Shown: positions 1-64,000 of the stretch, piece by piece
How the letters are laid out: each line of letters opens with the position of its first letter
How positions within the stretch are numbered: position 1 is the stretch's first letter
IMG/VR virus record: IMGVR_UViG_3300031992_004571
DNA from: a virus
Strand: one strand, 5' to 3'
Length of the DNA: 64,000 nucleotides
Position numbers and translations under genes: made by a program
The notes under the pieces: model-generated
Told to the model about the DNA's origin: nothing
Databases searched by the model: none
What the model saw: the letters and a program-made list of their open reading frames with translations, nothing else

Positions 1-630
1 TACAGGCTCCAAGTCTATCTCCTGTACGTTGGTGGCTTTCTGCTGTTTCTTATCGCACAGCTTAAAACGGATCTCATCAATGTCAAACTGAAGGTTTGTC
101 TTGTTCTGAACACTGAAATCAATGAAGAAATACTCACCAACAGTATAGACATTGTTCAAACGCATCTGCATATGATGCTTATTGGTCTTGATATTACGGT
201 ACTTAGCCGGACTGTTCCAAATCCTACGGGCATAACGCACCATTTCCTCTGTGCTCATGCTGACAGCAGGGTTATGGAAAGCGTTACGCTCATTGAGTTG
301 CACTTCCTTATCAGATACGGCTTCCTCCAGTCGCGTAGTGTAGATAAGAGCATACTGAGAGCGATAACGCTCGGTAACTACGGTAACGATAGCCAGAACA
401 GCACCATCCTCATGACCGCCCTCCTTGGGCTTTAAACGAATAGTGTTCTCAATAGGCTTGTCGCCGACAACCTTGTCGGTGGAGATGTCTACCAGACGGA
501 TAGGCTCTGAGGCAGTGATGACAGTAGTCACATTTTCGTTCACTGTAAGCTGTTCCATCTCATTGTACGTCTGCTGACCCATCATCTGGACAGCCGACAA
601 GGCGCAGAACAATAAAGCGCCCATTCTCAT
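1..630 (-). CDS. traN: Conjugative transposon protein TraN, N-terminal ~210 aa (gene continues beyond window start)
   Basis: Minus-strand ATG at 628-630 opens a frame with no stop down to position 1. N-terminus MRMGALLFCALSAVQMMG looks like a signal peptide. Sits immediately downstream of traM as in CTnDOT-type operons. Absent from the ORF track because it is truncated. Confidence 0.6.
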   Translation of the reverse strand, partial: MRMGALLFCALSAVQMMGQQTYNEMEQLTVNENVTTVITASEPIRLVDISTDKVVGDKPIENTIRLKPKEGGHEDGAVLAIVTVVTERYRSQYALIYTTRLEEAVSDKEVQLNERNAFHNPAVSMSTEEMVRYARRIWNSPAKYRNIKTNKHHMQMRLNNVYTVGEYFFIDFSVQNKTNLQFDIDEIRFKLCDKKQQKATNVQEIDLEPV

Positions 631-723
631 GTTAATCTTGCTTTTCATATCACGAAATATTAATATTTTTCTATTACCATATTATCGTATTACAATATTA
701 CAAATAATATTTTCATACTCAAA

Positions 724-1962
724 CTAACGCTTTTTCTCCTTCTTAGAATTCACAAGGTACACCTGTGTACCATACTTGATACGTACCTTATTCTTCTTAA
801 TGGCCTTGCTAATGGCATTAGAAGTACGCTGGTAGGCATTCTGCAAAGCCTGTCCGGCCCACTGGGTCATACTGTTGCCATTGCCCATCGTATTCATATT
901 CATGTTACTCTGCATGGCAGAACTACCGATATCCTTGGCAGTCTCACGGAACGAACTTGCAGGAACATAAAGACCCTCCAGACCATCCGTAGTGTCATAG
1001 ATAGAGAGACCAATCTTTAAGATTTCGTCACCAATAAGAACACTCTCAACCTTACCCTTCACGCGCTGCTGACCGAAACCGCTCATAGTAGCATAAAGGT
1101 AACTACCCTTTGTCAGCAAAGTACCGTTAACCTCAATATCATCCAAGAGACGCAGACGAACACGGCTACCCTCCACAGCCTTCACCTCTTCATCAATGAT
1201 AGCCTTGATGAGATTGCTACTCTTCTCATTCTGAGAAAGGGTATTGAAGTAGTCGGAATCTTCCTTCGACTTCTTAACAACGATATTATTCTCTGCATCA
1301 TCAGAGAGTTCCTTCACGGCATTCTCTTCCATCTTGACAGCCTTATCCTTAGCAGCCTGGGCGGCGGCTTGGGCAGCGGCAGCAATACTATCCTGGGCAT
1401 CGGCAACATCACCGATAGCAGCAGCACCCTTCGCACGGGCATTATTCAGGTCACGCTCCAACTCAGCCATCATACCCTTACGGCGCATCTCTAAGGCTCG
1501 CGCACGCTCTTCCTCACTCATAGGAAGAGAAAACTCATCACTGCTCATAGACTCGCCTTTCTGGGCAGACTGCTTCAAACGCTCCTGCAGACGCTTGATC
1601 TCTTCGGCCTGGGCCTCTTTCTCCTGCAGCAGCTTCAATTCCTCTTCTGAATATTTCGACTCGAAATCTTCCTTTCTCTTGATAGTGGTATCGGCATCTT
1701 CAACGAAGTCCTGGACGGCACTTCTGTCAACGATATCACCGAACACATCACGCACATTTTTACGCTTGCTGCCAATATCCTTGGCAACATTCGCTGTGGG
1801 AAGCTCTGAGTTCAAATACTCCGTAGTCTGCAAGTCCTTGGGTTCCTCGTCCTTGATCTCCACGTTAAAAAGGTCTATGAACAGCCAACCCAACACCAGC
1901 AAACCAACGTATGCTATCGTCGGGATAATATATTTCGGCTGTTTGAAATTAATCTTCTTCAT
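724..1962 (-). CDS. traM: Conjugative transposon protein TraM (N-terminal TM, long coiled-coil, C-terminal domain)
   Basis: 412 aa. TM helix IIPTIAYVGLLVLGWLFIDLF, a central charged coiled-coil (EELKLLQEKEAQAEEIKRLQERLK) and position between traL and traN. Confidence 0.7.
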   Translation of the reverse strand: MKKINFKQPKYIIPTIAYVGLLVLGWLFIDLFNVEIKDEEPKDLQTTEYLNSELPTANVAKDIGSKRKNVRDVFGDIVDRSAVQDFVEDADTTIKRKEDFESKYSEEELKLLQEKEAQAEEIKRLQERLKQSAQKGESMSSDEFSLPMSEEERARALEMRRKGMMAELERDLNNARAKGAAAIGDVADAQDSIAAAAQAAAQAAKDKAVKMEENAVKELSDDAENNIVVKKSKEDSDYFNTLSQNEKSSNLIKAIIDEEVKAVEGSRVRLRLLDDIEVNGTLLTKGSYLYATMSGFGQQRVKGKVESVLIGDEILKIGLSIYDTTDGLEGLYVPASSFRETAKDIGSSAMQSNMNMNTMGNGNSMTQWAGQALQNAYQRTSNAISKAIKKNKVRIKYGTQVYLVNSKKEKKR

Positions 1963-1994
1963 ATCACTATACCTTACTTGATTACTAACATAGT

Positions 1995-2318
1995 TTACTC
2001 ATGAGGGTGCAGACGCTCTTGTAACGCACTATCCACACGCTCCACGGCAACAGCCTTAGAAGGCACTCCCTGGTTATAGACACGCACCAGACGGTAGACA
2101 TTCACGATGAGACACATGAACACAAAGCCAAAAACGATAATGATAAATGCCATCTTATGAGCCTGGCCCCAGGCCTGCAGGTTCCTTGCAAGCCAACTGA
2201 TTCCGCTCTTCTGGGCAAACATACGTCCGGCTTCCACCTCACGCTCATAACGCTCCTTATACTTCGGGTCGTTCTTGTCAGGCATCGGCTCACCGATAAT
2301 CATCTTCTTAAAACTCAT
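1995..2318 (-). CDS. traL: TraL-like small membrane protein
   Basis: 107 aa with a single TM (AFIIIVFGFVFMCLIVNV), located between traK and traM. Confidence 0.45.
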   Translation of the reverse strand: MSFKKMIIGEPMPDKNDPKYKERYEREVEAGRMFAQKSGISWLARNLQAWGQAHKMAFIIIVFGFVFMCLIVNVYRLVRVYNQGVPSKAVAVERVDSALQERLHPHE

Positions 2319-2360
2319 AGTCTATTGCTTTTTTCTGCGAAAACATAAAGGGAATAACAA

Positions 2361-2978
2361 TTAATAGATGGTCTTGTTCTTCTGCTCCAAATCCTTGTTG
2401 AGCAAGGTACGCCAGTTGGTAATCAACAGACCATGAGGATTATTTTCCGTACGAGGGACACGCTTCAGGTTACCGGCGGTGACTAACTGACGCATGAGAA
2501 TATTCGTCCTACGCTCAATGCGCTGACGACCATAATAGGTGAAAGACATCTTTTCCTTATCAAAATCGATACTGTCACAAAAGATGCTGAAAACAGCACT
2601 GGTACCCATGATATTATTATAGAAGCCTTTCTCCTTCAAGGCATTATACTGGGCCACACCAGTCTCATCAACGAGATACATGGCTTTCTCCATCGTATAG
2701 TTGATATACTTATCATCCGGGGCCAACGTGAAAAACAGATGATGAAACAACTCGACATGACTCTTCGCTTCCACATCCAACGTCTCATCCATCGTCGTGC
2801 GCTGCACAAGGATAGGAACAGTACCGTCTAATACGTACACTTTCTTCTGGGCATCATCAACCATGCCTTTGGCGGTAAAGATGCTGCCTAACGAGATAAT
2901 GATACAACCAGCCATGAAAACACAGCTGACGATCATCACCAACTTGATCTTGTTTTCGAGATTCTTAATAACTGCCAT
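2361..2978 (-). CDS. traK: Conjugative transposon protein TraK (VirB8-like position)
   Basis: 205 aa with an N-terminal TM (LVMIVSCVFMAGCIIISL). Size and position match TraK. Confidence 0.65.
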   Translation of the reverse strand: MAVIKNLENKIKLVMIVSCVFMAGCIIISLGSIFTAKGMVDDAQKKVYVLDGTVPILVQRTTMDETLDVEAKSHVELFHHLFFTLAPDDKYINYTMEKAMYLVDETGVAQYNALKEKGFYNNIMGTSAVFSIFCDSIDFDKEKMSFTYYGRQRIERRTNILMRQLVTAGNLKRVPRTENNPHGLLITNWRTLLNKDLEQKNKTIY

Positions 2979-3006
2979 AGTTCTTTATATTTAGAAAATC
3001 AAACAT

Positions 3007-4188
3007 TTACTTCATAATACTCATAGCCTCACGCTTCGCATCACCGGCGATACCCTCACCAAAGTTACGGGTACTGAAAGCTGTATCACCCTCAGGGATA
3101 ATCCATGCGGCCAAATCAGGAACGAGGTTCAGACACTTCAAAGCCACAAGGCTTGCAACCAACAGATATCCAGCAGTCATAAAGGCATTCTGGAGATAGC
3201 CGGAGAAACCACCATCGAGAATACTCTGCAGATTCTCATACTGAATACTCAGCACGATATCAAACAGCAGCAACACATAGAAACCGACGAAGTATAACAT
3301 TGCACCGTAGAAATGTACGGTCATATACCTCGTTATCCATTTCGCCCAAGCGCTTTCCCACTTGGGCAAGATACTGAACGCCCACATCAATGGGCCGAAA
3401 ATTGTCAGCATTCCCAAAAGGATCTGCTGCACGAAGATGGTTCCCCACCAACCTACCCTGAACAGGGCAAGAGCAAGGAACATCACTATCTTATCCAGTC
3501 CTATCATCAGACCGGTATAGGTGCTCTGTAGATAGAACTTACAGGCTTTCTTCTCAGAGTCGGTTAACGTCTGATAACCGACATACTGGGTAATATCGCT
3601 GACACCAGCCTTATTCATACCATCAACGGTAGTCTTAGCAACGGCCATATAATGGTCGATACTATCCTGACGCTGCTTCAACGGCTGATGCAACTCATCA
3701 AACTTCGCCTGCACCTGTGCGGCCTCTATCTCATAGAGGTCATGGGTATAAGAACCTATACAGTTGGGAATATACGCGAGAACACCCAACACGCTGCCAC
3801 CAGTGCCATCATGCGGGTACCAGTAGAACATAACAATGGCAATACCAAGGACGCGCAGAATCTTCAGCACGTCAAACGGCTCACCCTTCACCATCATCTT
3901 ATACGCCATGCCTCCGGCAAGGATCAGGGCAAACAAGGCTCCAAGGGCCATACAGCACTCCAGAATCCACCAAAACGGACCGCTACCGCCAATAAATGTC
4001 GCATCGGTCAAAAACTCATTCGTCTGGAAGATGACATCATCAATCTCTTCATCGAACAGGTCAATGCCGATATTATTCACCAGACTGTCAGCAAGCTCCA
4101 TGCCCCCCTGGGCGTGAATAGACAATGCAGACACCATCATCAACATGATGGTTAACAGCATTCTTGAATGTCTCATCAATCTTTTCAT
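3007..4188 (-). CDS. traJ: Conjugative transposon protein TraJ (polytopic membrane, VirB6-like)
   Basis: 393 aa with a signal peptide plus multiple TM helices. Canonical position after traI. Confidence 0.7.
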   Translation of the reverse strand: MKRLMRHSRMLLTIMLMMVSALSIHAQGGMELADSLVNNIGIDLFDEEIDDVIFQTNEFLTDATFIGGSGPFWWILECCMALGALFALILAGGMAYKMMVKGEPFDVLKILRVLGIAIVMFYWYPHDGTGGSVLGVLAYIPNCIGSYTHDLYEIEAAQVQAKFDELHQPLKQRQDSIDHYMAVAKTTVDGMNKAGVSDITQYVGYQTLTDSEKKACKFYLQSTYTGLMIGLDKIVMFLALALFRVGWWGTIFVQQILLGMLTIFGPLMWAFSILPKWESAWAKWITRYMTVHFYGAMLYFVGFYVLLLFDIVLSIQYENLQSILDGGFSGYLQNAFMTAGYLLVASLVALKCLNLVPDLAAWIIPEGDTAFSTRNFGEGIAGDAKREAMSIMK

Positions 4189-4258
4189 TGTTCTTATTGT
4201 TTAATTGCGAAATAGAAATTCTTATTAGTCTCATTGAAGGCCGAAAATTCACGGCAAC

Positions 4259-5011
4259 TTATTCACTGGTTCCCACGCCGCCGCTACCAGCAGCCATAGC
4301 AACCTTCCAACGGCCATGAGCAGTACGGGCTATCAACCCGAACTGTGTCCTCGGTAAAGGACGGGAATTGTCATTGATACGCTTCACCTCCTTAGCAGAA
4401 CGGAGGTAAGCGATATACTCACATACCTCGGTATTCTGCAAGAGAATATCCTTATAGATAGCGATATACTGCTCCTTGCGCTTACCTTGCGGCATGTAAG
4501 CGTCACGGACAGCCTGCAAACCGCAGTTGATGGCATTATAACGCTCCATCCAGACAATATACTCTCTGGCTGGAGCACCCTCCTTCGTCAAAGACTCTAT
4601 ATTCTTCTTATAGATGGAAAGTTTGGACTCAATCTTGCTCTTCTCAACCTGCCAGGCGACATCAGTAACACCCGGTGTACGGTCTGCAATATTCAAAGCC
4701 TCGACACGCTTTCGCTCATTGAGCGCACTGTCAAGATTCTCAGCGTGACTTTCCTCTGGGGTCAACGCAAGTTTCAACTGACTACGATAGAACTGCTTAT
4801 TAGTCATCATGGCACCATTACGATAACTCTTATGAAAAGCATCGTAATAGAGATCAGGCGTGAAACTACCCGCACCGATCTCGCCAATGGTGAACTGGTT
4901 CATCACACTGGCATCATGGTTATAGGTCACATACTGGGCCTGAACCATCACAGCAGTCATCAAAACGACTGCCATCATCACCATCCTCCGTATGTCTCTT
5001 ATATATATCAT
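4259..5011 (-). CDS. traI: TraI-like secreted protein
   Basis: 250 aa with an N-terminal hydrophobic signal (MVMMAVVLMTAVMVQAQ), located upstream of traJ. The real start is possibly the internal Met near 4984. Confidence 0.45.
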   Translation of the reverse strand: MIYIRDIRRMVMMAVVLMTAVMVQAQYVTYNHDASVMNQFTIGEIGAGSFTPDLYYDAFHKSYRNGAMMTNKQFYRSQLKLALTPEESHAENLDSALNERKRVEALNIADRTPGVTDVAWQVEKSKIESKLSIYKKNIESLTKEGAPAREYIVWMERYNAINCGLQAVRDAYMPQGKRKEQYIAIYKDILLQNTEVCEYIAYLRSAKEVKRINDNSRPLPRTQFGLIARTAHGRWKVAMAAGSGGVGTSE

Positions 5012-5034
5012 AGCCTTTCTATTTATATTTTATA

Positions 5035-5781
5035 TTAATAGTTCACACCCGATGCCTCCAAGGCACCACGCTTCCAACGCTCGAAGGCACTACCGCACAT
5101 CTCACCAATAGTCTTAGCCTGATAGAGAGAACGCTTGAAATAATGCGTCCTCACAGTCACATACTTCCAGATAACATAATAGGTATGATCAATACATCCC
5201 CGGATGTTATCAAGGCCCTCGTTGATATTACCAATCACAGTGAGCAATCCTTCAGTAGTAATATGGCGCAAGCCAGTGGCATACTGCGCCAACTCAATCA
5301 AACTATTCACAAGTTGATGACCATCCTCGCCGACCTGTTCAACACAGCGACGGCAAGCACCGACAATAATAGTGTCAGAAGATAAAATATCCCCCCGAGC
5401 AGTACACTTGGTCATAAAATCCTCAATTAGTGTGGATAACTGGCTGATTTTGTCTGACACATCAGAATAGGTATTCCTGACATTAATAACCATTACACCA
5501 CTGTTATAGATAACATCAATGACATCAAAACACTTCGTGTATTTATCAAGTTTCACGTTCAGCGAGTCATAATCAACACTCGCTTCCTTACTATACTTAT
5601 GCAGCAACTCGTTTGCCTGCTCCAGACCACTACGGGCCAACAGCACGCTACGAACACGCTTATGATCGTCAATCAACGCTTCGACAGACAGAAAATCAAA
5701 ACTCCACTGCGCACGACCCACCATGGGGACGAGCGTCAGCAGTAATACTGCAATCTGAAATATCTTTATAGTCCGTTTCAT
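5035..5781 (-). CDS. Secreted hypothetical protein in the tra operon (TraH position)
   Basis: 248 aa with signal peptide MKRTIKIFQIAVLLLTLVPMVGRAQ. No recognisable motif. Confidence 0.5.
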   Translation of the reverse strand: MKRTIKIFQIAVLLLTLVPMVGRAQWSFDFLSVEALIDDHKRVRSVLLARSGLEQANELLHKYSKEASVDYDSLNVKLDKYTKCFDVIDVIYNSGVMVINVRNTYSDVSDKISQLSTLIEDFMTKCTARGDILSSDTIIVGACRRCVEQVGEDGHQLVNSLIELAQYATGLRHITTEGLLTVIGNINEGLDNIRGCIDHTYYVIWKYVTVRTHYFKRSLYQAKTIGEMCGSAFERWKRGALEASGVNY

Positions 5782-5801
5782 CGTTCTTTTACTCTTTATT
5801 A

Positions 5802-8369
5802 CTAATCTTCATCCATATCGGCCATCACACTGGAGATGTCCTCACCAGAAGCAGCAGCCCTGGCACTACGACGCCAACGCTTGAAACTCTTCCTGCCGAA
5901 ATGTGTGCGGCCAGCACCATTCAACTGAGTAAGGCCCAAGGCACGTTTCAAGTAGTCCAACAGTGACTCACGAGAACGCATAAACTTCTCAATCAATACC
6001 AGTTGGGCGTAGATCTTCGACAATCGGTAATCGACATCACGGGCGACCTTCAGACGATCACAGACCCACAACAGATGAATAGCATCGGGGTCTTCGCCCG
6101 TGTCGGGTGGCGCACTATAGGCATAGTTCGCCTCAATGTCACAATCAGGATGCTCCTGCTGCAACTGATGCAGACGCTCATTGACCTGACGGGCCTTCTC
6201 TCTGTCATCCAAAGTAGGATCCATCTCAATGTAATCAACAATTTCACTGCTGTCAAAGTTCGCTGTCAGCGTCCAATGAACAGCAAGGATGGCACGGTGA
6301 TAACGGCCTATCAGCCAGTTATGACTTTCTGGACGCTCCAAAGTCAAATCAGCACGAAACTCCACCTCACCATGAAGGTTCGGAACATTGGCGTGTCGGA
6401 TATAGGAATAACCGACCCAGCCACCGGCATCAGTCCACGACAAACGATAGGCTGATTCCAACTCGTGCATGACAGCAGGAATACGGTATGTACCATCCCG
6501 TTCATCCGCATAGTCATCAACAATCTCTTGCTTCAAAGCAAGCCACTGATCGAGTTCACGCTGGGCAGTATTCAATTCTGCCTGCAAAGAACTAATCTGA
6601 GATTGGTTTGCCCTATACTGAGCACGTAACTCAGCAGCTTCCTCTACGCTGGCCTCGCTAATAGCGGCCAACAGTTGATTGTTCTCATTCTTCAAACGCT
6701 GAATCTCATTAGTGAGATTCGTCACCTGAGTGGTTAATTCGGAAATTCTCTGGTCTGCCTCAGGCGTTTCCGGCATTTCTGGAAGAGTAGTTTCCATAGC
6801 ATAACGCTTGGAATCTTCATCGAGAGCATGTTCTTGATCACCATTCTCTTTCCAAGAAAAACTTCCCTCACCAAGTTTTGCATTATCATGGCACTCCATG
6901 GTAAAGCTGACAGTGGCACAGCCCTTCATCTTGGCTTCATCGGCAGCATTGTAATAATGTTTCTCATCCTTACCAATATAATAAACCTTACCCTCTTCGT
7001 TGTCATTATATTCCGCAAGTTTTGCATTGAAACGAGCCTGGATTGCCTGCACGGCATCATACTGACTATCGAAAAGTTCCTCATAGACTTCCTCAGACTC
7101 ATTCCACCATCTATAGACATAGATACTATGTGCGTAGGCGAATGCCTTCGTATTACCAGACTTACTACCGTAAATTCTACTCGAAGACAAATAATTATAG
7201 AAACTATAATGATACTTATCACCGTTGTTCGTCAAACTCTCACATTGTGAACGACTCCAGCCTGCATAGTTCTCACTATTCCTTAATGAGTTCTCGTAGT
7301 CAGCAGAGGTGTAATGATAATTAATATCAGAAGTACTGACACGATACCACTGAGGACCATCAATGATGTTCCAGGAGTCCGAAGGTGGCTCATACTGACA
7401 AACGTAATCACCACCTTGATCACGGCTATAGATATACCACCTTTGAGTATAATACTGTCCTTGAAGCTCTTTGATATAGTCGCTGACATAACTGGTGATG
7501 TTATAGCCATCCAACGTAAAGAGGTTGGCAACACCGATACTATCAGTGCTGATAATCTTCTCCATTAGCAAATCCTTGATATTGCCAGGATCAGAAAAGT
7601 CCTCGTACATTTCCTTAAAGTCATCATAAAGCTCCAGTATCTCACCGGGCTTCATGTGGAAAATATCACCAACCTTACTACCGTTGATCCAAGCATCATT
7701 CAATACCGAACCGCCTGCGGATGCAATAGCACCTCCGGCGGTCATCAGACCATCCAGATCTTCCTGAAGGTCTTCCTTGGTGATACCACTACCGAAATCC
7801 GACAATTTATCCCAGAGACTCTTCCAGTCAACCTCACCTAACTTTGTCAAGTCAAAGAGGTCTTTGAGGTTATCATTGATAGCCAAAAAGGCTATATCTT
7901 GAAAGGTCAACTTACCATTGGCGACAACCGTCTCAAAAATCATGCACAACTGCTTTGTCTGCTCACAGACACGGAACAGGTAAGGCCCCCAATACATGGC
8001 TTTCTCGGGGTACTTAATCATCAACGTAGCAACGTCGATAATCTTCGGCATGATACGTGCACTTACCATCGTATAAATACGACGATAATAGAAATTCTCT
8101 TCAGCATTATCGAAAAGACCGGCATTCTGCAGGGCTTTCCTGTCAAGCCACTTTGAGGCAAAGATGCCAGCGGTGGCAACCTCAGCACTGGTATAATGGT
8201 CGAGAATCTTCTGCACACTCTCATCATTCATGGCCTCAGTAGCAGCCTCAGTAGCGTAGGCAGCAGTCATGGCCGCAATAGTCTTGGTATCTATATTGAT
8301 GCTCGCCCATGCTGCATGACACAGCACGGGGAACATCAGACTCAAGATGAAGAAGCCAATCCTACGCAT
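5802..8369 (-). CDS. Large secreted protein (855 aa) with a Tyr/Trp-rich middle, a central coiled-coil and a basic C-terminal tail, embedded between traG and traI
   Basis: Signal peptide MRRIGFFILSLMFPVLCHAAWA. Coiled-coil segment ISELTTQVTNLTNEIQRLKNENNQLL...LQAELNTAQRELDQWL. C-terminus FGRKSFKRWRRSARAAASG...DMDED. Not a canonical Tra protein of this size. Confidence 0.7.
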   Translation of the reverse strand: MRRIGFFILSLMFPVLCHAAWASINIDTKTIAAMTAAYATEAATEAMNDESVQKILDHYTSAEVATAGIFASKWLDRKALQNAGLFDNAEENFYYRRIYTMVSARIMPKIIDVATLMIKYPEKAMYWGPYLFRVCEQTKQLCMIFETVVANGKLTFQDIAFLAINDNLKDLFDLTKLGEVDWKSLWDKLSDFGSGITKEDLQEDLDGLMTAGGAIASAGGSVLNDAWINGSKVGDIFHMKPGEILELYDDFKEMYEDFSDPGNIKDLLMEKIISTDSIGVANLFTLDGYNITSYVSDYIKELQGQYYTQRWYIYSRDQGGDYVCQYEPPSDSWNIIDGPQWYRVSTSDINYHYTSADYENSLRNSENYAGWSRSQCESLTNNGDKYHYSFYNYLSSSRIYGSKSGNTKAFAYAHSIYVYRWWNESEEVYEELFDSQYDAVQAIQARFNAKLAEYNDNEEGKVYYIGKDEKHYYNAADEAKMKGCATVSFTMECHDNAKLGEGSFSWKENGDQEHALDEDSKRYAMETTLPEMPETPEADQRISELTTQVTNLTNEIQRLKNENNQLLAAISEASVEEAAELRAQYRANQSQISSLQAELNTAQRELDQWLALKQEIVDDYADERDGTYRIPAVMHELESAYRLSWTDAGGWVGYSYIRHANVPNLHGEVEFRADLTLERPESHNWLIGRYHRAILAVHWTLTANFDSSEIVDYIEMDPTLDDREKARQVNERLHQLQQEHPDCDIEANYAYSAPPDTGEDPDAIHLLWVCDRLKVARDVDYRLSKIYAQLVLIEKFMRSRESLLDYLKRALGLTQLNGAGRTHFGRKSFKRWRRSARAAASGEDISSVMADMDED

Positions 8370-8408
8370 AGCCTATATATTACTTTATTACTAAATTACA
8401 ATATTTCT

Positions 8409-11393
8409 TTATGATAAATTTTTCTTCGGTGGAAGGTTCAAAACCTTACCGCCTTTGTTGACCTTCTGGGCAAACTCCAGAGACTTACTAATACCACTAC
8501 GATCCCAATCACGCACGAATGCTTCCAAGGCGTGCTGGTAGTCACATTTCAACTCTCGCTTATACAACTTCAAAGCCTCTTTCTCAGCCTTCTCAGTGGT
8601 ATAGCACATATAACACTCCCGAGGTTCCTCAATACCGAACACGTCACCCTCGGTACCACGCTTGATAAAGACCTCCTTGAAAGGACTGCGGCCAGCCTTG
8701 TTGTCAAGGCGGTTAATCGTAAAGATCTTCTTACAGTCGATATCAGTAAGGGCCAGTGTGGCCTTGATGTCGTCGAACTTATCCTTGAACTTGCTCTGAT
8801 CCAGCAACATGAACACGTCACTATTGCTAATGATAGCCTCCTTAACGATAGGGGAGGAAGTGATGTCCTGAATCTCCTGTGTCACAACACCGACCATTGC
8901 CCAGTGCTTACGGGCCGTCTTATACAGATACTTGATATATTCGGCCATGACAGGGGTGGCAATGGCTTTCCACGCCTCTTCGATAACCAAGCATTTCCTG
9001 CATTTACTCTTGATACGCATTTTTTGTGTAAACACGTCCATGATAATCAGAACAATAATCGGGAACAGAACGGGGTCATCCTTCACCTTATCAATCTCAA
9101 AGACGATGAACTGCTCATCGAATAACGAACTATCCATATCGTTGTTGAGGGTGTACTCCAGGGTACCACCACGATAGAACGGCTTCAGAATAGCGGCAAA
9201 CTCGTTGATATCAAAATTGATGGAGTCCTCACGCATAATCTGAGGAATACGCTGACGAGCGAACTCATAGTAACTGTTGAAAGACAGTTCAGTGACACGC
9301 AACGACTTACGCTGCTGCTCACGCTTCGTAATCTCGCGCTCGATCTTTTCCAAAAACTTACCTTCGATAATCTCAGGAGTCAATCGCTGCAACTGATTAC
9401 GGGCAGCGGTCTTCTCACCTTCGGTACTGGCTTCATCGTCAATCTTCGCCTGCAGTTTCTCACTCAGGCGCATCTTCTTCTCGTAGCGTTCACGCTCTTC
9501 ATCGGTGATATCATAAGAGCCTGTACCGTTCCTGGTCTGTAACTCTTCCTCGTACTTCTCATACTCGCCGTTACTCTTAGCGGCAATGACAAGACTCTGG
9601 TGAAGCTCTTCTCTCTCCGCTTCAGTATAACCCTTAAAGGGGGTAAAGTATTCACGATAATACTCCATGATAGTACGCTCTATGATATAACTCTCAATCT
9701 TCGTGGGTTCCTGCGTACCCTTGAAGATAAGGAAAATGAGCGACATCAGGAAGTTCTTCTTCTCACCAAAGTTCTGGGTGTACTCCACCTCAGTAACCTT
9801 GAATGGGTTCATAGAGATAGGATTCTCCTTAGTATAGGAGATATACGTTCCTCCAAAATAACTGCACTGCCCCTCGTAGCTGTCACCGGTATCCACAATG
9901 ACAACATCCGTATTCTGTTCGTAATACTGGCGTACAACGGTATTCATGAAGAATGACTTACCGCTACCCGAGGGGCCGAGAACGAAAAAATTGGAATTGT
10001 TCGTATATTTGATTTTACCTTCCTTACCCGTCGTGTCGATAGGCATCGGCACACCTTGACGGTCAGTATAATAACACTTGACTGGAGTGTCATCACCCTT
10101 GGTCTGACGCTCCTTATACATCAGACATAACGCTGCATCACTCAGCGTCAGGAAACGGTCGTAATCAGGACTCATCCTGAACACGTTACCGGGGAACGAG
10201 GCCACAAACAACTCCAACTGGTTGTAAGCCCGCTTGGAGATATGAATACTCTGACGGGCAAAGATATTCTCCAGATGGTTTGTCACCTTCTGCATGTCCT
10301 TATCGGCATCCATAGCGACAATCAAATTGAAATGGGCATAGACAAGTTGCTTGCCCTCTCTGGCAATGACCTCCTGCACCTTCTTAATATCCTCAACAGC
10401 CATCGCATTAGACGGGTTGGGGACAGAGGCATGACGGTTCTTCTTCTTATCGAGCATAGCCAGCTCTCTCTTCTGGTTGGGAAGGAAAACAACCTGGTTA
10501 TAGATGACCGTATCAACCTCTGGAATATGGTCTATCTCACTCATCAGGTCAACAGGCATTACAGCATTGTTCACCGTCATATCTACATAAGGACGGAGAA
10601 CACCAGGCAGGCCCACAGAGTCCACATCCAACAGGCTATAGACCTTTGCCTGACGGTTGCCCATATGAATCTCTTCACTGTCAACCTTGAAGTTTGTCAT
10701 GGAGAAATTCTTATCCCTGAAATTCACGGCAAAGAAACGATCGGCATACTCACGAGCCTCACTGACATTAAGGAAACGGGCCGTCTTAATGCCTCCGTCA
10801 TGTAACTGGTCCGAAACCTTACGGATCTTTACAAGGAAGTCACGCCATTTGCTGCTGTCATAACTCAGCAAGGCGCTCTTCTTACATTCCTGCGTAATAA
10901 TAAGATAGGTACTGGCAGCGGTATACTCGCGGCCATCAAAGAACCTGAAATAGGCATCGGACAGAAAGCGACGGCTCTCATCCTTGCCGCTATTGTCGAT
11001 TTGACTCATGTCAAAATGGCGTCTCACAAAGATATCCTGTTTATGCAGGGCATAGCCCTCACCCAACGTCTGGACGATAGCGGTCATCAGATTGGTGAAA
11101 TCATAATAACAATCGGTGTCTGCAGAGAACTTCTGCACAGGGTTCTCCATCTTCAGGATGGCAGAATACTCACCACTCTTCGTATAGAGGACTCCGACAC
11201 CATCCGCTTCCTCTATACTATAATAGATATCCTTGAAGACATTGGCACGCTTACCGCCTGTGCCAAAGGCCCAAACGGATACTCCCATGCCCACAAGGAA
11301 ACAAATAAATCCTATGATAACAATAACTGTCCACATAACATTAGTATTTAATGCGCCGCGAATGAGCGAAGATAAAGATACCTTTCTCTTCAT
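8409..11393 (-). CDS. traG: Conjugative transfer ATPase TraG (VirB4 family) with an inserted charged coiled-coil segment
   Basis: Walker A GPSGSGKS, N-terminal TM, and an extra E/K-rich insertion (EEELQTRNG...EKKMRLSEKLQAKIDDEAST). The true start may be the internal Met at ~11336, which would avoid the 53-nt overlap with traF. Confidence 0.9.
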   Translation of the reverse strand: MKRKVSLSSLIRGALNTNVMWTVIVIIGFICFLVGMGVSVWAFGTGGKRANVFKDIYYSIEEADGVGVLYTKSGEYSAILKMENPVQKFSADTDCYYDFTNLMTAIVQTLGEGYALHKQDIFVRRHFDMSQIDNSGKDESRRFLSDAYFRFFDGREYTAASTYLIITQECKKSALLSYDSSKWRDFLVKIRKVSDQLHDGGIKTARFLNVSEAREYADRFFAVNFRDKNFSMTNFKVDSEEIHMGNRQAKVYSLLDVDSVGLPGVLRPYVDMTVNNAVMPVDLMSEIDHIPEVDTVIYNQVVFLPNQKRELAMLDKKKNRHASVPNPSNAMAVEDIKKVQEVIAREGKQLVYAHFNLIVAMDADKDMQKVTNHLENIFARQSIHISKRAYNQLELFVASFPGNVFRMSPDYDRFLTLSDAALCLMYKERQTKGDDTPVKCYYTDRQGVPMPIDTTGKEGKIKYTNNSNFFVLGPSGSGKSFFMNTVVRQYYEQNTDVVIVDTGDSYEGQCSYFGGTYISYTKENPISMNPFKVTEVEYTQNFGEKKNFLMSLIFLIFKGTQEPTKIESYIIERTIMEYYREYFTPFKGYTEAEREELHQSLVIAAKSNGEYEKYEEELQTRNGTGSYDITDEERERYEKKMRLSEKLQAKIDDEASTEGEKTAARNQLQRLTPEIIEGKFLEKIEREITKREQQRKSLRVTELSFNSYYEFARQRIPQIMREDSINFDINEFAAILKPFYRGGTLEYTLNNDMDSSLFDEQFIVFEIDKVKDDPVLFPIIVLIIMDVFTQKMRIKSKCRKCLVIEEAWKAIATPVMAEYIKYLYKTARKHWAMVGVVTQEIQDITSSPIVKEAIISNSDVFMLLDQSKFKDKFDDIKATLALTDIDCKKIFTINRLDNKAGRSPFKEVFIKRGTEGDVFGIEEPRECYMCYTTEKAEKEALKLYKRELKCDYQHALEAFVRDWDRSGISKSLEFAQKVNKGGKVLNLPPKKNLS

Positions 11394-11643
11394 TCTTGGA
11401 GTGCAAACCCTTACGCTGCTTAACGAAGGTCATCACACCGCCAAAGGCAAGGATGCACGTCAACAATACCAGCGCAACGACAAAGCCGACGGCAACATAA
11501 CCTATAAGAAACGCGACGATACCGCCACCGGCAGTACCAGCCGCCCAATAAATGTAGCGACCTTGAAAACCCAGAAATTCAAGAGGCCGCTGAAGCCCCT
11601 TGAACACTGGATAATCTGGATAGAGATCGTTAACCTGTTCCAT
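11341..11643 (-). CDS. traF: TraF-like small membrane protein
   Basis: Internal ATG confirmed (cat at 11641-11643). Protein begins MEQVNDLYPDYPVFKGLQRP with a C-terminal double TM. Sits between traE and traG. Confidence 0.55.
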   Translation of the reverse strand: MEQVNDLYPDYPVFKGLQRPLEFLGFQGRYIYWAAGTAGGGIVAFLIGYVAVGFVVALVLLTCILAFGGVMTFVKQRKGLHSKNEEKGIFIFAHSRRIKY

Positions 11644-11662
11644 GCTAAAGCATTTTCGCAGA

Positions 11663-12061
11663 TTACTCAGAAATACCGAAGAACAGAGGCAGAGCCTGGG
11701 CTGCTGCAATCAGGAAGATACAGGCACCCACGAGCATCATGATGCTCTTCTTGACATCCTGCTCCTCGTTGTTCATCTTGATGTACACGCTGATGGCACC
11801 AACCACAGCGACCACACCGGCGATGGCGTAGCACAGCTTCACAGCAACGGGAACATACTTCGCGATCTCAGTGGTGACAGTGCCGAGAGCAGTAGTACCG
11901 GCAGAATAGTCACCGGCAGAGTTCTGGGCGAACACAAAAGAGACCATGCAGAGCATCATAAGCGTAGCTCCGAAACGAGGCGACATCAACGCCTTCTCAC
12001 ACTTGTCGACGAGTCCCATCAGGGCACCCTTGACAACCTTAGAAAAACCTTTCTTGTTCAT
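11663..12061 (-). CDS. traE: TraE-like pilin-type membrane protein
   Basis: 132 aa with a signal/TM, a Gly/Ala-rich segment and a C-terminal TM. Confidence 0.55.
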   Translation of the reverse strand: MNKKGFSKVVKGALMGLVDKCEKALMSPRFGATLMMLCMVSFVFAQNSAGDYSAGTTALGTVTTEIAKYVPVAVKLCYAIAGVVAVVGAISVYIKMNNEEQDVKKSIMMLVGACIFLIAAAQALPLFFGISE

Positions 12062-12131
12062 TTTACTGAAAAAACGGTTAAATTAAACTTTGTGTTAACT
12101 GAAAATTGAGATATGGAATTTGATATTCTAA

Positions 12132-12512
12132 TCAACCGAAGGGAGACCCGGACGAGCCGACACTATAGCCGAAGAAGGCCGGCATGACAATGGTGGCACC
12201 AATGAGAAAAAGGATGGCTCCAAGGAGCATCAAGACTGACTTCGTAAAGCCTTCCTCACCAGCCTGCATCTTGATATAGATAACAGTGGCATTGTAGATA
12301 GCCAAGAGCGAAGCGACGGCATACAAAAGGCCGACGACATAACCCATCGTCAGCACGACTTCCTCCGTCATCTCAGCCAAAGCCTGAGCAGTCAGGGAAT
12401 AGTTGACACCACCATTGCTGACCGTGACAGCACCAACGCTGCCTACCGTCTGTAAACAGAACAGTAGCATAACCAATCGCCTGTATATCGTATTATTCTT
12501 CATCTTCATCAT
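12132..12512 (-). CDS. Second TraE-like paralog
   Basis: 126 aa with the same architecture as 11663-12061 (N-terminal TM, central segment, C-terminal TM AILFLIGATIVMPAFFG). Confidence 0.5.
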   Translation of the reverse strand: MMKMKNNTIYRRLVMLLFCLQTVGSVGAVTVSNGGVNYSLTAQALAEMTEEVVLTMGYVVGLLYAVASLLAIYNATVIYIKMQAGEEGFTKSVLMLLGAILFLIGATIVMPAFFGYSVGSSGSPFG

Positions 12513-12538
12513 CCTTTATCACGCTGTCCTTACAGCAG

Positions 12539-13054
12539 TTACATGTTCACGTAATGTCGAAGAATACGGGACTTCTGACTCATGGGCTGGGCCATCAGCA
12601 CAGCGAAGTCCTCACTGCGATACTCATCCTGGTAATGGGGAGAAACAGGATCCATCTGTTCTTGTACGGCCTTCAGACTCTCGTAAGCAGCCTGGCTCTC
12701 CTGACTCTCCTGATTCAGCAACTCTTCATCATCGGGACTTTCCACCACCAGTTGCTCCTTCTGGTCCACTTCGTCATCGTAGTGCTCATCATCCTCAGAA
12801 TCATCCTTCTCTTCAGGAGAAACACCGTCACCAGCATCACTGGCGCTACGGGTGGAATAGCCGTCAGGAGTCTCGTCAACGAGGGTGCCTCCCTCGCTGT
12901 CATCTTCACCACCAGACATATCGCTGTTGTTAAACTCTTCCGCACTGTCTTTCTTCTGGCCCTTCTTACCGAACAGATCCATCAGAATGGCAACGGCCAT
13001 ATAAACGATGTATAGGCCGGTAACGACAAAGGCGTAAATTGCAAATGCACTCAT
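12539..13054 (-). CDS. TraD-like protein: N-terminal TM followed by a highly acidic tail
   Basis: ATG confirmed at 13052-13054 (MSAFAIYAFVVTGLYIVYMAVAIL). Tail is very D/E-rich (EDDSEGG...DDEHYDDEVD). First gene of the minus-strand tra operon. Confidence 0.45.
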   Translation of the reverse strand: MSAFAIYAFVVTGLYIVYMAVAILMDLFGKKGQKKDSAEEFNNSDMSGGEDDSEGGTLVDETPDGYSTRSASDAGDGVSPEEKDDSEDDEHYDDEVDQKEQLVVESPDDEELLNQESQESQAAYESLKAVQEQMDPVSPHYQDEYRSEDFAVLMAQPMSQKSRILRHYVNM

Positions 13055-13135
13055 ATTCTTCTTTTTCTTTTCGTCTTTTACTCTCAGGCGACAAAGGCCA
13101 ACAGACACAATGCAACGCCTGATTTTTCGGTGCAA

Positions 13136-13470
13136 AGAAACTGTTTTTACGCCGCAAAAGCCGTCTTGAAAAATTTTATCTCGTATATTAACATTTTCAC
13201 GACCCGCAAAGTCGTAAAACGCTTCATATAAGACTTTTACAGAGATTTTCCTGTTTTACACACTCGAAAACAGGACATGAGATAACATAGAAAAAGACAC
13301 AGTTCAGCCGTCCCGTAAAGCAACATCTTTACAGGACTAAACCAACGCACATATATTATAAAATAAGGTACGCGCGTATAAGAACACAACAACTTCACAT
13401 CCATTGTAGCCGTCCGTGTTCTCCTTTTTTATCGAGTACGTCCAGACTCCCGGACTATACCATCATCGTA
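13136..13470. promoter_or_regulatory. Intergenic control region upstream of the tra operon containing a perfect 8-bp-stem hairpin and two CCGCAAA(A)G motifs
   Basis: Hairpin cctgttttacacactcgaaaacagg at 13250-13274. Motifs tacgccgcaaaagccgtc (~13150) and gacccgcaaagtcgtaaaacg (~13201). No ORFs. Confidence 0.35.
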
Positions 13471-13471
13471 T

Positions 13472-13665
13472 TTGCCATTTTCCTTGCAAAGGTAGGGAGG
13501 CCCGTAGCCATGCCAAGTACCAGTCGCACACTCCCTATTTCAGAAAAATTTGGTAAAGCCCCAGGGCATTTTCTTTTGGCACAAGACACAAAACAAAATC
13601 AAAATTTTACCGAAATTCCTTGGCGAAGGCCACTCTTTAGCCTCTCTCAAAAAACGGCAAGTAAA
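13472..13665 (+). repeat. R1 conserved noncoding module, copy A (5'-truncated), upstream of dnaN
   Basis: Matches the core ttccttgcaaaggtagggagg(c/t)cgtagccatgccaagtaccagtcgcacactccctatttcagaaaaattt... of copies B, C and D with a few substitutions. Confidence 0.8.
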
Positions 13666-13772
13666 AAGGCATACGGATGACGGATATACTCGATGTTCAA
13701 AAAAAAGATCTCACGGACACAATGAAAAGTGAATAAAATAAAAGGCACGGAATCTGGAAACCCGATATTCCT

Positions 13773-13819
13773 GAACGCAATAAACGCAAAGAACGCAATA
13801 AACGCAAAGAACGCAATAA
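13773..13819. repeat. Tandem 9-bp iteron-like repeat (gaacgcaat/aaacgcaaa, about 5 units) ~50 bp upstream of dnaN
   Basis: Direct reading: gaacgcaataaacgcaaagaacgcaataaacgcaaagaacgcaataa. Confidence 0.85.
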
Positions 13820-13862
13820 CAAACATAATTTTTCATTAGAGGTTGCGCACGACACGGAATAA

Positions 13863-15005
13863 GTGCATACAACTATGACATTTACAGTTTCAAACAAGAC
13901 CCTCGGTGACGCTCTGAACCTTCTCATTAAGGTGGTAAGTTCAAAGAACGTACTCCCCATCCTCGACAACTTCATCTTCTCGGTGAAGGGTGAAGAACTG
14001 ACACTGACAGCAGCAGACACAGAGAACATGATGACTGCCCGCATCAGCCTCACGGATGCCAGTGGAGAGGGTGACTTCGCCGTCAACGCCAAGAGCATGA
14101 TGGATGCAGTGAAGAATATCGCTGACATCCCCCTGACCTTCACCTTTGAAGAGGACAACAACAGCGTGAAGGTGGCATACCAGAATGGCATGTTTACCCT
14201 GCCGACGGATAACACCAACGAGTTTCCGAATATCGGTGACATCAAGGCAGATGCTCTGACCTTCGACATCCCAGAGAATATCCTACAGGAGAATATAGCA
14301 CGTACCGTTTTCGCAACGGCACAAGACGAACTGAGACCCGTGATGAACGGCATCTTCTTCGACCTCACAGCAGAGAGTCTGAACATCGTAGCATCAGACG
14401 GCCATCAACTGGTACGTAACAAGATACTCAACATCAAGGGTGAGGACACGAACATTGGTTCCTTCATCCTGCCGAAGAAACCGGCCCATATCCTCAAGAA
14501 CACACTCCGTAAGACGGACGGCACCGTCAGCATTAAAGCCGACGACCAGAGGGTAGAGGTGGTGACAGAGACATTCACACTCAACTGCCGACTCATTGAG
14601 GGACGCTACCCAAACTATAATAGCGTCATCCCCAAGAGTAACCCGAACATCCTCATAGCAGACAGAATGAGCCTGATCGGTGCGCTGAAGCGTATCAACC
14701 CCTTCGCCAACACAAGCAGCTGCCTCGTGAGGGTACACGTAGAGCCTGGCACCCTGCAACTCGAAGCCGAGGATTACGACTTCTCGAAGATGGCAACGGA
14801 ACGGATGGCATGTGAGTATGAGGGTGCTACCTTCACTATCGGTTTCAAAGGATCTTCATTCATAGAGATTCTTGACAACATCAAGAGCGCAGAGATACAG
14901 ATGCAACTGGCAGACCCCAGCCGCGCAGCTCTCATCCTTCCTGCAGAGCAGACGGAAGAGCAGGAGATACTGATGCTCCAGATGCCGATGCTTATCAACG
15001 ACTGA
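13863..15005 (+). CDS. dnaN: DNA polymerase III beta sliding clamp (DnaN) homolog
   Basis: 380 aa. The MTFTVSNKTLGDALNLL start resembles DnaN MKFTV... The three-domain length matches. Probable true ATG at 13875. Confidence 0.7.
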   Translation: MHTTMTFTVSNKTLGDALNLLIKVVSSKNVLPILDNFIFSVKGEELTLTAADTENMMTARISLTDASGEGDFAVNAKSMMDAVKNIADIPLTFTFEEDNNSVKVAYQNGMFTLPTDNTNEFPNIGDIKADALTFDIPENILQENIARTVFATAQDELRPVMNGIFFDLTAESLNIVASDGHQLVRNKILNIKGEDTNIGSFILPKKPAHILKNTLRKTDGTVSIKADDQRVEVVTETFTLNCRLIEGRYPNYNSVIPKSNPNILIADRMSLIGALKRINPFANTSSCLVRVHVEPGTLQLEAEDYDFSKMATERMACEYEGATFTIGFKGSSFIEILDNIKSAEIQMQLADPSRAALILPAEQTEEQEILMLQMPMLIND

Positions 15006-15075
15006 TAATGTACTCCAGTGTACCAGAGTGTACTTCACTGAACTACACTGAATTTTCTTTTGTTCATACGATCCG

Positions 15076-15103
15076 AAAGTCCTGCCTGTGAAGGTGGGAC
15101 TTT
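15076..15103 (+). terminator. Weak hairpin downstream of dnaN (7-bp stem, no clear U-tract)
   Basis: aaagtcc-tgcctgtgaaggtg-ggacttt. Confidence 0.2.
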
Positions 15104-15185
15104 CCCATGATAACAATTAACATCATTTTAACAATTTCCGTTCCAAAAATGGCAATTTCTGTGCTATTTACGGCAAGAAACGGTC

Positions 15186-15250
15186 TATTTCTGGAAATAA
15201 ATGTACCATTCTTGGAATTATTCTTGGAAATGTTGGAAATCTTGGAAATT
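15186..15250. repeat. Cluster of five TGGAA(A/T)T repeats, partly palindromic (atttctggaaat)
   Basis: atttctggaaataaatgtaccattcttggaattattcttggaaatgttggaaatcttggaaattt. Confidence 0.8.
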
Positions 15251-15299
15251 TCCTCGCGGCGGGATGCTCCCTACAGTCGCATCCCCGGCCAAACCGTTC

Positions 15300-16264
15300 A
15301 GCTTTGACCGTAACAAGGTAGCCGGTGGCTGACTCTCTTCAAACGCATCCGCTATCCGTGCTGAAAAACTATTATCCGTTTCCGTTATCCGTACCCTTAC
15401 GGACTATCCGTGGTGATAATCCGTGCCTGGGCCACTACGTGGAAAGGTAATCCAGAAGCATGTCCGTGTCACTCTAAGGCAATCCGTACTGCCGCTATTA
15501 GTCCCACTCTGGGCAGCATGGCATACCAATGTCGAACTCATTCAGAGGCGAACAATGTTCTGCTTCACCAGTATCGACGTTGGTGTGCTACATGCTTTGG
15601 TCGCCGGACATGATGGCAACGGTACGGATCTGTATCGCCACACAGACGAATGACAACAGGGGCGATGGCGTGCCTCGCGGACAGAACACCCGCAGGAAGG
15701 CGACTTAACGGACGGCGTGATGCTAAGATTTGTGCCAGAGAGGTGCTGCACTATGTCGATGGGTGCAACCAGTTACCACCTATCGCCATTTCCCGACGGC
15801 ATACTGCTGTCAGAAACCCCTTGCACGTCACCGCCGCAAATCCACATCCCTGCACGTTCCTATCACTTTCCTCCAGGTGTCCATGCCATGAGTCACTGAT
15901 GCCACCACACCCCTAACGTCATTCCCGCATAGTACGGGAACACAAGGCACCACATACTATGCCGCTTCCTCCGAGACGGTTTTCAACTAACTTCGTTAAA
16001 CACTTTTCTACCTTTGTACTTACATTTCCATCATTCAATTCAAGAAACACCAATAACAGCCCCATCACCATTCGTCCATCTGATAAGACCTTATTGTTCT
16101 CCCTGTTAGTGCAAGCATTAACCTGGAGTACACCCGGACACATCATCTGGAAGTCGGGCGATAACAAAACTTCCGTCGGGAACAGAAGCATAGTTATCGT
16201 GCCGATGGCACAAGCCCGTCTGGCGAATGGATCTTTGGACTGTATTAAATATTCAAATCAGGGT
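15300..16264. other. GC-rich (~52%) ~1 kb segment with no ORF over 90 aa. Either a decayed gene or a structured ncRNA.
   Basis: Six-frame track shows only short overlapping ORFs. Composition differs from the flanks. Confidence 0.4.
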
Positions 16265-16550
16265 GCTTCGCAATACCATTCCAATCCTATTTCCTTAATC
16301 CTACGCCCACACCAAAGAGTATGTTTCATCCTGGCACAGAACCTTCTCATACTCAGCAGCAGAGCCGCAGGGTAGGATAAGGCACTGTTTACAGGAACAT
16401 GGGCGATGACAGACGCTTTCAATTCCTTAGACAAACCACTGGCAATCTCCGACAAGGCTCCGAAGCATCAGCAGTTTGTCTCTTCCTTGAAAACGACACT
16501 CATCCTAATGCCCATGTGGTGAAACATCACTCTTTCCCAACCCCCAAAAA
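16265..16550 (+). repeat. R2 conserved noncoding module, copy 1
   Basis: About 286 bp, colinear with 51575-51860. Conserved core gtttcatcctg.cacagaaccttctcatactcagcagcagagccgcagggtaggataaggcactgtttacaggaacatggg.gatgacag with a variable middle. Confidence 0.8.
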
Positions 16551-16584
16551 TCCGAACTTCCAGATAATTTTATACCTCCATTGT

Positions 16585-16615
16585 ACCAAATACCGCCTAT
16601 TTGGTACTTTTTAAT
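16585..16615 (+). terminator. Rho-independent terminator-like hairpin following R2 copy 1
   Basis: taccaaata-ccgcc-tatttggta followed by ctttttaatt. Confidence 0.5.
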
Positions 16616-16790
16616 TATTTCATAGAATAAACAAAAAAACGCATTTTTCCACATCGATGCGTTAATAATCGTTTTTTCTCCACGGAGTAGTAAAAACTCA
16701 ATGATAAATGGTGGAACAAAAAATGCAAACTTGAACAAAACATGAAGGTCTCATCAATGTCAGGTTATGTGGGTGTTTTTCACCCTAAAC

Positions 16791-17180
16791 GGTTCATTCC
16801 GCTTACGCGACGCCGTTTTCCTTGCAAAGGTAGGGAGGCTCGTAGCCATGCCAAGTACCAGTCGCACACTCCCTATTTCAGAAAAATTTTGTAAAGCCAG
16901 GGCATTTTCTTTTGGCACAAGGCACAAAACAAAATCAAAATTTTATCCGAAATTCCTTGGCGAAGGCTACTCTTTAGCCTCTCTCTTTTAATGGCAAGAA
17001 AAAGGCTATAAGCGAAACGAAGTCGATGACGACTAAAAAACATTAAACATAACTGCTGACTTGATGAGAGAATCAAGATAAGAAAAAGGCAAAGCTCACT
17101 CAGCCGATAACTCTCAAACAGCAGCACACAACAACAAACAAACACCGAAGGCGACGGAATAGAAAAAGCCAACAAACAGT
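16791..17180 (+). repeat. R1 conserved noncoding module, copy B (core plus 3' extension ending at the ATG of the next gene)
   Basis: Core is identical to copy D over ~165 bp apart from one substitution (ctcttta vs ctcctta). Extension gctgacttgatgagagaatcaag...agctcactcagccgataactc...caccgaaggcgacggaata is shared with D and C. Confidence 0.85.
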
Positions 17181-17435
17181 ATGAACGTAAATATTAAGTA
17201 CATCTTCGAGTGCAAGGACGGTTTCAAGTTCGAGCGTGAGACTCCAGAAGAGATTATCCGTATCATGCAGGAGAACTACGATGCGCTGAAGAAGATAGCA
17301 ACAGGCAACGGAGATTTCTGTAACTACTTCATTGATGCTTCCAACGAGTATTTCCCCAAGGGTACAATATGCACCAGCATAGACGGTACTTATAGAGTCT
17401 ATACATTGAGAACGGAGATAACTCAAATAAAGTAA
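17181..17435 (+). CDS. Hypothetical small protein (84 aa), first gene after R1-B
   Basis: ORF immediately 3' of R1. No recognisable motif. Confidence 0.45.
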   Translation: MNVNIKYIFECKDGFKFERETPEEIIRIMQENYDALKKIATGNGDFCNYFIDASNEYFPKGTICTSIDGTYRVYTLRTEITQIK

Positions 17436-17456
17436 TATTGTAAGTAATATTGTAAT
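17432..17456. promoter_or_regulatory. TTGTAATATT direct-repeat motif (reverse orientation of ATTACAATATTACAA)
   Basis: gtaatattgtaagtaatattgtaat. Related sites at 689-703, 46877-46898 and 49136-49150. Confidence 0.4.
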
Positions 17457-17487
17457 AAAACAATAATAACATATAAACATAAGTATT

Positions 17488-17880
17488 ATGGGTAATATCA
17501 CAATCATCCCGAAGCATGTGGACTTCTCACAGAAGATGAAGGAACTCCACCTGGCAATGTGTAAAGAGATTGCCTTTGTTATGGCAGCGACAGGAACGAA
17601 AGAACTGGATCTGCTTGGTACTGATACATGTCACGTCACCATCAAGATGGAACATAAGTTCACTGGAGAGACGGTAGATATTGAGGTGAAAAATGTAATC
17701 CTCAAAAACGACAACTTTTCTGAGGTTAACTTCGGAGAGGTCTATGTCACCTCACCTGACTGGAATTTCTGCGAGGATGAAATCTGTATCAGTAAAAACC
17801 AATACGTCATCCCTTGCAGCATCGAGGAACTGTATGAGGCAGTCTTTGAAAAATGTGACACCAACAGGGAAAAAAAGTAA
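17488..17880 (+). CDS. Hypothetical protein (130 aa)
   Basis: ORF in a co-directional array. Confidence 0.45.
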   Translation: MGNITIIPKHVDFSQKMKELHLAMCKEIAFVMAATGTKELDLLGTDTCHVTIKMEHKFTGETVDIEVKNVILKNDNFSEVNFGEVYVTSPDWNFCEDEICISKNQYVIPCSIEELYEAVFEKCDTNREKK

Positions 17881-17928
17881 GAAGGTAACGGGAGGTCTAA
17901 CCAGCCTCCCACCAAATAAATAATTGTA

Positions 17929-18777
17929 ATGAATACCCAGACCGACAAAAACAGAAACTACAAGTACCAGGGCGATAACCCTATAGTAACAGGAGAAAAG
18001 GGAAAGTTCCGCTGTTACTATATCAATCACGATGACAAGGCCGTGAGCCGGGTACTCGAACTGGAACAACTGAACCATCCGATACTCACCGAAGCGGGAG
18101 TAAAGGCATGGATGGAGCGTGATATGGACTGTTACAACCAGAGGTATGGAATAATTTACATCCAACTGACTGATAAGATCTGCTACCGCCCGATAAGGAC
18201 TGTATGTGATGCAACAACACTGGATATCTTAGACGGCCAGACCGTTAAAGGATGGTATGACGGTTATGCCGAGGACTGTGAAAAGAACCTCAATAAGATG
18301 TTTACAATGATTGCCGCCATCCCCAAGGCACAAATGAAAGGTGAATACTATCCTAATAAGGCCGTCATCGATGCCTATCTGGCAGCGGGTATGATAAACG
18401 AGGCAGGGCAGCTCAGTGAACACCGTAATGCCATTATCGCACAGCGCGAAGCCGAGGAAAACCGCCGCCGCCAAGAGACAGAAGAGCGTGAACGTAAAGC
18501 CAAGGAGGAAGAGGCAGCGGAGATAGCACGGCAGATTGCTGAAGAAGAAGAGTCCCTGCGCACCAAAGGGCATATCACTGGATGGGGAGTAGTACAACTG
18601 TGTGACCGTGAAGGTATCAACATACACCTTCGCACACGTCACAATCTTCTGGAGGTAATAACCTATTTCGAGGGTGGAGCAGCACACTACAGATATTACG
18701 GCAAGAGAAAGCCAAATCTGGACGGTTGTTTCAACACCCTTCGGGAACTGAAAAACAAATTAGGAATAGCAGCGTGA
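17929..18777 (+). CDS. Hypothetical protein (282 aa) with a central E/R-rich coiled-coil
   Basis: Segment REAEENRRRQETEERERKAKEEEAAEIARQIAEEEE. Confidence 0.5.
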   Translation: MNTQTDKNRNYKYQGDNPIVTGEKGKFRCYYINHDDKAVSRVLELEQLNHPILTEAGVKAWMERDMDCYNQRYGIIYIQLTDKICYRPIRTVCDATTLDILDGQTVKGWYDGYAEDCEKNLNKMFTMIAAIPKAQMKGEYYPNKAVIDAYLAAGMINEAGQLSEHRNAIIAQREAEENRRRQETEERERKAKEEEAAEIARQIAEEEESLRTKGHITGWGVVQLCDREGINIHLRTRHNLLEVITYFEGGAAHYRYYGKRKPNLDGCFNTLRELKNKLGIAA

Positions 18778-18778
18778 T

Positions 18779-19027
18779 ATGGTTATCATCAACGGACATA
18801 CTTTCTACGAGGAACCTGGTTGTTGTGGCACATGCCCCTTCCTCATGACCGGCAACACCGACGTGCCAGGGATAGGGCATACCGCACAACGGGGTCTCTG
18901 TATCCAATGGAACGAGGAACACCATACTTGGGCGCATATCCCCAGACGGTGTGCCAAACTCTTCAAGAGAGCATTCCAACTTTATGACAACAGCGGACAA
19001 GAATTAGTAATAACCTCTAAAGAATAG
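18779..19027 (+). CDS. Hypothetical Cys/His-rich small protein (82 aa)
   Basis: Motif CCGTCPF...H...HH...C. Start overlaps the previous stop. Confidence 0.4.
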   Translation: MVIINGHTFYEEPGCCGTCPFLMTGNTDVPGIGHTAQRGLCIQWNEEHHTWAHIPRRCAKLFKRAFQLYDNSGQELVITSKE

Positions 19028-19032
19028 AAAAG

Positions 19033-19200
19033 ATGAAAATAAAGGTATTTTTGGCTATTACGATTTTCAATGGTAAAGCCGAAGCAAATCAGATTTCAGA
19101 GAAATACTTCAATGATTTCAACTGGAGATTGAAGATGCAGGAGAAAGCTAATGAAGGCGAGTATCAGATTTATTTTACTGAAACGGAAATAACTAAATAA
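19033..19200 (+). CDS. Small ORF (55 aa), not in track
   Basis: ATG at 19033 and TAA at 19198 fill the gap in the gene array. Protein MKIKVFLAITIFNGKAEANQ... Confidence 0.3.
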   Translation: MKIKVFLAITIFNGKAEANQISEKYFNDFNWRLKMQEKANEGEYQIYFTETEITK

Positions 19201-19208
19201 CAAAAGGT

Positions 19209-19532
19209 ATGAAAACAATTATCTGCAAGTTCAAGTCCGATGGTAAGGACATTAAAAAGACGGCTATCCTCGGTGACTGTCTTCTCTTCCTCTCGAAGTC
19301 TAAGAAGAACGAGGCTACAGACATCCTGCAGCCGGAAGAGTTAGATAACGAAAACGCATGGGCGATTTTCTTTGCAGTCACAGAAACACTCGGCTATGAA
19401 GTGCAATTCGAGTATGACCGCGAAGTAAACAGACAGACCTTCAAACCGATCAAGGCCATCACCTGGGACGGCTCAGAGCCGGACAAGGTGACTATAACGG
19501 ATGTTCAGAATGTTACAGTAACAGTCAAGTAA
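19209..19532 (+). CDS. Hypothetical protein (107 aa)
   Basis: ORF in the array. Confidence 0.45.
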   Translation: MKTIICKFKSDGKDIKKTAILGDCLLFLSKSKKNEATDILQPEELDNENAWAIFFAVTETLGYEVQFEYDREVNRQTFKPIKAITWDGSEPDKVTITDVQNVTVTVK

Positions 19533-19537
19533 AACCT

Positions 19538-20083
19538 ATGAGAACGAGCAAAGAAGAATGGGGGAGTTGGACTGACCGCTCCCTTTCATGGGACAGACAG
19601 AAGGAAATATCCCTTTCCTTCAAGGAGGGTACGACACCAGAACAGATGGTGATAGCCGCCATCGGGATAGCAAAGAGATATAACTGCAATATCCTAAAGC
19701 CTGTTGAATATACCTATGATGAGAGCAAGGCAGATCCTCACAAAATCGCCTTTACGGTGGAATGCCATAAGTTCACGTATAAATACTTCTATGAGGACGG
19801 CATCGGGCAACACCATAACAGCGAGACGGTGACGGAAAAGGATATCGCCAGATACAAGGAGCGTTTCGGTACCGACAAGTGCATCCACAGGGATTTCAAG
19901 AAGAAATTCTGGTACTCCAGTAACTGGAACGGTGAGACACGTGAGTTTCATTCGCTTAAGAAAGCCAAGGAGGCAGCAGCGAAAGAGATAGGGATGACAG
20001 TCTGGATCTACACCAACTTCCCATACGGCAGACCGTCAGAGATAGTATTTAAAGCCGAAGCATCAGGGATTACGCCTCCCTGA
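19538..20083 (+). CDS. Hypothetical protein (181 aa)
   Basis: Last ORF of array 1, convergent with the minus-strand block. Confidence 0.45.
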   Translation: MRTSKEEWGSWTDRSLSWDRQKEISLSFKEGTTPEQMVIAAIGIAKRYNCNILKPVEYTYDESKADPHKIAFTVECHKFTYKYFYEDGIGQHHNSETVTEKDIARYKERFGTDKCIHRDFKKKFWYSSNWNGETREFHSLKKAKEAAAKEIGMTVWIYTNFPYGRPSEIVFKAEASGITPP

Positions 20084-20383
20084 TGCTTTTGACTCTCTAC
20101 GTGCCTCCCTTATCAGCCGTCTCATGGCACACCGGGCAAAATGCTTGTTGCCCCGGCCTTTCTTATAATAGCGGTAGTGCCATTTCGACATTCCTCTCCA
20201 GAGTTGGTAATACGAACACCGTTCACTCCACGGCTTTCCAAAAACCGCAAAGCGAAGGTTTGCCAGGGATGGTGAAATATCCCTGTCCCAGAGCGTCCAA
20301 AAAACGACGAAAAACACACTGACGGCAATAAAGCCTATTATCACCCACACCACAACACCTGTGTAATAGAACAAACTACTCAT
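20063..20383 (-). CDS. Small membrane protein (start at internal Met)
   Basis: cat at 20381-20383. Protein MSSLFYYTGVVVWVIIGFIAVSVFFVVFWTL. The longer track ORF would overlap the upstream gene by 98 nt. Confidence 0.4.
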   Translation of the reverse strand: MSSLFYYTGVVVWVIIGFIAVSVFFVVFWTLWDRDISPSLANLRFAVFGKPWSERCSYYQLWRGMSKWHYRYYKKGRGNKHFARCAMRRLIREARRESKASGRRNP

Positions 20384-20816
20384 GCTCTTTCTCCTTTCCT
20401 GACTTATAGAAAAACTCCAGTTCCCCACCAGTGAGGAACCTGATAATATTCTGCAATGAATGGATATAGGCACATTCTATCCTGGTCCAACGCTTCTGGG
20501 TAAAGTCAGGCTGGAACTTGAATGTGCTATAGTGCTTCCTTTTGTCATACTTCCAATAGAGACGCATATCTCCGAAATAATATACCAGTTTCCATGCTCT
20601 TTCGTTAGACTCGATGAACCCTATATGACGAAGGATGTCACCAGTGATGGGCAATCCATTCACCTTATCATGCTTGGCACACAAGAGATTGTCATCCCAT
20701 AATACAGTAAGTGTGTCAGTATTTAACTTGACTACCTCACATGGCCCATATTCTATGCCGTCAACTTCGATAATAACCAGACTACCTAATGATAACTCTC
20801 GTATATTCATAATCAC
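20376..20816 (-). CDS. Hypothetical protein (146 aa)
   Basis: ORF with no recognisable motif. Confidence 0.45.
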   Translation of the reverse strand: MIMNIRELSLGSLVIIEVDGIEYGPCEVVKLNTDTLTVLWDDNLLCAKHDKVNGLPITGDILRHIGFIESNERAWKLVYYFGDMRLYWKYDKRKHYSTFKFQPDFTQKRWTRIECAYIHSLQNIIRFLTGGELEFFYKSGKEKEHE

Positions 20817-21301
20817 TTCTCGTTAAGTTTGACATATTTCCCTTCAATACAACACTGGCGAAGCACATCATCATTGTGCTTTCCCCATGCCACCAAACAA
20901 CTGCCGAAAAACGGCTCACTCTTGCGCCCGTCAGGGCAAATGAACTTCACCCTGTGACGCATAAACAGCATACTGTCTGCAGACGGAAAGATAACTTCCT
21001 GAAACAATAGGTTATCAGTACGGTTTACCAACAACGCTATGCCGTTATTATGAGCGGCCAGACGCTCCACAAACTGACGTAAAAGTATCCGTGAATAGGG
21101 TGGGTTAAGCCACACCCTGCCAGTCCATACCTTACTCAGACCGTCATCATTCTTAGTATAATGAACTTTTGCCGTATCAAACGGACGGTCTATCGGGCTG
21201 CACGGATCAAGGTCAAACTCACCCAATGCGTCAAGGATCCATTTCGGGGTGTACCATTCATCAGAGGACACCTTCTTATTCTTTTGCTGTCTTGTATCCA
21301 T
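20813..21301 (-). CDS. Orphan DNA N6-adenine methyltransferase, phage T1-type Dam family
   Basis: Motifs EWYTPKWILDALGEFDLDPCS and VWLNPPYS, which are diagnostic of the small phage Dam family. Confidence 0.75.
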   Translation of the reverse strand: MDTRQQKNKKVSSDEWYTPKWILDALGEFDLDPCSPIDRPFDTAKVHYTKNDDGLSKVWTGRVWLNPPYSRILLRQFVERLAAHNNGIALLVNRTDNLLFQEVIFPSADSMLFMRHRVKFICPDGRKSEPFFGSCLVAWGKHNDDVLRQCCIEGKYVKLNEK

Positions 21302-21420
21302 ATATTATTTAGCAACGTACAAATTTAACGTCAATTTCTTGTTTCTAAGAGAACAATACGCGCTGCACGGTGCATCTTATCTTCTCCATAGTACGCTCTT
21401 CTTATGCTTCACAGCAACAG

Positions 21421-22320
21421 TTACTTCTCTTCAAACAGACTCCAGTCACGACCGACGGACACCATCTTATTTCCAAACACATAAGCATCATTGAAATCGC
21501 TGGCCGCAAAATTCCTGATGCTATCCTTCCAATAGATCTTCATACTCTTCTCAATGGCTATCAGGGTAGTCTTATACAGAAACTCATTACACTCCTTTAT
21601 GTCGTATGGCTCAAAGCCATTGGCATGACGGTTAGACATCAGCCCGATAAGGTGCTGATTACAGAAACCCGCAGTCTGCTCAATCATCCGGAAGCTGCTC
21701 TCAAAGTCCACTATTGGCTCGACACTTACAAAGGTCTTTAATCCCCACTGGCGACACCACCGCATAGTCTCGATACGCTCAGCGTTCGACGGAGCATGTG
21801 GCTCCAAGTCGTCACGTCCTGTAAGCGTAAAACCGAGTGCGATATTTATCCTATACGGACTGTCAATGAACTTACGAAACAAAGCCTTTCCTGTTCCGGC
21901 ATTCTTTGTGAGAATCTTCACAGGAATGTTATTCTTGGCAGCATATAAAGCCGCCTGAATAGTCAACTCGTAAGTATCTTGTGATAATGGATCCGTAGTA
22001 AACGAGAAGAAAATACCATGCTTAGCCAGATGGCTATACCATTTCTCACACTCACGCTTGAATACCAGGAGGGCATACTGCTCACCTGTCAGGTTACGGT
22101 ATTTCTTGGGTACATTACACTCCTTACTGAAGGAGTCCTGCAGATGGGCGTAAGGGAGTCCATTCACTGGGGCTGTGATACCCGTCCGATTATAGCAATA
22201 CTCGCATTGAAACGGACAACCACGATAGAAGTTACAACCCACTGCTGCATACTCTCTGGCAGCACCGCCAGGAGTATACAGACATTTTCCGTTTAACTTA
22301 ATCTCTTTCATAATCTTCAA
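21421..22320 (-). CDS. Radical SAM protein, SplB/DNA-photolyase-like
   Basis: GCPFQCEYCY fits the CxxxCxYCY radical SAM cluster motif of the COG1533/SplB type. 299 aa. Confidence 0.55.
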   Translation of the reverse strand: MKIMKEIKLNGKCLYTPGGAAREYAAVGCNFYRGCPFQCEYCYNRTGITAPVNGLPYAHLQDSFSKECNVPKKYRNLTGEQYALLVFKRECEKWYSHLAKHGIFFSFTTDPLSQDTYELTIQAALYAAKNNIPVKILTKNAGTGKALFRKFIDSPYRINIALGFTLTGRDDLEPHAPSNAERIETMRWCRQWGLKTFVSVEPIVDFESSFRMIEQTAGFCNQHLIGLMSNRHANGFEPYDIKECNEFLYKTTLIAIEKSMKIYWKDSIRNFAASDFNDAYVFGNKMVSVGRDWSLFEEK

Positions 22321-22616
22321 TTATAATTTACGTCATTATCTTTCTTGTCTGGGTGCCTGAAATGATGACTGGTAGCATGGATCACATTCTCAATGATACG
22401 CTCAATGAAATGTTGTGGGCCAGTCTCACCATTCACGGCTGCACAGAAAATCATATCAGCAATAGAATCAATACCATTATCGGTTTTAACACCGACAATA
22501 CCTTCAACAGACTTGCCGGGCACATGATTGGCGACACAAAGCACATAGTCAAGGTTCTCGGCCTCCAGTTGGTCGCGAATGTCGGACAATAATTCATCAA
22601 ACTTCTCAGAATCCAT
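22317..22616 (-). CDS. Hypothetical protein (99 aa), translationally coupled to the radical SAM gene
   Basis: 4-nt overlap with the downstream gene. Confidence 0.4.
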   Translation of the reverse strand: MDSEKFDELLSDIRDQLEAENLDYVLCVANHVPGKSVEGIVGVKTDNGIDSIADMIFCAAVNGETGPQHFIERIIENVIHATSHHFRHPDKKDNDVNYN

Positions 22617-22618
22617 GG

Positions 22619-22912
22619 TTATTCCTCATTTTGATTATTAGACTTCATATACTTCAACCGCTTGTATGCTCTACTGGCGGTATCGTATTTCAACACGTCT
22701 TGGTTCTGAATAGTGCCGTTCTGTACTTCATCAGAATGAAGCAACAGATATCGTCCAAAGAAGAAATTCACTCTTTGGGCAACTCCCATCATCCAGTCAC
22801 AACAATAGTAGAGAATGCCAAATACCAGATAGCAGACGGCAAAGGGCAGGAATACCAACAGTATGACAACTGCCAAGGTATATTGCATATTTCTTGCATT
22901 ACGTAACGTCAT
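22619..22912 (-). CDS. Small membrane protein (97 aa)
   Basis: Two TM helices. Confidence 0.4.
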   Translation of the reverse strand: MTLRNARNMQYTLAVVILLVFLPFAVCYLVFGILYYCCDWMMGVAQRVNFFFGRYLLLHSDEVQNGTIQNQDVLKYDTASRAYKRLKYMKSNNQNEE

Positions 22913-22915
22913 AAC

Positions 22916-23740
22916 TCAATTCCTGTTAAACAACTTACTGTAATCATTCTTCATCTCCTGCTGACGCATACCGTCACGGTTCAGGAAATAGTACGGATCA
23001 TTCTCCAAGAGTTTGTCGTGTATGTCGTACAACTTTACGACATCACCGTAGATATCCTGCTGACCCTTGTAAAAATCCTCACGGTCAACATACGTCAGAT
23101 AACATTCGTAACGCTTACCTGGTCTTGAAACACCAAGGATGATACCGTGACGGGTAAACAGTGCCAGGTTATCATATCCCTCACAACGGGGAATGTTCTG
23201 ACTACGTAAGAAGTCATTTTCTTTCTCGCTGTGTCCGAAGTGGTGATATACAGCATCACTCACCATGGTAACACGCAGGGCATCGATAGCCATCAGGGCC
23301 ATTTCGTCAAAACCGTCCACCACAATATTGTTACGTTCCAAGTAACGCTGCTTGAAACGATGGAAGAAATGGGGTGAAAACTCGTAAAACGATATACCCT
23401 GCTGAATACCATCAGAGCGCATGGAACCGCCAATCATATAGATACCGGCACCGATATTCTCTGCCTTTGCACCATAGTCAACATAGAACTTCTGATAGGC
23501 GTTTGAAGAGAACATCACTCCTTTACGGAAGTTCGGCTTTTCACTGAAGCCAAGGATGATGTTCCATTTACCCATGCCTTTGTATTCACGACGGATTACA
23601 TGACGGAAAGGGTAAGTCTTTCTCTTTTTCAAAGTACGCTGGTTATTCTCTACCCAAGACAGCGCACTACTGCGAAGATCCAGTTCCAGACGTGAAGCCT
23701 GGCGTATCTTCTCTTCCGGGGTCATATTCTGTAAAATCAT
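22916..23740 (-). CDS. Hypothetical protein (~274 aa from internal Met)
   Basis: cat at 23738-23740 gives MILQNMTPEE and overlaps the ASCH stop by ATGA. Confidence 0.45.
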   Translation of the reverse strand: MILQNMTPEEKIRQASRLELDLRSSALSWVENNQRTLKKRKTYPFRHVIRREYKGMGKWNIILGFSEKPNFRKGVMFSSNAYQKFYVDYGAKAENIGAGIYMIGGSMRSDGIQQGISFYEFSPHFFHRFKQRYLERNNIVVDGFDEMALMAIDALRVTMVSDAVYHHFGHSEKENDFLRSQNIPRCEGYDNLALFTRHGIILGVSRPGKRYECYLTYVDREDFYKGQQDIYGDVVKLYDIHDKLLENDPYYFLNRDGMRQQEMKNDYSKLFNRN

Positions 23741-24105
23741 AGATGCTCTGTTTTGTTTCCCAAACGAATAATAAACACATCCTCGGCAGGAGCACCCCAT
23801 TCGGATTTTCCTTTGCCGATAACAATCTCCTTGATCTCAAAGAGAACACGACGAGAAGTATCACTTTTCTTCGGATAGCCCATAGTCAACTCTACATGGG
23901 TAAAGCCGCCAAAAGTCTTTCCGTTAAAACAGGAAAAGTCTTTCTTTTCGATGGCTATATCCATCAATATACGCCAAGATATCGGGTAGTTCTTCATGAT
24001 GCGTTTTGCCCAATACGGTGTAATGGCACGGTATTCCTCGGGCTTTATTCCAGAACACTCCATTTCAAACCATTCCTTTTTGACTGGCAAATACAGTATC
24101 TTCAT
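23737..24105 (-). CDS. ASCH (PUA-like) domain protein
   Basis: MKILYLPVKKEWFEM...KPEEYR matches the ASCH N-terminal signature. Confidence 0.55.
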   Translation of the reverse strand: MKILYLPVKKEWFEMECSGIKPEEYRAITPYWAKRIMKNYPISWRILMDIAIEKKDFSCFNGKTFGGFTHVELTMGYPKKSDTSRRVLFEIKEIVIGKGKSEWGAPAEDVFIIRLGNKTEHL

Positions 24106-24118
24106 CGTCGTAAAGTCC

Positions 24119-25276
24119 TTAGAACTCTTCGTATTTCACCACCTTTACGGGCTGCTGGAGTTTCCATCCGGCACCCTTCAACAGAAAAGCACACTCCTTG
24201 AAAAGCAGTTCCAAGTCGTTGGACGGCTCCTGACTCTGTTTCTCTTTCAGATAACACAGACAGAAGGCCGACATATCAAGACAACTGATATCGAGGTCAT
24301 CACATACTTGCTCGAAGAAATCAGCAAACTTTTCCTTTTTCGTGGGAAGAGTATAGCCTTTTTTCTCAGACTCTTCTTTCTTCGTCACAAGACCTTCCTT
24401 TGCCAGCGTGTCACGCTTGACAAACTTGATATTCTTCATGTCTTCCGTCGAATACATCTTCATTACCTCAACTGTCACCATGTCCGACTTCTTTGAGGTG
24501 TTACGGCTGATATGAAGGTAGAAGGCATCCTCTACGGTAACCTTGAAGAAAGAACATACAGCCTTACTGACTGTCAGGTCGCTGACAGAAAAACCATCAT
24601 TACGCTTGTACCATTTCAGATTACGATTCTTTGTCTTCTTAGCGAAGGACAGAAACAGATGACCCTTACGCTTCACCACTGAGGCAGAGTTAAGACCTTT
24701 GGCCTTAATGTCTGCAGCCAACTCAGGACTAAAGAAAATTCTGTTCTGACTATAGACGGCATGATAGGCCGACATTTCGATGGTGTGGTTCTCATCAGAG
24801 GAACATGCCTTGCAGTAGTTCCACAGATGATCGGGAGTGTTTGCATTGGAAACAAACTCCGATACTCTCTTCAACTTAAAGCAGCTGGGACAAAACTTGT
24901 AACCACTGGCAAGGGAATAGATATTCTCACCCTCACGGATGTCCGCGACTTCTGCTTTCGTCTCGGCAGCAGTAGTGTTTTGTGGTGCTTCTTTTTTCAG
25001 TTCCTCTAACCATAACTGGTTGATGTCGCCCTGCCACTCAGCTAACTCAATGTGACGCTTGAAACCAGCAGTGAACACGTCAGGCGCACAGACAGAACGA
25101 AGGAAATCATCATAATCCTTCATGGGTTCCCAAACCAACAATGAAGGTTTGGCACCCTCTGGGGTCATCCTATAACAGGAATGGGAATGATGACGGTTGT
25201 ACATCACATAGAACTTATCCTGTAAGTCCAAGACTGACAGAAAACTTTGAAATTTAGCAATCTCTGATTGTGTCAT
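24119..25276 (-). CDS. Hypothetical protein (385 aa) with Cys pairs
   Basis: CPSC...CKAC suggests a zinc ribbon. Confidence 0.45.
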   Translation of the reverse strand: MTQSEIAKFQSFLSVLDLQDKFYVMYNRHHSHSCYRMTPEGAKPSLLVWEPMKDYDDFLRSVCAPDVFTAGFKRHIELAEWQGDINQLWLEELKKEAPQNTTAAETKAEVADIREGENIYSLASGYKFCPSCFKLKRVSEFVSNANTPDHLWNYCKACSSDENHTIEMSAYHAVYSQNRIFFSPELAADIKAKGLNSASVVKRKGHLFLSFAKKTKNRNLKWYKRNDGFSVSDLTVSKAVCSFFKVTVEDAFYLHISRNTSKKSDMVTVEVMKMYSTEDMKNIKFVKRDTLAKEGLVTKKEESEKKGYTLPTKKEKFADFFEQVCDDLDISCLDMSAFCLCYLKEKQSQEPSNDLELLFKECAFLLKGAGWKLQQPVKVVKYEEF

Positions 25277-25303
25277 AATATTCTCGTTTTTGATTTCTCT
25301 TTA

Positions 25304-26320
25304 TTATTTATTTTCCTCGTGTTTTTTCAGATATTCTTCCGGCCAACATTTGTAACGCTTACGGAAAGCATCTCGCATACTGGCTATACCATCCTTATCG
25401 AGGTTATAGATGTTGTCAATAACCGCATGAGCGGAATGACATCCTGCTTCAATCTCAGAAACAACCTGGATCTTATTACGGACTTTCCCCGAATCATCGA
25501 CAATATCCTCCTGCACGGACTTCTGGGGACGGAGCCTATATCGTACTGACATATGGGGAAAGTACTTACGGAATGTAGATGCAAAAGCATCAATATTTTC
25601 TTTCTCCAAAAGTTCGTACTGCTCCTTTGTCACAGACAGTTGAATAAGCCTGTCTGAAACGAAAATCGTATCAATATAAACGTCGCTTACGATATTCTTT
25701 GTTTCTTTATCAGGAAAAAGACTACAGAAGTCACGAAGAAACTCCGGCCACTGACGGTAAACCGACTGACGAAGATTCTCTTCATTCTGCCGTCGGGCAA
25801 GATATTCTTCATTCATATATTCTTGACGCTTTGCTTCACATTCTTCAGCAAAATCCTTCAAGGCACAGGTGATAACCATCGGGTCAACCTTCCCGTAGAA
25901 CTTACCGAAATGACCGCACTTGAAACGATAGAAGAACATTTGCATCACAGAATACTTCATATCCTTGTACTCCTGGGCCAACAGCAGAGCCAGTTTCTTA
26001 GTCTGTTCATCGTCCATATTCTTGGAACCAGTGAACTTGTTCAGATTGGCAAGGGCTGTGACAAGCCACGACGAAGCAGACTCTGGCCCAAAAGCAGAGT
26101 CAAGCATCCCCAAAGTGGAATAACCCTCCATGATGGACTTACGTTCATCAGAGGCAAAGATTGCCTGCGTATCAGGATTCACTTCAACATTGAAGTTCTC
26201 ATACGACTGGTAACTCTTTCTGAGGTGTTCCACCGCCAGAGCGCAAGTCTTTGATGATGTTGACTGCGCCTGTATAGATGTCCTCGCCTGTGCGATAGCC
26301 GTTGTTACTGTCTGTTCCAT
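25304..26320 (-). CDS. Hypothetical protein (338 aa, probably shorter from an internal Met)
   Basis: The track ORF overlaps the upstream gene by 122 nt. An internal Met at ~26131 is the likely start. Confidence 0.4.
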   Translation of the reverse strand: MEQTVTTAIAQARTSIQAQSTSSKTCALAVEHLRKSYQSYENFNVEVNPDTQAIFASDERKSIMEGYSTLGMLDSAFGPESASSWLVTALANLNKFTGSKNMDDEQTKKLALLLAQEYKDMKYSVMQMFFYRFKCGHFGKFYGKVDPMVITCALKDFAEECEAKRQEYMNEEYLARRQNEENLRQSVYRQWPEFLRDFCSLFPDKETKNIVSDVYIDTIFVSDRLIQLSVTKEQYELLEKENIDAFASTFRKYFPHMSVRYRLRPQKSVQEDIVDDSGKVRNKIQVVSEIEAGCHSAHAVIDNIYNLDKDGIASMRDAFRKRYKCWPEEYLKKHEENK

Positions 26321-27167
26321 TAGTTCTATTTTTTTTGTTCAACTTATCTTCCTGGATAATCATCCAACTGCTGAAATGATGCTTTGCATCTCCGAGATTC
26401 TGATGACGTTTGCCGGAGATCTTGACTTCCTGCCCCCAACGCTGTAGGTATTCATCAAGAAGTTGCTCATTGACACCAAGAAACTTGAAACGCATGAAAA
26501 CCTGTTCCTTCCAGATGGGACTGGCGCGAAGCACGGTAATTTCTGCATCTACATCGGCGCACACCGTCTGGTCATCGGCACCTACCACCGGCCCCTCACC
26601 CTCGCGTGCACGGGTATCCGCACTCGAAGAGTGCTCTCCTTTACTTTCCTCTCCTTTACTTTGTGTACTTTTTCCGGAGTTATTCGGGGTTTCTTCCAAA
26701 TTATTATTTATTTCTTCCGAATTAAATATGGTTTGTTCCGAAGAAACTACCTTTTTATCGGAATTAACCTGATTAGGATTCAAGTTCACAACTAAATATG
26801 GAGTGTTATCCGGAAACTTACGTTTGGCGACAGTACAGAAGGAAATATAACGCTCCTGAATACCATGCGAAGTGAGTACCTGATGAGTATCGAAAACAGT
26901 CTTATCAAAAAGACCGATAGTGATGCAGTAATTGATAATGTCTTGAATTGTATCTTCCTCTAAACCAGAGATTTCAGAGACAATGAAAGGCAAATCTTCA
27001 TCCCAAGGCAGATAGTAGCCAGAGGCATATATCTGACATAACAGAATATGATAGACCGATACCGCCTGAACACCTTTATGGCGTATCAGTTTACGAATCT
27101 TAATGTCCTGATAGAAATTCACATCGTTCGTGAAATAATCAAGACCTTGCTTCTTTGGTCGTGCCAT
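26199..27167 (-). CDS. DUF4373 (Lin1244/Lin1753-like N-terminal) replication-initiator-like protein with a low-complexity SEE(T/I) linker
   Basis: MARPKKQGLDYFTNDVNFYQDIKIRKLIRHKGVQAVSVYHILLCQIY matches the DUF4373 phage replisome-organizer N-terminal pattern. Confidence 0.55.
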   Translation of the reverse strand: MARPKKQGLDYFTNDVNFYQDIKIRKLIRHKGVQAVSVYHILLCQIYASGYYLPWDEDLPFIVSEISGLEEDTIQDIINYCITIGLFDKTVFDTHQVLTSHGIQERYISFCTVAKRKFPDNTPYLVVNLNPNQVNSDKKVVSSEQTIFNSEEINNNLEETPNNSGKSTQSKGEESKGEHSSSADTRAREGEGPVVGADDQTVCADVDAEITVLRASPIWKEQVFMRFKFLGVNEQLLDEYLQRWGQEVKISGKRHQNLGDAKHHFSSWMIIQEDKLNKKNRTNGTDSNNGYRTGEDIYTGAVNIIKDLRSGGGTPQKELPVV

Positions 27168-27645
27168 AACAGGTGTTATTTAAGAGTAAACAATCATTGT
27201 TAGTAGTTTCTTCCGAAATAATTCGGGTTTCTTCCGAATTAACTACCGTTTCTTCCGAGGAAACTGTCTGTTTCTTTGGAATATCAAAAAAGTAAGGTAT
27301 AGACTCACTGTCTATCACTCCATCACCAGAGAGAATAAACTTGGATGGGATGGCTACCATACGACGCTGGGTGAAAGCCTCTTTGTCAAGAAGATCATTC
27401 TTTGCCATACGGCGTACAACCATCCCTACCAAGTTAGGGGTAATACCATCATGACGAGACGCAACCTTATGAAGGAAACGACTATCATAAGGCCGCTCAA
27501 AGCCCTCACTCGTAACCTCAAACAAGATGGTTACAATAAGGAAGGCTCCCTTGAAGCCAAACTCCTTCTGGATAGCCTTCACACAGGGGAATGTGTAAAA
27601 ACTACGACTAAGGTGAACTGCTTCGGCTGTTAAAGTCTTACTCAT
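27139..27645 (-). CDS. Second DUF4373-like protein (paralog) with a C-terminal SEET x3 repeat
   Basis: FYTFPCVKAIQKEFGFKGAFLIVTILFEV plus VSSEETVVNSEETRIISEETT. Confidence 0.45.
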   Translation of the reverse strand: MSKTLTAEAVHLSRSFYTFPCVKAIQKEFGFKGAFLIVTILFEVTSEGFERPYDSRFLHKVASRHDGITPNLVGMVVRRMAKNDLLDKEAFTQRRMVAIPSKFILSGDGVIDSESIPYFFDIPKKQTVSSEETVVNSEETRIISEETTNNDCLLLNNTCYGTTKEARS

Positions 27646-27665
27646 AATAATACAAAGGATAAATA

Positions 27666-28232
27666 CTATATGTCTTCACTAATACCGGCAACCAGAACGG
27701 CCATAGCACACTCCTGGGCCTCGAACACACTCATGCCGTCACGCCGACGTTCCTCATACTCTATCTCAGCAGCGTCGGCGCGCTCATTGATAAAGGTCTC
27801 ATCGTTCTTCTTCGGACTGTCTATCTCTTCGAGAAACTTACGGAGATACATCCCGTAGTACGACAGTTCTCTGGGGACATTATTTTCCATATTATTATTG
27901 GTTTTACTAACATAATTAACACAACCACCGTAGTACATCCATGCTGACAGTTTATCAACTACACGCAGGAGATCGAAAGTCATATCTTCATCATAATCAA
28001 GTTCCTTTAGGTTCTTGACGATGTTAGGGTTAGCCAACAGACCCTGAAGGGCTGCGGCTCCATACACATCCCGCCCACTCTCAGGGAGGTCAGGGAACAA
28101 AAGTTCGTCATCGGAATAACCTTCATCCATCCCACTATCATTGAGGTTAGGATAACCATTACTTTGACGGTACACCATGAAAGGCCCATGATCCGGCTCT
28201 TTCTTAAGCTTTGCTAAAATCCTGTTAAACAT
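27666..28232 (-). CDS. Hypothetical protein (188 aa)
   Basis: ORF with no recognisable motif. Confidence 0.4.
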   Translation of the reverse strand: MFNRILAKLKKEPDHGPFMVYRQSNGYPNLNDSGMDEGYSDDELLFPDLPESGRDVYGAAALQGLLANPNIVKNLKELDYDEDMTFDLLRVVDKLSAWMYYGGCVNYVSKTNNNMENNVPRELSYYGMYLRKFLEEIDSPKKNDETFINERADAAEIEYEERRRDGMSVFEAQECAMAVLVAGISEDI

Positions 28233-28239
28233 AATTCAA

Positions 28240-28470
28240 TCAGTTACTTTGTTTCTTTTCGGGCAGTGCCGTAGTCCAACCAATGAAATTGAGCACGACA
28301 AACGCCACAACAGTTAATACTTTGACAAACCATAAACCGAATTTGTCAACCTCAGTCTCTTCGGAAAGCATCACCACGTTACAACAGATAAACAGCGACG
28401 CTAATGTGTACAACGACAGTTGACACACTTCAATTAAAATCAACCAATTCTTAGAACCTTTCATAAACAT
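28240..28470 (-). CDS. Small membrane protein (76 aa)
   Basis: Two TM helices. Confidence 0.35.
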   Translation of the reverse strand: MFMKGSKNWLILIEVCQLSLYTLASLFICCNVVMLSEETEVDKFGLWFVKVLTVVAFVVLNFIGWTTALPEKKQSN

Positions 28471-28789
28471 AAGTTATATTATCATATTGGACAAATTCAT
28501 AACTGACGGGACCTGAAACAGGTTCACATTCATACGTATCACCGTAATCATTCTGTTCATCCCTGAGAGCAACAAAAGAGAACAACAGGCACATGAGCAT
28601 CAGCATAATCATGTACACAGCAACGGTAACACCATGCTGGCCTGTCTCTTCGCCATGCTTGCGGATGTAATACCCACAGCATATCAGAAGACAGATGACA
28701 ACAAAGATAGAAGTCCAGAAATACTCCATCGCGAGCACCTTGATGAAGTCACCTGTAAAAAACACTGGGGAGAAAATAGTCATTGACAT
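28451..28789 (-). CDS. Small membrane protein (112 aa)
   Basis: Two to three TM helices. Confidence 0.35.
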   Translation of the reverse strand: MSMTIFSPVFFTGDFIKVLAMEYFWTSIFVVICLLICCGYYIRKHGEETGQHGVTVAVYMIMLMLMCLLFSFVALRDEQNDYGDTYECEPVSGPVSYEFVQYDNITYVYERF

Positions 28790-29151
28790 TCTTTTTTAAG
28801 GTTAAACATCTTCCTGCACGGACAGTTGGGATTATGAAAAATCTCACGATCCTTGAATATCAAATACTCGTGATTCTCATACTCAACTTTCTCAAAGGGT
28901 TCCTGCTTCTTTTCGTTGACACGTAAAGCCTTCTCAAAAAAGTAACAGATGGAAAAAAAAGCCACGAAAGCAACAGCACCACAAAGGGCAACACACCAGG
29001 ACATCCATTCTTTCCTTAAAGCTGCAGCTCTTCTGAATCCATACCACATCAGATATCCGAACATCACCATCACACAGATGCTGATAGCAATCTCAACGGC
29101 ATAGGGCTTATCCATAATCCCTGAGCCTAAGATATAACAGAACATATTCAT
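28780..29151 (-). CDS. Small membrane protein (123 aa)
   Basis: TM helices. Confidence 0.35.
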   Translation of the reverse strand: MNMFCYILGSGIMDKPYAVEIAISICVMVMFGYLMWYGFRRAAALRKEWMSWCVALCGAVAFVAFFSICYFFEKALRVNEKKQEPFEKVEYENHEYLIFKDREIFHNPNCPCRKMFNLKKECQ

Positions 29152-29162
29152 AACTACCTCCT

Positions 29163-29819
29163 TTATTTAAATGCGTTAGACTTGTCATTGATACAATGTT
29201 CCGTCTGAGGGTCATTGCAGATGTTCTCACTCGGATCATCACAGAGGTCTGCACAATGGCTGCAGAGAGTACAGTCATCATCAACCCACCAACATGTACC
29301 ATGGTCGGGATGCTCACAAGGATTGTCCTCGGTACATCCGCATATACGGCATACGCCCGGAATGGGCTTATCAACGGCTTGATAAAGTTCCTCAAAATCG
29401 AAGAAATAATCGTCGAGAGCCAGATACATCAGTTCTGGAGTCACCTCCTTACTGGTATCCATCACAAAGACACGCTTTCCCATGCCGTTCATGTGACCGG
29501 CCTCGATATGCGAGGAACGTCCGGCAGGAAGCAACAAGATACAAGTATCTGCATCCTGCATGGCAGCGAAATGCTCTTCAAAGCGTTTGATGCTCTGGCG
29601 ATCCAAGAGCATACGCTTGAAATCCTTACCTTTCAGACATTTCTCTACGTAAGCACTACGGAGGTTCTGAGTGACTGAGACGGACTCCCAGACTGGAACA
29701 TCGTTACGACCATAGGGATGCTTGAAGTCATAGACCTTATGACCGCGCTTCCGTAACTCTTCTACTAACTGCTGCTGGAACTTATTCTTCCAACTGCTTG
29801 CAATATAAATCCGTGACAT
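29163..29819 (-). CDS. Nucleoside 2-deoxyribosyltransferase-like domain protein with a C-terminal Cys-rich (probable metal-binding) tail
   Basis: MSRIYIASSWKNKF... flavodoxin-like NDT/DNPH1-type N-terminus. Tail CRICGCTEDNPCEHPDHGTCWWVDDDCTLCSHCADLCDD. Confidence 0.45.
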   Translation of the reverse strand: MSRIYIASSWKNKFQQQLVEELRKRGHKVYDFKHPYGRNDVPVWESVSVTQNLRSAYVEKCLKGKDFKRMLLDRQSIKRFEEHFAAMQDADTCILLLPAGRSSHIEAGHMNGMGKRVFVMDTSKEVTPELMYLALDDYFFDFEELYQAVDKPIPGVCRICGCTEDNPCEHPDHGTCWWVDDDCTLCSHCADLCDDPSENICNDPQTEHCINDKSNAFK

Positions 29820-29826
29820 AGGCTTT

Positions 29827-30531
29827 TTATTTTGAGGGTGAATATTCCTTTATCAGACAGTCGCAGATTTCCAAAACCTGCTCTACCTTATCTAAATCAA
29901 ACCAGTCTTCAGTCCTAACACGGGTTTCCATGTCAATCCAGAACATTTCATCAGAGGGGTATTCCAACAGGGTACGCAGCTTTTCAGCCACATTGTCAGG
30001 GCCAATACCTCCCGCATAGCCGATATGTACTCCTGGGGAGGTGATAATCTGAATGGGTGTGTCGATACCACAACCACATGAGGCATCTAAAAGGTAAGAT
30101 GCAAAAGGAGGACGCTGGCCGTTCAAGAACTGCTGACACAACTCCGGGGTGTGCATCTGGATAATCACCTCGTCAATATAAGGGATGGGTGCCAGACGGC
30201 GTAACTCAGAAAACAATCTTTCAGCATTAAGGTTCAACTGGCAGCGACGGAAAATCCTCGAATTGTTGCCTAACAGTTTTTCCATCTTAAACTTCTTACC
30301 GACAGCAACGTCAATAGCAGCCTGACCGCAGAAATGAGCAGAGAGGTTCAACCCTCTGCCTCTGAGAACAGAGAGAATAAGCGGATCCAAGAATCGGTTA
30401 CCGTTTTCCTGCCAGTCATACGACAGCAACACACCGAACTCCACAAAGGGGTATTTCTTCTGGAGCTGTACCAGACGCTTCACGTCTGTACGCTCATCAA
30501 AACCTGTAAATGTTACTTTTGTTAGTTTCAT
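29827..30531 (-). CDS. Ribulose-phosphate-binding (beta/alpha)8 barrel protein, TrpF (phosphoribosylanthranilate isomerase)-like
   Basis: LLDASCGCGIDTP and GYAGGIGPDNV resemble the PRAI motifs DAxxGGxGxxFDW and LAGGLxPxNV. Confidence 0.4.
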   Translation of the reverse strand: MKLTKVTFTGFDERTDVKRLVQLQKKYPFVEFGVLLSYDWQENGNRFLDPLILSVLRGRGLNLSAHFCGQAAIDVAVGKKFKMEKLLGNNSRIFRRCQLNLNAERLFSELRRLAPIPYIDEVIIQMHTPELCQQFLNGQRPPFASYLLDASCGCGIDTPIQIITSPGVHIGYAGGIGPDNVAEKLRTLLEYPSDEMFWIDMETRVRTEDWFDLDKVEQVLEICDCLIKEYSPSK

Positions 30532-30548
30532 ATCTTCGATAATTTAAA

Positions 30549-31367
30549 TTAGAATAGTTTCGGTTCCAAATCATAGTTATACACCATCACCTCCTGCTTG
30601 CGTCTCGCTTTTCCCTTGAAGTTCGCAACACGCATCGGCATATCCTTCACGGCCATGTTCCATCCATTCTGGGTGACATACTTACGAAGCATATCAGAGT
30701 CGAAGTTACACAACAGGAACTTTCCATGAAGGTGTGTGAGCATTTCGAGCAATTCCTCGAAATGCTCAAAGGTATAACCCTTATAGTGCTTCTGTTCACA
30801 ACCCGGATAAGGTGGATCAAGGAAAAAGAAGGTCTCTTCACGGTCACGCTGCTGGATAACCAAAGAGGCATCACGGCAGCTTATCTGCACATTCTTCAAC
30901 CGCTCATGGAGCGCAGGGGTGAATGCCTGACGGTAGTGTTCCATCACGATACCGCTATGACTGCCAGCAGTACCGTTGTCCCACTTCCAACCGCCACTCG
31001 GCGAACCAGAGAAAGACATATTGGTAACAAGCCATACCGCCCAGGCTAACTCTACCTTATTACCATAGCAACGGTCAGGATCAAGCCACCACTGATAGGC
31101 TGTCTTGTAATATCTCTCACTGTGAAGCGTCTGCTGCACTCGCTCCATCAACTCAGCAAACATCTTTTCGTCCTGGCACACCTCATAGAAGGTTATCAGA
31201 CGGTCATTGGTGTCATTGATAACCTCCAGATAACTCTTACCCTTGGCAAAGAAAACAGCACCACCGCCAAAGAACGGCTCACAATAGATTTTGTGAGACG
31301 GCATCATGTTAATGATGGTCTCTGCCAGCTGCTGCTTTCCTCCATAGTATGTTATAGGTGTACGCAT
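30549..31367 (-). CDS. Orphan DNA adenine methyltransferase, D12 class (Dam-like)
   Basis: PITYYGGKQQLAETII...YCEPFFGGGAVFF (motif I) and FFFLDPPYPG (motif IV DPPY). The track ORF begins at a TTG codon at 31403. ATG Met13 lies ~31366-31367. Confidence 0.8.
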   Translation of the reverse strand: MRTPITYYGGKQQLAETIINMMPSHKIYCEPFFGGGAVFFAKGKSYLEVINDTNDRLITFYEVCQDEKMFAELMERVQQTLHSERYYKTAYQWWLDPDRCYGNKVELAWAVWLVTNMSFSGSPSGGWKWDNGTAGSHSGIVMEHYRQAFTPALHERLKNVQISCRDASLVIQQRDREETFFFLDPPYPGCEQKHYKGYTFEHFEELLEMLTHLHGKFLLCNFDSDMLRKYVTQNGWNMAVKDMPMRVANFKGKARRKQEVMVYNYDLEPKLF

Positions 31368-31369
31368 AA

Positions 31370-32305
31370 TCAGAGATTTATAACATTGGATTTCCTTTCC
31401 CAAATCATCTTCTCAGAATCGGCAGCAATGATGGCATCCACATCCATGCCGAAATGGAGATGCAGACTCTCTAACAGGTCTTCAAGTTCCGTCAATGACT
31501 TCTTACCGAAATTGCGAAACTTCATCAAATCGGTCTTGTTACACTTCACAAGGTCGTAAAGTGTATCAACGTCAGCACCTTTTAAACAATTCAAAGACCT
31601 GACAGAAATGCCTAAATCATAGACTGGCGTATTCATCATGGCGGTAAAGGTTCCACCTTTATCACCTAACAGGTAATCATATTCTGATACTGGTGCAGTA
31701 TCGATATTGTTGATACGCTCCAGTTTCTTGACACGGTTCTGCAATGCTTCAATAACATTCTGGAAATTGGTATTGTCAAAAACAAGTTGCTTATATTCCC
31801 TACGTAACTCAGAGAACGTCTTCACCGTGGCAAGTTTGCGCACGGCATGACTGACAATCTGCATGATACGACTACGGGTAAGACCGTACTCTTCAGCCAC
31901 ATATTCCACATCCTTACCTTCAAGAAGCATCGTAAGAATAGTTTTCTCACGTTCTTTCAGTACATCGTCACCACTGGCCTCGATGATAACCGAAAAAATC
32001 TCATTGATAAGATGTGCGGGAACACCTTTTCCTAACAGGTGGATGGCAGAACGGGTATCATCAAGATTCTTCTCTAACTCCTTCTCTGCCAACTGAAGGT
32101 CACGCTTCGCCGCAAAGATTCTCTTTTCAATGAAAGCCAAGTCTGACAACGTATCGAAATACTTCTCGATAGTCGCTTTGTCTATCTTTAACAGACGGTC
32201 AACAAAATGACCTTTCAACACGCCCTTCTCAACCCAGTTGGAAATGGTCTGAGGGGTGACATCCAACAGCAGAGCTGCTTCGTCTCGGGATAAAAGCCTT
32301 GCCAT
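31370..32305 (-). CDS. Multidomain regulator: N-terminal excisionase/MerR-type HTH, central sigma-70 region-4/LuxR-like HTH, and a C-terminal RNA polymerase alpha-CTD-like (HhH) domain
   Basis: [114 protein letters not shown]. Confidence 0.5.
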
Positions 32306-32609
32306 ATAATACTTCTTTTTATCGTTAATTACTCGTGGAAAGGAAAGCACTTCTGCTTTCTACATCACAATTGGACATCCAAGAATAACCAGATGCATGG
32401 TTATCAATCCGCTGCCCCACTATGTAACGCTGACACTGCCCTTTTAAAAGGCAGTTGACACCCTCACAAAACAGATATAGTTCATTCTTTTCCATAATCA
32501 CTTATCATCTAAATTCAACCTGCTACAAGCGGCCAGACCAGCCATGATAAAACCCATGAGAGTACCAAGGAGGAAACCGATGCCTCCGAAAACAAAATTC
32601 ATTAACATG

Positions 32610-34313
32610 TTACACTGCAATTTTTTGGAAATCAGATAAACGCTCTGCCAGGGCCTCACAGAGAACCCTTGACTGATTCACTTCAACGGCATTGCCAAGG
32701 AACTTTTTCTGTTCCGCCTGGCTGCCTATCAACACATAATCTTCAGGGAAACCCTGAATACGCTTTAACTCACGGATATTAAGCATCCTCATCTTGATAT
32801 CTATAATCCCATAAAGACCCATAAACTCCTTGATCTTACGGGTCATAGGGCTGTCTTCTTCGCATATGACAATACCCAACTCACCTTGACTGGTACTGAT
32901 GATATACGGCGGCATCTTATCCATCCGGGCAATCAGTGTGAAACAGGGATTATCAATACTGCCCCCATCACTCTTGAACGAATAGGGATTCATCAGGAAC
33001 TGGTCTGCTGAGACTAATTTCTGTTTGGGATTACAAAGAACAGCAGGATTAACTGTCTCAACAGATCCCAACTGACCGCCACCGCTGTACTCGTTGGCAA
33101 GGAATCTGTTGCCGACAATCTCTACCTCGTCAAGAGGTACATCAGGGATGGGAGAATCCAGGTCAATGTTCCCGTCATTGATGGGGACAACGGAAACAAG
33201 GGCATTCCTATCCTTCTGTGTCTCTGTAGGCGCAGGACTTTCGATGGAACTGTTATAGCCGTTCCCGAAGAAGACGGAAAGAAAGGCATTATGATCAATG
33301 CACGTTACAGTTCCAGCAGGCTTATCAAGCGTCTGGTTCTTGCTCATGGGGTCGCCGGAGAACTGCTTACTGAGAAAGTTAAACTTGACATAGCCAAGAC
33401 GGTTCTGGCAGGCAACGGTCGGTGATGGCTGATCAGTAGGCACAGGCTTGTAATTACCAGCCCTATTCATTGAATTGTACTTCAGAATCATATCATCATA
33501 CTCTTTCTTGCCTCCGGCTACAAACTTCACCAAACCAGCGTAAATACGTTCCAATGTCTTTTCACACAAAGGCTTTTTCTTTCCGAAGATGCTTGTGCCT
33601 TCATCATCGATGTCAAGCACCTCACGGACGGGCTTCCATTTCTTGTACTGATGGAACATACCGCCTTCGTCACCATTCTTGGCATATGTCTGTTCCGGGA
33701 AAACAATGGGAAGTCCCTTCTTAGCAAAGATACCGAAGAAACGCCTACGGCTGGTATAGGCCCCGAAGTCAGCGGCATTCAACAAGCGCCAGTCGTAGTC
33801 ATAGCCGTAACTCATGACTTGCTTGACCCATTTAATATAGGAACGCCCCTGGTCCTTGCTGACAGGCTTGCCGTGTTCATCAAGATCGCCCCAATACATG
33901 AATTCCCTCACATTCTCGATGTATATGTAATCGGTATATAATACGTCCATGTAACGGAAGAGGTGTTCAGCAAGGGTGCGGCTGTCTGCGTCGCGGGGCT
34001 GGCCACCCTTGGCATTACTGAAATTGGTGCACTCAAGACTGGCCCAAAGGACCGTTTTTGCATCTGGGTACTTCTTCTTCATCTTATCCAAATGCTTAAC
34101 CAGCGGACTCAACTCTAACGTCCTGATGTCCTCTGTGAAGTGCAGAGTATCAGGATGATTAGCCTGATGGGACTTGATAGCATTGGCATCATGGTTTACA
34201 CAAGCCACCACCTTGGCACATTTCTTTCCATGCAGACGTGCGTTTGCCACACCTGTAGATGTGCCGCCAGCACCGCAAAACAGGTCGATATATAAAAGAT
34301 TTACGTTATTCAT
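32610..34313 (-). CDS. Orphan DNA cytosine-5 methyltransferase (Dcm family)
   Basis: Motif I LYIDLFCGAGGTSTG (ATG at 34311-34313), motif IV-like IYIENVREF, 567 aa. Confidence 0.8.
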   Translation of the reverse strand: MNNVNLLYIDLFCGAGGTSTGVANARLHGKKCAKVVACVNHDANAIKSHQANHPDTLHFTEDIRTLELSPLVKHLDKMKKKYPDAKTVLWASLECTNFSNAKGGQPRDADSRTLAEHLFRYMDVLYTDYIYIENVREFMYWGDLDEHGKPVSKDQGRSYIKWVKQVMSYGYDYDWRLLNAADFGAYTSRRRFFGIFAKKGLPIVFPEQTYAKNGDEGGMFHQYKKWKPVREVLDIDDEGTSIFGKKKPLCEKTLERIYAGLVKFVAGGKKEYDDMILKYNSMNRAGNYKPVPTDQPSPTVACQNRLGYVKFNFLSKQFSGDPMSKNQTLDKPAGTVTCIDHNAFLSVFFGNGYNSSIESPAPTETQKDRNALVSVVPINDGNIDLDSPIPDVPLDEVEIVGNRFLANEYSGGGQLGSVETVNPAVLCNPKQKLVSADQFLMNPYSFKSDGGSIDNPCFTLIARMDKMPPYIISTSQGELGIVICEEDSPMTRKIKEFMGLYGIIDIKMRMLNIRELKRIQGFPEDYVLIGSQAEQKKFLGNAVEVNQSRVLCEALAERLSDFQKIAV

Positions 34314-34454
34314 TGTCTTTAATAAAATCTGGTTTGAACGAATAAGCATGAAGGTTACCGCCGCCCTCTCGCCAGGCGAAACCACCGTTCCATAGATGAA
34401 CCACCTCGGCATCATCCGGAATACGGCTTATCAGTTCCTTCAACTTCTTACCAT

Positions 34455-35075
34455 TCATAGTTGTTCAACTTCGTCAACCCCAGAGGACAACCGCTGCTGC
34501 AGGGTGTCTAAGTGGGCTGTCATGGAAAGCATACGCTCTGACAGACGATCCAACAATTCTATATCACCGGCATTCATCAGAATGGCCTTGATACTCTGGA
34601 TGTCGCTCTTCAAATCCTTGACGCTGCCGCGTCCTGTCTTCAGGCGACTCTTGTAGAACATCACATCATTACGGTGTTGGAGCCAGTAGGCATAGAGATT
34701 CATGAACTTCTCATATTCTGAGGCAGTCATATCGCCAGACTCCATGAGTCCACGCAGTTCTGGAGCAAACAACGGCTCCTGCTTCTTACGCAACTTCTCG
34801 ACATTCGTCTGGAGTTTGGCATTCTCTTTCTTTAGTTCGCTGTTCTCACTTTCAAGGCGGTCAACAAGGTCTTGAATATTCTTATAGTACTCTTTGCGCT
34901 CTTCGTCGTATTTCTTGAATTTCTCAATGAGTGCATTCTTCTCTTCGACGACCTTACGGAGACGCTTAATCTCCGTTTGGCCGACGAAACGAGGCAGACC
35001 TTTGTTCAAAACATAAGGCTGTATGTTTTCATCGGTCTGAGCCATGTCTGGCTTCTCTATATCGGGCTGTTTCAT
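34455..35075 (-). CDS. Coiled-coil protein (206 aa)
   Basis: K/E-rich heptad-like central region. Sits downstream of the flotillin operon. Confidence 0.45.
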   Translation of the reverse strand: MKQPDIEKPDMAQTDENIQPYVLNKGLPRFVGQTEIKRLRKVVEEKNALIEKFKKYDEERKEYYKNIQDLVDRLESENSELKKENAKLQTNVEKLRKKQEPLFAPELRGLMESGDMTASEYEKFMNLYAYWLQHRNDVMFYKSRLKTGRGSVKDLKSDIQSIKAILMNAGDIELLDRLSERMLSMTAHLDTLQQRLSSGVDEVEQL

Positions 35076-35077
35076 AA

Positions 35078-35785
35078 TTACAGTTGTTTTACGTCATTGA
35101 TGGTTACATTCTTGATTTCCACAGGAAGAAGAGACTTTTCAGAGATAGACTTGATGATATAATTTCCTATTTCGATAAAATGGTGTTCCACACCCTTTTC
35201 ACGAATGGCATATTGCAGGTCATGCACTGTGAGGTTTCCCTTCACATATTCCTTGACGGCTTCGTTGAACTCAGACGCGAAAACGACGTAGAACCAGTTA
35301 CCGCCATAGTTCTGCATGAGAGGCTTTTCCATATCCTTATTGATCTGTGAGGTGATACCTGTCTTGATTGTGACAGAAACACCATCTGACGTTTCTACGC
35401 CTTTAATCTCATGCTGCCATGTGTAAGGACTTGAAATAACTGATAACGTCACGGTAGTCTCTACAACACCAGAAGAAGTTGTATGGTGCTCTGGAACTGC
35501 AACATGGTAGGCTACTGCTGGGACTGTAGGAGCAACGGAGGCAACTTGGGATACCTCAACTTGTTCCTGCTCTTTATCTTGGCTCTTCTTAGAGTCCAGA
35601 TTAAAGATATATAAGGCACTGTATATAATGACTGCCAAGGTTACAAGAATACAGAAGACTTCACGAAAAGTTATACCAGAACTTTCCTTCTTTTTCTTGT
35701 TTTCAGGACTGCCATAAATGCCAAGATCTCTATTCATAACTGGAGTATTTAATATTACTTTTTGTTGGGAAGGGAATGCGCCCAT
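35078..35785 (-). CDS. Membrane-anchored protein downstream of flotillin
   Basis: TM ITFREVFCILVTLAVIIYSALYIF followed by an extracytoplasmic domain. Confidence 0.45.
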   Translation of the reverse strand: MGAFPSQQKVILNTPVMNRDLGIYGSPENKKKKESSGITFREVFCILVTLAVIIYSALYIFNLDSKKSQDKEQEQVEVSQVASVAPTVPAVAYHVAVPEHHTTSSGVVETTVTLSVISSPYTWQHEIKGVETSDGVSVTIKTGITSQINKDMEKPLMQNYGGNWFYVVFASEFNEAVKEYVKGNLTVHDLQYAIREKGVEHHFIEIGNYIIKSISEKSLLPVEIKNVTINDVKQL

Positions 35786-35809
35786 CAGGACGCACCCCTT
35801 AACTCTGTG

Positions 35810-37273
35810 TTATGCCTCGGGCTTGTCAACGATGGATTCAACAACCTCACCGGCACGGCTGCCTACAGGACCTCCCAGATTGATGTTACGGGTAGTCTTG
35901 GCATCAAAGGTTCCAGCCTTCATAATCTCTGCCATGTCAACACCCGTTGCAGACTGGATGACATCGAAAGCCTGCTTGATAGCCACAGGAACATTACCGC
36001 TGATAGAGGCAATACCACCACCGTCAGAACCTCCACTGTAAACGCGGACATCCTTGATGGAGCTGATAGGCTCAGCGACGTTCTTAACGACCTCTGGGAG
36101 TACTCCAACGAGCATCTGAATAACAGCGGCATTGTTATACTTCTTATAGGCTTCGGCTTTCTTGTCCATAGCCTGAGCTTCGGCCTCGCCCTTCTTCTGG
36201 ATGGCGTATGCCTCGGCTTCACCTTTGGCACGGATACCTGCGGCCTCCTGCTCCATAGCATATTTCTTAGCCTCTGCCTCGCGCTTCTGCTGTTCCAGCT
36301 TTGCAAGGGCATCCTTTTCTACCTTATACTTGTCAGCATCAGCTTTCTTCTCAATCTCGGCCTTCAACTGGTTGGCCTTGATCTCAACCTGCTCCTGAGT
36401 AAGAATCTTCTCTTGCTTGGTCTTCTCAATCTCAGCTTCTACGGTCTTTGTGTTGATGGTCTTCTGCTGCTCCTGCTTCTGAATCTCATAAGCTGCATCA
36501 GCATCGGCCTTGGCGGTGTCAGCCTGCTTCTTTAAATCAGCCTGTTTCAGGGCAAGGTCATTCTTCTTAATTGCGATAGCCTTGTCGGCTTCGATGCGGG
36601 CATCGTTGGCCTCCTTCTCAGCCTTGGCAGTCTCAATCTTCACGTCACGCTCTGCCGTGGCACGATTGATGGCAGCATCCTTCTTGATGCGGGCCAGGTT
36701 GTCAGCACCCAGATCCTTGATGGCACCTTCCTTGTCGGTGACATTCTGAATATTGCAACTGATAATCTCAATACCGAGCTTCGCCATATCCGGGGATGCT
36801 TTCTTCATCACCTGATCCGAAAATCCGTCACGGTCATTGTTCAGAGGCTTCAACTCCAGTGTACCGATAATCTCACGCATGTTACCTTGCAGGGACTCCT
36901 TCAACTGTTCCGTAATCTGTGAAGGGGTCATATTCAGGAAGTTCTTAGCGGCCAGACGCGTTCCTTCACTGGTGGGAGTCACGCGAACCTTGGCAATAGC
37001 ATCCACATCGACATTGATGAAATCCTTCGTAGGAACACTTACATCAGTCTTGATGTCAACGGAGATCTGTCCGAGATACACCACATCCAGACGCTCAAAG
37101 AACGGAATACGGAAACCACCAGAGCCAATGAGCACACGAGGCTCCTTGGAGAGACCGGAAATGATGTAGGCATTCGAGGGTGGTGCCTTTACATACGAAA
37201 TAAAAACTACTACTACCAGCACTAATACTGCAATGCAGATCCAAAAGATACTGGATGAAAATAAGCTAATCAT
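35810..37273 (-). CDS. Flotillin-like SPFH/band-7 family protein
   Basis: N-terminal TM, SPFH core (GGFRIPFFERLDVVYLGQISVDIKTD) and a long Ala/Glu-rich coiled-coil tail typical of flotillin/YqiK. Confidence 0.75.
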   Translation of the reverse strand: MISLFSSSIFWICIAVLVLVVVVFISYVKAPPSNAYIISGLSKEPRVLIGSGGFRIPFFERLDVVYLGQISVDIKTDVSVPTKDFINVDVDAIAKVRVTPTSEGTRLAAKNFLNMTPSQITEQLKESLQGNMREIIGTLELKPLNNDRDGFSDQVMKKASPDMAKLGIEIISCNIQNVTDKEGAIKDLGADNLARIKKDAAINRATAERDVKIETAKAEKEANDARIEADKAIAIKKNDLALKQADLKKQADTAKADADAAYEIQKQEQQKTINTKTVEAEIEKTKQEKILTQEQVEIKANQLKAEIEKKADADKYKVEKDALAKLEQQKREAEAKKYAMEQEAAGIRAKGEAEAYAIQKKGEAEAQAMDKKAEAYKKYNNAAVIQMLVGVLPEVVKNVAEPISSIKDVRVYSGGSDGGGIASISGNVPVAIKQAFDVIQSATGVDMAEIMKAGTFDAKTTRNINLGGPVGSRAGEVVESIVDKPEA

Positions 37274-37304
37274 AATACTTTGTTTTTAAAGATGAATAAA
37301 AAAG

Positions 37305-37538
37305 TTACATAATCTCGCTAAGTGCGCTAATGGCAGCGGTGATGTCGCTCTGACGCTGCATAATCTCATGTTTCAGGCTCTCTTTGGCGGCTTCGACGGT
37401 TCCCATCGGCTCACCAGTCATCACCTTCTCTTTACCGTCAGGTCTTGTGACTGTCACAAACCCCTGATACTTCAACACAATCTCGCCAGTCCATGCGACA
37501 GGCTTGATTTCCACTTTTGGTTCTACACTTTTTGCCAT
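37305..37538 (-). CDS. Hypothetical small protein (77 aa)
   Basis: ORF upstream of flotillin. Confidence 0.35.
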   Translation of the reverse strand: MAKSVEPKVEIKPVAWTGEIVLKYQGFVTVTRPDGKEKVMTGEPMGTVEAAKESLKHEIMQRQSDITAAISALSEIM

Positions 37539-37553
37539 AATACTTATTTTTAA

Positions 37554-37769
37554 TTAGTTACTTAAATGTTCATTGGAAAGGGAAGGACTTTCACAAGGGC
37601 TTCCCTCATTGTTTTTATGAATTTCACTTTGTTGAGTAACATCTATATCTGTGTCATCGGCTGTACTCCGATTGCCAGCATAAAACATGGCATAGCAGAG
37701 CAAAATCTGTACGGCAAATCCTATGAGGATGCACAGCACGATAATTGAAACAATACCCCAGTCACTCAT
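37554..37769 (-). CDS. Small membrane protein (71 aa)
   Basis: One TM (IVSIIVLCILIGFAVQILLCYAMFYAG). Confidence 0.35.
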   Translation of the reverse strand: MSDWGIVSIIVLCILIGFAVQILLCYAMFYAGNRSTADDTDIDVTQQSEIHKNNEGSPCESPSLSNEHLSN

Positions 37770-37776
37770 AGTCTCA

Positions 37777-38355
37777 TCACTTTAATGTTCCCTGACACAT
37801 CTGTTGAACATAGTTCAGAACATCACTGGCAAGGTTAAAACTCTCCTTGCCTAACTTAGCGTGCTTCAATTTATCCAGAAGCGTAGCGAAAGCATCCGGG
37901 TTATCATTGAAACGGTCTTTGAGGAAGTAGGCAAGCCATTGCTCAGAACCTTCCGGACGGGGAAGATGAAGATAACGGAGAATCATCACAGACAACGCAA
38001 TCTGCTGACTGCGGTTGATGACAACACTCTTAGCCTTCTCTCGATCGTTGAAGTCAAAGAGCATGTGAGCGGTATTCGTACTGCGATCAATGGATATCTG
38101 GAAACAATCTATCTTGTACCACTGCTTGATGAGATCGGCCATACCTCTCAAATCATCAATGGTGGTGCTGTCCTTCACAAGGAACACACCCTCACGGAGA
38201 GGCTGCATGTTCTTAGAGGCTGACAGTCCCGTAACTTTCACGATATTATCCATAATCGCATCCCAACGGACATCAACAGTGTCACACTGCCAGAACTCTT
38301 CGGTTCTGTCAAGGTCCGTACTGCGACAGGTAAACTTTATTACTGAGTCATGCAT
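37777..38355 (-). CDS. Hypothetical protein (192 aa)
   Basis: ORF with no recognisable motif. Confidence 0.4.
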   Translation of the reverse strand: MHDSVIKFTCRSTDLDRTEEFWQCDTVDVRWDAIMDNIVKVTGLSASKNMQPLREGVFLVKDSTTIDDLRGMADLIKQWYKIDCFQISIDRSTNTAHMLFDFNDREKAKSVVINRSQQIALSVMILRYLHLPRPEGSEQWLAYFLKDRFNDNPDAFATLLDKLKHAKLGKESFNLASDVLNYVQQMCQGTLK

Positions 38356-38372
38356 AATTCTAAACTTTTACG

Positions 38373-38528
38373 TTATTCATTTGCTGAATTGGTAGCATCT
38401 TTCCCTTTTTCTTTACAGAAAACCACCTTAACCGCCACATAGGCTACGCTTATTGCAATGGCCGCTACAGCGGTCAAGATGGTAATCCAGAGAATATATA
38501 TAATCGTATGAAAAAACATCTCAATCAT
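38373..38528 (-). CDS. Small TM ORF (51 aa), not in track
   Basis: MIEMFFHTIIYILWITILTAVAAIAISVAYVAV. Confidence 0.25.
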   Translation of the reverse strand: MIEMFFHTIIYILWITILTAVAAIAISVAYVAVKVVFCKEKGKDATNSANE

Positions 38529-38540
38529 AATTTCATGTTT

Positions 38541-39131
38541 TTATAGTTCTGACAACATTTCATTCATAGCCTGACAGGCATTATTACAGACAGTCTCATC
38601 AAGAAACATATTTCCCTTGCAGTAGCGATAGTGGTCACTCGTCCAGTCGTTCCACTGACATGCGACAACCTCAAAACTCTTCCTCGTAGGCATGGCACGG
38701 ATGTACCAGTAAGCGGCACCCTTTTCGGGTTTCTCTAACTTCACATCACCCTTATCTGTAAGGGCATTGAAGGCTGACAGTAATATCGGCAGAAACTTGA
38801 TACGTTCAAGCATCCGGTTCAACATCACATTGGCAGAAGAACACTCATCAAGGAGATCGTCACGCTTCTTTGTAAGTGCTTCAATCTCTGCATTGACCTT
38901 CTGCAGACGGCCTTCCTTGGTACGGCCATCAATCTTCTTTTCCTTCGACACGGAAACAGTCTCTGCAGACACTGGAGTCTCAGGCGACTCAACAGCCTTC
39001 TTAGGCTTGCGACCGCGCTTCACCACAGGCTTCTCTACCACTACAGGTTGCTCCACAGCCGGACTTTCTTTCTTCTTTCTCATAATCATATTATTATTTG
39101 TCATTTTCATTAGGTTCGTCATCATCACCAA
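38541..39131 (-). CDS. Hypothetical basic protein (196 aa) with an AT-hook-like KRGRKPKK
   Basis: ORF with the motif KRGRKPKK. Confidence 0.4.
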   Translation of the reverse strand: MVMMTNLMKMTNNNMIMRKKKESPAVEQPVVVEKPVVKRGRKPKKAVESPETPVSAETVSVSKEKKIDGRTKEGRLQKVNAEIEALTKKRDDLLDECSSANVMLNRMLERIKFLPILLSAFNALTDKGDVKLEKPEKGAAYWYIRAMPTRKSFEVVACQWNDWTSDHYRYCKGNMFLDETVCNNACQAMNEMLSEL

Positions 39132-40125
39132 AACTCATGAGATAGTCATAGAGAGAGGTATGACCGCAGAAATGGCGTCCCATGCTGACAGCACGGGGAG
39201 CGTCACGCTGAATAATCGTCTCTTCAAGACTCTTATGTAGGATGGTGTCAGGGAAAAAACAGAAGATGTAATCATAGGTATCAACAGATACCAGCATCTT
39301 CATGAAATTTGCAGAGTCATTCAACACGATACAGTCACAGTTCTTGGGGAACTCATCATAACCTGTCTCGTAAACAATGACAACATAACTGAGATAGTCC
39401 AGGATATTTGCAAAAACGCAGACGGCCTTCTGACGGCGATTGTTCACCATCGGGAATGTCAAGATACCATTCTTCTCAACGGTGAAAGTCGAAAGGGTGG
39501 TCTTCTGCTTTTCCTTATCGGCAATCTCGCTTTCTAACTCACCAATCAGCGATTCGAGTTGTAATATCTTGCAATAACTGGCTTTGTACGTGTCAATCTT
39601 ACGCTTGACCTGTGAAACCTTGGACTTTATATCGGTAATATCCTTACGAAGGATATAACGCTGACGTTCACGCTCTGTCTCTTCAATAACACCGGCTTTA
39701 CCTTGCTCGATGAGCTGCTGTAAATCAGCGTTCAGGCGTGAAAACTCTGCCTCCTTGGCATGAAGGTCAGTAGTCCATTCGTCAATATGCTCCGAACCTT
39801 CATCATAGATAGTCTGTTCCTCAGACAACTTAGTCTTCAAATCAGATAAATGGGAACGCAACTGTTCAATCAATTCCTCGGTGGTCTCAGCAAGACGCTG
39901 CTTGCTGTCCTCACTATAGAACTCCATACCGCCATTGTCATTACGGAATCCGAAACCGGTATAGATCCTGTTCATGCACGACACCTGTACATTCTTCGCA
40001 GCCAAGGGTACACAATGCCTTAATTTCGGGAAGGAGAGCGTGCTATTGGCAGCAGTCTCACCCTTCACGGTGGCATGGCTCCTGTAGAAGCCTGGATTGG
40101 CTGTTGTAGGCATACACATTATCAT
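39094..40125 (-). CDS. Coiled-coil protein (343 aa)
   Basis: Central heptad region. Sits upstream of the primase. Confidence 0.4.
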   Translation of the reverse strand: MIMCMPTTANPGFYRSHATVKGETAANSTLSFPKLRHCVPLAAKNVQVSCMNRIYTGFGFRNDNGGMEFYSEDSKQRLAETTEELIEQLRSHLSDLKTKLSEEQTIYDEGSEHIDEWTTDLHAKEAEFSRLNADLQQLIEQGKAGVIEETERERQRYILRKDITDIKSKVSQVKRKIDTYKASYCKILQLESLIGELESEIADKEKQKTTLSTFTVEKNGILTFPMVNNRRQKAVCVFANILDYLSYVVIVYETGYDEFPKNCDCIVLNDSANFMKMLVSVDTYDYIFCFFPDTILHKSLEETIIQRDAPRAVSMGRHFCGHTSLYDYLMSFGDDDEPNENDK

Positions 40126-40132
40126 AATGAAA

Positions 40133-41251
40133 TTATTTAGTTAAACTCTGAAAGGCAATAACAGAAGAAACAAGATCACTAAGCTCTTCGGCATCATGAC
40201 CGCTACGGAAGAAGTCGCTGATATCCTTCTCTTTTTTGGAACCAGAAAGCGGTAACTTAACAGAAAGAATCTGGCATTTTGTTGCAGAATCTTCCTTGGG
40301 ATAATTACGGCACTCCTGCACACGCAGGGCTGACTCACGAATGCCAGTCTCATCACAATCGTACAAGAATACGATATACGGGAACAGCTGAGCAATCTGG
40401 TTGAACGTTCGTGAGGATAACTTCGCTGTCTCACTGTTCAAACTGATGGCATAGAAGCCACGGGTTGATAAAGACATGACATCTTTCTCTCCACCAGTGA
40501 CAAATAAGCAAAAGTCCTTTGCTACGTCAAGGGTTTCTTTACGGGAACGGATCTTCTCTCGCTCCTGCTCAATCTGGGTCATCCCAAAGATATATGGACG
40601 CGGGAGATTCCCGGCGTACATGAAACGACCAATCTCAGCACCTGGACGGTAAACCTTGATACCAGTTCCTTCGTTAAAGGTATAGCCGAACATCGGCACT
40701 TCCTTTGTACCATATATATTATAATGGCTACCGTCTGCACGCTCAAAATAACAGGATGTGAGACATTTCACACCGAAACGCTGCAGCACGTCAATGGTAA
40801 TACCATACGACTGCCAGTATTCTAATTCGAACTTGTTGAAGTTACGATACTTAGGGGTAAACTTCACAGGACGGTTGTCGGTAGTTCTCTCCGTCACTAC
40901 TTTCTTCATCACAGGATGATGACCTACTGGAGCATCGTCGAGAATGAACAACTCACATTCCCTGTCGATAGTACGAAGGATTTCCATAAAATCATTACGG
41001 ACATCAAGACCGGTCAACTTACCAACCAGCCAGAAACAGTCACCATGCCAGGTGCTGTCACCAAAATCCTTCAAGATAAAACGGCCCTCACCGCCTGCAT
41101 TATCCTCATTATAATAGAGGTGACAGGAGGGATTATTGTCTGTGCGGAAGGAGTTACGAAACACCTTCTTCTTACAGTCACCACCCATATAATGGACGAA
41201 CACGTCAAGTCCACCGTTGGTCTTTTGTAATATTCTGTCTCGGTCTGTCAT
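40133..41251 (-). CDS. DNA primase, TOPRIM domain (DnaG-type) with an N-terminal Cys/His zinc-binding region
   Basis: TOPRIM signature FVTGGEKDVMSL...IVFLYDCDETGIRES. N-terminal ...NNPSCHLYY...HGDCFW. Confidence 0.6.
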   Translation of the reverse strand: MTDRDRILQKTNGGLDVFVHYMGGDCKKKVFRNSFRTDNNPSCHLYYNEDNAGGEGRFILKDFGDSTWHGDCFWLVGKLTGLDVRNDFMEILRTIDRECELFILDDAPVGHHPVMKKVVTERTTDNRPVKFTPKYRNFNKFELEYWQSYGITIDVLQRFGVKCLTSCYFERADGSHYNIYGTKEVPMFGYTFNEGTGIKVYRPGAEIGRFMYAGNLPRPYIFGMTQIEQEREKIRSRKETLDVAKDFCLFVTGGEKDVMSLSTRGFYAISLNSETAKLSSRTFNQIAQLFPYIVFLYDCDETGIRESALRVQECRNYPKEDSATKCQILSVKLPLSGSKKEKDISDFFRSGHDAEELSDLVSSVIAFQSLTK

Positions 41252-41252
41252 A

Positions 41253-41534
41253 TTAAATCTTCCTATAGTTATCTTGGATGTAAAACTTCAAATACGGACG
41301 GTCTTTCTGACTGCTGAAGATGATGAGATTATCATCATACGTGATACGGAGTCGAGGAACAGTTACCTGAAGGTCATTTTCAATGATGGCGTCCTTGATC
41401 TGCTGAATATTCGCCCGGGCCTCTTCAAGGGTATCTTTCACCTCATAAACCTTCGGGGGTAAAGACAGCAGAAAATGGAATAACCATTTCGGCTGATAAC
41501 GGACGAACTCTCTTCTCTGTACCTTGTATGCCAT
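41253..41534 (-). CDS. Hypothetical protein (93 aa)
   Basis: ORF with no recognisable motif. Confidence 0.35.
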   Translation of the reverse strand: MAYKVQRREFVRYQPKWLFHFLLSLPPKVYEVKDTLEEARANIQQIKDAIIENDLQVTVPRLRITYDDNLIIFSSQKDRPYLKFYIQDNYRKI

Positions 41535-41893
41535 TATTCAATTCCTCCTTCCTCTATAAACTCCTGGGGATAGACAGTTCTACTGTCCTTTCCCACCATT
41601 ACATGACCGCACAAGCGGATGTATTTCATACGCATCAAGTCACCATAACCGCCACGAGTACGGAAGATGGTCACCTCACCTCCAGTTTCATCAGAGGTAT
41701 GACTGAAACCAAGATAGTTGATTCTTGGCGCTCCAAGTTCCTTTACCCACTGTTCCAAACCAGTGAGGTAACGGCTCAGATGTTCCTCAGACTCAAAGGC
41801 ATGATGATTAGTCTTTCTCATCTCTGTACCAACAGGCTGGAGAAACTTGGGACAACTGCCACCTACAAATACATTTGTTACTACGTAGATCAT
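41534..41893 (-). CDS. Hypothetical protein (119 aa)
   Basis: ORF with no recognisable motif. Confidence 0.35.
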   Translation of the reverse strand: MIYVVTNVFVGGSCPKFLQPVGTEMRKTNHHAFESEEHLSRYLTGLEQWVKELGAPRINYLGFSHTSDETGGEVTIFRTRGGYGDLMRMKYIRLCGHVMVGKDSRTVYPQEFIEEGGIE

Positions 41894-41948
41894 CGGGATT
41901 GGTTTTTACTTGAAGTTATGATGTTATACGGTTTTTACTTATTCTGGA

Positions 41949-42224
41949 TCATTCGAAATAGTCCTGTTTGCGCTGCTGCAGTATTCGCAGGTCTGAAACG
42001 CGATATTCTATCTTTCCTGGACGTTTGCTGACAGGCTCCACAAGACCCTTCTTTCGCCATCGACGGATATTCCCTTGACCGAATATCTTGAAAGCCATGT
42101 TCTGGGAAATCAAATCGCTCGGATTCTCCATCGCTTCCAACAGCTTCGGCACCAAAGCCGTCGCAAGGTCGTTGATGAATGTGCTATAAGAAACACATTT
42201 GTCTGGGAACGTCAGTTGTATCAT
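41949..42224 (-). CDS. Small HTH DNA-binding protein (excisionase-like)
   Basis: FGQGNIRRWRKKGLVEPVSKRPGKIEYRVSDL resembles an HTH_17/Xis-type motif. Confidence 0.4.
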   Translation of the reverse strand: MIQLTFPDKCVSYSTFINDLATALVPKLLEAMENPSDLISQNMAFKIFGQGNIRRWRKKGLVEPVSKRPGKIEYRVSDLRILQQRKQDYFE

Positions 42225-42269
42225 ACTTACCTTTTGAAATTAGAATTTGCAAGGGGAATTTGTTAGTAG

Positions 42270-42608
42270 TTATACACGCGCAGAGATAGGTTGCTCTGCA
42301 CCGAACATAGAGAGTTGCGTCGGTTCTGTGCGCTTGATGATAAGCGGCTGCTCCGCACTCTTATAAATACCACAACGCTTCAGGATTTTCTTAACACCTT
42401 CGCCAGTCAGTCCCTTTGCCTTGGCAATGTTCTGGATAATGCGGTTCGGCTTAACCTGACCGGTCATAATCTCATGAGACCAACCGAGGTAAGTCTTACA
42501 AATTTCTTCGGCTCTGGTCCGGAGAAAAGTCTCATAAGTCGTTTCTAAAGTGTTAATTTTACCCATAAACTTTGTAGTTTGTACTAAATTTCGTATTTTT
42601 GCATCCAA
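42270..42608 (-). CDS. Small putative DNA-binding protein (112 aa), first gene of the long minus-strand block
   Basis: ORF abutting the divergent control region. Confidence 0.35.
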   Translation of the reverse strand: MDAKIRNLVQTTKFMGKINTLETTYETFLRTRAEEICKTYLGWSHEIMTGQVKPNRIIQNIAKAKGLTGEGVKKILKRCGIYKSAEQPLIIKRTEPTQLSMFGAEQPISARV

Positions 42609-42696
42609 AATTGCACTGAGTGTTGCATTAGTAGTTGCATCCGAAGTTGCATATTGTGGCGCAAGGAATTTTGTGCAAAGATAGATAATTATCTAT
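42599..42696. promoter_or_regulatory. Divergent control region with four TTGCAT repeats at 11-12 bp phasing and a perfect 16-bp palindrome (atagataattatctat)
   Basis: TTGCAT at 42599, 42624, 42635 and 42647. Palindrome at 42681-42696. Confidence 0.5.
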
Positions 42697-42751
42697 AAAA
42701 AATAGAGAAATGTCTATATTTTTAATGTAATTTAACTATAATTATAGAAAA

Positions 42752-43174
42752 ATGGCAATAAATATAGGCCTTTTCCATGTAGGAGAGGCAATTAAAGATA
42801 GAATAAAATCCCTGAAGATGACTCAGGCAGATTTCGCAGAAATACTCAAAATGACGCAACCAAGCGTCAATGCTATGCTGAAAAAATCAAGCATGGACAC
42901 TGATGATTTAAAACGCATCAGCATACATCTTGACTATAACTTCTTTGAGGACTTCTGTCCTGATCTGAAACAGAAAAGGGAACAGCAAATAGCACATGCA
43001 GAAGCTGAGGGTGAGAGCGAGACAATAAAAGAACTTGTTAGACAAATGTCTTACCTGCGAAGCGAAAACATACGGAAAGACAAAGAAATAGAAAGACTGC
43101 TTGCGGCAATCGACACATTCACGTCGATAAAAAACAAAGAAGCATCAGAAACCAAAAAAATCGCAAATGTGTAG
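42752..43174 (+). CDS. XRE-family HTH transcriptional regulator with a coiled-coil C-terminus
   Basis: LKMTQADFAEILKMTQPSVNAMLKK is a classic XRE HTH. Confidence 0.6.
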   Translation: MAINIGLFHVGEAIKDRIKSLKMTQADFAEILKMTQPSVNAMLKKSSMDTDDLKRISIHLDYNFFEDFCPDLKQKREQQIAHAEAEGESETIKELVRQMSYLRSENIRKDKEIERLLAAIDTFTSIKNKEASETKKIANV

Positions 43175-43233
43175 TCATCCGCTATGACTTCATTCGGAAA
43201 AAATACTTATAGGTGAAATCTTATATATAATAT

Positions 43234-43869
43234 ATGTATATAAAGAGCAAATATCCTATTCGCTGGAAAATGCAATATATTCCCACCTACTATGAGGGAT
43301 TGAACGAGGAACAGCAACGCGACCAGCGTATTGTCCTTGGCTTCAAAGATGGAATATATGATGAAGATCTCATGCACTGGTTCAGACAAAACATCTGGAA
43401 GATGACTGAGGGTGACGAATATTCCTGGTCTATCTGTTTCCTTCCCTGCAGCAGCGACGAAGAACAACAGAAGCGTTTCGGTAAATTGGAACAGTACCTC
43501 AAAGAGAACACAATGATAGAAACCCATCTGTCAACCTTCGGGTATGTAGAGAAGCCGGAGCCTTCACATTGCATAGGGAAATCCGATATCAACCTGATAA
43601 ATATCGCTCTCCATGTTCCTGATATCTACATGAAGAATGTCATCCTAATAGATGATATTATCACCACTGGCAAGACGTTCAACAGAACGGCAGAACAAGC
43701 CATGCGCATGGGTGCCAAGTCCATTCACGGCCTGTTCCTTGCAAAGACCATCCATCCAGACCTCCCCATGAAAGAGAAAAACTCCCATAGAGAGGACGAT
43801 GATTCTATTATACGAGAAGAAGCAGAGATTATGAATAAACTCAGCAATCTTCCTCCAGAAGATAATTAA
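43234..43869 (+). CDS. Phosphoribosyltransferase-domain protein (type I PRTase fold, ComF-like C-terminal half)
   Basis: PRPP-binding motif VILIDDIITTGKTF. Confidence 0.45.
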   Translation: MYIKSKYPIRWKMQYIPTYYEGLNEEQQRDQRIVLGFKDGIYDEDLMHWFRQNIWKMTEGDEYSWSICFLPCSSDEEQQKRFGKLEQYLKENTMIETHLSTFGYVEKPEPSHCIGKSDINLINIALHVPDIYMKNVILIDDIITTGKTFNRTAEQAMRMGAKSIHGLFLAKTIHPDLPMKEKNSHREDDDSIIREEAEIMNKLSNLPPEDN

Positions 43870-44074
43870 AACTTCAAAGATTTCTGCTTATGAACACCTC
43901 ATAACCAAAATACACCCAAAAATATGGCTTGAAAGCGTTCGCCATAAAAATGCTTTGAAATGTTGCGAAATTGTTAAGAGTATGCTCTTGAACTCCCTCT
44001 ATTTCCTCGAAAAAATTGCCGCCGCGCAGGCTGCTGTTGAGGAATAAACGAAAGATTCTGAATATGAGGAAGTT

Positions 44075-44109
44075 AGGCGTAACTCTCTTTTAAATAAGGG
44101 GTTACGCCT
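44075..44109 (+). other. 9-bp-stem hairpin (aggcgtaac...gttacgcct) followed by a T-run, upstream of int
   Basis: Direct reading of the sequence. Confidence 0.4.
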
Positions 44110-44160
44110 ACTTTTTACCCTCCAAGGTTTACATGATAAATATGTATTATTTAAGTAAAT

Positions 44161-44222
44161 GTTGAGAATATGTTGAGATGATTTATTGGGGCTGTTGAGA
44201 GCAAGTTGAGAATAAGTTGAGA
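44161..44222 (+). promoter_or_regulatory. Five direct GTTGAGA repeats ending 8 bp before the integrase ATG (candidate arm-type sites or operator)
   Basis: gttgagaatatgttgagatga...ctgttgagagcaagttgagaataagttgagaaaa. Confidence 0.6.
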
Positions 44223-44229
44223 AAAAATT

Positions 44230-45708
44230 ATGGCCACTTTTAAAATTACGGTACAAAAGCAAAGAACAGACGGATACTGGCCCGTCTATATCAGAGTCAT
44301 CCATCATCGAGAAAGCGCGTTTATGAAAACCGACAAAATGGTGGATAATAAAGGCATTGTCAAAACTACAAAAGAGGTTAAAGACCCTTTTGTAAGAAAA
44401 GCTTGTGACTTGCTCATAACAGATTACATTGATCGACTTAATAAAGTTGATACAAGCACCTGGTCTGCACAAGACGTAGTAAAGTTTCTGAAAGAAGGCA
44501 CATCTGATGTGTGTTTTTCAGATTACGCCCGACAATATCAGGCAAAAATGATACAGGAAGGTCATGCGCGTAACGCACGAACTTACGAACTTGCATATCA
44601 GAATATGGAACTGTATGCCGGTACAAATAAAGTGATGTTCTCACATATAACATCAGCTTTCATTAACGGATGGATAAAATCCCTATCAACAACGGCCAGA
44701 GCAAAAGAACAGTACCCCGTCTGCATCAGACAGATTTTCAAACAAGCCCTTCTTGATTATAACGACTATGATACAGGGCTGATACGAATAACAACGAACC
44801 CATGGCCCAAAGTGAAAATACCTAAGAGTGATAACCCTCAACACAGGGCTATCACAATGGAAGAGTGCCGGGCATTCTTTACTGCCCAACTACCGGAAAG
44901 CGATAGAAAATTCCCGTTATCAGAACTTGGAAGAGACGTAGCAATGATGATACTATGCCTTGCCGGTATAAATACCGTTGATATTTTCTTCCTCGAAAAG
45001 AAAAACTATCGCGACGGTATCATCTGCTACGAAAGAAGAAAAACAAGGGAAGCAAGAGCAGATAATGCTTACTTTGAAATTCGCGTTCCAAACATTCTAC
45101 AGGATATCGTTCAAAAATATCTTGATAAGACGGATTCTCCGTACTTATTCAACTTCCACAAGCGTCTATCATCTTATGACAGCTTTAATGCAAACGTAAA
45201 CATTGGTATCCGTCAGATATGTGAGAAAGTGCTTGGTATAGAGCATGGTAAAGGGTATAGCGGATATACCTTCCGTCATACCTGGGCGACTGTTGCACAG
45301 AATGAATGTGGTGCCTCTCTGGCAGAAGTGGATTTTGGCTTGAATCACGCTCATAAAACCAGGTTGGCACGTACTTATGTGAAGATTGACTTCACACCTG
45401 CTTGGATATTAAATGAAAAGGTAATTGAGAAAATCTTCTTCACAGAAGAAAACTCTCGTGAACACAAAGAAGAACAGGATAATCATTTTGAGCGTTTTTC
45501 CTTCAAACAACTTATCAAAGGTACACTGTACTTTCGTGGACGCATCATAAGTACAGTTGAAGATGTCGGTTTCAACAATGTTGAAGATGTCATCAAGGTA
45601 CTCATGAAAAACCTTCCTGATACCATCCCTACCAGATCTCTCGTTCAGATACGTATCGAAAACAAAGACAAGCAACAAACCAAAGACTATACCCGAACGG
45701 TAAAATAG
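44230..45708 (+). CDS. int: Tyrosine recombinase/integrase (Bacteroides CTn/NBU-type, N-terminal arm-binding domains)
   Basis: 492 aa. Catalytic region GYTFRHTWATVAQNE...LNHA (R-H-x-x-R...Y family). Confidence 0.8.
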   Translation: MATFKITVQKQRTDGYWPVYIRVIHHRESAFMKTDKMVDNKGIVKTTKEVKDPFVRKACDLLITDYIDRLNKVDTSTWSAQDVVKFLKEGTSDVCFSDYARQYQAKMIQEGHARNARTYELAYQNMELYAGTNKVMFSHITSAFINGWIKSLSTTARAKEQYPVCIRQIFKQALLDYNDYDTGLIRITTNPWPKVKIPKSDNPQHRAITMEECRAFFTAQLPESDRKFPLSELGRDVAMMILCLAGINTVDIFFLEKKNYRDGIICYERRKTREARADNAYFEIRVPNILQDIVQKYLDKTDSPYLFNFHKRLSSYDSFNANVNIGIRQICEKVLGIEHGKGYSGYTFRHTWATVAQNECGASLAEVDFGLNHAHKTRLARTYVKIDFTPAWILNEKVIEKIFFTEENSREHKEEQDNHFERFSFKQLIKGTLYFRGRIISTVEDVGFNNVEDVIKVLMKNLPDTIPTRSLVQIRIENKDKQQTKDYTRTVK

Positions 45709-45728
45709 ACTCTCGTAATCTAAAATAG

Positions 45729-45765
45729 CAGCCCTGACATTCTTACTGTCAGGGCTTTTCCGTTT
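45729..45765 (+). terminator. Rho-independent terminator after int
   Basis: agccctgaca-ttcttac-tgtcagggct followed by tttccgttttc. Confidence 0.6.
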
Positions 45766-46062
45766 TCTGATTGCACTTATATCATATTTTCTTATTTTGT
45801 TGAAAGAAAACTTTGTATTCTTTTTCTGTTTTTCGGGCGCAGTCAAACATAGATTTTCTGTGCTAAGGTAGCGGAAACCGTTCCCGGCAAGGGTCGCATA
45901 ATGCTTGGCTTCGGAAAACTTACAGAGAATTTTGGGTGCAGCAGCTCCGTAATCAAAATTCACAGGAACTTTCCCGGCCATCCCTTGACCTTATGGGACT
46001 ACCTTTCCTACGCTTCAGAATGCACATAAAATTCAAAGTTTAACTTCTAAAAACAGAACGAA

Positions 46063-46758
46063 ATGAATACTTCATCAGTTTCCAACCTTTCAATCAAAAA
46101 CTGGTCAAAAGATGACCAGCCCATTCAAAGAATGCAGTCATTAGGTACTCAAAGCCTTTCTGACGCAGAACTGCTTGCAGTACTAATCGGCAGCGGCACT
46201 AAGGGCCGTTCAGCCGTAGAAATCGCAAGAGACCTTCTCGCGAAGTTCAATAACAGTCTAAACGCCATTGGCAAGGCACGACTGGATGAGATAACATCTG
46301 TTGAAGGCATTGGTCTTACCACCGCCTGCAGAATATCCGCTGCCATTGAAATTGGCAAGCGTAGAACAAAAACTGACGAAACTCCTGACCTCGGTACAGC
46401 AGTCAGAATCTACAATTTTATGCTCCCAATCATGAAAGATCTTGATACTGAAGAATTTCATATCATACTGATGAACCAGAACTTCCACTTTATAAAGCGT
46501 TTACGCATTTCTAAGGGTGGTATCTCTGAAACAGCTGTTGACATCCGTATCATTATACGTGAAGCTGTTCTTAATAACGCTACCATTTTGGCCTGCTGCC
46601 ATAATCATCCCAGTGGTTCTCTCAGACCCAGTAGGGCTGATGAAGAACTAACACGTTCAATCAAAAACGCCTGTCAGCTGATGCGCATCCACTTTTTGGA
46701 TCATGTCATCGTGACGGATGGAGCTTATTACTCCTTCCACGAGGAAGGTAAAATCTAA
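46063..46758 (+). CDS. radC: RadC-like JAB-domain protein
   Basis: N-terminal HhH region (LSDAELLAVLIGSGTKG) and JAB motif HNHPSG. Confidence 0.8.
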   Translation: MNTSSVSNLSIKNWSKDDQPIQRMQSLGTQSLSDAELLAVLIGSGTKGRSAVEIARDLLAKFNNSLNAIGKARLDEITSVEGIGLTTACRISAAIEIGKRRTKTDETPDLGTAVRIYNFMLPIMKDLDTEEFHIILMNQNFHFIKRLRISKGGISETAVDIRIIIREAVLNNATILACCHNHPSGSLRPSRADEELTRSIKNACQLMRIHFLDHVIVTDGAYYSFHEEGKI

Positions 46759-46779
46759 AGGTTTTACATTCTCGCCCAT

Positions 46780-46816
46780 ATCGGGTAGTATCTAATGGTA
46801 CTATCCGATATTTTTT
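46780..46816 (+). terminator. Terminator-like hairpin after radC
   Basis: atcgggtagta-tctaatgg-tactatccgat (1 mismatch) followed by attttttat. Confidence 0.45.
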
Positions 46817-46876
46817 ATGTTCAATAAGAAATATTCCAAACCTACAATATTTCATTATAAATAGTAATATTAGCAT

Positions 46877-46898
46877 ATTACAATAAAACAATATTACA
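46877..46898. promoter_or_regulatory. ATTACAAT...CAATATTACA motif variant
   Basis: attacaataaaacaatattaca. Confidence 0.35.
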
Positions 46899-46972
46899 CT
46901 ATAAACTTATGGACAAGAACAAATAACACCATCTTTCCTATGTCCTTTCCGTTGTTTAATTTTCACCATAGA

Positions 46973-47337
46973 GGTTCATTCCGCTTTCTGACGTCTTTCC
47001 CCTTGCAAAGGTAGGGAGGCTCGTAGCCATGCCAAGTATCAGTTGCACACTCCCTATTTCAGAAAAATTTTGTAAAACCCAAGGGCATTTTCTTTTGGCA
47101 CAAGACGCAAAACAAAATCAAAATTTTATCCGAAATTCCTTGGCGAAGGCTACTCTTTAGCCTCTCTTTTTTAATGGCAAGGAAAAGGACTAAAAGCGAA
47201 ACGAAGTCGATGACGACTGAAAATTTATTGAAACAACGGCTGACTTGGAAAGAAAACCTTATGAAAAGGAACTTAGCTCACTCAGCCGATAACTCTCAAA
47301 AACCGAAGCCGACGGAATACAAACAGGCATATATAAA
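46973..47337 (+). repeat. R1 conserved noncoding module, copy C
   Basis: Core shares ~95% identity with B and D, with single-base indels. A shortened 3' extension ends at the ATG at 47338. Confidence 0.85.
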
Positions 47338-47556
47338 ATGAAACAGATGTGGCTACTTATCATTAAAAACCTCAGTAAGAGCGAAGTCTTTGATTTGTTC
47401 TTTGAGGGTCTGGAGTATGAAACCGTAAATGGTGAAATACATATCCAGTATGAGAGAAAGAAATACCTGATGGAAGATCTTAACGGTGCAAAGGCGAGAA
47501 CTTTAAAAGAAATTGCCTATGAGATAGATAAAATACAATTAACTCCAATATGTTAA
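47338..47556 (+). CDS. Hypothetical small protein (72 aa), first gene after R1-C
   Basis: ORF with no recognisable motif. Confidence 0.4.
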   Translation: MKQMWLLIIKNLSKSEVFDLFFEGLEYETVNGEIHIQYERKKYLMEDLNGAKARTLKEIAYEIDKIQLTPIC

Positions 47557-47560
47557 AACT

Positions 47561-47839
47561 ATGATAACAGTCAGTGAAATACAGAAAATTCTCAATGATG
47601 CAGGCATCAGCGGAGAAGTAGAACAAGATTCAATCCCTTTTCTGGTGGCAGTCACAATTTATTGGGGTGACTGGAAACACGACCACGGATATCTAAAATA
47701 CCTCATGCAGCAGCATGGTCTTACCCATGTCAAGGAAGAATTATTGGAAGAAGATGGAAGCGACTGTTATAGTGCCAAACATCTCTTCGGTGAGGATCAT
47801 TTTGTAGAAGGCGCAAGAAAACTCTTTCAACCGGCATAA
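47561..47839 (+). CDS. Hypothetical protein (92 aa)
   Basis: ORF with no recognisable motif. Confidence 0.4.
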   Translation: MITVSEIQKILNDAGISGEVEQDSIPFLVAVTIYWGDWKHDHGYLKYLMQQHGLTHVKEELLEEDGSDCYSAKHLFGEDHFVEGARKLFQPA

Positions 47840-47890
47840 TAACAAGGTAACGGGGAGCCTAACCAACTCCCCATAATATACTCCACAACA

Positions 47891-48196
47891 ATGAAAACTA
47901 TCTATCGAGTAATATTGGCTGTCGATTATAAAGGACATCGCGAACGTGAACAATATTACACAGAAAAAAGAGAGGAAGCGGTAAACCGCTATATCGAAGC
48001 CCAGATAAAAGTGAAACGCTTCGGTGAAGAGAAAGGGCTGAAGGTATATGACATGGTGAATAACAATAACTATATGACTACTTTCGCAGACGGAAACCAA
48101 AAAGGCAAGCCCTATACGGGTGCAATGGCTAAATTTTCTCGTAAAGAATTTGTGAAAGATGACTTCTTGAATTTGGGTAATACACCAATATTCTAA
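47891..48196 (+). CDS. Hypothetical protein (101 aa)
   Basis: ORF with no recognisable motif. Confidence 0.4.
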   Translation: MKTIYRVILAVDYKGHREREQYYTEKREEAVNRYIEAQIKVKRFGEEKGLKVYDMVNNNNYMTTFADGNQKGKPYTGAMAKFSRKEFVKDDFLNLGNTPIF

Positions 48197-48220
48197 CAAT
48201 AACCTAACAGATAGATAAAT

Positions 48221-48433
48221 ATGATAACAACAAAATATATAATGACCGTCCAGATAGGACGTAACGTGACAGATATTATTGCTCTGCCATGTGTGGATAG
48301 TGTGAGAAAATCCTACAAGGGTGTTCTAATCTATCAAGTAAACACTGGCAAGAGCCAACCAGAATATGCAAGGGAAGGTGACCTTATCTGCCAGGATAAT
48401 GATGGTGAATGGCATGTTGAATATAAGCAATAG
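48221..48433 (+). CDS. Hypothetical protein (70 aa)
   Basis: ORF with no recognisable motif. Confidence 0.4.
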   Translation: MITTKYIMTVQIGRNVTDIIALPCVDSVRKSYKGVLIYQVNTGKSQPEYAREGDLICQDNDGEWHVEYKQ

Positions 48434-48440
48434 AATTATG

Positions 48441-49094
48441 GAATATACTAACAGAGGAACAATAATGCACCTCACTCTACATAACTGTACGGTGCAGAAT
48501 AATGGAACCATCATGCACCTTGACGGTGAGGGTAACCATATAAACAACAAAGGGTCTATCATGCACAATGATGGAGGCAGGGTGATAATCATGGGTGCAG
48601 GAACATACCAACAGCAACCGGTGAAAGAAAAGATCGTCTATCAGGACAGAATCGTTTACCGTGACCGCCCTACTCCATCAAAGAAAGATGCACAACGCAT
48701 CAAGAGACTCGAAGAACAGGTTGAAAACCTGAAGGAACAAATCAGAAAATCCACTGAGGCAAGAAATGCTGAACGTCTGGAGAATACAATCAGTTTTTTG
48801 GAAAACGCTAACCGCGAACTGAAAAATAATATTGAAGAACTCAAAGCAGACCTCGAAGCGGCAGATAGAATGAAACTGCTACGGGAAATCGAGGAACTGA
48901 AAGAGAAAGTCCAGAGAGCGAAGAATCGCGAGCGTATCAGCAGGCACCAACAATACGAGAAGGGTTATCAGGCTGGTGTGGTGGATGGAAGTAATAAGAA
49001 AAAAGAAGTGTTTGATTGGGGTGTACACCCCACAAAGGAACAGGCAGAAGCACTTATGAAACAACTCCGAATATGGCTTGATTGTGAGGATTGA
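48441..49094 (+). CDS. Protein with N-terminal G(T/S)IMH(L/N) repeats and a C-terminal coiled-coil
   Basis: Start reassigned to MEYTNRG directly after the upstream stop. Repeats TIMHL x2 and SIMHN. Coiled-coil RIKRLEEQVENLKEQIRK... Confidence 0.45.
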   Translation, partial: EYTNRGTIMHLTLHNCTVQNNGTIMHLDGEGNHINNKGSIMHNDGGRVIIMGAGTYQQQPVKEKIVYQDRIVYRDRPTPSKKDAQRIKRLEEQVENLKEQIRKSTEARNAERLENTISFLENANRELKNNIEELKADLEAADRMKLLREIEELKEKVQRAKNRERISRHQQYEKGYQAGVVDGSNKKKEVFDWGVHPTKEQAEALMKQLRIWLDCED

Positions 49095-49135
49095 CCGATT
49101 AAGAAATAATAAAATATTGAAATATTTATGCTAAT

Positions 49136-49150
49136 ATTACAATATTACAA
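49136..49150. promoter_or_regulatory. Exact ATTACAATATTACAA motif (second copy of the site at 689-703) upstream of a candidate -7 box TATCTTTG
   Basis: Identical 15-mer at two loci. TATCTTTG lies at ~49162-49169. Confidence 0.45.
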
Positions 49151-49195
49151 GAAATATTTGTATCTTTGCAGACGAAAATATGATAATACTGAAAT

Positions 49196-50176
49196 ATGAA
49201 AGATTTCGATTTATATAGTTATGACAGATATATCGTCAGTTTCTCTGGGGGAAAAGACAGTACCGCCCTACTGCTCTTCCTCCTTGATAATGGTGTACCG
49301 GAAGAGAAAATAGAACTCTGGCATCAGGAAATAGACGGACGTGGCCGTAGTCTCTTTGATTGGGAGGTAACACCAGACTATTGCCGAAAGTTGGGTGAAG
49401 CATTTAATATCCCAGTTTACTTTCAATGGAAAGTCGGTGGTTTTGAGCGTGAAATGACTCGCACAGAAAGCCTAACGGCACCAGTCTGTTTTGAACTTCC
49501 TAACGGTTCAATACAACAGACTGGAGGTGACAGGGGTAAACCTTCCACGCGGAATAAGTTCCCACAACCGTCACCAGACCTTCGGGTGCGCTGGTGCAGC
49601 GCATATCTGAAAGTGGATGTATGTGCAACGGCTCTTCGTCATCAAGAGAGATTTCAGAACAGCCGTACTCTGGTATTGTCTGGTGAACGGGGTGAGGAAA
49701 GTAAACAGCGTGCAGGATATGCCATCATTGAACCTGACAGGGCAGATCTGAGGAATGGACGTAACCCCAGATACATTGACCGCTTCCGTCCTATTCGTGA
49801 CTGGAAGGAAAAGCAAATATGGGATATACTGGAGAAATACCGTGTTCGTCCTCATCCATGCTACTTCATGGGGTTCGGACGGTGCTCGTGCAAATTCTGT
49901 GTATTCGGTAACTGTCATCAGTTTGCCTCTGCTGCCTGTGTGAGTCACGACCAGGCCAATGACTTGATAAAGTTTGAGAAAGATTTCGGGTACACGATGA
50001 AACGTGATACAGACCTCGCTTCTCTTATCCGTAAGGGTGTTCCTTATGACTCCATCACGGAAGAATTAAGACAAATTGCCACTTCATACGAATATACTGC
50101 ACCTGTGTTTATCTCTGATAAAGAGACTTGGCAACTTCCTGCAGGAGCCTTCCGTAAATGCGGTGGCCCATCATAA
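49196..50176 (+). CDS. PAPS reductase-family (PP-loop) protein with a C-terminal Cys cluster
   Basis: PP-loop YIVSFSGGKDSTALLL. Cys cluster GFGRCSCKFCVFGNC. Confidence 0.65.
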   Translation: MKDFDLYSYDRYIVSFSGGKDSTALLLFLLDNGVPEEKIELWHQEIDGRGRSLFDWEVTPDYCRKLGEAFNIPVYFQWKVGGFEREMTRTESLTAPVCFELPNGSIQQTGGDRGKPSTRNKFPQPSPDLRVRWCSAYLKVDVCATALRHQERFQNSRTLVLSGERGEESKQRAGYAIIEPDRADLRNGRNPRYIDRFRPIRDWKEKQIWDILEKYRVRPHPCYFMGFGRCSCKFCVFGNCHQFASAACVSHDQANDLIKFEKDFGYTMKRDTDLASLIRKGVPYDSITEELRQIATSYEYTAPVFISDKETWQLPAGAFRKCGGPS

Positions 50177-50196
50177 TAACTTAAACTTTCTATGAT

Positions 50197-50688
50197 ATGG
50201 ATACAATCACAATGCAGACACTTAAACGCCTGGAGGCCACCAAAGGCCAGAAACACCAAACTTCAGCGAAAAAACGCTTGAAGGTGTTCTATGGATGGAG
50301 TAAAATCAATAAGATACAGAAGCGCGAGGCTATTGCCATCGCCTTCGAGAATGAGGAACTGGCGGGTTCCGACTGCCGCCGGTCAAGCAAATCCCTTCAA
50401 AAGGTGATGACTATCTGTTGCGAGAGATGGCAGACGGAAGAGGAAATGAAAGATGCACCCTATCATAATAGGGTATTCACGATGTATAATGTATTTCTCG
50501 ATGATAAGCGTATTGGCGGTAGCCTAAAAAAGGCTCTGGCAGACAACTCAGAGAAAGATAAGAACCATGTAAGTGAAAACGAGAGGAAAAGAATCTCTCA
50601 ATCACTTGAAACTGCCTTTATAGCCGCACATCCCGGCTATCAGGAGCCGACACGGGAATTGGAACTACCGTTTACGCCTGACAAATGA
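50197..50688 (+). CDS. Hypothetical protein (163 aa)
   Basis: ORF with no recognisable motif. Confidence 0.4.
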   Translation: MDTITMQTLKRLEATKGQKHQTSAKKRLKVFYGWSKINKIQKREAIAIAFENEELAGSDCRRSSKSLQKVMTICCERWQTEEEMKDAPYHNRVFTMYNVFLDDKRIGGSLKKALADNSEKDKNHVSENERKRISQSLETAFIAAHPGYQEPTRELELPFTPDK

Positions 50689-50708
50689 CAGACGTAAACG
50701 GCTTTTTT
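50668..50708 (+). terminator. Rho-independent terminator ending array 2
   Basis: ccgtttacg-N16-cgtaaacgg followed by cttttttc. Confidence 0.55.
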
Positions 50709-50774
50709 CAAAATTCCGCGCCGGGCTGCTTCCATAAGGTCGCAGCCCCAGACGACACAAGTATGCGCCGCCTG

Positions 50775-51053
50775 TTACAAGGTTGCCGTACCGGCAGGCT
50801 TTCTTTTCTTTGACAGATTCAGACGTTCCAAAACTTCATCCTTACGGTATTTCCAAATAGCAGACATAAGCCTGCCTTCAGGAGTTTGAAGTTTCTCCAT
50901 TCTTTTGAAATACGCTTCCACCTTTTCAAGGCGATCGTCACGAAAGACATTCTCTGATCTTTGGAACTTAATAGGCCGTCCAATAATACGGCCCTGTTTG
51001 AACTCACACATTGACTGTGCCAGTGTTCTGGCAGAATAACATTTCTTTCTCAT
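50775..51053 (-). CDS. Small basic protein (92 aa from internal Met)
   Basis: MRKKCYSARTLAQ... The N-terminal 17 codons of the track ORF are encoded by a terminator hairpin. Confidence 0.35.
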   Translation of the reverse strand: MRKKCYSARTLAQSMCEFKQGRIIGRPIKFQRSENVFRDDRLEKVEAYFKRMEKLQTPEGRLMSAIWKYRKDEVLERLNLSKKRKPAGTATL

Positions 51054-51082
51054 AATAAAAACCTCCATGATTTTAAATAGGT

Positions 51083-51112
51083 GAAACAAAAAGAAGGGAA
51101 TCAAGCCCCTTC
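51083..51112 (-). terminator. Minus-strand rho-independent terminator
   Basis: On the minus strand: gaaggg-gcttgatt-cccttc followed by tttttgtttc. Confidence 0.5.
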
Positions 51113-51574
51113 TATTTGTATTTTATCCTACTCTCTGCACAAATTGGGCATAGCAACCATACTTTAACATAAATTTAACACTTTTCTAACAAAAAATCAT
51201 ATATCCCTCGCTTCGCAGTGTAATAGGTACACCGCTCATGGCCTCTATTGGTTGAGGGAAAATCCCTGATTACGGGCCTCCGTCGGATGGAACACATCAA
51301 ATTTGCAAAGCGTAGAGTATAACGGTCATCTTTATCGTAAACGCCGTTGGTCTCTGTATGACAAGTATGCAAACATACACATCATACAGTGCTCGCTACT
51401 CCTTCACAAGCTCGGAGGTATCAATCACCGACTAACAATGTTTACGGATGATCATCATACACTCCTTCTTTGCATGATGGTTTCATTACCGATGGTTTCC
51501 CTGATGTAATCCGAGATATTCCACACAACCAGTCCGTGAGCGACTATATACCCAAATTAGAAAAACGTACAAAA

Positions 51575-51860
51575 TGCTTCGCAATACCATTTCTATCCAA
51601 ACTCTTAATCCTATCGCCCAACCAAAAGAGCATGTTTCATCCTGACACAGAACCTTCTCATACTCAGCAGCAGAGCCGCAGGGTAGGATAAGGCACTGTT
51701 TACAGGAACATGGGTGATGACAGTCGGTTTTAATTCCTTTTACTAACAGCGGAGTCACGTCGGCAAGCTCCTGAGAACTCAGCAGTTAGTATTTCCTTAA
51801 AACGGACACTCATCATAATGCCCATGTAGTGAAACATTACTCTTTCCCCACCCTTTTTTA
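51575..51860 (+). repeat. R2 conserved noncoding module, copy 2
   Basis: Colinear with 16265-16550 with a variable middle. Followed at ~52105-52135 by a similar taccaaata...tatatggta hairpin plus T-run. Confidence 0.8.
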
Positions 51861-52272
51861 TCGAATCAACCTGGATCTGATAATAACAACCTTTTTGTTG
51901 ATATAATGATTACCGTCATTAGTCAACTGATGGCGCAAGCGTATCTCACTGATGCCAATGTCATCAGCCGAAAACTTCCGGAAGATGGCAGATACACTAC
52001 CGAAATAATAATTCTTATGCCCATGCAGAAAATGAACATGCACAATTTTGATGCCTTTTGTTTGTTGTTCCATAACAAAATATTTTTGCAAAGATACCAA
52101 ATAACTCTTATATGGTATTATTTTAACCTGCATAAATAAGAATTATTAACCAATACAAACAGTTAAAGACTGACCTATAATCAAATAATTATGTTGTGTG
52201 GTGAGTACCACAAACTTGAACAAAGATGAAATCTCATCTACGTCCTGTGCGTTACGTCTGTTGTCACCGTAA

Positions 52273-52660
52273 AGGTTCATTCCGCTACTTGGTGCCTTTT
52301 TTCCTTGCAAAGGTAGGGAGGCTCGTAGCCATGCCAAGTACCAGTCGCACACTCCCTATTTCAGAAAAATTTTGTAAAGCCAGGGCATTTTCTTTTGGCA
52401 CAAGGCACAAAACAAAATCAAAATTTTATCCGAAATTCCTTGGCGAAGGCTACTCCTTAGCCTCTCTTTTATAATGGCAAGAAAAAGAGGCGATAGCGAA
52501 ACGAAGTCGATGACGACTGACAACAAAAAGACATAACGGCTGACTTGATGAGAGAATCAAGAAAAGAAAAAAGGTTCAGCTCACTCAGCCGATAACTCGT
52601 AAATTAACAACAGTACAAACAAACACCGAAGGCGACGGAATATAAAAAGCCACAAACAGT
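52273..52660 (+). repeat. R1 conserved noncoding module, copy D
   Basis: Core identical to copy B apart from one substitution (ctcttta vs ctcctta) over ~165 bp. 3' extension conserved and ends at the ATG at 52661. Confidence 0.85.
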
Positions 52661-52831
52661 ATGAAGCAAATGACAGAAGCACAGCAGAAACTCGTCCGGG
52701 AACTGGGTCTGGTAGGTCTCTTCCTTCAATGGATGGAGAACCATAAGAAGATATCAGACTTTATTCTCTGGTTGGAAATTATCGCCCTGATATGGGCAGT
52801 ATTCACTTATAACTTCACAACTAATATTTGA
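52661..52831 (+). CDS. Small TM protein (56 aa), not in track
   Basis: MKQMTEAQQKLVRELGLVGLFLQWMENHKKISDFILWLEIIALIWAVFTYNFTTNI. Confidence 0.35.
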   Translation: MKQMTEAQQKLVRELGLVGLFLQWMENHKKISDFILWLEIIALIWAVFTYNFTTNI

Positions 52832-52835
52832 GATT

Positions 52836-53105
52836 ATGATTATCACAAGACCAAACTTCAAGCAGGCGTATCTCGTGTTTGCCGCTAACGGTACAATACG
52901 ACTGAATAAGAAAACCATCGGAATCTGGAAGCGGACAAGCCCCAAATGGGGCATCCGCAAGCTACCGAAAATGGTGTTCACGGCTAATGTTCATTATAAC
53001 AGAAACAGTATGGTACAGCTCTCTAACGAGAGTAAACTTCAATTGATGATGGCAGTAGGAAGAAATATCCCGAATACGATGCTGACACCTATCGCTCAGT
53101 CGTGA
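52836..53105 (+). CDS. Hypothetical protein (89 aa)
   Basis: ORF with no recognisable motif. Confidence 0.4.
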   Translation: MIITRPNFKQAYLVFAANGTIRLNKKTIGIWKRTSPKWGIRKLPKMVFTANVHYNRNSMVQLSNESKLQLMMAVGRNIPNTMLTPIAQS

Positions 53106-53196
53106 AAATGTTAATATAAGACTTTTAATTTATTTCTCATCAGTGTGTAGCTGAAAATACTTAATTTCGCACAGTAATTATTTAAATAATACGATT

Positions 53197-53631
53197 ATGA
53201 ACAGTCATTTTATTGGACGCATCGGTAAGGATGGTGCAAAGGTTATCGAAGGTAAGAATGGTAAGTTCCTCTCTATGGATGTAGCAACGGACTACTATAG
53301 CAGAGGTGAGAACAGAACACTATGGATCCGTGTACGTAGTAACATCCCTCGATACGTCGAGAAACTGGCCCCCCATTTGACTAAGGGTAGTTTGATAACA
53401 GTAGAGGGTCAGCAGCTTGAACCCAGTACCTGGATAGGTAAGGATGGTGAAGCACATGCCCAGATTGTTATCGTGGCTAACTTCATTGACTTCGTGAGAA
53501 CCGGCAAGAAGAAGGATGATACCAACAGTAACCAGACTGCAGCACAGGGACAGCCTGTAACGGTGGAAGCACAGCAACAGGATGCTCCTTTCCCCGCTCC
53601 TGCAGATAATACGGACGATTTACCCTTCTGA
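53197..53631 (+). CDS. ssb: Single-stranded DNA-binding protein (SSB)
   Basis: OB-fold N-terminus, a Q/P-rich linker and a C-terminal acidic tip DDLPF. Confidence 0.8.
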   Translation: MNSHFIGRIGKDGAKVIEGKNGKFLSMDVATDYYSRGENRTLWIRVRSNIPRYVEKLAPHLTKGSLITVEGQQLEPSTWIGKDGEAHAQIVIVANFIDFVRTGKKKDDTNSNQTAAQGQPVTVEAQQQDAPFPAPADNTDDLPF

Positions 53632-53635
53632 TTAT

Positions 53636-53808
53636 GGCACGAAATCATAACGAACAGGTCAATTACCTGATGAAGGTAAGACGTGGAAAACACGGTGGTA
53701 TGAGTGACAAGGATTACCGTACGGAATTGGAAAGGCTCTTCTCTCTCGGTGTTGATGAGGGTATGAATTATGACAATGCTTTACCAACAGATTCAGTCAG
53801 ATCATGAA
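53636..53808 (+). CDS. Small ORF (57 aa), not in track
   Basis: MARNHNEQVNYLMKVRRGKHGG... fills the gap. Confidence 0.25.
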
Positions 53809-54226
53809 TATCAAAGAACTTAGAATAGGCAACCTCATTATTTACGAGGCTTGTACCTTTGAACTGAAGGCTATTTCTATAAAACAACAGCCAGGATGGG
53901 ACGGTGGTCCACATATACTACTCGTAAAATCTTGTAATCATCCTGAATGGGAGCCTGAAATGTGTGGTATCAACGAAGTTCAAGGCATCGATATAACAAC
54001 GGACTTCCTGAAGAAAAATGGCTTCGAAATGCTTAACAAGGCTATGCCGGAACTTTGGATAAAACCTCTTGGCGGGTACAGATATATCAGATACCATTCT
54101 GGAGTCAGATATATGGACTTCGAGGACATTCATAGTTTTCAGCGGGTACCCTGGGCCATAAGATATGTTCACCAGATGCAGAACGCATGTATAGACTATG
54201 GCATAGACATTACTTTTAAGGCATAA
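53804..54226 (+). CDS. Hypothetical protein (140 aa), paralog of 61059-61406
   Basis: Shared motifs ...IGN(L/W)... and C-terminal IR(Y/F)VHQ(M/L)Q(N/D)A. Confidence 0.45.
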   Translation: MNIKELRIGNLIIYEACTFELKAISIKQQPGWDGGPHILLVKSCNHPEWEPEMCGINEVQGIDITTDFLKKNGFEMLNKAMPELWIKPLGGYRYIRYHSGVRYMDFEDIHSFQRVPWAIRYVHQMQNACIDYGIDITFKA

Positions 54227-54242
54227 TATCTATATACAACAG

Positions 54243-54280
54243 TCCCTGTCTCTTCCGAGGCAGGGATTATTGTTATTTGT
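54243..54280. terminator. Bidirectional terminator-like hairpin between convergent genes
   Basis: tccctg-tctcttccgagg-caggga followed by ttattgttatttg. Confidence 0.45.
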
Positions 54281-54461
54281 AGGGATATAAGTCCCATTCC
54301 TGTAATGCCTCGTCCGGGGTATCGCCCTGTTCCAGGGACATAAGAACCTCGGACTCCAGATGATACTTCTTGGCTATCTCCAACGCTTCATCCTTCGTAA
54401 AGCGTGACGGTGGCTGATGGTGGCGATACCACCACCGCCAGAACTTCGTGATAATCCTCAT
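54273..54461 (-). CDS. Hypothetical small protein (62 aa)
   Basis: ORF downstream of the ParA partner. Confidence 0.3.
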   Translation of the reverse strand: MRIITKFWRWWYRHHQPPSRFTKDEALEIAKKYHLESEVLMSLEQGDTPDEALQEWDLYPYK

Positions 54462-54466
54462 GACGG

Positions 54467-54835
54467 TCAGAGACTGGAGAGTTTATCGGTATCTCCTTTC
54501 TTCCCTTTTTTACGGGCAACACGGATGGTTCCGTTCTTTGCCTCGTATGCGCTGATGATACGTCTCAGACCTTCTTCATAGACTTCACGGATGTTCAGAT
54601 CTTCACGCTCGGCTATCTTGCGGGCCTTGTATGCCAACTCATAGTTAATGATAGTGCATACTCGCTCATTCTCTTCTGCATATTTTTTCTGCTTAGGAGA
54701 GACAGGTGCCGTTCCTGATACAGCAGGAGAGGTGTCCTGTTGACCTGATGGTGACTCTGATGCGGTGGTTGCAGGGTTTGTTAAACCTCCAAACAACTGG
54801 TCCATAGCAGCGTCTTTTTGTTCTTTCTTTGTCAT
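54467..54835 (-). CDS. Partition/RHH-type partner of ParA (ParG- or TraB-like)
   Basis: Disordered S/T/P/Q N-terminus then a helical C-terminus (INYELAYKARKIAEREDLNIREVYEEGLRRII). Immediately downstream of parA. Confidence 0.4.
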   Translation of the reverse strand: MTKKEQKDAAMDQLFGGLTNPATTASESPSGQQDTSPAVSGTAPVSPKQKKYAEENERVCTIINYELAYKARKIAEREDLNIREVYEEGLRRIISAYEAKNGTIRVARKKGKKGDTDKLSSL

Positions 54836-54925
54836 GTCTTTATGCCTTTATGTTATTATTACCATATAATTGTGCGCAAAGTTATAAATATTTTCTGACA
54901 TACGGAAATATTTATTGCAATATTT

Positions 54926-55681
54926 CTATATTCTTAAACGCGTAAGCAATTCCTCGGTGAATGTACGGTAGTCCTGGGAGCCGTTACATTTGGGATCAAA
55001 CTCCACAATGTTCTTGCTCTCCAAGGGTGCTTCTGCAATGGTGATATTCTTGCGGATCTTGACATCGAACACTAAATTACCCAACTGGTTACGCAGACGG
55101 CTTTCTATCTCCTTGGTTAACTTGGTAGCCTCCCATCTGGTAAGAAGAATACCGGAGATATGCGCTTCCCTGTTGAGCCGGTGCTGCACCTGTTTGATGA
55201 AATCGTTAATCATAGTCAGGCCCTTGAAGGGAAGTACCTCTGCAACCAAAGGAATAATGATTTCGTTGGATGCCGTGAAGGCATTAAGGGTAAGAAGCCC
55301 TAATGAGGGTGGACAGTCGATAAGAATGAAGTCATAGCCTGGCTTCACCTTCTCTAAGAGTTCTGCAAGAATCCGCTCACGGGAAATGGCGGCTGTAAGT
55401 TCCATCTCTGCCATGGCAAGTTGAAGAGAAGCTGGTACGATACTGAGATTGTCGGTGACAGGGATAATAGGCAACTCTGACGCCTTCCCCGTCAGGGCAT
55501 AGTAGATACTGTTTTCTGGCTCTTCCTTTAGAAGACTGACAGTAAGATTGGCTTGTGCATCAAGGTCTATCACAAGAACCTTGTAACCTTTGGATGCTAA
55601 AATGCTTCCTACATTGGTTGTTGTTGTGGTCTTGGCAACGCCACCCTTGTGGTTTCCGAATGAAATAACTTTTGTTTTCAT
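54926..55681 (-). CDS. parA: ParA/Soj-family ATPase (possibly TraA of a CTn tra operon)
   Basis: Deviant Walker A HKGGVAKTTTTTN. Confidence 0.8.
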   Translation of the reverse strand: MKTKVISFGNHKGGVAKTTTTTNVGSILASKGYKVLVIDLDAQANLTVSLLKEEPENSIYYALTGKASELPIIPVTDNLSIVPASLQLAMAEMELTAAISRERILAELLEKVKPGYDFILIDCPPSLGLLTLNAFTASNEIIIPLVAEVLPFKGLTMINDFIKQVQHRLNREAHISGILLTRWEATKLTKEIESRLRNQLGNLVFDVKIRKNITIAEAPLESKNIVEFDPKCNGSQDYRTFTEELLTRLRI

Positions 55682-55711
55682 AATGTAAAAGTTTTATTTG
55701 TTATACATATA

Positions 55712-56134
55712 TTATATATCAATATTGATGAGTGTTATGAATTCATCTTTCCAGTTATCACAGTTACACTCATATCTGACAACTCCCAAACAGACGCTAC
55801 TTCGCCGCTTCTGGACTCTTCGGAGTTTTTCTCCCTCTTCCTCTGTTTCATACTGGGAACAGATAATGAACTTACCGACGGTATCTCCGGCCAGTTCATC
55901 CAACTCTTCCATAATTAACTCTGCCATGTCTGGATGCAGATCGTAAGGATTGCTGTCATAGAACGGCAGACAGTTATCTACAACGATAATGTTGTAGTTT
56001 CCTGAATAGCCCTTCTTGACTCCTTCAGCATAGGAGGTGGCGGTATCAATCTCTGTCTGGGGCAGATTCTCCTGCAGGCATTTTACAATGTCCTTGCATT
56101 TGAAGGCATCATCTTCAATAATAAGTATCTTCAT
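55712..56134 (-). CDS. Stand-alone response-regulator receiver (REC) domain protein
   Basis: MKILIIEDD..., a phospho-Asp context IIVVDNCLP and a conserved Lys region. No output domain. Confidence 0.5.
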   Translation of the reverse strand: MKILIIEDDAFKCKDIVKCLQENLPQTEIDTATSYAEGVKKGYSGNYNIIVVDNCLPFYDSNPYDLHPDMAELIMEELDELAGDTVGKFIICSQYETEEEGEKLRRVQKRRSSVCLGVVRYECNCDNWKDEFITLINIDI

Positions 56135-56144
56135 TGTATATTGT

Positions 56145-56432
56145 TTATTGTACTTCTATGAAACATTCTCTGAATATATCCTCTGGCATGATATGCTTGC
56201 CTCCTGCATATCTGACATACATTCCGAAGTTATCACGATCAGCCGTATATTCGCAACCGACCTTGATAGCGGGATTCTTTAGTTCTTTGATACATTTCAC
56301 TCTCATGTCTTTTCTTTTTTGGTGTATAAGGGGGGAGTCAATGGTCTTGTTCGCCATGCGGGTTGCTGTTTTGGTGCTGGCCGCTTCGGGGTATGCCCCG
56401 ATCCCCTCTTTTTTATTATTTTTATATTGCAA
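56145..56432 (-). CDS. Hypothetical small protein (95 aa, or ~70 from an internal Met)
   Basis: ORF with no recognisable motif. Confidence 0.3.
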   Translation of the reverse strand: MQYKNNKKEGIGAYPEAASTKTATRMANKTIDSPLIHQKRKDMRVKCIKELKNPAIKVGCEYTADRDNFGMYVRYAGGKHIMPEDIFRECFIEVQ

Positions 56433-56639
56433 AACATAAATATTACAATGTTTTCGGGTGCAAATATATAAATATTTCTTGAAATATAAAAATATTTATT
56501 GCAAAAATTTGGTAGTTTCATTTATTTTTTGTAATTTTGCCCTCAGAATAAGGAATTTGCGCGTGTATTTTGCCATTTAATGAAAAATTTAGTGCATCTG
56601 AAAGCGAATAAAAAGTATAGGGATTTCCCTCCAGAAACA

Positions 56640-56690
56640 TAGGGTTTTTCCTTTCCAAAACTCACAGAAAATGTGTATATTTGCAATAGA
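56640..56690 (+). promoter_or_regulatory. Candidate Bacteroides sigma-ABfr promoter (-7 box TATATTTG at 56676-56683) for the lipoprotein gene
   Basis: Perfect TAnnTTTG ~45 bp upstream of the ATG. T-rich -33 region. Confidence 0.35.
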
Positions 56691-56729
56691 AAAAGAATAA
56701 TATTAGTAACAATTTAAAACGGTAAGATT

Positions 56730-57281
56730 ATGAAAAAGTTATTGATTTCAATCGTAAGCGTGATGGTCGCCATGAGCACCTTCGCACAGAGTAAGAATTT
56801 TGAGCCTGAGTACATCGGTCAGGTCGTAGTGATTAACGCTGACAGCACGACAACGCTGCTCCAGAAGGAACAGGCTGCTATGAAAACCAGCTCGTCGAAG
56901 TTTGGATACATCCCCATCCCTGGCAGTGGCCTGCTCGATAAGAGTAAGGTGAACCTCACCGTAAAGGGTGCAGAGTCAAAGACAATACTTCCGGAGGGTC
57001 GCCTGATATTCATCATCAAGACGGGAGATAACAACAAGGATCCAAAAGATGTGTTCGGTATCTTCCAGTTCGAGGTGAAGAAGAACAAGCGTCAGTATCA
57101 GCTGGCAGAAGCCGGTGTGCTGAGTGGAGTGAAATCCACTATGACATTCAACACCGTTCCGTCAGAGGCAAAGAAGTATGGTGAGGATTGTTATCTGGTA
57201 GTAATTGAGAACGCAGAACCAGGTCAGTATGCTATCATTACAACGGATATATCACAGGTTTCTACCTTTGGTGTTAAATAA
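56730..57281 (+). CDS. Lipoprotein/secreted protein (183 aa)
   Basis: Signal peptide MKKLLISIVSVMVAMSTFAQS. Confidence 0.5.
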   Translation: MKKLLISIVSVMVAMSTFAQSKNFEPEYIGQVVVINADSTTTLLQKEQAAMKTSSSKFGYIPIPGSGLLDKSKVNLTVKGAESKTILPEGRLIFIIKTGDNNKDPKDVFGIFQFEVKKNKRQYQLAEAGVLSGVKSTMTFNTVPSEAKKYGEDCYLVVIENAEPGQYAIITTDISQVSTFGVK

Positions 57282-57348
57282 CTCTCTTTAATAATATAAT
57301 AAGGTACGCGAGAAATGAAAATTAGGTCGGATTAAAAACAATATAACT

Positions 57349-57513
57349 ATGGGACTCTTATTATTTGGGTTACTGTTAATGGCGGCTTTTGGAGGTGACT
57401 CCAGCGGTAACAAAAAACATAAAAAACAAAAGAAAACCTACCGCCGCAGGGTTAGGAGAAGTGACTATACTGACGGTCTGGCTTGGTTCCACGATCACGG
57501 TCAGAGAATCTGA
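57349..57513 (+). CDS. Small basic ORF (54 aa), not in track
   Basis: MGLLLFGLLLMAAFGG + K/R-rich segment. Confidence 0.25.
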   Translation: MGLLLFGLLLMAAFGGDSSGNKKHKKQKKTYRRRVRRSDYTDGLAWFHDHGQRI

Positions 57514-57800
57514 TGATGAAGTGCAGACTGAGTAAGTGTAATGCACAGTGTTGCTATAACCTCGCTTTTGAGAATGGTGAACTGGAGCGTTTTAAGGATA
57601 AGATAGTCAATCCTGTGATTGATATTGTCTGGTTTGGTGGTGTGCGTCTGACGATTACATCAACGAACATGGATAGTAATAAATGTCCCTTCTTGCGTCG
57701 AGACTTCAAGTGTAACATCTACGAGAACCGTCCTGATGTCTGCAGAAAATTCGGAGAGATAGATAAACTACCTTGCAAATTTATGAAAAATAAAAGATAA
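57513..57800 (+). CDS. YkgJ-like Cys-cluster (Zn/Fe-binding) small protein
   Basis: CNAQCC...CPFLRRDFKCNIYENRPDVCRKF. Confidence 0.45.
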   Translation: MMKCRLSKCNAQCCYNLAFENGELERFKDKIVNPVIDIVWFGGVRLTITSTNMDSNKCPFLRRDFKCNIYENRPDVCRKFGEIDKLPCKFMKNKR

Positions 57801-57820
57801 ACAGATAAAACTTGTAATGG

Positions 57821-58372
57821 ATGAGTGCGACAAATTCCCTTCATTACCAACTTTGCTGTGAAGGAGCAAAATGGCTTCGTAACAAGAAAAACCGTGAACG
57901 CTGGCGCGGACACTGGAAGTATGTTTGGGTGGAGCCTGGTCTTGTTGGCGAAAACCCGGATATCTGGGCTTTTAATGGTGATGACACTATCTGTATTGAG
58001 GTAAAAACCTCACATGCTGATTTTGTGGCAGACCAGAAAAAGTGGTGGCGCAGGGCTGAAAATGACTCAAAAGTGGGAATGTTTCGTTATTATCTCGCTC
58101 CAAAGGGTGTTATTAAACCTGAAGAACTTCCGGAAGGGTGGGGTTTGTTGGAATGGGACGGTACTATTATTCGGGGTCGATTCCATATTGAGAAAATTAC
58201 CAGTCCAATGCAGATCTTTCCACCGTCACAGGGCGACCTTCATATTATCGGTTCGCTGTTGAGACGTGAAGGGCTGAAAGAGGGAATTTATAACTACCGC
58301 GGCCAGGCTACAACAATCAAACCTAAAACAGTTAACGGTGTTATTGTTAAAACAAAATATAAAAGGGAATGA
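57821..58372 (+). CDS. Putative PD-(D/E)xK-fold nuclease-like protein
   Basis: ...ENPDIWAF...ICIEVKTSHADF fits a D-x(n)-E-x-K arrangement. Confidence 0.35.
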   Translation: MSATNSLHYQLCCEGAKWLRNKKNRERWRGHWKYVWVEPGLVGENPDIWAFNGDDTICIEVKTSHADFVADQKKWWRRAENDSKVGMFRYYLAPKGVIKPEELPEGWGLLEWDGTIIRGRFHIEKITSPMQIFPPSQGDLHIIGSLLRREGLKEGIYNYRGQATTIKPKTVNGVIVKTKYKRE

Positions 58373-58483
58373 TTATGGAAGAGAAAATGAGACAGTGTTT
58401 TCACTTGATACAGGAAATTATCAGTGATGATCCAGATAAGTTTAACAATATGTCTGTAGAAGATTTTACCTTCTATCTTCTCG

Positions 58484-58825
58484 ATGAAATTCAAAAATAA
58501 GAAGCTTATGACAGAACAGATGAAACAAGCCTTGGAAAAGGCAGTAGTAGAAGATACTGGTAAAAAGAAAGATTATCCTATCAGTACACAGGATGCTTGT
58601 ATGCATGGTGCCTTGATATTCTTGTCCCTTCTTTGGAATCCGGCAAGTAAAAAGCCAGATCCAGGGCGGGAACTGATAATATTGAGTTCTAAGGGGATTA
58701 AGATATATCCAAATCCGTCAAATACCAAGATGGCTTGGGAGTTCTTTGTAAGAATATCCCACGTGGAAAAATGGGCATATTCAGAGGATATTCTTCCAAT
58801 GCAGGAAACGTCTGAAAAAGAATAA
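58484..58825 (+). CDS. Hypothetical protein (113 aa; alternative Met at 58508)
   Basis: ORF with no recognisable motif. Confidence 0.4.
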   Translation: MKFKNKKLMTEQMKQALEKAVVEDTGKKKDYPISTQDACMHGALIFLSLLWNPASKKPDPGRELIILSSKGIKIYPNPSNTKMAWEFFVRISHVEKWAYSEDILPMQETSEKE

Positions 58826-58829
58826 CACT

Positions 58830-59213
58830 ATGGATTTCGGACAGCCTCATAAGAATACTGTCTATGCTGAAAATCTTGATTTTGAGCAGGAACTTGACAG
58901 GGAACTGGAGAATGAAACATCTTGGGAAAAACGGGAACATCAGCGTTTTGTAAACTCGTGCCGTAAAGCAAAATGTAATATCACAACGATAAAGAGGTGT
59001 GAGAAAGAAATAGATCGACAGACATCCTCAATCCGTAAGAATATAGCGACGCTCGAATCCCAAATCAAGAACCTGGAAATACAAATTAGATATCGGAGTA
59101 CAGTTAAGAAGCAGAAAGAACTTGAAAAGGCTAAGAAGGAACTTGCATCTAAAAAACAACTCCTTGATAAGACTATCACAAGCATAAGCAAAGAAATATT
59201 CGGAAATATTTAG
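58830..59213 (+). CDS. Coiled-coil protein (127 aa)
   Basis: Heptad-like K/E region. Confidence 0.4.
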   Translation: MDFGQPHKNTVYAENLDFEQELDRELENETSWEKREHQRFVNSCRKAKCNITTIKRCEKEIDRQTSSIRKNIATLESQIKNLEIQIRYRSTVKKQKELEKAKKELASKKQLLDKTITSISKEIFGNI

Positions 59214-59220
59214 AATAATT

Positions 59221-59445
59221 ATGACACCGGAAGAGTATATTGAAAAGCTGAAGGAGGCGCAGCGCACCCTTGACAGCGTGAAAGAAGATCTTGACCGTGC
59301 CATCGACAGGATGCAGCGACGGATAGAGACGGGATATGAGAGTATGGAACAGGACAGCCGTCTGGCAGCTCTGGCAGGCCGCGAATACATAAAGTTAGCG
59401 GACAATAAAATCTATGAAACAGCAACGGCTAAAATTGAATATTGA
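59221..59445 (+). CDS. Hypothetical small protein (74 aa)
   Basis: ORF with no recognisable motif. Confidence 0.35.
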   Translation: MTPEEYIEKLKEAQRTLDSVKEDLDRAIDRMQRRIETGYESMEQDSRLAALAGREYIKLADNKIYETATAKIEY

Positions 59446-59476
59446 AAAAGACATCTAACAAATGTAAAGTATAGGA

Positions 59477-59725
59477 GTGTTTATGGATTATTCATCAGTG
59501 AAGAAGATTCCCTTTAAGGGATATGCAAGGGCATACGAGACAACGGTTAAAAAGTTGGTCACCGATCCCGACACAGGAAAAGAGGTGGTCAAGGAAGAAA
59601 AAATTATCCAATTCGGCGAGTTCGTCGAGAATAAGAAAAAGCTTCCCAATTATCACGAATATGCTGTATCTTCATCTAAGCATATCGGTATCGTAAAAGT
59701 TATGATAGAACCCGACGAAGATTAA
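59477..59725 (+). CDS. Hypothetical small protein (82 aa)
   Basis: ORF with no recognisable motif. Confidence 0.35.
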   Translation: MFMDYSSVKKIPFKGYARAYETTVKKLVTDPDTGKEVVKEEKIIQFGEFVENKKKLPNYHEYAVSSSKHIGIVKVMIEPDED

Positions 59726-59728
59726 ATC

Positions 59729-60487
59729 ATGAAGAAAGAGAACGTTATACAAAAGATCCAGAAGTTGCTGAAGTTACAGTATGGTGCTGAGAGCATCGGC
59801 AGCACCGGCGAGGCATTTCAGGCCGCGAAGATGGTGCAGAAACTGCTGATGGAGTATAACCTTTCCATGAGTGATATCGACACCTCAGACGGACAGGACA
59901 CCATGAAGATGGATAAGTCCATCGATATGTCCTCCAGCAGTAAGTTCGGCAATCGCTGGAAATTCCAGTTATTAGGCGTGATAGCCATGAATAATCTGTG
60001 CCAGGCATACAAAAGGATGGACAATAAGATGTTCGTGGTAGGCACGGAGGGCAATGTGACCATCGTGAAAGAGTTCTACGACTATCTGGTGAAGGTGTTT
60101 GTCAGACTGGCTGAAGAACACTGGATTGAAAGTCTTAAAGAACTGGAGAAAGAATATGGTCCACGGCTTCAAACAGAAGAGACCGATAAGATGATGGAGA
60201 AAGTAAGAAGAAAATATATCCGTTCATACTTGGAGGGTGTTCCCTTCGGCCTGCAGGAGAACTACGACAGTCTGAAACCTACGTCTGCAGAGACGGCACT
60301 GGCGGTATGTCATAAAGAGGCCATTGAGGATTATATTAACGATAATTTCCAATGGTCGGAGAAAAAGACGCGCAAGCGTACCCGCCATGTGTACGGCGAC
60401 GCCTACGACTTAGGCCATGCTGACGGTAAGAGTGTGAGTCTGAATAGACAGATAACCCAGAAGGTAACGGAAGGGTCCTTGTTTTGA
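59729..60487 (+). CDS. DUF2786-like protein
   Basis: N-terminus VIQKIQKLLKLQYGAESIGSTGEAFQAAKMVQKLLMEYNL matches the DUF2786 signature (KIRKLLALAE...EAAL..AQ.LM.KYNI). Confidence 0.5.
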   Translation: MKKENVIQKIQKLLKLQYGAESIGSTGEAFQAAKMVQKLLMEYNLSMSDIDTSDGQDTMKMDKSIDMSSSSKFGNRWKFQLLGVIAMNNLCQAYKRMDNKMFVVGTEGNVTIVKEFYDYLVKVFVRLAEEHWIESLKELEKEYGPRLQTEETDKMMEKVRRKYIRSYLEGVPFGLQENYDSLKPTSAETALAVCHKEAIEDYINDNFQWSEKKTRKRTRHVYGDAYDLGHADGKSVSLNRQITQKVTEGSLF

Positions 60488-60505
60488 CAGAAATAAATAT
60501 ATATT

Positions 60506-61042
60506 ATGGCAAAGAAAGTAAAAGACGCTTATAGCGAGATCCTGAGACTGAAAAATGAGTTCTACCAGAAATGGCAGGAGGTTCCTCAGTATGATGAGAA
60601 CAGGGACGCATACAAGGCGAAGTACGAGGCTTTCGACAAAGCCCTGGAGCTGCTGACACCTTCCATCGTGGATCCTCAGCCGAAAGATTCTGGTAAACTT
60701 ACTCACTCGGTGACCAAGATGAGTGACCAAGATGAGACTGTGAGCGACGATTTGAGGAAGTTCGCTGAAGAATGGGATGAATCCCTATATCGATCAGATG
60801 CTGTTATTGCCGGTGCAAAATGGCATAAACAGCAGATGATAAAGTCTGCCAAGTTATCTGGCTGGGTTGCCAGGGATGAAAACGGCTCCCTTCATTTGTT
60901 TGAGGTAGAACCCAGCAGAATAATGCATCGGTGGTGGGATAGGGATTACCATAGCACCACTCTTGATAAAAAAGATTTCCCAGATTTGGAATGGGAAGAT
61001 GAACCTGTTTATGTTAAATTACCAATTATTGTGGAGGATTGA
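60506..61042 (+). CDS. Hypothetical protein (178 aa)
   Basis: ORF with no recognisable motif. Confidence 0.4.
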   Translation: MAKKVKDAYSEILRLKNEFYQKWQEVPQYDENRDAYKAKYEAFDKALELLTPSIVDPQPKDSGKLTHSVTKMSDQDETVSDDLRKFAEEWDESLYRSDAVIAGAKWHKQQMIKSAKLSGWVARDENGSLHLFEVEPSRIMHRWWDRDYHSTTLDKKDFPDLEWEDEPVYVKLPIIVED

Positions 61043-61058
61043 AAAGAAATATATAAAT

Positions 61059-61406
61059 ATGGATAAAATTATAACCAACATTACCATCGGAAACTGGTAT
61101 CTGGTAAGGGGTAAACCTACGAAGATAACTTCGGCAAATGTAATATGGGCGTTTCGGGATGGATGCTTCCCGTTGCCTTTAACTGATGATATTCTAAAGA
61201 AATTTGGTTTTAGTCGGGAAGGCGGTGCAAGTTATTGGCATGACGGTGAACACGACGCTTGCATCTTATACTGGAACAAAGATAAAACTGAGTTAATAGT
61301 CAGTAATAGTGAGGTGACTCCACAAATAAGACTCAATATCCGTTTCGTTCATCAACTACAGGATGCCATGAGATTGGTGGGGGTTAATAAAGAAATAGAA
61401 TTATAA
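61059..61406 (+). CDS. Hypothetical protein (115 aa), paralog of 53804-54226
   Basis: ATG at 61059. MDKIITNITIGNWYL... and IRFVHQLQDAMRLVGV. Confidence 0.45.
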   Translation: MDKIITNITIGNWYLVRGKPTKITSANVIWAFRDGCFPLPLTDDILKKFGFSREGGASYWHDGEHDACILYWNKDKTELIVSNSEVTPQIRLNIRFVHQLQDAMRLVGVNKEIEL

Positions 61407-61410
61407 TAAT

Positions 61411-61668
61411 ATGGCAAAGAAAGTTATATACCTTCCTAATAGTGAACAGGCAGCACAGTTAATGGAAAATGCCTGGCAAGATTTCGCCGTTCAGATGAAA
61501 GAGAACGGTATGAACTTTGATGGTACAAAGGTGGCAGGATTACTGAAGGATATATTTATGTCTGGGTATTCTTACGGTCATAATGACTGTCTTACAATCA
61601 TCCGCGACCAAATGGAGGTCGATGATCTTGCAAAATATGCAAATTTGCTTGGGCAAAGAGAATCTTAG
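61411..61668 (+). CDS. Hypothetical protein (85 aa)
   Basis: ORF with no recognisable motif. Confidence 0.4.
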   Translation: MAKKVIYLPNSEQAAQLMENAWQDFAVQMKENGMNFDGTKVAGLLKDIFMSGYSYGHNDCLTIIRDQMEVDDLAKYANLLGQRES

Positions 61669-61692
61669 AAAAAAGGAAATGGTGGTTAAGAT

Positions 61693-61935
61693 ATGAAATG
61701 TCCCGTATGTAATGGCATCGGTCAGGTGGATAACCCAAGATACTACCGACACTCTGCAAGTTGGTCCTGGGAGCATGATATCCCATCAAGGATAACATGC
61801 AGAAAGTGCGGAGGGATCGGTTATATCATCGGTAACATGGCTGACATAGTAGAACGCCTGAAATGTGCGGCAAACGGTGTCACCATTACAACAAGGGAGG
61901 CAAAACAGATGTATGAAGCAATAATAAAATATTAG
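61693..61935 (+). CDS. Zinc-ribbon small protein (80 aa)
   Basis: CPVCNG...CRKCGG. Confidence 0.4.
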   Translation: MKCPVCNGIGQVDNPRYYRHSASWSWEHDIPSRITCRKCGGIGYIIGNMADIVERLKCAANGVTITTREAKQMYEAIIKY

Positions 61936-61938
61936 AGT

Positions 61939-62094
61939 ATGGCAGTATATGAATTGATTCAATACGCCTGTGATAACTGCGGTAAGTTGTCAGCAGTGCA
62001 GGATCCAGATAAGGGCATTCCCAAAGGGTGGGTGTTCGGTGAGAACCACCGCATCTGCTATTGTCCTGAATGTGCAAAAAAGTTAGGAATTTGA
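61939..62094 (+). CDS. Zinc-ribbon small ORF (51 aa), not in track
   Basis: CDNCGK...CYCPEC. Confidence 0.3.
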   Translation: MAVYELIQYACDNCGKLSAVQDPDKGIPKGWVFGENHRICYCPECAKKLGI

Positions 62095-62192
62095 TATACA
62101 CCTTTACCGGTGGTCAAAAAGGTGGTCAAATGAGTGGTCAAAAGTGTATAAAAACGACGAATTTACGAAGTAGGATTTAAATATACAAAATT

Positions 62193-62549
62193 ATGGCAAA
62201 TAGAAGATTCAAGGTCAAGGTGACCGTAGAAGCGGATTTTGAGATTGTCGTTGATGATGAAATCTTCAATGAGAAACTGGCCGACGGCATTTCCGACGGT
62301 TTCCACCCGATTGATTACGATGAAGACAAACCAGCTATACAGGCTCTTGTAGAGGATGTTGCAGAGTTGTATCTACGTACCGATGGGGACGGTGATAAGA
62401 TGGAACCATACGGAGCTATCGCTGAAGAAGGTAATAAGTACCAGGAAGAAATGTCTCATCAAGAAAAATCACCGTACTGTGGAGGTGTTACCATTAAACG
62501 CATCGGTGAGGATTATGTTGAAGTTGAATCTGAAGAAATGAAGAATTAA
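62193..62549 (+). CDS. Strongly acidic small protein (118 aa, ~30% D/E), candidate DNA mimic
   Basis: Composition read directly from the sequence. Confidence 0.4.
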   Translation: MANRRFKVKVTVEADFEIVVDDEIFNEKLADGISDGFHPIDYDEDKPAIQALVEDVAELYLRTDGDGDKMEPYGAIAEEGNKYQEEMSHQEKSPYCGGVTIKRIGEDYVEVESEEMKN

Positions 62550-63263
62550 ATGATAACAACAGGTACGAGACATCTGAAGGATATTACCGATGATGAGTTG
62601 GCAACACTGGTTGAGTTGTCGGGAGAATGGGGTGTGAAGAAATTCTGGGGTGACATCAAAATCACAGAAATTGATCGCCTGATGTTCGACAATACTATTT
62701 GTATTGACTACGAGCAGGATCGTATCAGGGATGGCGAGAAAGCAACATCTACAATGTTTTTCAATTATAACGAACTATCCTATCATGTTGCCCATCACTA
62801 TCCCTATGAGCGTATGGGTGATTGTCATTCCGTCTGTGAGAGAACACAGATGTTTCTCTGGCTTTTGGAACAGGATTTCAACGTTCTTGAAATGCTAACA
62901 CACGCGCCTGTTGATCCAAAGGGTAGTATGTCATATTTTACCTGTGGATATGTTGTTGGTAATATACATACGGACTGGTTCGATTTTGAACACGCTAAAT
63001 ACTTTGGAGTTGAAAACAAGAAAGATGCTAAAGAATATCTTGAAAAGGAAAAATCTGAAGGTCGTCGGCATCGGCTGTATCGCCTAATAGATGACAATCT
63101 TCATGAAGAAAACAACAACTGGCGTAACAATGAAGGTATCGAGGAACTTGCAAAGTTCATCCGGGGACACCTGACAGAGATACCAGAGAATGCCCAGAAG
63201 GAGTTTGAACGTATCTATACTAAGACTACAGGCAAGAAAATGTACGGAGGATTTAAAGATTGA
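62550..63263 (+). CDS. Hypothetical protein (237 aa)
   Basis: ORF with no recognisable motif. Confidence 0.4.
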   Translation: MITTGTRHLKDITDDELATLVELSGEWGVKKFWGDIKITEIDRLMFDNTICIDYEQDRIRDGEKATSTMFFNYNELSYHVAHHYPYERMGDCHSVCERTQMFLWLLEQDFNVLEMLTHAPVDPKGSMSYFTCGYVVGNIHTDWFDFEHAKYFGVENKKDAKEYLEKEKSEGRRHRLYRLIDDNLHEENNNWRNNEGIEELAKFIRGHLTEIPENAQKEFERIYTKTTGKKMYGGFKD

Positions 63264-63266
63264 GTT

Positions 63267-63653
63267 ATGGCGAAAGTAGAAATATACAAAGGGTTTTGGA
63301 CAAGAGAACAGGTAGCCCACCAACAGGATAAGGTTTTCTTATTTGGTGATAACACCTATGACAGGACAAAAACCCACTATATCCCAAGTATGACTCAGGC
63401 AGTCATAAGGGGACTACCTAATGCTATCGGGATAGACACCAAGAAAAACAGGTGGAAATCAGCAGATTCTTATTTCAGTGACGAAGACTTTGAAATGTTC
63501 AAGGCTCAGGTAGATGCTGCCATTGCCCAAGCAAAAGCATCTGGTAAGATCATTGTCATTCCTGCTGACGGCATCGGTACTGGCAAGGCGGTGCTGCAGG
63601 AAAAAGCCCCTCGATGTTTCGAGTATTTACAGTCAGAATTACAAAAATTGTAA
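63267..63653 (+). CDS. Hypothetical protein (128 aa)
   Basis: ORF with no recognisable motif. Confidence 0.4.
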   Translation: MAKVEIYKGFWTREQVAHQQDKVFLFGDNTYDRTKTHYIPSMTQAVIRGLPNAIGIDTKKNRWKSADSYFSDEDFEMFKAQVDAAIAQAKASGKIIVIPADGIGTGKAVLQEKAPRCFEYLQSELQKL

Positions 63654-63664
63654 CATAGAGGATT

Positions 63665-64000
63665 ATGGCAACAAAAACAAATCCTGATAAGGAAATGTGG
63701 GAGAAAACCGGTTTTCCGAACTATCCTAAATATGAATATGTGCCGTTGCCTAAAGAGGTGGCACGTATGTTAAAACGTAAATATAAGGACTATGTACTGA
63801 TGTCCTACTATTGGACGGACGATAAAGGTGCAAAGGTGGCATTCCTTGAATATATTTCTTATGATGGTATGAACGTCCATCGCGGCCCTGGCTATTGCTG
63901 TAACCGCATCGATGACCCTGCTATGTGGAGTCTGGTGGCAAGGTCACTGGCAATGGATAATATACAACTTCAAACAAGAACCTTCAAGAAAGAATTATGA
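63665..64000 (+). CDS. Hypothetical protein (111 aa)
   Basis: ORF ending at the window edge. Confidence 0.35.
   Translation: MATKTNPDKEMWEKTGFPNYPKYEYVPLPKEVARMLKRKYKDYVLMSYYWTDDKGAKVAFLEYISYDGMNVHRGPGYCCNRIDDPAMWSLVARSLAMDNIQLQTRTFKKEL

Follow-up and report, generated by a model that had tools for sequence, protein, structure and literature searches.

R1, a non-coding repeat found in the 64,000-nt stretch of DNA analysed here (the window), is best read as a single-stranded DNA promoter module suited to the primary sigma factor of Bacteroidetes, analogous in function, though not homologous, to the enterobacterial Frpo/ssi elements. Judging from sequence, we give this reading a probability of roughly 0.6. 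It is ahead because the reverse complement of the R1 5' arm is a canonical -33/-7 promoter that would serve the downstream genes only in a minus-strand hairpin. In duplex DNA the motif points away from the gene arrays; in the minus-strand hairpin it points into them, with the -33 element paired and the -7 box bulged. Because it faces its genes only as folded single-stranded DNA, R1 looks like the Bacteroidota counterpart of the F single-strand promoter. A sequence-only reading of the window had offered two explanations, a single-strand promoter and a structured leader or non-coding RNA; the first now appears better supported and the second is its main rival.

A co-oriented hairpin family ahead of gene arrays

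A repeat search recovered R1 as one four-copy direct-repeat family on the plus strand, and nhmmer and a covariance model each returned exactly four plus-strand copies (Table 1), in agreement with the sequence-only reading, which had placed each copy 5' of a plus-strand array. The ~170-nt core is nearly invariant across all four copies in a gapped alignment, and the near-identity reported for copies B and D amounts to 98% in an ungapped comparison of 189 nt. No reading frame through R1 survives the small indels in A and C, which bears out the earlier argument against coding. A 3' extension of ~190 nt, reaching the ATGs at 17181, 47338 and 52661, is common to copies B, C and D; copy A, which precedes dnaN as stated, lacks both this conserved leader and the upstream piece. 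The flanking genes had been called unrelated, which needs partial correction: B, C and D share a semi-conserved upstream piece of ~50-80 nt, and B and D a further conserved non-coding block of ~285 nt, 270-450 nt upstream. The leader is highly conserved, with a small covarying stem adjoining the ATG. This conservation suggests a function at the RNA level and counts against the preferred reading, under which the leader is predicted to be the 5' UTR of a hairpin-initiated transcript.

Table 1 Coordinates of R1 copies and associated features in the window
Feature	Position	Strand	Basis or remark
R1 copy A, long imperfect hairpin	13478..13666	proposed folding strand (-)	repeat search, fold, covariance model (157.5 bits)
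R1 copy B, long imperfect hairpin	16816..17003 (repeat search 16816-17004)	(-)	repeat search, fold, covariance model
R1 copy C, long imperfect hairpin	46997..47188 (repeat search 46999-47187)	(-)	repeat search, alignment, covariance model
R1 copy D, long imperfect hairpin with 98% identity to B	52299..52486 (repeat search 52299-52487)	(-)	repeat search, fold, covariance model
TTG-N19-TACCTTTG motif, copy A	13487..13516	(-)	motif search
TTG-N19-TACCTTTG motif, copy B	16825..16854	(-)	motif search
TTG-N19-TACCTTTG motif, copy C	47006..47035	(-)	motif search
TTG-N19-TACCTTTG motif, copy D	52308..52337	(-)	motif search
Conserved leader, copy B	17004..17180	(+)	alignment; hairpin base to ATG
Conserved leader, copy C	47189..47337	(+)	alignment
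Conserved leader, copy D	52487..52660	(+)	alignment
Upstream piece, copy B	16735..16815	(+)	small CACC..GGT stem and T-rich tract
Upstream piece, copy D	52215..52298	(+)	semi-conserved
dnaN (sliding clamp), first gene past copy A	13875..15005	(+)	
Array of 8 small ORFs behind copy B	17181..20322	(+)	putative products without assigned function
Array behind copy C	47338..50688	(+)	
Array behind copy D, including SSB gene 53197-53631	52661..54226	(+)	Pfam SSB 5.4e-07

The sequence-only reading had described a core packed with short hairpins. Folding gives instead one imperfect inverted repeat of ~190 nt that pairs end to end. With a hand-defined model of 39 pairs, 89.9% of positions were paired in 34 relative sequences, compared with 35-60% when partners were slid, and both sides had changed in 16 of the 39 pairs. 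A covariance-model alignment that includes a third R1 subtype raised these figures to 90.6% and 26 pairs. The independent test set consisted of 52 distinct IMG/VR copies, none used in building the model; here pairing reached 86.7% (36-50% slid), both sides had changed in 33 of 39 pairs, and the covariation score was 0.473 versus at most 0.103. The hairpin arms are kept by compensatory evolution. Covariation had been proposed as a check, and it is strong in both sets.

R1 resides in Bacteroidales ICEs and MobV mobilizable elements, with up to nine copies and co-orientation in every multi-copy contig. Spacing between R1 and the downstream ATG is tightly held (22-77 nt; 150-190 nt where a leader is present), whereas that from the upstream stop codon is loose and variable (139-279 nt); in the short-leader subtype the ATG lies ~40 nt past the stem base, a normal promoter-to-ATG distance. 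An SSB gene sits directly behind R1 in seven loci and in B. finegoldii, and dnaN does so in the window and in locus L044. The window's element encodes a primase-like protein besides its clamp and SSB. In 6/6 lineages R1 points the same way as the MobV relaxase gene, one lineage being represented by an element shared at 96-97% identity among Bacteroides, Phocaeicola and Parabacteroides, and in relatives the SSB-bearing R1 copies lie upstream of the mob operon. A single-strand promoter requires such co-orientation if the relaxase gene lies in the lagging region (PMC11541004), but the arrangement could simply reflect a general strand bias of these elements. Together with SSB and dnaN downstream and the lack of a conventional promoter for the downstream genes, it fits the single-strand promoter. 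Against the preferred reading, neither a relaxase, sought in the window and ~20 kb of flanks, nor the oriT or transferred strand of the window's element was found. A minus-strand gene block also separates the A/B pair from the C/D pair over 30 kb, a layout that is unlike a compact leading region and likewise counts against that reading.

A minus-strand promoter motif and the strand predicted to fold

The invariant columns of the 5' arm, CCAA and TTGCAAA..TA, read TTGG...TAnnTTTGCAA on the minus strand, with a gap-free spacer. These bases form TTG-N17-19-TAnnTTTG, whose two 'n' positions vary freely. By its sequence this is the Bacteroidetes sigma-A -33/-7 promoter, a documented consensus (PMC2483708, PMC7366714). 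The pattern TTG-N19-TANNTTTG occurs five times in the window against 1.04 expected by chance, at the four R1 copies and at one genuine divergent intergenic promoter. Exact minus-strand TAnnTTTG occupied the corresponding position in 40/40 relatives and 48/52 IMG/VR copies, in which nn was CC, AA, AC, TC, TT, AT or GC and spacers measured 17-19 nt. The opposite (3') arm does not carry this motif.

Plus-strand promoters are missing where the arrays begin. In the 40 relatives we found no recurrent plus-strand TAnnTTTG from -300 to +450 around R1, and in the window no conventional -7 box precedes 13875, 17181, 47338 or 52661. Other window genes have such boxes 16-190 nt ahead, among them a PAPS-reductase-like gene within the copy C array (49196-50176; box at 49161). 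B. finegoldii, whose units are parted by intrinsic terminators, agrees with this: plus-strand -7 boxes occur there only at the mob operon.

Folded with DNA parameters, all 40 minus strands examined paired end to end. TTG was wholly paired in 34 of these predicted folds and at least two bases of the -7 box were unpaired in 38, the last G of the box being paired in every case. The minus strand of copy B folded at -34.3 kcal/mol (z -4.57). Minus strands were more stable than plus strands in 33/34, 7/7 and 42/50 copies (82/91 together), and their z-scores were lower in 26/34. Wobble-type cells showed no overall strand asymmetry (45 vs 50 in the A4 alignment, 60 vs 47 in the A7 alignment), so the pair counts are silent on which strand folds.

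We propose that when the element is single-stranded, as the transferred strand in a recipient or as a rolling-circle intermediate, the minus strand would fold into the hairpin, with the promoter-bearing arm as non-template strand and the other arm as template. The -33 element would then be duplex, and the -7 box would lie in a bulged, partly unpaired region and thus be in effect pre-melted. Host RNA polymerase would initiate near the stem base and leave the hairpin along the single-stranded template, producing the conserved leader and mRNA for SSB, DnaN and many small proteins, which we predict to be establishment or anti-defence factors. The hairpin-started RNA could additionally prime complementary-strand synthesis. 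Once the DNA became double-stranded, the hairpin would be lost, the promoter would face the opposite way and the early genes would be off; at copy A the duplex promoter could then drive tra to the left. It counts against the preferred reading that a promoter of perfect consensus should be active in duplex DNA as well, giving leftward transcription.

Alternative readings of R1

R1 could instead work at the RNA level, as a structured plus-sense 5' leader common to the arrays or as an inter-array element, transcribed from a farther-upstream promoter or by read-through, with the minus-strand motif antisense or coincidental; an RNase III-type processing site, put-like processive antitermination or a regulatory leader are candidate roles. 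We regard this as unlikely, yet it accounts for several observations: the plus strand, as RNA, also gives the long hairpin (z -3.62), covariation fits RNA and single-stranded DNA equally, G.U-type cells are as frequent as A.C-type, the leader and its ATG-adjoining stem are conserved, and a plus-strand -7 box at 52081 precedes copy D by ~215 nt. It leaves unexplained why TTG and TA..TTTG are invariant at promoter spacing while nn is free, and why their pairing partners on the opposite arm can drift. The greater stability of the minus strand speaks against it, as do the promoter-like distance of the short-leader ATG and the lack of a recurrent plus-strand promoter within 300 nt upstream in the 40 relatives, which extends to B. 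finegoldii with its terminator-parted units. Rfam gave no match at gathering score in the window or seven relative loci, only chance-level ones at E up to 10, in line with the earlier remark that R1 is not a known RNA family.

Less probable still is a single-strand origin of the sso type, in which the hairpin promoter makes only a short primer RNA and no mRNA. The architecture would be that of the single-strand promoter, since the ssoA/ssoU elements of rolling-circle plasmids and sso1 of ICEBs1 are orientation-specific single-stranded DNA folds with a host RNA polymerase promoter; RNA-polymerase-dependent sso elements are documented, and the fold matters after conjugative entry (PMC4595007). 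The clamp, SSB and primase-like protein of the window's element would also suit a replication role. However, sso elements are usually single-copy and not placed as promoters of protein-coding genes, whereas R1 occurs four to nine times per element, far above what priming calls for. Each copy is locked at a fixed short distance to a downstream ATG on the transcript-encoding strand, and the downstream genes have no other promoters. Priming and mRNA synthesis are compatible roles, as Frpo does both.

We think it very improbable that R1 is an ordinary duplex promoter firing leftward, into tra at copy A and a small minus-strand gene or antisense RNA elsewhere, with the inverted repeat a by-product or operator. 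The consensus is perfect, and copy A is positioned where a tra promoter would be: no other -7 box lies ahead of the minus-strand tra genes (the next minus-strand ORF starts at 13404). A small minus-strand gene is also conserved ~200-250 nt to the left of R1 at copy D and in loci L043, L064 and L024, but a separate -7 box precedes the start of this gene by 16 nt, and most copies have no conserved leftward ORF or terminator. Nor would leftward firing account for the covarying partner arm, which lies 130-180 nt upstream of the promoter, or for fixed spacing to the rightward ATG, and covariation speaks against a protein operator.

A mobile or recombination repeat, whether MITE-like, its terminal inverted repeats being ~45 nt long, or a single-stranded site for cassette shuffling in the manner of attC, is barely credible, because orientation is strictly fixed relative to downstream genes, R1 is tied to the downstream ATG and not the upstream stop, and the arms show covariation, not the conservation that a transposase would demand; the MITE or IS end that had been raised for checking is thus not what we see. 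Inverted-repeat ends, an assembly break within copy B, the fusion of a D-type R1 to a B-type array in locus L055, and the motif-ORF-motif-ORF order in consecutive intergenic regions of B. finegoldii, a pattern noted for integron-like motifs by Weinberg et al. (PMC5737381), had suggested it; we attribute shuffling among R1 arrays to homologous recombination between repeats. Integron attC sites resemble R1 as imperfect inverted repeats that form single-stranded DNA hairpins with extrahelical bases between co-oriented small ORFs. They differ in lying at cassette 3' ends, with R-box cores and little sequence conservation, and in needing IntI, whereas R1 has a conserved promoter motif and apex coupled to a start codon. 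We rejected attC on the ATG and stop-codon distances and on the stem ends TTTTCCTTGC/GCAAGAAAA, which differ from R-box motifs; no IntI-type integrase was identified, the nearby recombinases being only a Bacteroidetes-type tyrosine integrase or serine recombinase.

Relation to Frpo and ssi

The closest likeness of the proposed single-strand promoter is to Frpo1/Frpo2 of F and ssi of ColIb-P9. In these, a long imperfect stem-loop in one strand rebuilds a host sigma promoter, transcription leaves the stem into downstream establishment genes, several near-identical co-oriented copies lie a few kb apart with one before ssb, and the promoter is inactive or mis-oriented in duplex DNA (PMC9849209, PMC11541004); for R1, the corresponding activity is predicted from sequence. 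In F, ~5 kb separates Frpo1 from Frpo2, which share 92% identity, and one of the two lies upstream of ssb (PMC9849209). By covariation and folds, one strand of R1 likewise has a long, stable stem-loop. Its hairpin carries a predicted host primary-sigma promoter on the non-template arm, of sigma-ABfr rather than sigma-70 type, and the unpaired -7 bases correspond to imperfect pairing at the -10-equivalent region. Such imperfect pairing reportedly matters for Frpo, in work of Masai and Arai from 1997 and Nasim et al. from 2004.

R1 departs from Frpo/ssi in its promoter (-33 TTG/-7 TAnnTTTG versus TTGACA/TATAAT), in the ~150-190-nt conserved leader of some copies, in reaching nine copies, one per gene in some elements, and in residing in Bacteroidales ICEs and MobV elements. 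Homology was not apparent: R1 (type 1 or types 2/3) had no blastn match in 72,556 PLSDB plasmids, a set expected to cover the F-like and IncI types, and the sole plasmid matches, with a human-gut relative as query, were Bacteroidales records. If the single-strand promoter reading is true, R1 would switch establishment genes on during the entry of DNA into a recipient.

The repeat and its host element

The window belongs to a Bacteroidales conjugative element whose transfer genes occupy the first ~12.5 kb (Table), with DUF4133 and DUF4138 in the left flank. Further genes encode DnaN, SSB, RadC, a PAPS-reductase-like protein, three DNA methyltransferases, a primase-like protein, a tyrosine integrase and ParA, and Pfam and NCBIfam also identified a topoisomerase. 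The element is integrated, since chromosomal gldL/gldM lie ~5.5 kb past the right end of the window. Among ~70 proteins and both flanks, the same searches recovered TraG, TraJ, TraM, DUF4134 and DUF4138 of the T4SS and no relaxase, and no oriT was found in the window and flanks. Iteron-like direct repeats (GTTTCTTCCGAA units) adjoin the gene for a Lin1244_N-domain protein; together with a primase-like gene and dnaN, these repeats suggest an autonomous replication module inside the element. An odd 311-aa fusion protein, which joins an HTH to sigma-70 region 4 and the C-terminal domain of RNA polymerase alpha (Pfam 5e-20), could recruit or mimic parts of RNA polymerase, and any tie to the promoters described below is pure speculation. 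Beyond traN and several unannotated genes, ~8.5 kb downstream of traM, the left flank encodes a very large polyvalent-type protein of 6493 aa whose domains are helicase, nucleotidyltransferase, MutS_I and LPD23.

A repeat search of the window returned R1 as a four-member direct-repeat family, and nhmmer and a covariance model found exactly these four copies, all on the plus strand. The sequence-only reading had thus placed and described R1 correctly. Gapped alignment revealed a ~170-nt core almost invariant across all four copies (98% identity between B and D over 189 nt) and, in copies B, C and D, a ~190-nt extension, the leader, whose end coincides exactly with the ATGs at 17181, 47338 and 52661. 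The flanks had been called unrelated, which is true in part, but B, C and D also share a semi-conserved ~50-80-nt piece upstream. Folding copy B resolved what had been taken for a set of short hairpins into pieces of one long fold, a single imperfect end-to-end hairpin that can form on either strand.

RadC lies just upstream of copy C, and copies A/B and C/D are 30 kb apart. At two loci on other contigs (L006 and L064), a homologous block of integrase (492 aa), RadC and R1 directly abuts the chromosomal pyruvate phosphate dikinase gene. It is thus possible that the window contains two elements, adjacent or nested, with a border near 44 kb and two R1 copies each. Locus L055 joins a D-type R1 and D-type leader to a B-type array (MNVNIKY...), which points to recombination between R1 copies and reshuffling of arrays. 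An independent assembly, contig L071, ends exactly inside copy B.

Features of the window and of related loci (window coordinates unless a contig or record is named)
Feature	Location	Strand	Remark
Transfer genes	724-12512	-	TraG/VirB4-like ATPase, TraJ, TraM, DUF4134
R1 copy A	13478-13666	+	
R1 copy B	16816-17004	+	
R1 copy C	46999-47187	+	
R1 copy D	52299-52487	+	
R2	16262-16548; 51575-51853		also L001, L009, L010, L048, L055
TAnnTTTG boxes of other genes	21327, 42594, 42683, 49161, 52096, 54884, 56532, 56676	-, +, -, +, -, -, +, +	16-190 nt before gene starts
Divergent intergenic promoter	42572-42601		
Small conserved gene left of copy D	51858-52073	-	PHROG 10608, 1.7e-16; motif KIVHVHFLHGHKNYYFGS
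Operator-like inverted repeat	region 52075-52120		
Inverted-repeat remnant left of copy B	~16590-16615		
Integrase-RadC-R1 block	44230-46758; L006 778-6625; L064		
Iteron-like repeats	26680-27273		
Lin1244_N-domain protein	27139-27645	-	
311-aa fusion protein	31370-32305	-	
Primase-like gene	40133-41251		
6493-aa protein	L071 19770-21239		
D-type R1 and leader on B-type array	L055 1949-2339		
tRNA-Pro(AGG)	L016 403-473; L018 1857-1927; L019 985-1055; L051 3051-3121		
Group II intron	L094 8223-8520	-	IMG/VR contig
MobV mobilizable element	PLSDB NZ_OY725888.1, OY725994.1, NZ_OY725765.1 (L168)		nine R1 copies

A promoter motif on the minus strand

Across 34 aligned sequences (A3), the 5' arm has two blocks of invariant columns, CCAA and TTGCAAA..TA, and the alignment is gap-free between the two. 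Read from the minus strand, they become TTGG-N18-TAnnTTTGCAA, equivalent to TTG-N19-TAnnTTTG, and the consensus of the Bacteroidetes primary sigma factor is TAnnTTTG at -7 with TTTG/TTG near -33 (PMC2483708, PMC7366714). Judged by this consensus, the invariant part of R1 is a promoter on the minus strand. The window contains the full pattern five times versus 1.04 expected by chance: once in each R1 copy and once in a genuine divergent intergenic promoter. Position of the -7 box is identical in 40/40 unique relatives, and the box is exact in 48 of the 52 distinct copies from IMG/VR and differs by one base in the remaining four. It never appears on the opposite arm, and nowhere in the repeat is variation greater than among the bases facing it. 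Its 'n' positions are free to vary (CC, AA, AC, TC, TT, AT, GC) and spacer length is 17, 18 or 19 nt, the same manner in which real promoters vary. A scan for sigma-70-type promoters or terminators yielded nothing meaningful.

In duplex DNA the R1 promoter points leftward, away from the arrays, and genes downstream of R1 have no promoter of their own. Other window genes are preceded by TAnnTTTG boxes (Table), yet in the window no such plus-strand box precedes 13875 (dnaN, following copy A), 17181, 47338 or 52661, and no plus-strand box recurs between -300 and +450 across 40 relatives. With its consensus sequence, the promoter should also be active leftward in duplex DNA. That of copy A provides the only -7 box before the tra genes, and most R1 copies have no conserved leftward ORF. 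A small minus-strand gene does lie ~200-250 nt left of copy D and of R1 in L024, L043 and L064; this gene is preceded by a TATCTTTG box of its own, which an operator-like inverted repeat, ATACCA-N-TTTGGTAT, overlaps. Left of copy B the gene is absent and a remnant of the inverted repeat persists. A second conserved non-coding block of ~285 nt, R2, sits 270-450 nt upstream of copies B and D, where its two versions share 85% identity with a ~100-nt stretch 100% identical and 1-nt indels. Other loci carry R2 in the same orientation as R1; both of its strands have strong predicted structure (z about -4.1), and Rfam has no match for it.

Folding strand and selection on pairing

We consider it probable (roughly 0.58) that R1 works through a single-stranded DNA promoter mechanism. 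With DNA parameters, all 40 minus strands analysed fold end to end. Of these predicted folds, 34/40 pair all of the -33 TTG, 38/40 leave at least two bases of the -7 box unpaired, and every one pairs the final G of the box and the 9-10 bp below. For copy B, the A and C of TACCTTTG, its -7 box, are predicted to be unpaired, with a 5-nt bulge on the template arm. Directly upstream of -33 lies an A+T-rich helix that could act in an UP-element-like manner. In such a minus-strand hairpin the promoter arm would be the non-template strand and its partner arm the template, so that transcription would reach the stem base and exit rightward into the leader and genes. Frpo shares this design, with hairpin arms as non-template and template and transcription running out of the stem (PMC9849209, PMC11541004).

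Evidence that the minus strand is the one that folds is moderate. As DNA, copy B reaches -34.3 kcal/mol on the minus strand (z -4.57) and -29.9 on the plus strand (z -3.17); as RNA, its z-scores are -3.6 for the plus and -3.2 for the minus strand. The minus strand is lower in DNA-parameter energy in 33/34, 7/7 and 42/50 copies, by a mean of 3.7 kcal/mol (1.0 between the strands of dinucleotide shuffles), and its z-score is lower in 26/34. Wobble-type cells in helices 3-4 lean toward the minus strand (20 vs 1) and those in helix 2 toward the plus strand (31 vs 16), leaving totals balanced. The main rival, in which R1 would be a structured plus-sense leader RNA, seems improbable to us. The leader sequence itself is very conserved and contains a single compensatory position.

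Over 39 pairs defined by hand, A3 is 89.9% paired versus 35-60% with 3' partners slid by 1-3 columns; both sides changed in 16 pairs, and the covariation score is 0.225 versus at most 0.098. Adding a third subtype through the covariance model gave 90.6% pairing, with both sides changed in 26/39 pairs. The strongest test came from IMG/VR, where scanning by the apex motif of the commoner subtypes produced 73 full-length model matches. These represent 52 distinct sequences, an independent set because none was used in model building. Here pairing was 86.7% versus 36-50% when slid, both sides changed in 33/39 pairs, the covariation score was 0.473 versus at most 0.103, and all four Watson-Crick types appeared at many hairpin positions. 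The R1 hairpin is under selection. That pairing rather than sequence is kept argues against a protein operator or a transposase-bound terminal repeat; on the basis of orientation, spacing and covariation we reject the operator, MITE and attC readings. A coding role fails, as the earlier reading had held, because small indels in copies A and C exclude a shared frame, and neither strand has a conserved ORF. Nor is R1 a known RNA family, none having been recognised at the outset and Rfam giving no match in the window or relatives.

Relatives and implications for Bacteroidales mobile elements

Exact-word scans matched R1 words to rumen Prevotellaceae/Bacteroidales MAGs and ~40 metagenome contigs, and window-type R1 found no match in phage or plasmid (blastn) or IMG/VR searches. 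The family was reached only by genome and metagenome pattern scans and later by the apex motif. On multi-copy contigs (7 metagenome loci and many IMG/VR loci), copies are always co-oriented. The first ORF begins 150-190 nt past the stem in leader-bearing types and ~40 nt past it in a short-leader subtype, where it is an SSB gene (Pfam 6.5e-11) in seven loci; L044 has the same R1-to-dnaN arrangement as the window. Pfam and PHROGs returned almost nothing for array proteins besides SSB, DnaN and PAPS reductase. In four metagenome loci a tRNA-Pro(AGG), not an ORF, directly follows a cut-down R1 leader. On one IMG/VR contig, ~1.7 kb from an R1 copy, Rfam identifies a group II intron (domains D1-D4, 150 bits).

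PLSDB records from Bacteroides finegoldii, Phocaeicola massiliensis and Parabacteroides distasonis match one IMG/VR contig at 96-97% identity, which implies that the shared element moved between genera very recently. In PLSDB they are typed as non-mobilizable, although a MobV relaxase is annotated. The nine R1 copies of the B. finegoldii locus lie on one strand, each 22-77 nt before a gene (SSB, DUF4313 and LPD11 proteins among them) and 139-279 nt past the stop codon of the gene before, an interval that contains intrinsic terminators. The copies flank a mob operon whose MobV relaxase is encoded on the same strand, and conventional plus-strand -7 boxes occur only at that operon. MobV homologues (33-99% identity) are co-oriented with R1 in six lineages, including two rumen-type loci. 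Relaxase genes typically lie in the lagging region adjoining oriT (PMC11541004); if that applies here, the transferred strand is the template of both the relaxase gene and the R1-preceded genes, as the single-strand promoter model requires. In these strand-biased elements, such co-orientation is a condition that the model needs, not proof of it.

Experimental proof of single-strand promoters comes mainly from enterobacterial plasmids; plasmids of Firmicutes have related origins that depend on RNA polymerase. A large 2024 survey for new ssDNA promoters used sigma-70 consensus boxes, and Bacteroidota are absent from its text; we found no published description of such an element in Bacteroidota. 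By blastn, R1 has no sequence similarity to Frpo/ssi-carrying plasmids. By analogy, it probably resembles Frpo/ssi and the known RNA-polymerase-dependent sso elements (PMC4595007) in action and is not a family member by descent.

A more doubtful possibility is that R1 represents a large, Bacteroidota-wide class of direction-switching promoters, in which one sigma-A promoter fires rightward on folded ssDNA and leftward once duplex. On incoming folded ssDNA it would read rightward into establishment and anti-defence genes. When the complementary strand is made, it would flip leftward, to tra genes, a regulator or an antisense RNA, and ss-to-ds conversion would itself be the developmental switch. 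If this were true, every ORF behind an R1 copy, in Bacteroidales elements of rumen and human gut alike, would count as an immediate-early gene, and some elements would have each gene wired to its own ssDNA promoter.

Bacteroidales are dominant in the gut and rumen, and ICEs and mobilizable elements pass among them at very high rates; to our knowledge, little is understood of how incoming DNA becomes established in them. Since the MobV element is shared by B. finegoldii, P. massiliensis and P. distasonis, cultured hosts exist for direct tests. If R1 works as proposed, the ssDNA-promoter strategy would have arisen independently around a very different sigma factor, and a simple signature of sequence and structure would serve to find early or establishment genes in mobile elements of Bacteroidales, and with them candidates for anti-defence.

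Follow-up and report, generated by a model that had tools for sequence, protein, structure and literature searches.

The leading regions of F and ColIb-P9 carry single-stranded-DNA promoters (Frpo, ssi; PMC11541004), and the sso of rolling-circle plasmids and sso1 of ICEBs1 are defined by criteria that include the orientation-specific stimulation of second-strand synthesis (PMC4595007). From Bacteroidota, RteR is known (PMC3809561), an sRNA of 90 nt that is expressed from a constitutive promoter of its own and represses the CTnDOT tra operon in Bacteroides. The literature that we found for Bacteroidota holds this one sRNA, and describes neither single-strand initiation sites nor any Frpo/ssi-type element. 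The establishment of Bacteroidota conjugative plasmids in a new host and the regulation of their transfer are very poorly known. Structured elements of 3' UTRs, sRNAs derived from 3' UTRs and palindromic intergenic repeats of the ERIC type form a further class for comparison.

Here, we analyse R2, a repeat found in two copies within a stretch of 64 kb (hereafter the window, meaning the whole stretch of DNA that was analysed) that belongs to a conjugative plasmid of rumen Prevotella. The element is discrete, conserved, structured and noncoding, and is well supported as a previously unclassified one with clear covariation.

R2, a structured noncoding element

The first-pass annotation had described two copies of R2 with conserved ends, a divergent middle and no conserved ORF, and this description stands. 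The copies (~280 bp, direct repeats) match at 84.5% over 284 nt (blastn), the repeat family covers 173 nt at 86%, and an nhmmer profile of R2 returned exactly two matches in the window. Their limits and parts are the following:

16264-16545, minus strand (favoured, not proven): R2 copy 1, from the repeat search, alignments and folds
16264-16313: tail of copy 1, with a boundary mini-hairpin at 16264-16272
16314-16329 and 16519-16535: outer stem of copy 1
16330-16395: hairpin 1 of copy 1
16397-16517: hairpin 2 of copy 1
51575-51855, minus strand: R2 copy 2, from repeat alignments and folds
51575-51624: tail of copy 2
51625-51640 and 51829-51845: outer stem of copy 2
51641-51706: hairpin 1 of copy 2
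51708-51827: hairpin 2 of copy 2, with the variant-B tip at 51734-51796

The divergent middle (16423-16486 in copy 1, 51734-51796 in copy 2) is the tip of hairpin 2, and a block of 52-54 nt is invariant in all the window-type copies examined. Neither strand has a frame that is open throughout in both copies, and the short ORFs that do occur within R2 are not conserved (locus L003 lacks the ATG). A pseudogene remnant was considered and rejected, as each of the six frames is interrupted by stops and the two copies do not share their frames; the idea that R2 is the first domain of a long ncRNA was likewise discarded, given the patchy conservation beyond R2 and the unrelated flanks of copies 1 and 2. 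Rfam gave no gathering-level match over the whole window and nothing at E<=5 within R2, while in the related loci L034, L036 and L040 its sole match was a chance one to mir-593 over the R2 of L034 (E=0.89; 20.6 bits vs a gathering score of 100). No match to R2 was found by blastn among 72,556 plasmids, and no relative in a phage collection (blastn) or in two scans of viral contigs.

Each copy consists of an unstructured tail of ~50 nt and a three-way fold of ~225-230 nt, made up of the outer stem, hairpin 1 and the long hairpin 2. R2 folds far beyond its shuffles on both strands (z about -4 to -11), and does so on both strands with DNA parameters as well (z -3 to -10). The three-way fold was found, with differing stem sequences, in window variants A and B and in diverged homologs from two further lineages (L034-36 and L040-42), which have kept the architecture. 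The covariance analysis of homologs for which the first-pass annotation had called gave a clear signal: in alignment A6, which includes one of the two further lineages (L034-type) and on which the covariation rests, 17 of the 72 pairs changed on both sides, a count matched by 0 of 500 shuffles and standing against 1-6 in slid controls, and 93.3% of cells were paired vs 36-46% with the partners slid. The L040 lineage could be aligned only roughly (A8), hence our reliance on A6 and on individual folds. The motifs CATGGrCATTAGsATGAsTGT and CTGTCATCGyCCATG are conserved between window-type and L034-type R2, and landmarks akin to the conserved blocks are recognisable in L040. Covariation and conserved bulges across lineages thus indicate selection on R2. 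The helices include perfect runs of 13-19 bp, which are unusual in bacterial regulatory RNAs and typical of DNA-level palindromes, and this counts against reading R2 as an RNA; the R2 of L034 is a near-perfect palindrome, with z about -11 on either strand. Compensatory change in palindromes can, moreover, be mimicked by DNA-level processes (e.g., template switching between arms).

The neighbouring gene, its promoters and the R1 leaders

The sequences around R2 hold the following features:

51858-52073, minus strand: conserved 71-aa gene (phrog_10608 family), with R2 directly 3' of it
16556-16607, minus strand: apparent decayed remnant of the 71-aa gene beside copy 1, from the pairwise spacer alignment
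52089-52118, minus strand: proximal promoter of the 71-aa gene, with -7 box TATCTTTG (52096-52089)
16825-16832, minus strand: distal promoter-like box TACCTTTG at the left edge of R1_B, toward R2 copy 1
52308-52315, minus strand: distal box TACCTTTG on the left R1_D edge, facing the 71-aa gene and copy 2
16169-16189, minus strand: terminator-like hairpin and T-run, 75 nt past the copy 1 tail
51092-51113, both strands: hairpin resembling a bidirectional terminator, about 460 nt past the copy 2 tail

The constant partner of R2 is the minus-strand 71-aa gene, not the R1 leader. In three lineages (protein identity 100%, 77% and 61%) R2 starts 4-13 nt past the stop codon of this gene, on the same strand (about 12 nt for copy 2), and throughout the window and 42 fetched loci it was found nowhere except behind the gene or its apparent remnant. 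An R1 copy does follow each R2, as the first-pass annotation had said (R1_B, 16706-17185, after copy 1; R1_D, 52190-52665, after copy 2); the pairing of the two that it proposed found no support, with R1 occurring free of R2 at R1_A, R1_C and in many relatives. In the composite R2-spacer-R1 unit of copy 2, the spacer is not noncoding, as it carries the 71-aa gene. Nor is the single-stranded tail of R2 unusually complementary to the R1 leaders (of 16 z-scores, 15 lie between -1.7 and +0.7 and one is at -2.7).

The 71-aa gene is represented by 44 homologous protein clusters (57-99% identity), whose alignment has a fixed C-terminus, 12 invariant columns that include the histidines H12, H14 and H48, and a nearly invariant H19. 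The protein matches PHROG phrog_10608 (E=1.7e-16), and its AlphaFold model (pLDDT 89.6) found no fold match in PDB. In one lineage the gene directly precedes tra genes.

R2 always lies between convergent units, and it is deleted, absent or replaced by an ordinary terminator in 5 of the 8 gene lineages (e.g., a classical bidirectional terminator stands in its place in L022), hence it is dispensable. An "empty" allele is seen in L014 and a 27-nt remnant of R2 in L017, and since the P0014 protein is identical in both, the absence of R2 points to deletion and not to an unfilled target site. Beside copy 1, the apparent gene remnant retains short matches to the start and interior of the 71-aa gene and the palindrome GTACCAAATA-ccgcc-TATTTGGTAC (16583-16607), the -7 box having been lost.

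At the intact gene, the palindrome ATACCAAATA-N5-TATATGGTAT (52094-52118) overlaps the -7 box TATCTTTG. Among nine gene-bearing loci tested, the proximal -7 box sits 23-27 nt before the ATG in eight (at -101 in L037), has the form TAT[CA]TTTG at that distance in seven (L018 has TAATTTTG at -23), and is abutted by the palindrome in eight, with L018 as the exception. The distal TACCTTTG box falls inside R1 in most of the gene-bearing loci tested, 199-258 nt upstream of the ATG in L012, L014, L022, L031 and L034 and at -453 in L037; in the window it recurs at 13487-13494 and 47006-47013, and the box at 16825-16832 has a TTGG 18 nt upstream.

A hairpin with a T-run had been reported after both copies, which is correct for copy 1 (16583-16607 plus TTTTT) but not for copy 2, where the terminator scan called none at ~52105-52135 and the site is the palindrome of the minus-strand promoter. 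The same scan found no terminator-like site between the 71-aa gene and R2, and does not call R2 itself. The base of the R2 stem is A-rich on its 5' side and U-rich on its 3' side on both strands, but only 3-4 U follow the outer stem, so that R2 does not look like a classical intrinsic terminator. The hairpin at 16169-16189 could possibly provide the 3' end of a minus-strand transcript.

Strand and competing explanations

R2 leans toward the minus strand, which is favoured and not proven. The minus strand was the more stable in five of five representatives (by 5-21 kcal/mol) and the richer in G.U pairs (10, 8, 6, 8 and 4, together 36, vs 5, 2, 6, 2 and 4, together 19, on the plus strand); hairpin 1 reached z -4.1 to -4.8 on the minus and -2.1 to -3.0 on the plus strand, and the R2 of L040 reproduces the architecture in the minus orientation only. 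By the z-scores of R2 as such, the two strands are not cleanly set apart. On the plus strand, no -7 box of the Bacteroidota type (TAnnTTTG) was found within R2 or, in scans starting at 16200 and 51500, ahead of it, and the three types of upstream flank are mutually unrelated.

Our leading, if still tentative, explanation is that the 71-aa gene has a 3' UTR in which R2 forms a structured RNA domain of the minus strand. The explanation builds on the covarying fold, the fixed position behind the gene, the conserved promoter motifs and the minus-strand lean, from which we infer that R2 is transcribed, acts as RNA and has a role in that form. Transcription from the 71-aa promoter TATCTTTG, or from the promoter-like TACCTTTG box at the left edge of R1, would pass through the gene straight into R2, whose RNA would fold into a three-way junction of ~225 nt followed by a G/U-rich tail; this domain would most likely serve as a stable 3' end and as a barrier between convergent transcription units. 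The conserved bulge and junction sequences suggest a specific binding partner. Apparently the R1-gene-R2 block was duplicated as a whole, with the gene lost to decay and R2 kept in what is now copy 1, which could still be transcribed from the box in R1_B. It counts against this explanation that a simple 3' stabiliser or barrier needs no conserved three-way junction of 225 nt with sequence-conserved bulges. The dispensability of R2, the short U run behind its outer stem and z-scores that hardly tell the strands apart speak against it as well. In a bolder reading, which we consider unlikely, R2 and the 71-aa protein with its histidine cluster would form a two-part module, R2 being either the nucleic-acid ligand of the protein or a folded ssDNA site on the transferred strand. 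If true, R2 would control the establishment or the tra expression of Prevotella conjugative plasmids. For Bacteroidota conjugation, it would then be the first element of the ssi/sso/Frpo type to be described, or the first control module made of protein plus RNA.

The main rival, though not a likely one, is that R2 works as DNA, as a folded single-stranded site (of the ssi, sso or Frpo type) used after conjugative transfer: the three-way fold of the entering strand would recruit RNA polymerase or primase, for complementary-strand synthesis or for early transcription toward the arrays with the SSB and clamp genes. The setting suits such a site, as TraM, TraK, a TraJ-like protein, a TraG/VirB4-type ATPase and DUF4134 mark the window as a Bacteroidota conjugative element, genes for SSB, a sliding clamp, RadC, ParA and orphan methyltransferases lie near R2, and both copies lie in one orientation upstream of the plus-strand SSB and clamp arrays. 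Strong folds with DNA parameters are also in keeping with it, and the boundary motif GCGAAGC / GCGGAGC (minus strand) presumably fits a DNA mini-hairpin with a GNA loop. Like sso and Frpo, R2 is noncoding and forms several stem-loops within 225-280 nt (PMC4595007; PMC11541004), and it shares with ICEBs1 sso1 three stem-loops when single-stranded, a structure kept more than the sequence, and being dispensable or redundant (PMC4595007). The defining Frpo feature is, however, missing: the R2 stems hold no -33/-7 boxes on either strand, and in particular no Bacteroidota -7 box, and the near-matches picked out by eye are not conserved between the copies. Moreover, R2 resembles nothing in the plasmid collection, no relaxase was found in the window (Pfam and NCBIfam, most of the large ORFs) or within at most 10 kb of the ends in related contigs, no oriT was identified, and two plus-strand terminator-like hairpins separate copy 1 from R1_B. 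A site acting as ssDNA would, in addition, leave unexplained why R2 is so tightly coupled, in three lineages, to the stop codon of the 71-aa gene. R2 as the sole oriT is disfavoured by its dispensability and variable copy number, and R2 as an integron attC-like site by an unsuitable size and three-way fold.

An origin as a selfish or neutral palindromic insertion (MITE-, ERIC- or REP-like), acting at most as a passive terminator, is quite improbable. The outer-stem arms do resemble terminal inverted repeats (AAAGAGtrATGTTTCA), short G-rich direct repeats flank the palindrome, R2 folds on both strands and it is polymorphic for presence (L014 and L017 vs the window). Yet within the window the inverted-repeat motif is confined to the two R2 copies, R2 was recovered from 185,579 species genomes and a metagenome collection in the same syntenic context only, and the absence alleles of L014 and L017 are deletion derivatives. 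The G-rich repeats are imperfect and themselves conserved across lineages, the sequence common to both copies reaches ~50 nt past the palindrome, and the selection indicated by covariation and conserved bulges does not suit a passive insertion. Least probable of all, in our estimate, is a plus-strand sRNA that works on the R1 leader or together with it, ~300-350 nt in length and terminated by the taccaaata hairpin. The plus strand does fold significantly (z -4.6, -5.1), a good plus-strand terminator-like site (16583-16607) comes after copy 1, and the clamp operon of the plus strand could have copy 1 in its 3' UTR. Such an sRNA would, however, have no plus promoter box and start from non-homologous flanks; its fold is the weaker one, with the architecture lost in L040, and its complementarity to the R1 leaders is not in excess. 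At copy 2, plus-strand terminator-like sites stand upstream (50783-50797, 51092-51113), a real minus-strand gene lies downstream, and the supposed terminal hairpin belongs to the promoter of that gene. Of the discrete, transcribed plus-strand ncRNA that had been proposed, a discrete, structured and covarying element thus survives, and the plus strand finds little support.

Comparison with known systems

R2 is tied to an uncharacterised and strongly conserved small protein, encoded in some relatives directly before the tra operon, and, whether as RNA or as folded ssDNA, it would offer a testable handle on the control of abundant rumen and gut plasmids; its importance would be modest if it were only an elaborate 3'-end structure. 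With RteR it has in common that it is a candidate noncoding regulator on a Bacteroidota conjugative element, with a partner gene that directly precedes tra in one lineage; it differs in its length (about 280 nt), in having no promoter of its own, in its 3' UTR position and in the lack of detectable homology. Frpo and ssi are likewise noncoding modules, a few hundred nt long, that recur in several copies of one orientation within a conjugative element, form a long imperfect hairpin and lie close to SSB and further establishment genes; R2, in contrast, has no host-type promoter hexamers in its stems and no sequence similarity to them, forms a three-way junction instead of a single long hairpin, and is coupled to the 3' end of an opposite-strand gene. 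No similarity of R2 to the known sso types was shown, and the iteron-like repeats beside a Lin1244_N (DnaD-like) gene in the window suggest an iteron-type origin and not rolling-circle replication. As with 3'-UTR elements and ERIC repeats, a large hairpin directly follows a stop codon, lies between convergent genes and would fold in transcripts arriving from either side. Unlike them, R2 is restricted to a single plasmid family, with one or two copies, and the conserved three-way junction, sequence-conserved bulges and covariation set it apart from passive repeats.

R2 copies, fold and relatives

R2, a noncoding element of ~280 bp, occurs twice in the window, as the first-pass annotation had stated: D2 (173 nt, 86%) is the sole two-copy repeat family of such size, blastn aligned the copies at 84.5% identity over 284 nt, and an nhmmer R2 profile run on the 64 kb returned two matches, exactly copy 1 and copy 2. 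The reported lack of a conserved ORF also held, as no frame open through R2 was common to both copies on either strand.

Positions of R2 and its neighbouring gene
16264-16545, repeat, R2 copy 1
51575-51855, repeat, R2 copy 2
52073-51858, minus strand, 71-aa ORF, ending ~12 nt before R2 copy 2

Each copy consists of a ~50-nt unstructured C/A-rich tail, starting with a 9-nt mini-hairpin (TGCTTCGCA), and a ~225-nt three-way junction (outer stem, hairpin 1 and long hairpin 2). A 52-54-nt block over hairpin 1 is invariant in all copies of the window type, and the part that had been described as a divergent middle corresponds to the hairpin 2 tip; most copies have variant A of this tip, whereas variant B is found in copy 2 and the related locus L012, with pairing kept in both.

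Core 20-mers of R2 recovered eight true copies (each at least 83% identical) in a single scan of genomes and a single scan of metagenomes, and two diverged lineages were reached by following the neighbouring 71-aa gene: L034-36 (nhmmer E = 2e-12) and L040-42, first picked out by eye and then borne out by its fold and by a wider profile (E = 1e-45). Every relative came from rumen or gut Prevotellaceae MAGs or metagenomes. In both diverged lineages the three-way architecture is built from stems of largely different sequence (hairpin 2 of L034 has a perfect stem of 19 bp); the junction/bulge blocks CATGGrCATTAGsATGAsTGT and CTGTCATCGyCCATG (gene sense) are common to window-type and L034-type copies, and landmarks related to them are recognisable in L040.

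Among the close copies four pairs were double-changed, a level reached by 7 of 500 shuffles. In alignment A6, which takes in L034 and L036, 93.3% of cells were paired (vs 36-46% with slid partners) and the compensatory changes sought by covariance analysis were present, with both-side changes in 17 of 72 pairs (equalled by 0 of 500 shuffles; slid controls 1-6). A rougher nine-sequence alignment, with L040 and L041 added, gave 25 of 52 such pairs. Because of this pairing and these double changes, we conclude that the structure of R2 is under selection, with the caveat that DNA-level processes acting between the arms of a palindrome can look like compensation. Neither Rfam, nor the annotated plasmid and phage records, nor the papers found yielded a match to R2, which represents a new family of structured noncoding elements that shows good covariation and has a narrow host range.

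The 71-aa gene, its promoter-like motifs and R1

The 71-aa ORF is a genuine gene, given its 44 homologous clusters (identity 57-99%), an alignment rich in invariant columns with a fixed C-terminus, a match to phrog_10608 (E = 1.7e-16) and a confident AlphaFold model (pLDDT 89.6), for which no PDB fold match was found. Conserved histidines (HVHFxHGH and H48) mark the phrog_10608 family (window 51858-52073, minus strand; loci L014-L042). In lineages at 100%, 77% and 61% protein identity, R2 lies on the strand of this gene and starts 4-13 nt past its stop codon, and no R2 away from this position was found in the window or in the 42 fetched loci. The true partner of R2 is the 71-aa gene. The gene also occurs without it: R2 is absent from L018-24 and L031-33 (in L022 a classical bidirectional terminator occupies its position), the stop codon runs directly into the R2 tail in L014-16, and in L017 the palindrome has collapsed to a 27-nt remnant. 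Judging from the identical protein encoded in L014-16 and L017, the palindrome was lost there by deletion. In the pig-gut loci L037-39, which lack R2, the gene lies directly upstream of tra genes, and the 71-aa protein may therefore be a transfer regulator.

Bacteroidota promoters follow the consensus -33 TTTG and -7 TAnnTTTG. A proximal -7 box (TAT[CA]TTTG) was located 23-27 nt before the ATG in 7 of 9 loci tested; in L018 it reads TAATTTTG at -23 and the palindrome TACCAAATA-N5-7-TATTTGGTA is absent, and in L037 it lies at -101. This palindrome, previously taken for a terminator-like hairpin, directly adjoins the proximal box in 8 of 9 tested loci with the gene, the plus-strand "T-run" being the A-rich tract upstream of the box; it looks like an operator-type element of the gene's promoter. 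The hairpin and T-run said to follow each R2 stand for copy 1 (terminator-like on the plus strand, 16583-16607 plus TTTTT), while none was called for copy 2.

Another conserved box, TACCTTTG preceded by TTGG at a distance of 18 nt, lies at the left edge of every core of R1 (the other repeat family, R1_A to R1_D) in the window, facing the gene and R2; in most relatives some 200-260 nt separate it from the ATG.

cTTGg-N18-TACCTTTG motifs in R1 cores (all minus strand, opposite the gene arrays)
13487-13494
16825-16832
47006-47013
52308-52315

At R1_A this box is directed into the tra operon (a 198-aa gene, 13135->12539, followed by DUF4134). We infer that the proximal and TACCTTTG motifs work as promoters; given the opposite-strand motif in every core, R1 may serve as a divergent promoter region and not simply as a plus-strand leader.

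R1_B and R1_D do follow copy 1 and copy 2, respectively, so that part of the proposed R2-spacer-R1 unit stands; the copy 2 spacer contains the opposite-strand gene, and a fixed pairing is not supported, as R1 occurs without R2 at R1_A, R1_C and in many relatives. The two spacers have the R1-proximal ~100 nt and the palindrome in common, and the copy 1 spacer has short matches to the start and interior of the 71-aa gene, which modestly suggests a decayed copy of the block in copy 2. The entire R1-gene-R2 segment looks like an old duplication, which would account for the apparent composite unit.

The R2 flanks are mosaic, with three unrelated left and two right types freely recombining at sharp R2 boundaries. 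In these relatives both R1 and R2 are recombination breakpoints shuffling gene arrays: L012 (vs window 48213-52665 and 16726-19164) joins R1_D straight to the array that follows R1_B in the window, and L006 and L007 combine the left flank of copy 2 with the right flank of copy 1.

Setting within the conjugative element

Judging from its gene content, the window is a Bacteroidota conjugative element, with transfer genes (TraM, TraK, TraJ-like, TraG/VirB4-type ATPase, DUF4134, DUF5045), plasmid-type features (ParA; iteron-like repeats beside a Lin1244_N gene) and establishment-type genes (R1_A is followed by a sliding clamp and R1_D by an array that includes SSB, RadC precedes R1_C, and orphan methyltransferases and a PAPS-reductase-like gene are present as well). 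The iteron-like direct repeats (TTTCTTCCGAA units; 26680-27273), in or beside the Lin1244_N/DUF7833 gene (26199-27167, minus), are a likely vegetative replication origin and suggest that the element is a plasmid. Nested AT-rich inverted repeats cluster at 56413-56700, in the gap that separates the ParA operon from the plus-strand genes after it, and make this site a candidate for an oriT or for a divergent regulatory region.

Tandem aacgcaa(t/a)aa repeats (13775-13820) occupy the leader that separates R1_A from the sliding-clamp gene. In the interval from the clamp gene to copy 1, 15240-15960 has a GC of 0.50-0.55 (vs ~0.42 nearby), no Rfam match and no long ORF, although all six frames are open; tandem ttcttggaaat-like repeats lie at ~15200-15250. 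A ~65-75-nt element, by eye forming paired hairpins, is common to 15258-15322, L034:2386-2450 and L031:1748-1823; it lies where convergent genes end, the window and one diverged relative showing 88% identity across it, and may be a conserved bidirectional terminator or other structured element. In a single protein (31370-32350, minus), HTH_17 and sigma-70 region 4 occur together with the C-terminal domain of RNA polymerase alpha; this combination is unusual and could steer host transcription toward promoters of the plasmid. Beyond the left end of the window, the related contig L028 (19770-21239) encodes a 6493-aa multi-domain protein (including helicase, nucleotidyltransferase and MutS_I), a few genes downstream of where recognisable tra genes end.

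Strand preference and the nature of R2

Both R2 strands fold far better than shuffles, with RNA or DNA parameters. In each of the five representatives the minus strand was lower in energy, by 5-21 kcal/mol; it had more G.U pairs in total over representatives (36 vs 19) and a stronger hairpin 1 (z of -4.1 to -4.8 vs -2.1 to -3.0), and L040 keeps the three-way architecture on this strand only; whole-element z-scores were mixed between strands and L034 was symmetric. The minus strand is thus favoured, as a consistent lean, not proof. These strand folds, together with a palindrome that abuts the minus-strand gene's -7 box, the missing terminator call at copy 2, the lack of a plus-strand -7 box in the regions scanned and the ordinary complementarity of the R2 tail to the R1 leaders, disfavour the plus-strand sRNA originally proposed, which we now regard as highly improbable.

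Our best reading, held tentatively, is that R2 would form a structured RNA domain within the 3' UTR of a minus-strand transcript carrying the 71-aa gene, probably serving as a stable 3' end or as a barrier between convergent units; its conserved loops imply a specific partner. The main rival, a folded single-stranded DNA site like ssi, sso or Frpo (judged by the criteria in PMC11541004 and PMC4595007), appears rather unlikely: the conjugative context, size, multi-hairpin shape and dispensability all fit it, but promoter boxes in the R2 stems are lacking, and neither a relaxase nor an oriT that would indicate the transferred strand was found in related contigs scanned to 10 kb past the window's ends. 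That R2 is a selfish palindrome is improbable, as its absence in L014-16 and L017 reflects deletion, the genome and metagenome scans recovered it in one syntenic context only, and its inverted-repeat motif occurs in the window at the two R2 copies alone.

Should R2 turn out to bind the 71-aa protein as its ligand, or to be a single-strand initiation site, its importance would be greater than moderate. It is not comparable to RteR of CTnDOT, the known sRNA of Bacteroidota conjugative elements, which is 90 nt long and has its own promoter.

What the first reader, a model, noticed from the sequence alone, without database searches (positions are those of the whole stretch)
31370..32305. Regulator combining an excisionase/MerR-type HTH, a sigma-70 region-4-like HTH and an RNA polymerase alpha-CTD-like HhH module
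The N-terminus ([28 protein letters not shown]) is a Xis/MerR HTH. The centre ([35 protein letters not shown]) resembles sigma region 4 or LuxR. The C-terminus ([43 protein letters not shown]) closely mirrors the RpoA alpha-CTD helix-hairpin-helix. An alpha-CTD mimic fused to sigma-like and Xis-like DNA-binding modules suggests a polymerase-recruiting or hijacking factor. It sits directly upstream of, and overlapping, the D12 Dam in the long minus-strand operon.
Basis: partly seen in the sequence, partly recalled or inferred. Interest (0 to 1): 0.6.

Follow-up and report, generated by a model that had tools for sequence, protein, structure and literature searches.

The report
Mobile-element regulator carrying a borrowed polymerase domain
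A gene on a Bacteroidota conjugative element encodes a probably dimeric DNA-binding regulator whose tail is a copy of the DNA-reading end of the host RNA polymerase alpha subunit; the protein family is widespread on Bacteroidota mobile elements and has not been studied.

Summary
The 311-aa ORF at 31370-32305(-) scores above Pfam's curated cut-offs for HTH_17, Sigma70_r4 and RNA_pol_A_CTD. AlphaFold2 and Foldseek reproduce the alpha-CTD fold (0.7-1.0 A rmsd) and a sigma-region-4/LuxR/KorA-type fold.

It belongs to a large, uncharacterised family. All 145 sequences scanned (the query plus 144 full-length representatives) have the alpha-CTD, 132 have HTH_17 and 84 have Sigma70_r4. Members sit in long early or accessory operons of Bacteroidota conjugative elements, plasmids and prophage-like elements.

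The alpha-CTD module matches the Bacteroidota RpoA consensus (59-70% identity), so it was probably captured from host rpoA. The family keeps the DNA-binding "265 determinant" (R265 and G296 invariant). The surfaces that contact sigma and activators are relaxed. Two linkers have conserved heptad patterns, which suggests coiled coils.

Best reading: a dimeric mobile-element transcription regulator with alpha-CTDs tethered as A/T minor-groove readers. The layout echoes RpoA (dimer, flexible linker, alpha-CTD). Activator or repressor is unresolved, and no binding site was identified. The RNA polymerase "hijack/decoy" idea is not excluded but is less supported. I found no literature on this architecture. 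I rate it a new variant of a known kind, of moderate interest.

The parts
31370..32305 (-). Complete CDS (311 aa plus TGA stop) of the tri-modular regulator
   Evidence: ORF list. An identical protein (P0001) is called on metagenome contigs. The N-terminus MAR is invariant in the 18-sequence alignment of closer homologues.
32153..32296 (-). N-terminal excisionase/MerR-type HTH (HTH_17), residues 4-51
   Evidence: Pfam HTH_17 33.2 bits, above the 27 cut-off. Found in 132 of 145 scanned sequences. Foldseek matches excisionase/AlpA/PrtN/MerR-like phage HTHs at 1.0-1.5 A. Q19, T20, N23 and G28 are at least 90% conserved.
32033..32149 (-). Linker helix 1, predicted coiled coil, residues 53-91
   Evidence: Long helix in the AlphaFold2 model, low pLDDT. 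Hydrophobic 3-4 heptad pattern at positions 56, 63, 66, 70, 77, 81, 84, 88 and 91, conserved over 145 sequences.
31832..31966 (-). Central sigma-70 region-4-like / LuxR-KorA-class HTH, residues 114-158
   Evidence: Pfam Sigma70_r4 30.6 bits, above the 24.1 cut-off. Best PDB sequence hits are primary sigma-A region 4, e.g. 3n97_A at E 0.005. Best fold hits are sigma-A region 4, DesR/DosR, KorA and ArdK. Sigma70_r4 is detected in 84 of 145 scanned sequences.
31709..31825 (-). Linker helix 2, predicted coiled coil, residues 161-199
   Evidence: Helix 164-199 in the model. Conserved a/d heptad positions 161, 164, 167, 174, 181, 185, 188, 192 and 195, with Asn at 178 in the query. Weak coiled-coil Pfam hits over residues 160-197.
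31643..31708 (-). Poorly conserved, low-confidence flexible linker, residues 200-221
   Evidence: pLDDT below 50 for residues 199-218. Lowest conservation and column occupancy in the family alignment.
31436..31642 (-). C-terminal RNA polymerase alpha-CTD domain (helix-hairpin-helix), residues 222-290
   Evidence: Pfam RNA_pol_A_CTD 71.4 bits. PDB RpoA hits, with Bacteroidota best. 59-70% identity to 80 Bacteroidota rpoA alpha-CTDs. Fold rmsd 0.7-1.0 A. R236 (E. coli R265) and G267 (G296) are invariant in 145 sequences.
30549..31367 (-). Context: D12-class N6-adenine DNA methyltransferase gene, starting 2 nt after the target's stop
   Evidence: Pfam MethyltransfD12 92.6 bits. Junction sequence TGAttATG. 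The gene is called as 272 aa on the identical contig.
32610..34415 (-). Context: C5-cytosine DNA methyltransferase gene upstream in the same strand run (maximal ORF; called as 567 aa on the identical contig)
   Evidence: Pfam DNA_methylase 101.5 bits. The methylase-then-target order is kept in a 44%-identical Prevotella element.

Best explanation
The gene encodes a DNA-binding transcription regulator of the mobile element. Its layout is HTH_17, coiled coil, sigma-4/LuxR/KorA-like HTH, coiled coil, flexible linker, alpha-CTD. Shown here: the three folds; conservation of the layout across a large family carried on Bacteroidota mobile elements; derivation of the alpha-CTD from a Bacteroidota RpoA-like sequence; selective retention of its DNA-binding residues; and heptad periodicity in both linkers. 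Inferred: the protein dimerises through the coiled coils. The two HTH modules bind specific operator DNA in the element's promoter regions. The two flexibly tethered alpha-CTDs dock into adjacent A/T-rich minor grooves, as RNA polymerase alpha-CTDs do on UP elements, which lengthens and strengthens the footprint. The design copies RpoA itself (dimerisation module, flexible linker, alpha-CTD), with the alpha-NTD replaced by a sequence-specific DNA-binding dimer. The gene is expressed from within a long early or accessory operon that faces a divergently transcribed XRE-family (HTH_3-type) regulator gene. From there it would act as a second-tier regulator. It could repress, by occupying the upstream (UP/-33) half of promoters that RNA polymerase needs, in the manner of KorA/ArdK feedback. 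Or it could activate later genes such as the downstream tra genes. The sign of regulation is not resolved.
For: Domains exceed Pfam cut-offs. Folds are confirmed. Family size: in the 50%-identity representative library, 76 proteins at E<=1e-30, and 144 of the best 150 are full length. The layout is conserved: alpha-CTD in 145/145 scanned sequences, HTH_17 in 132/145, Sigma70_r4 in 84/145. Every examined context is a mobile element: a conjugative element with TraM/TraG in the window; syntenic Prevotella elements; a prophage-like early region next to an S24 repressor and ERF; a relaxase/ParA-proximal position; a RadC/YodL/YAcAr operon; a Chryseobacterium mobilizable plasmid beside an annotated zincin-like metallopeptidase gene; and 80 IMG/VR loci, about 70 of them near-full-length matches. 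The family alpha-CTD consensus equals the Bacteroidota RpoA consensus. DNA-determinant positions are retained (R265 1.0, N268 0.83, N294 0.90, G296 1.0, K298 0.84). The 261- and 287-determinant positions average about 0.44 and 0.52, against about 0.84 in host RpoA (determinant definitions from PMC1874639). Heptad patterns are conserved in both linkers. The central domain resembles the plasmid global regulators KorA and ArdK in fold.
Against: No binding site was identified. Repeats near the operon start cannot be assigned to this protein. No multimer or DNA-complex modelling was possible, so dimerisation and DNA binding are inferred from sequence patterns only. Some of the conserved 'DNA-binding' residues (for example G296 in the hairpin) are also structural, which weakens the selective-retention argument. 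Foldseek E-values for the central domain are weak (at least 0.13). AlphaFold2 confidence in the linkers is low (pTM 0.30). Direction of regulation is unknown.
Confidence: 0.6

Rival explanations
1. RNA polymerase hijack or decoy. The sigma-4-like module docks on the beta-flap or displaces host sigma-A region 4. The alpha-CTD copy titrates host or element factors that normally contact RpoA alpha-CTD, or competes with RNA polymerase for UP elements genome-wide. Either way host transcription is redirected or silenced in favour of the element.
For: The protein carries both of the modules that the holoenzyme uses to read the upstream half of a promoter, and they are seen together on UP/-35 DNA in 3n97, which is a top hit for both modules. 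The alpha-CTD stays close to the host RpoA consensus across the family: median 58% identity to the best host sequence, against 42% between family members. The central domain matches primary sigma-A region 4 best in sequence.
Against: The 261 (sigma-4 contact) and 287 (activator contact) surfaces are the less conserved parts of the domain in the family. The sigma-4-like module is not specifically similar to a Bacteroidota sigma-A, and it matches LuxR, KorA and ArdK folds equally well. In the one case tested, the Chryseobacterium plasmid homologue, identity did not track host class. No interaction was tested.
Confidence: 0.2
2. A recombination-directionality or architectural DNA-processing factor (excisionase-like, relaxosome or oriT accessory, or small-terminase-like). 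It would bend DNA for excision, transfer or packaging rather than control transcription.
For: The N-terminal domain belongs to the excisionase family: HTH_17, and TIGR01764 at 27.1 bits against a 28.8 cut-off. PHROG hits include excisionase and small terminase at E 1e-4 to 7e-4. JGI names close homologues 'excisionase family DNA binding protein'. One relative lies just downstream of relaxase and ParA genes.
Against: In the window the nearest integrase-like gene is about 12 kb away on the other strand. Some relatives lack a detectable HTH_17 but keep the sigma-4-like and alpha-CTD modules. The family occurs on conjugative elements, plasmids and prophage-like elements with different recombination and packaging machinery. 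The sigma-4 and alpha-CTD modules are transcription-associated.
Confidence: 0.1
3. A dedicated controller of the flanking orphan DNA methyltransferases, analogous to a C-protein, that times Dcm and Dam expression after entry into a new host.
For: The gene lies between a C5 methylase and a D12 methylase, and its stop codon is 2 nt from the Dam start. The C5 methylase is also upstream in a 44%-identical Prevotella element.
Against: The D12 methylase is absent at that position in the Prevotella element. More distant members have no adjacent methyltransferase. The protein is far larger and more complex than known C-proteins.
Confidence: 0.05

Closest known systems
RNA polymerase alpha subunit C-terminal domain (RpoA alpha-CTD, PF03118), especially of Bacteroidota (PDB 9N9P Flagellimonas taeanensis, 8DKC Porphyromonas gingivalis)
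   Same: Same fold, with rmsd 0.7-1.0 A. 59-70% identity to Bacteroidota rpoA alpha-CTDs. It shares the Bacteroidota signature [11 protein letters not shown] and ...FGMD. The DNA-binding 265 determinant is retained, and the domain is preceded by a flexible linker as in RpoA.
   Different: There is no alpha-NTD, so it cannot assemble into core polymerase: NCBIfam rpoA models score 50-75 bits against cut-offs of 228-434. The 261- and 287-determinant positions are relaxed. The domain is fused to two HTH modules and coiled coils.
Sigma-70 family region 4 (PF04545); structure 3N97 of sigma region 4 plus alpha-CTD on UP/-35 DNA
   Same: The helix-turn-helix matches region 4.2 ([16 protein letters not shown] against TRERIRQIENKALRKL). 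Pfam score is above the cut-off. Top fold hits are sigma-A region 4.
   Different: There are no sigma regions 2 or 3: TIGR02937 scores 25.4 against a 42.9 cut-off. From my own knowledge of sigma-70, two of the -35-contacting positions differ (E585 to S, R588 to M). The loop between regions 4.1 and 4.2 is shorter. It is not a sigma factor.
KorA (RK2/RP4) and ArdK (R388), plasmid-encoded global or leading-region repressors
   Same: The central domain has a similar HTH fold: prob 0.95-0.99, rmsd 1.6-2.4 A over 41-56 residues. Like them it is encoded within a transfer-associated accessory operon of a mobile element.
   Different: The Pfam KORA score is below its cut-off, 19.2 against 26.7. KorA and ArdK are about 100-aa single-domain dimers without HTH_17 or alpha-CTD.
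Small HTH_17 regulators and excisionases of mobile elements (from my own knowledge: CTnDOT Xis2c/Xis2d, AlpA, PrtN, TorI)
   Same: Same N-terminal fold. From memory, Xis2c and Xis2d of the Bacteroides element CTnDOT act both in excision and as activators of transfer operons. That is a plausible analogue for a regulatory role on a Bacteroidota conjugative element.
   Different: Those proteins are about 60-120 aa and single-domain. This one adds a second HTH, two coiled coils and an alpha-CTD, and it is not next to an integrase.
Phage proteins annotated 'RNA polymerase, alpha subunit, C-terminal' (111-240 aa; uncultured Caudovirales, Rhodococcus phage Finch) and the alpha-CTD-like stretch of BREX PglW
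   Same: They show that alpha-CTD-like helix-hairpin-helix modules occur outside RpoA on mobile elements and in defence systems.
   Different: They are shorter or have unrelated architectures, share only 14-25% identity with the query in the aligned regions, and none is characterised. The tri-modular layout was not seen among them.
Phage Mu Mor/C activators and T4 AsiA/MotA sigma appropriation (from my own knowledge)
   Same: These are mobile-element factors that act at the sigma-4/alpha-CTD corner of the promoter complex. Weak Mor-family hits fall on the central domain of the query and of 2 of the 145 scanned sequences.
   Different: Those factors contact the host's sigma-4 and alpha-CTD. They do not carry copies of them. 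Mor scores are below the cut-off.

Membership tests
RNA polymerase alpha subunit (RpoA) | N-terminal dimerisation and core-assembly domain (alpha-NTD) | tested here: not met
   Pfam gives no alpha-NTD hit. NCBIfam rpoA equivalog models match only residues about 185-300, at 40-75 bits against cut-offs of 228-523.
RNA polymerase alpha subunit (RpoA) | C-terminal helix-hairpin-helix domain with the DNA-binding 265 determinant | tested here: met
   PF03118 at 71.4 bits. Rmsd 0.7-1.0 A to solved alpha-CTDs. The equivalents of R265, N268, C269, G296, K298 and S299 are all present, and R265 and G296 are invariant in the family.
Sigma-70 family sigma factor | Region 2 (core binding and -10 recognition) | tested here: not met
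   No Sigma70_r2 hit. TIGR02937 scores 25.4 bits against a 42.9 cut-off and matches only model positions 109-162.
Sigma-70 family sigma factor | Region 4 HTH | tested here: met
   PF04545 at 30.6 bits, above the 24.1 cut-off. Best PDB sequence and fold hits are sigma-A region 4. The hit is above E 0.001 in 84 of 145 scanned sequences.
Excisionase / HTH_17 (MerR superfamily) DNA-binding proteins | HTH_17 domain | tested here: met
   PF12728 at 33.2 bits, above the 27 cut-off. TIGR01764 falls just below its cut-off, 27.1 against 28.8. The fold matches excisionase, AlpA and PrtN.
Excisionase / recombination directionality factor | Functional and genomic coupling to a site-specific recombinase | tested here: not met
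   The nearest integrase-like gene (44230-45708, + strand) is about 12 kb away on the other strand. Relatives occur without an adjacent integrase. Excision activity itself cannot be tested with these tools.
LuxR/GerE-type regulators | GerE HTH above the family cut-off | tested here: not met
   PF00196 at 21.7 bits against a 23.5 cut-off. The fold is nonetheless similar to DesR and DosR.
KorA/ArdK plasmid repressors | KORA domain above the cut-off; about 100-aa dimeric repressor | tested here: not met
   PF16509 at 19.2 bits against a 26.7 cut-off. Only the fold is similar. The protein is 311 aa with extra modules.
BREX PglW | Ser/Thr kinase architecture of about 1400 aa | tested here: not met
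   Only the alpha-CTD stretch matches: 25 bits against a 990 cut-off, and PADLOC 18.7 bits.
Mu Mor/C activators | Mor domain above the cut-off | tested here: not met
   PF08765 at 14.4 bits against a 24.9 cut-off.

The most novel reading that the evidence does not exclude
The family is a trans-acting surrogate of the upstream-promoter-reading parts of the holoenzyme. Bacteroidota mobile elements captured the host alpha-CTD and joined it to a sigma-4-like HTH and a specific HTH. The resulting dimer either occupies UP/-33 promoter DNA in place of RNA polymerase (promoter-mimicry silencing of host or element promoters) or docks onto RNA polymerase and supplies extra alpha-CTD and sigma-4 contacts to element promoters. 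That would be a previously undescribed way for mobile elements to rewire host transcription.
Probability: 0.18. Interest if true: 0.8.

Novelty: new variant of a known kind. Interest (0 to 1): 0.5.

Why it matters
Transcription initiation in Bacteroidota is unusual (a -33/-7 promoter architecture and a distinctive primary sigma factor; this is my own background knowledge), and little is known about how their abundant conjugative elements and prophages control long early operons. This family is widespread on Bacteroidota mobile elements. It is the first case I could find of a regulator that carries a copy of the host polymerase's own DNA-reading alpha-CTD. If the alpha-CTD works in trans, the family would show how UP-element-type minor-groove reading can be reused outside RNA polymerase. 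It could also provide a handle for controlling gene transfer, or for building synthetic promoters and regulators, in gut and rumen Bacteroidota.

Tried and rejected
1. The genome-contig scan with the family alignment used the pattern RNFGKKSL and returned only host rpoA genes. It gave no family context, but it supplied 80 Bacteroidota alpha-CTDs for comparison.
2. A Bio.Phylo neighbour-joining tree of the alpha-CTDs timed out. I replaced it with identity statistics and average-linkage clustering. The family domains do not form one clean clade. They look like a star-shaped divergence from an RpoA-like ancestor, so single and repeated capture cannot be told apart.
3. Host tracking: the alpha-CTD of the Chryseobacterium plasmid homologue is no closer to Flavobacteriales rpoA than to Bacteroidales rpoA. 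That gives no support for host-specific mimicry, but it is one data point.
4. Promoter scans gave no usable promoter. The sigma-70 consensus scan and the Bacteroides-type TTTG-N17-23-TAnnTTTG search (3 hits against 2.2 expected) were both uninformative.
5. A binding-site hunt found TTGCAT and ATGCAAC repeats at the operon start. They cannot be attributed to this protein, because the element encodes several other HTH proteins.
6. PADLOC matched the target only through a sub-threshold alpha-CTD-like hit to PglW. Its other hits were weak coiled-coil matches (LmuB, JetC, DruC) in two neighbouring ORFs.
7. The afdb50 fold library was unavailable.
8. Seven full-text literature searches found no description of this architecture.
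9. I considered a small-terminase role and a C-protein role. Both are rejected as primary explanations; see the rival explanations.
Full report
OBSERVATION

The minus-strand ORF 31370..32305 encodes 311 aa from an ATG. A GTG 45 nt upstream would add 15 residues. However, Met1-Ala2-Arg3 is invariant in the 18-sequence alignment of closer homologues, so the ATG is the likely start.

Pfam places three domains above their curated cut-offs:
- RNA_pol_A_CTD: 71.4 bits, E 5e-20, residues 224-279.
- HTH_17: 33.2 bits, residues 4-51.
- Sigma70_r4: 30.6 bits, residues 114-158.

NCBIfam rpoA models match only the last 90 or so residues and stay far below their cut-offs. The sigma-70 superfamily model matches only its region-4 end. 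The protein therefore contains an alpha-CTD and a sigma-4-like HTH, but it is neither an alpha subunit nor a sigma factor.

One detail of the finding needs correcting. The overlap with the Dam gene holds only for the maximal TTG ORF. The junction reads TGAttATG, so the Dam ATG at 31367 lies 2 nt after the target's stop codon.

STRUCTURE

An AlphaFold2 model built on 18 homologues gives three folded modules at pLDDT about 70-89: residues 1-47, about 97-160, and 218-290. They are joined by long, low-confidence helices (53-91 and 164-199) and a disordered stretch (199-218).

- Alpha-CTD: Foldseek against the PDB superposes the C-terminal module on E. coli, Caulobacter and Vibrio alpha-CTDs at 0.7-1.0 A over 65-67 residues. 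The hits include 3N97, where alpha-CTD and sigma region 4 sit side by side on UP/-35 DNA.
- Central module: a separate model (pLDDT 75) hits sigma-A region 4 first (prob 0.9-0.99). It also hits DesR/DosR (LuxR type) and the plasmid regulators KorA and ArdK. E-values are weak because the domain is small. In sequence, the best solved relatives are primary sigma-A region 4 (3n97_A E 0.005), with [16 protein letters not shown] aligned to TRERIRQIENKALRKL.
- N-terminal module: it superposes on phage excisionase/MerR/AlpA/PrtN-type HTHs at 1.0-1.5 A.

A LARGE CONSERVED FAMILY

The 90%-cluster search lists 120 best hits, 114 of them near-full-length (over 85% query coverage) at 44-100% identity. The only names given are 'excisionase family DNA binding protein', 'hypothetical protein' and 'helix-turn-helix domain-containing protein [Prevotella sp.]'.

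The exhaustive search of 50%-identity representatives finds 76 proteins at E<=1e-30. Of the best 150, 144 are full-length proteins of about 300 aa, at 18-47% identity to the query. Scanning the query and those 144 against Pfam gives RNA_pol_A_CTD in 145/145, HTH_17 in 132/145 and Sigma70_r4 in 84/145. Related HTH models pick up others.

The best-conserved blocks are the N-terminal HTH (Q19, T20, N23, G28) and the alpha-CTD (R236 and G267 invariant). Both linker helices show a conserved 3-4 hydrophobic heptad pattern across all 145 sequences. Helix 2 has an Asn at a core position in the query. I read these as coiled coils and hence probable dimerisation. This is inferred, not shown.

ORIGIN OF THE ALPHA-CTD

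The best solved relatives are Bacteroidota polymerases: 9N9P from Flagellimonas taeanensis and 8DKC from Porphyromonas gingivalis. They score 1e-18 to 1e-21, against about 1e-11 for E. coli.

Against 80 Bacteroidota rpoA genes recovered by the genome scan, the module is 59-70% identical. Position by position, the family consensus equals the Bacteroidota RpoA consensus, including lineage-specific residues ([12 protein letters not shown] and FGMD, against E. coli TPNLGKKSLTEI and LGMR).

Family members are closer to the host consensus (median 58%) than to each other (42%). This is a star-like divergence from an RpoA-like ancestor. One capture and repeated capture cannot be distinguished. A single test of host tracking, on the Chryseobacterium plasmid, was negative.

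WHICH SURFACE IS KEPT

I used the E. coli determinants as defined in PMC1874639: 265 for DNA, 261 for sigma-4, and 287 for CRP and other activators.

- Strongly retained DNA-binding positions: R265 1.00, N268 0.83, N294 0.90, G296 1.00, K298 0.84, plus R293 0.91 and E302 0.93.
- 261-determinant positions average about 0.44, against about 0.84 in host RpoA.
- 287-determinant positions average about 0.52, against about 0.84 in host RpoA. For example, N285 is 0.96 in hosts and 0.21 in the family.

This argues that the module is kept as a DNA minor-groove reader rather than as a protein-contact decoy. The caveat is that some of the conserved residues are also structural.

GENOMIC CONTEXT

The window is a Bacteroidota-type conjugative element. 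It carries TraM (724-1962), TraG/VirB4-like (8409-11393), DUF5045, DUF1896, ParA and RadC.

The target lies inside a long run of tightly packed minus-strand genes. This run begins near 42566 and faces a divergent XRE/HTH_3 gene at 42752-43174. It passes an SPFH/flotillin gene, a C5 methylase, the target, a D12 methylase, a nucleoside-deoxyribosyltransferase-like gene, DUF1896 and Lin1244_N, and continues towards the tra genes.

Contexts of relatives:
- The order flotillin, C5 methylase, target, DUF1896, Lin1244_N is kept in a 44%-identical Prevotella element, which lacks the D12 methylase at that position.
- A 28%-identical member sits in a prophage-like early region: integrases, a divergent S24 repressor, a small HTH_17 gene, then the target, PAPS reductase, ERF and DUF3127.
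- Another lies just after relaxase and ParA genes and before DUF3127, DUF4494 and DUF4134.
- Another is in an operon with YAcAr, YodL and RadC.
- A Chryseobacterium mobilizable plasmid has a relative between a thermonuclease gene and an annotated zincin-like metallopeptidase gene. RefSeq annotates it as 'DNA-directed RNA polymerase subunit alpha C-terminal domain-containing protein', and it lacks a detectable HTH_17.
- Eighty IMG/VR viral loci were returned, about 70 with near-full-length matches at 27-37% identity.

There is no constant neighbouring gene, so the protein probably acts without a dedicated partner. The common theme is an early, leading-type or accessory operon of a mobile element.

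MECHANISM

Best supported, at roughly 0.6: a dimeric DNA-binding transcription regulator of the element. The HTH_17 and sigma-4/KorA-like modules would supply sequence specificity. The two alpha-CTDs hang on flexible linkers, exactly as in RpoA, and would bind adjacent A/T-rich minor grooves.

Whether the protein represses or activates cannot be decided here. It could repress by occupying the UP/-33 half of promoters, in the style of KorA/ArdK feedback. It could instead activate later operons such as the tra genes.

Rivals:
- RNA polymerase hijack or decoy (about 0.2): attractive because both holoenzyme upstream-reading modules are present, but the relevant contact surfaces are the relaxed ones.
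- Excision, relaxosome or packaging architectural factor (about 0.1).
- Dedicated methyltransferase controller (about 0.05): contradicted by the distant contexts.

COMPARISON AND NOVELTY

The closest known entities are RpoA alpha-CTD, sigma region 4, KorA/ArdK, small HTH_17 regulators (from memory, Xis2c/Xis2d of CTnDOT, AlpA and PrtN), and uncharacterised phage 'alpha-CTD' proteins in BFVD.

The protein fails the membership tests for RpoA, sigma factors, LuxR, KorA, Mor and PglW as whole families. It shares individual domains with them.

Seven full-text searches found no description of this architecture. That is absence of evidence within an open-access library, not proof that it has never been described.

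I class it as a new variant of a known kind: a mobile-element transcription regulator with a captured host alpha-CTD. Interest is moderate (0.5). The domain capture and the RpoA-like 'dimer, linker, alpha-CTD' design are surprising and easy to test. The function remains inferred.

Noticed in passing
window 42595-42652 (with 42566-42752 as the whole intergenic switch): Five tandem 12-bp units (ATGCAAC on the minus strand, TTGCAT on the plus strand) lie in the leader between the first gene of the long minus-strand operon (ATG about 42566) and a divergent XRE/HTH_3 gene (42752-43174, +). A Bacteroides -7-like TAtcTTTG sits at about 42683-42676, and an A/T-rich palindromic stretch at 42685-42770. 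This looks like an operator array of the element's genetic switch. Which protein binds it is unknown.
   Followed up: partly
window 44161-44222: Five copies of GTTGAGA, at 11- or 22-bp spacing, lie directly upstream of the integrase-like gene 44230-45708 (weak Phage_int_SAM_5 hit). They could be arm-type or regulatory repeats.
   Followed up: no
window 29163-29819 and 29827-30531 (minus strand): Immediately downstream of the Dam gene are a 234-aa protein with no family hit and a nucleoside 2-deoxyribosyltransferase-like protein (phrog_12607, 1.5e-31) with a Cys/His-rich C-terminal tail. Together with the two orphan methylases this looks like a DNA-modification or anti-restriction cassette.
   Followed up: no
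window 35810-37273 (minus strand): An SPFH/flotillin gene (Band_7 plus Flot) lies inside the conjugative-element operon. It is conserved at the same position in the 44%-identical Prevotella element. Its role on a mobile element is unclear.
   Followed up: no
window 5802-8369 (minus strand): An 855-aa ORF next to TraG has no real Pfam domain, only weak coiled-coil hits, and sits among conjugation genes.
   Followed up: no
L088 9318-10000: The 680-bp gap upstream of the 28%-identical prophage-like homologue contains a tRNA-Ala(tgc)-like gene (9820-9904, 85 nt, ARAGORN). A second tRNA-like 3' end near 9600-9645 was not called.
   Followed up: partly
P0199 (1181 aa), P0221 (365 aa), P0240 (1031 aa): Unrelated proteins from the representative search carry 3-9 or more tandem alpha-CTD-like repeats; P0240 has 9 matched stretches. 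This shows that the alpha-CTD helix-hairpin-helix has been multiplied as a repeat module elsewhere.
   Followed up: no
window 21421-22320, 46063-46758, 49196-50176: A radical-SAM gene, a RadC gene and a PAPS-reductase-like gene are on the element. PAPS reductase, DUF6633 and DUF3127 also recur next to family members in prophage-like and conjugative contexts, which suggests a gene pool shared between Bacteroidota conjugative elements and phages.
   Followed up: no
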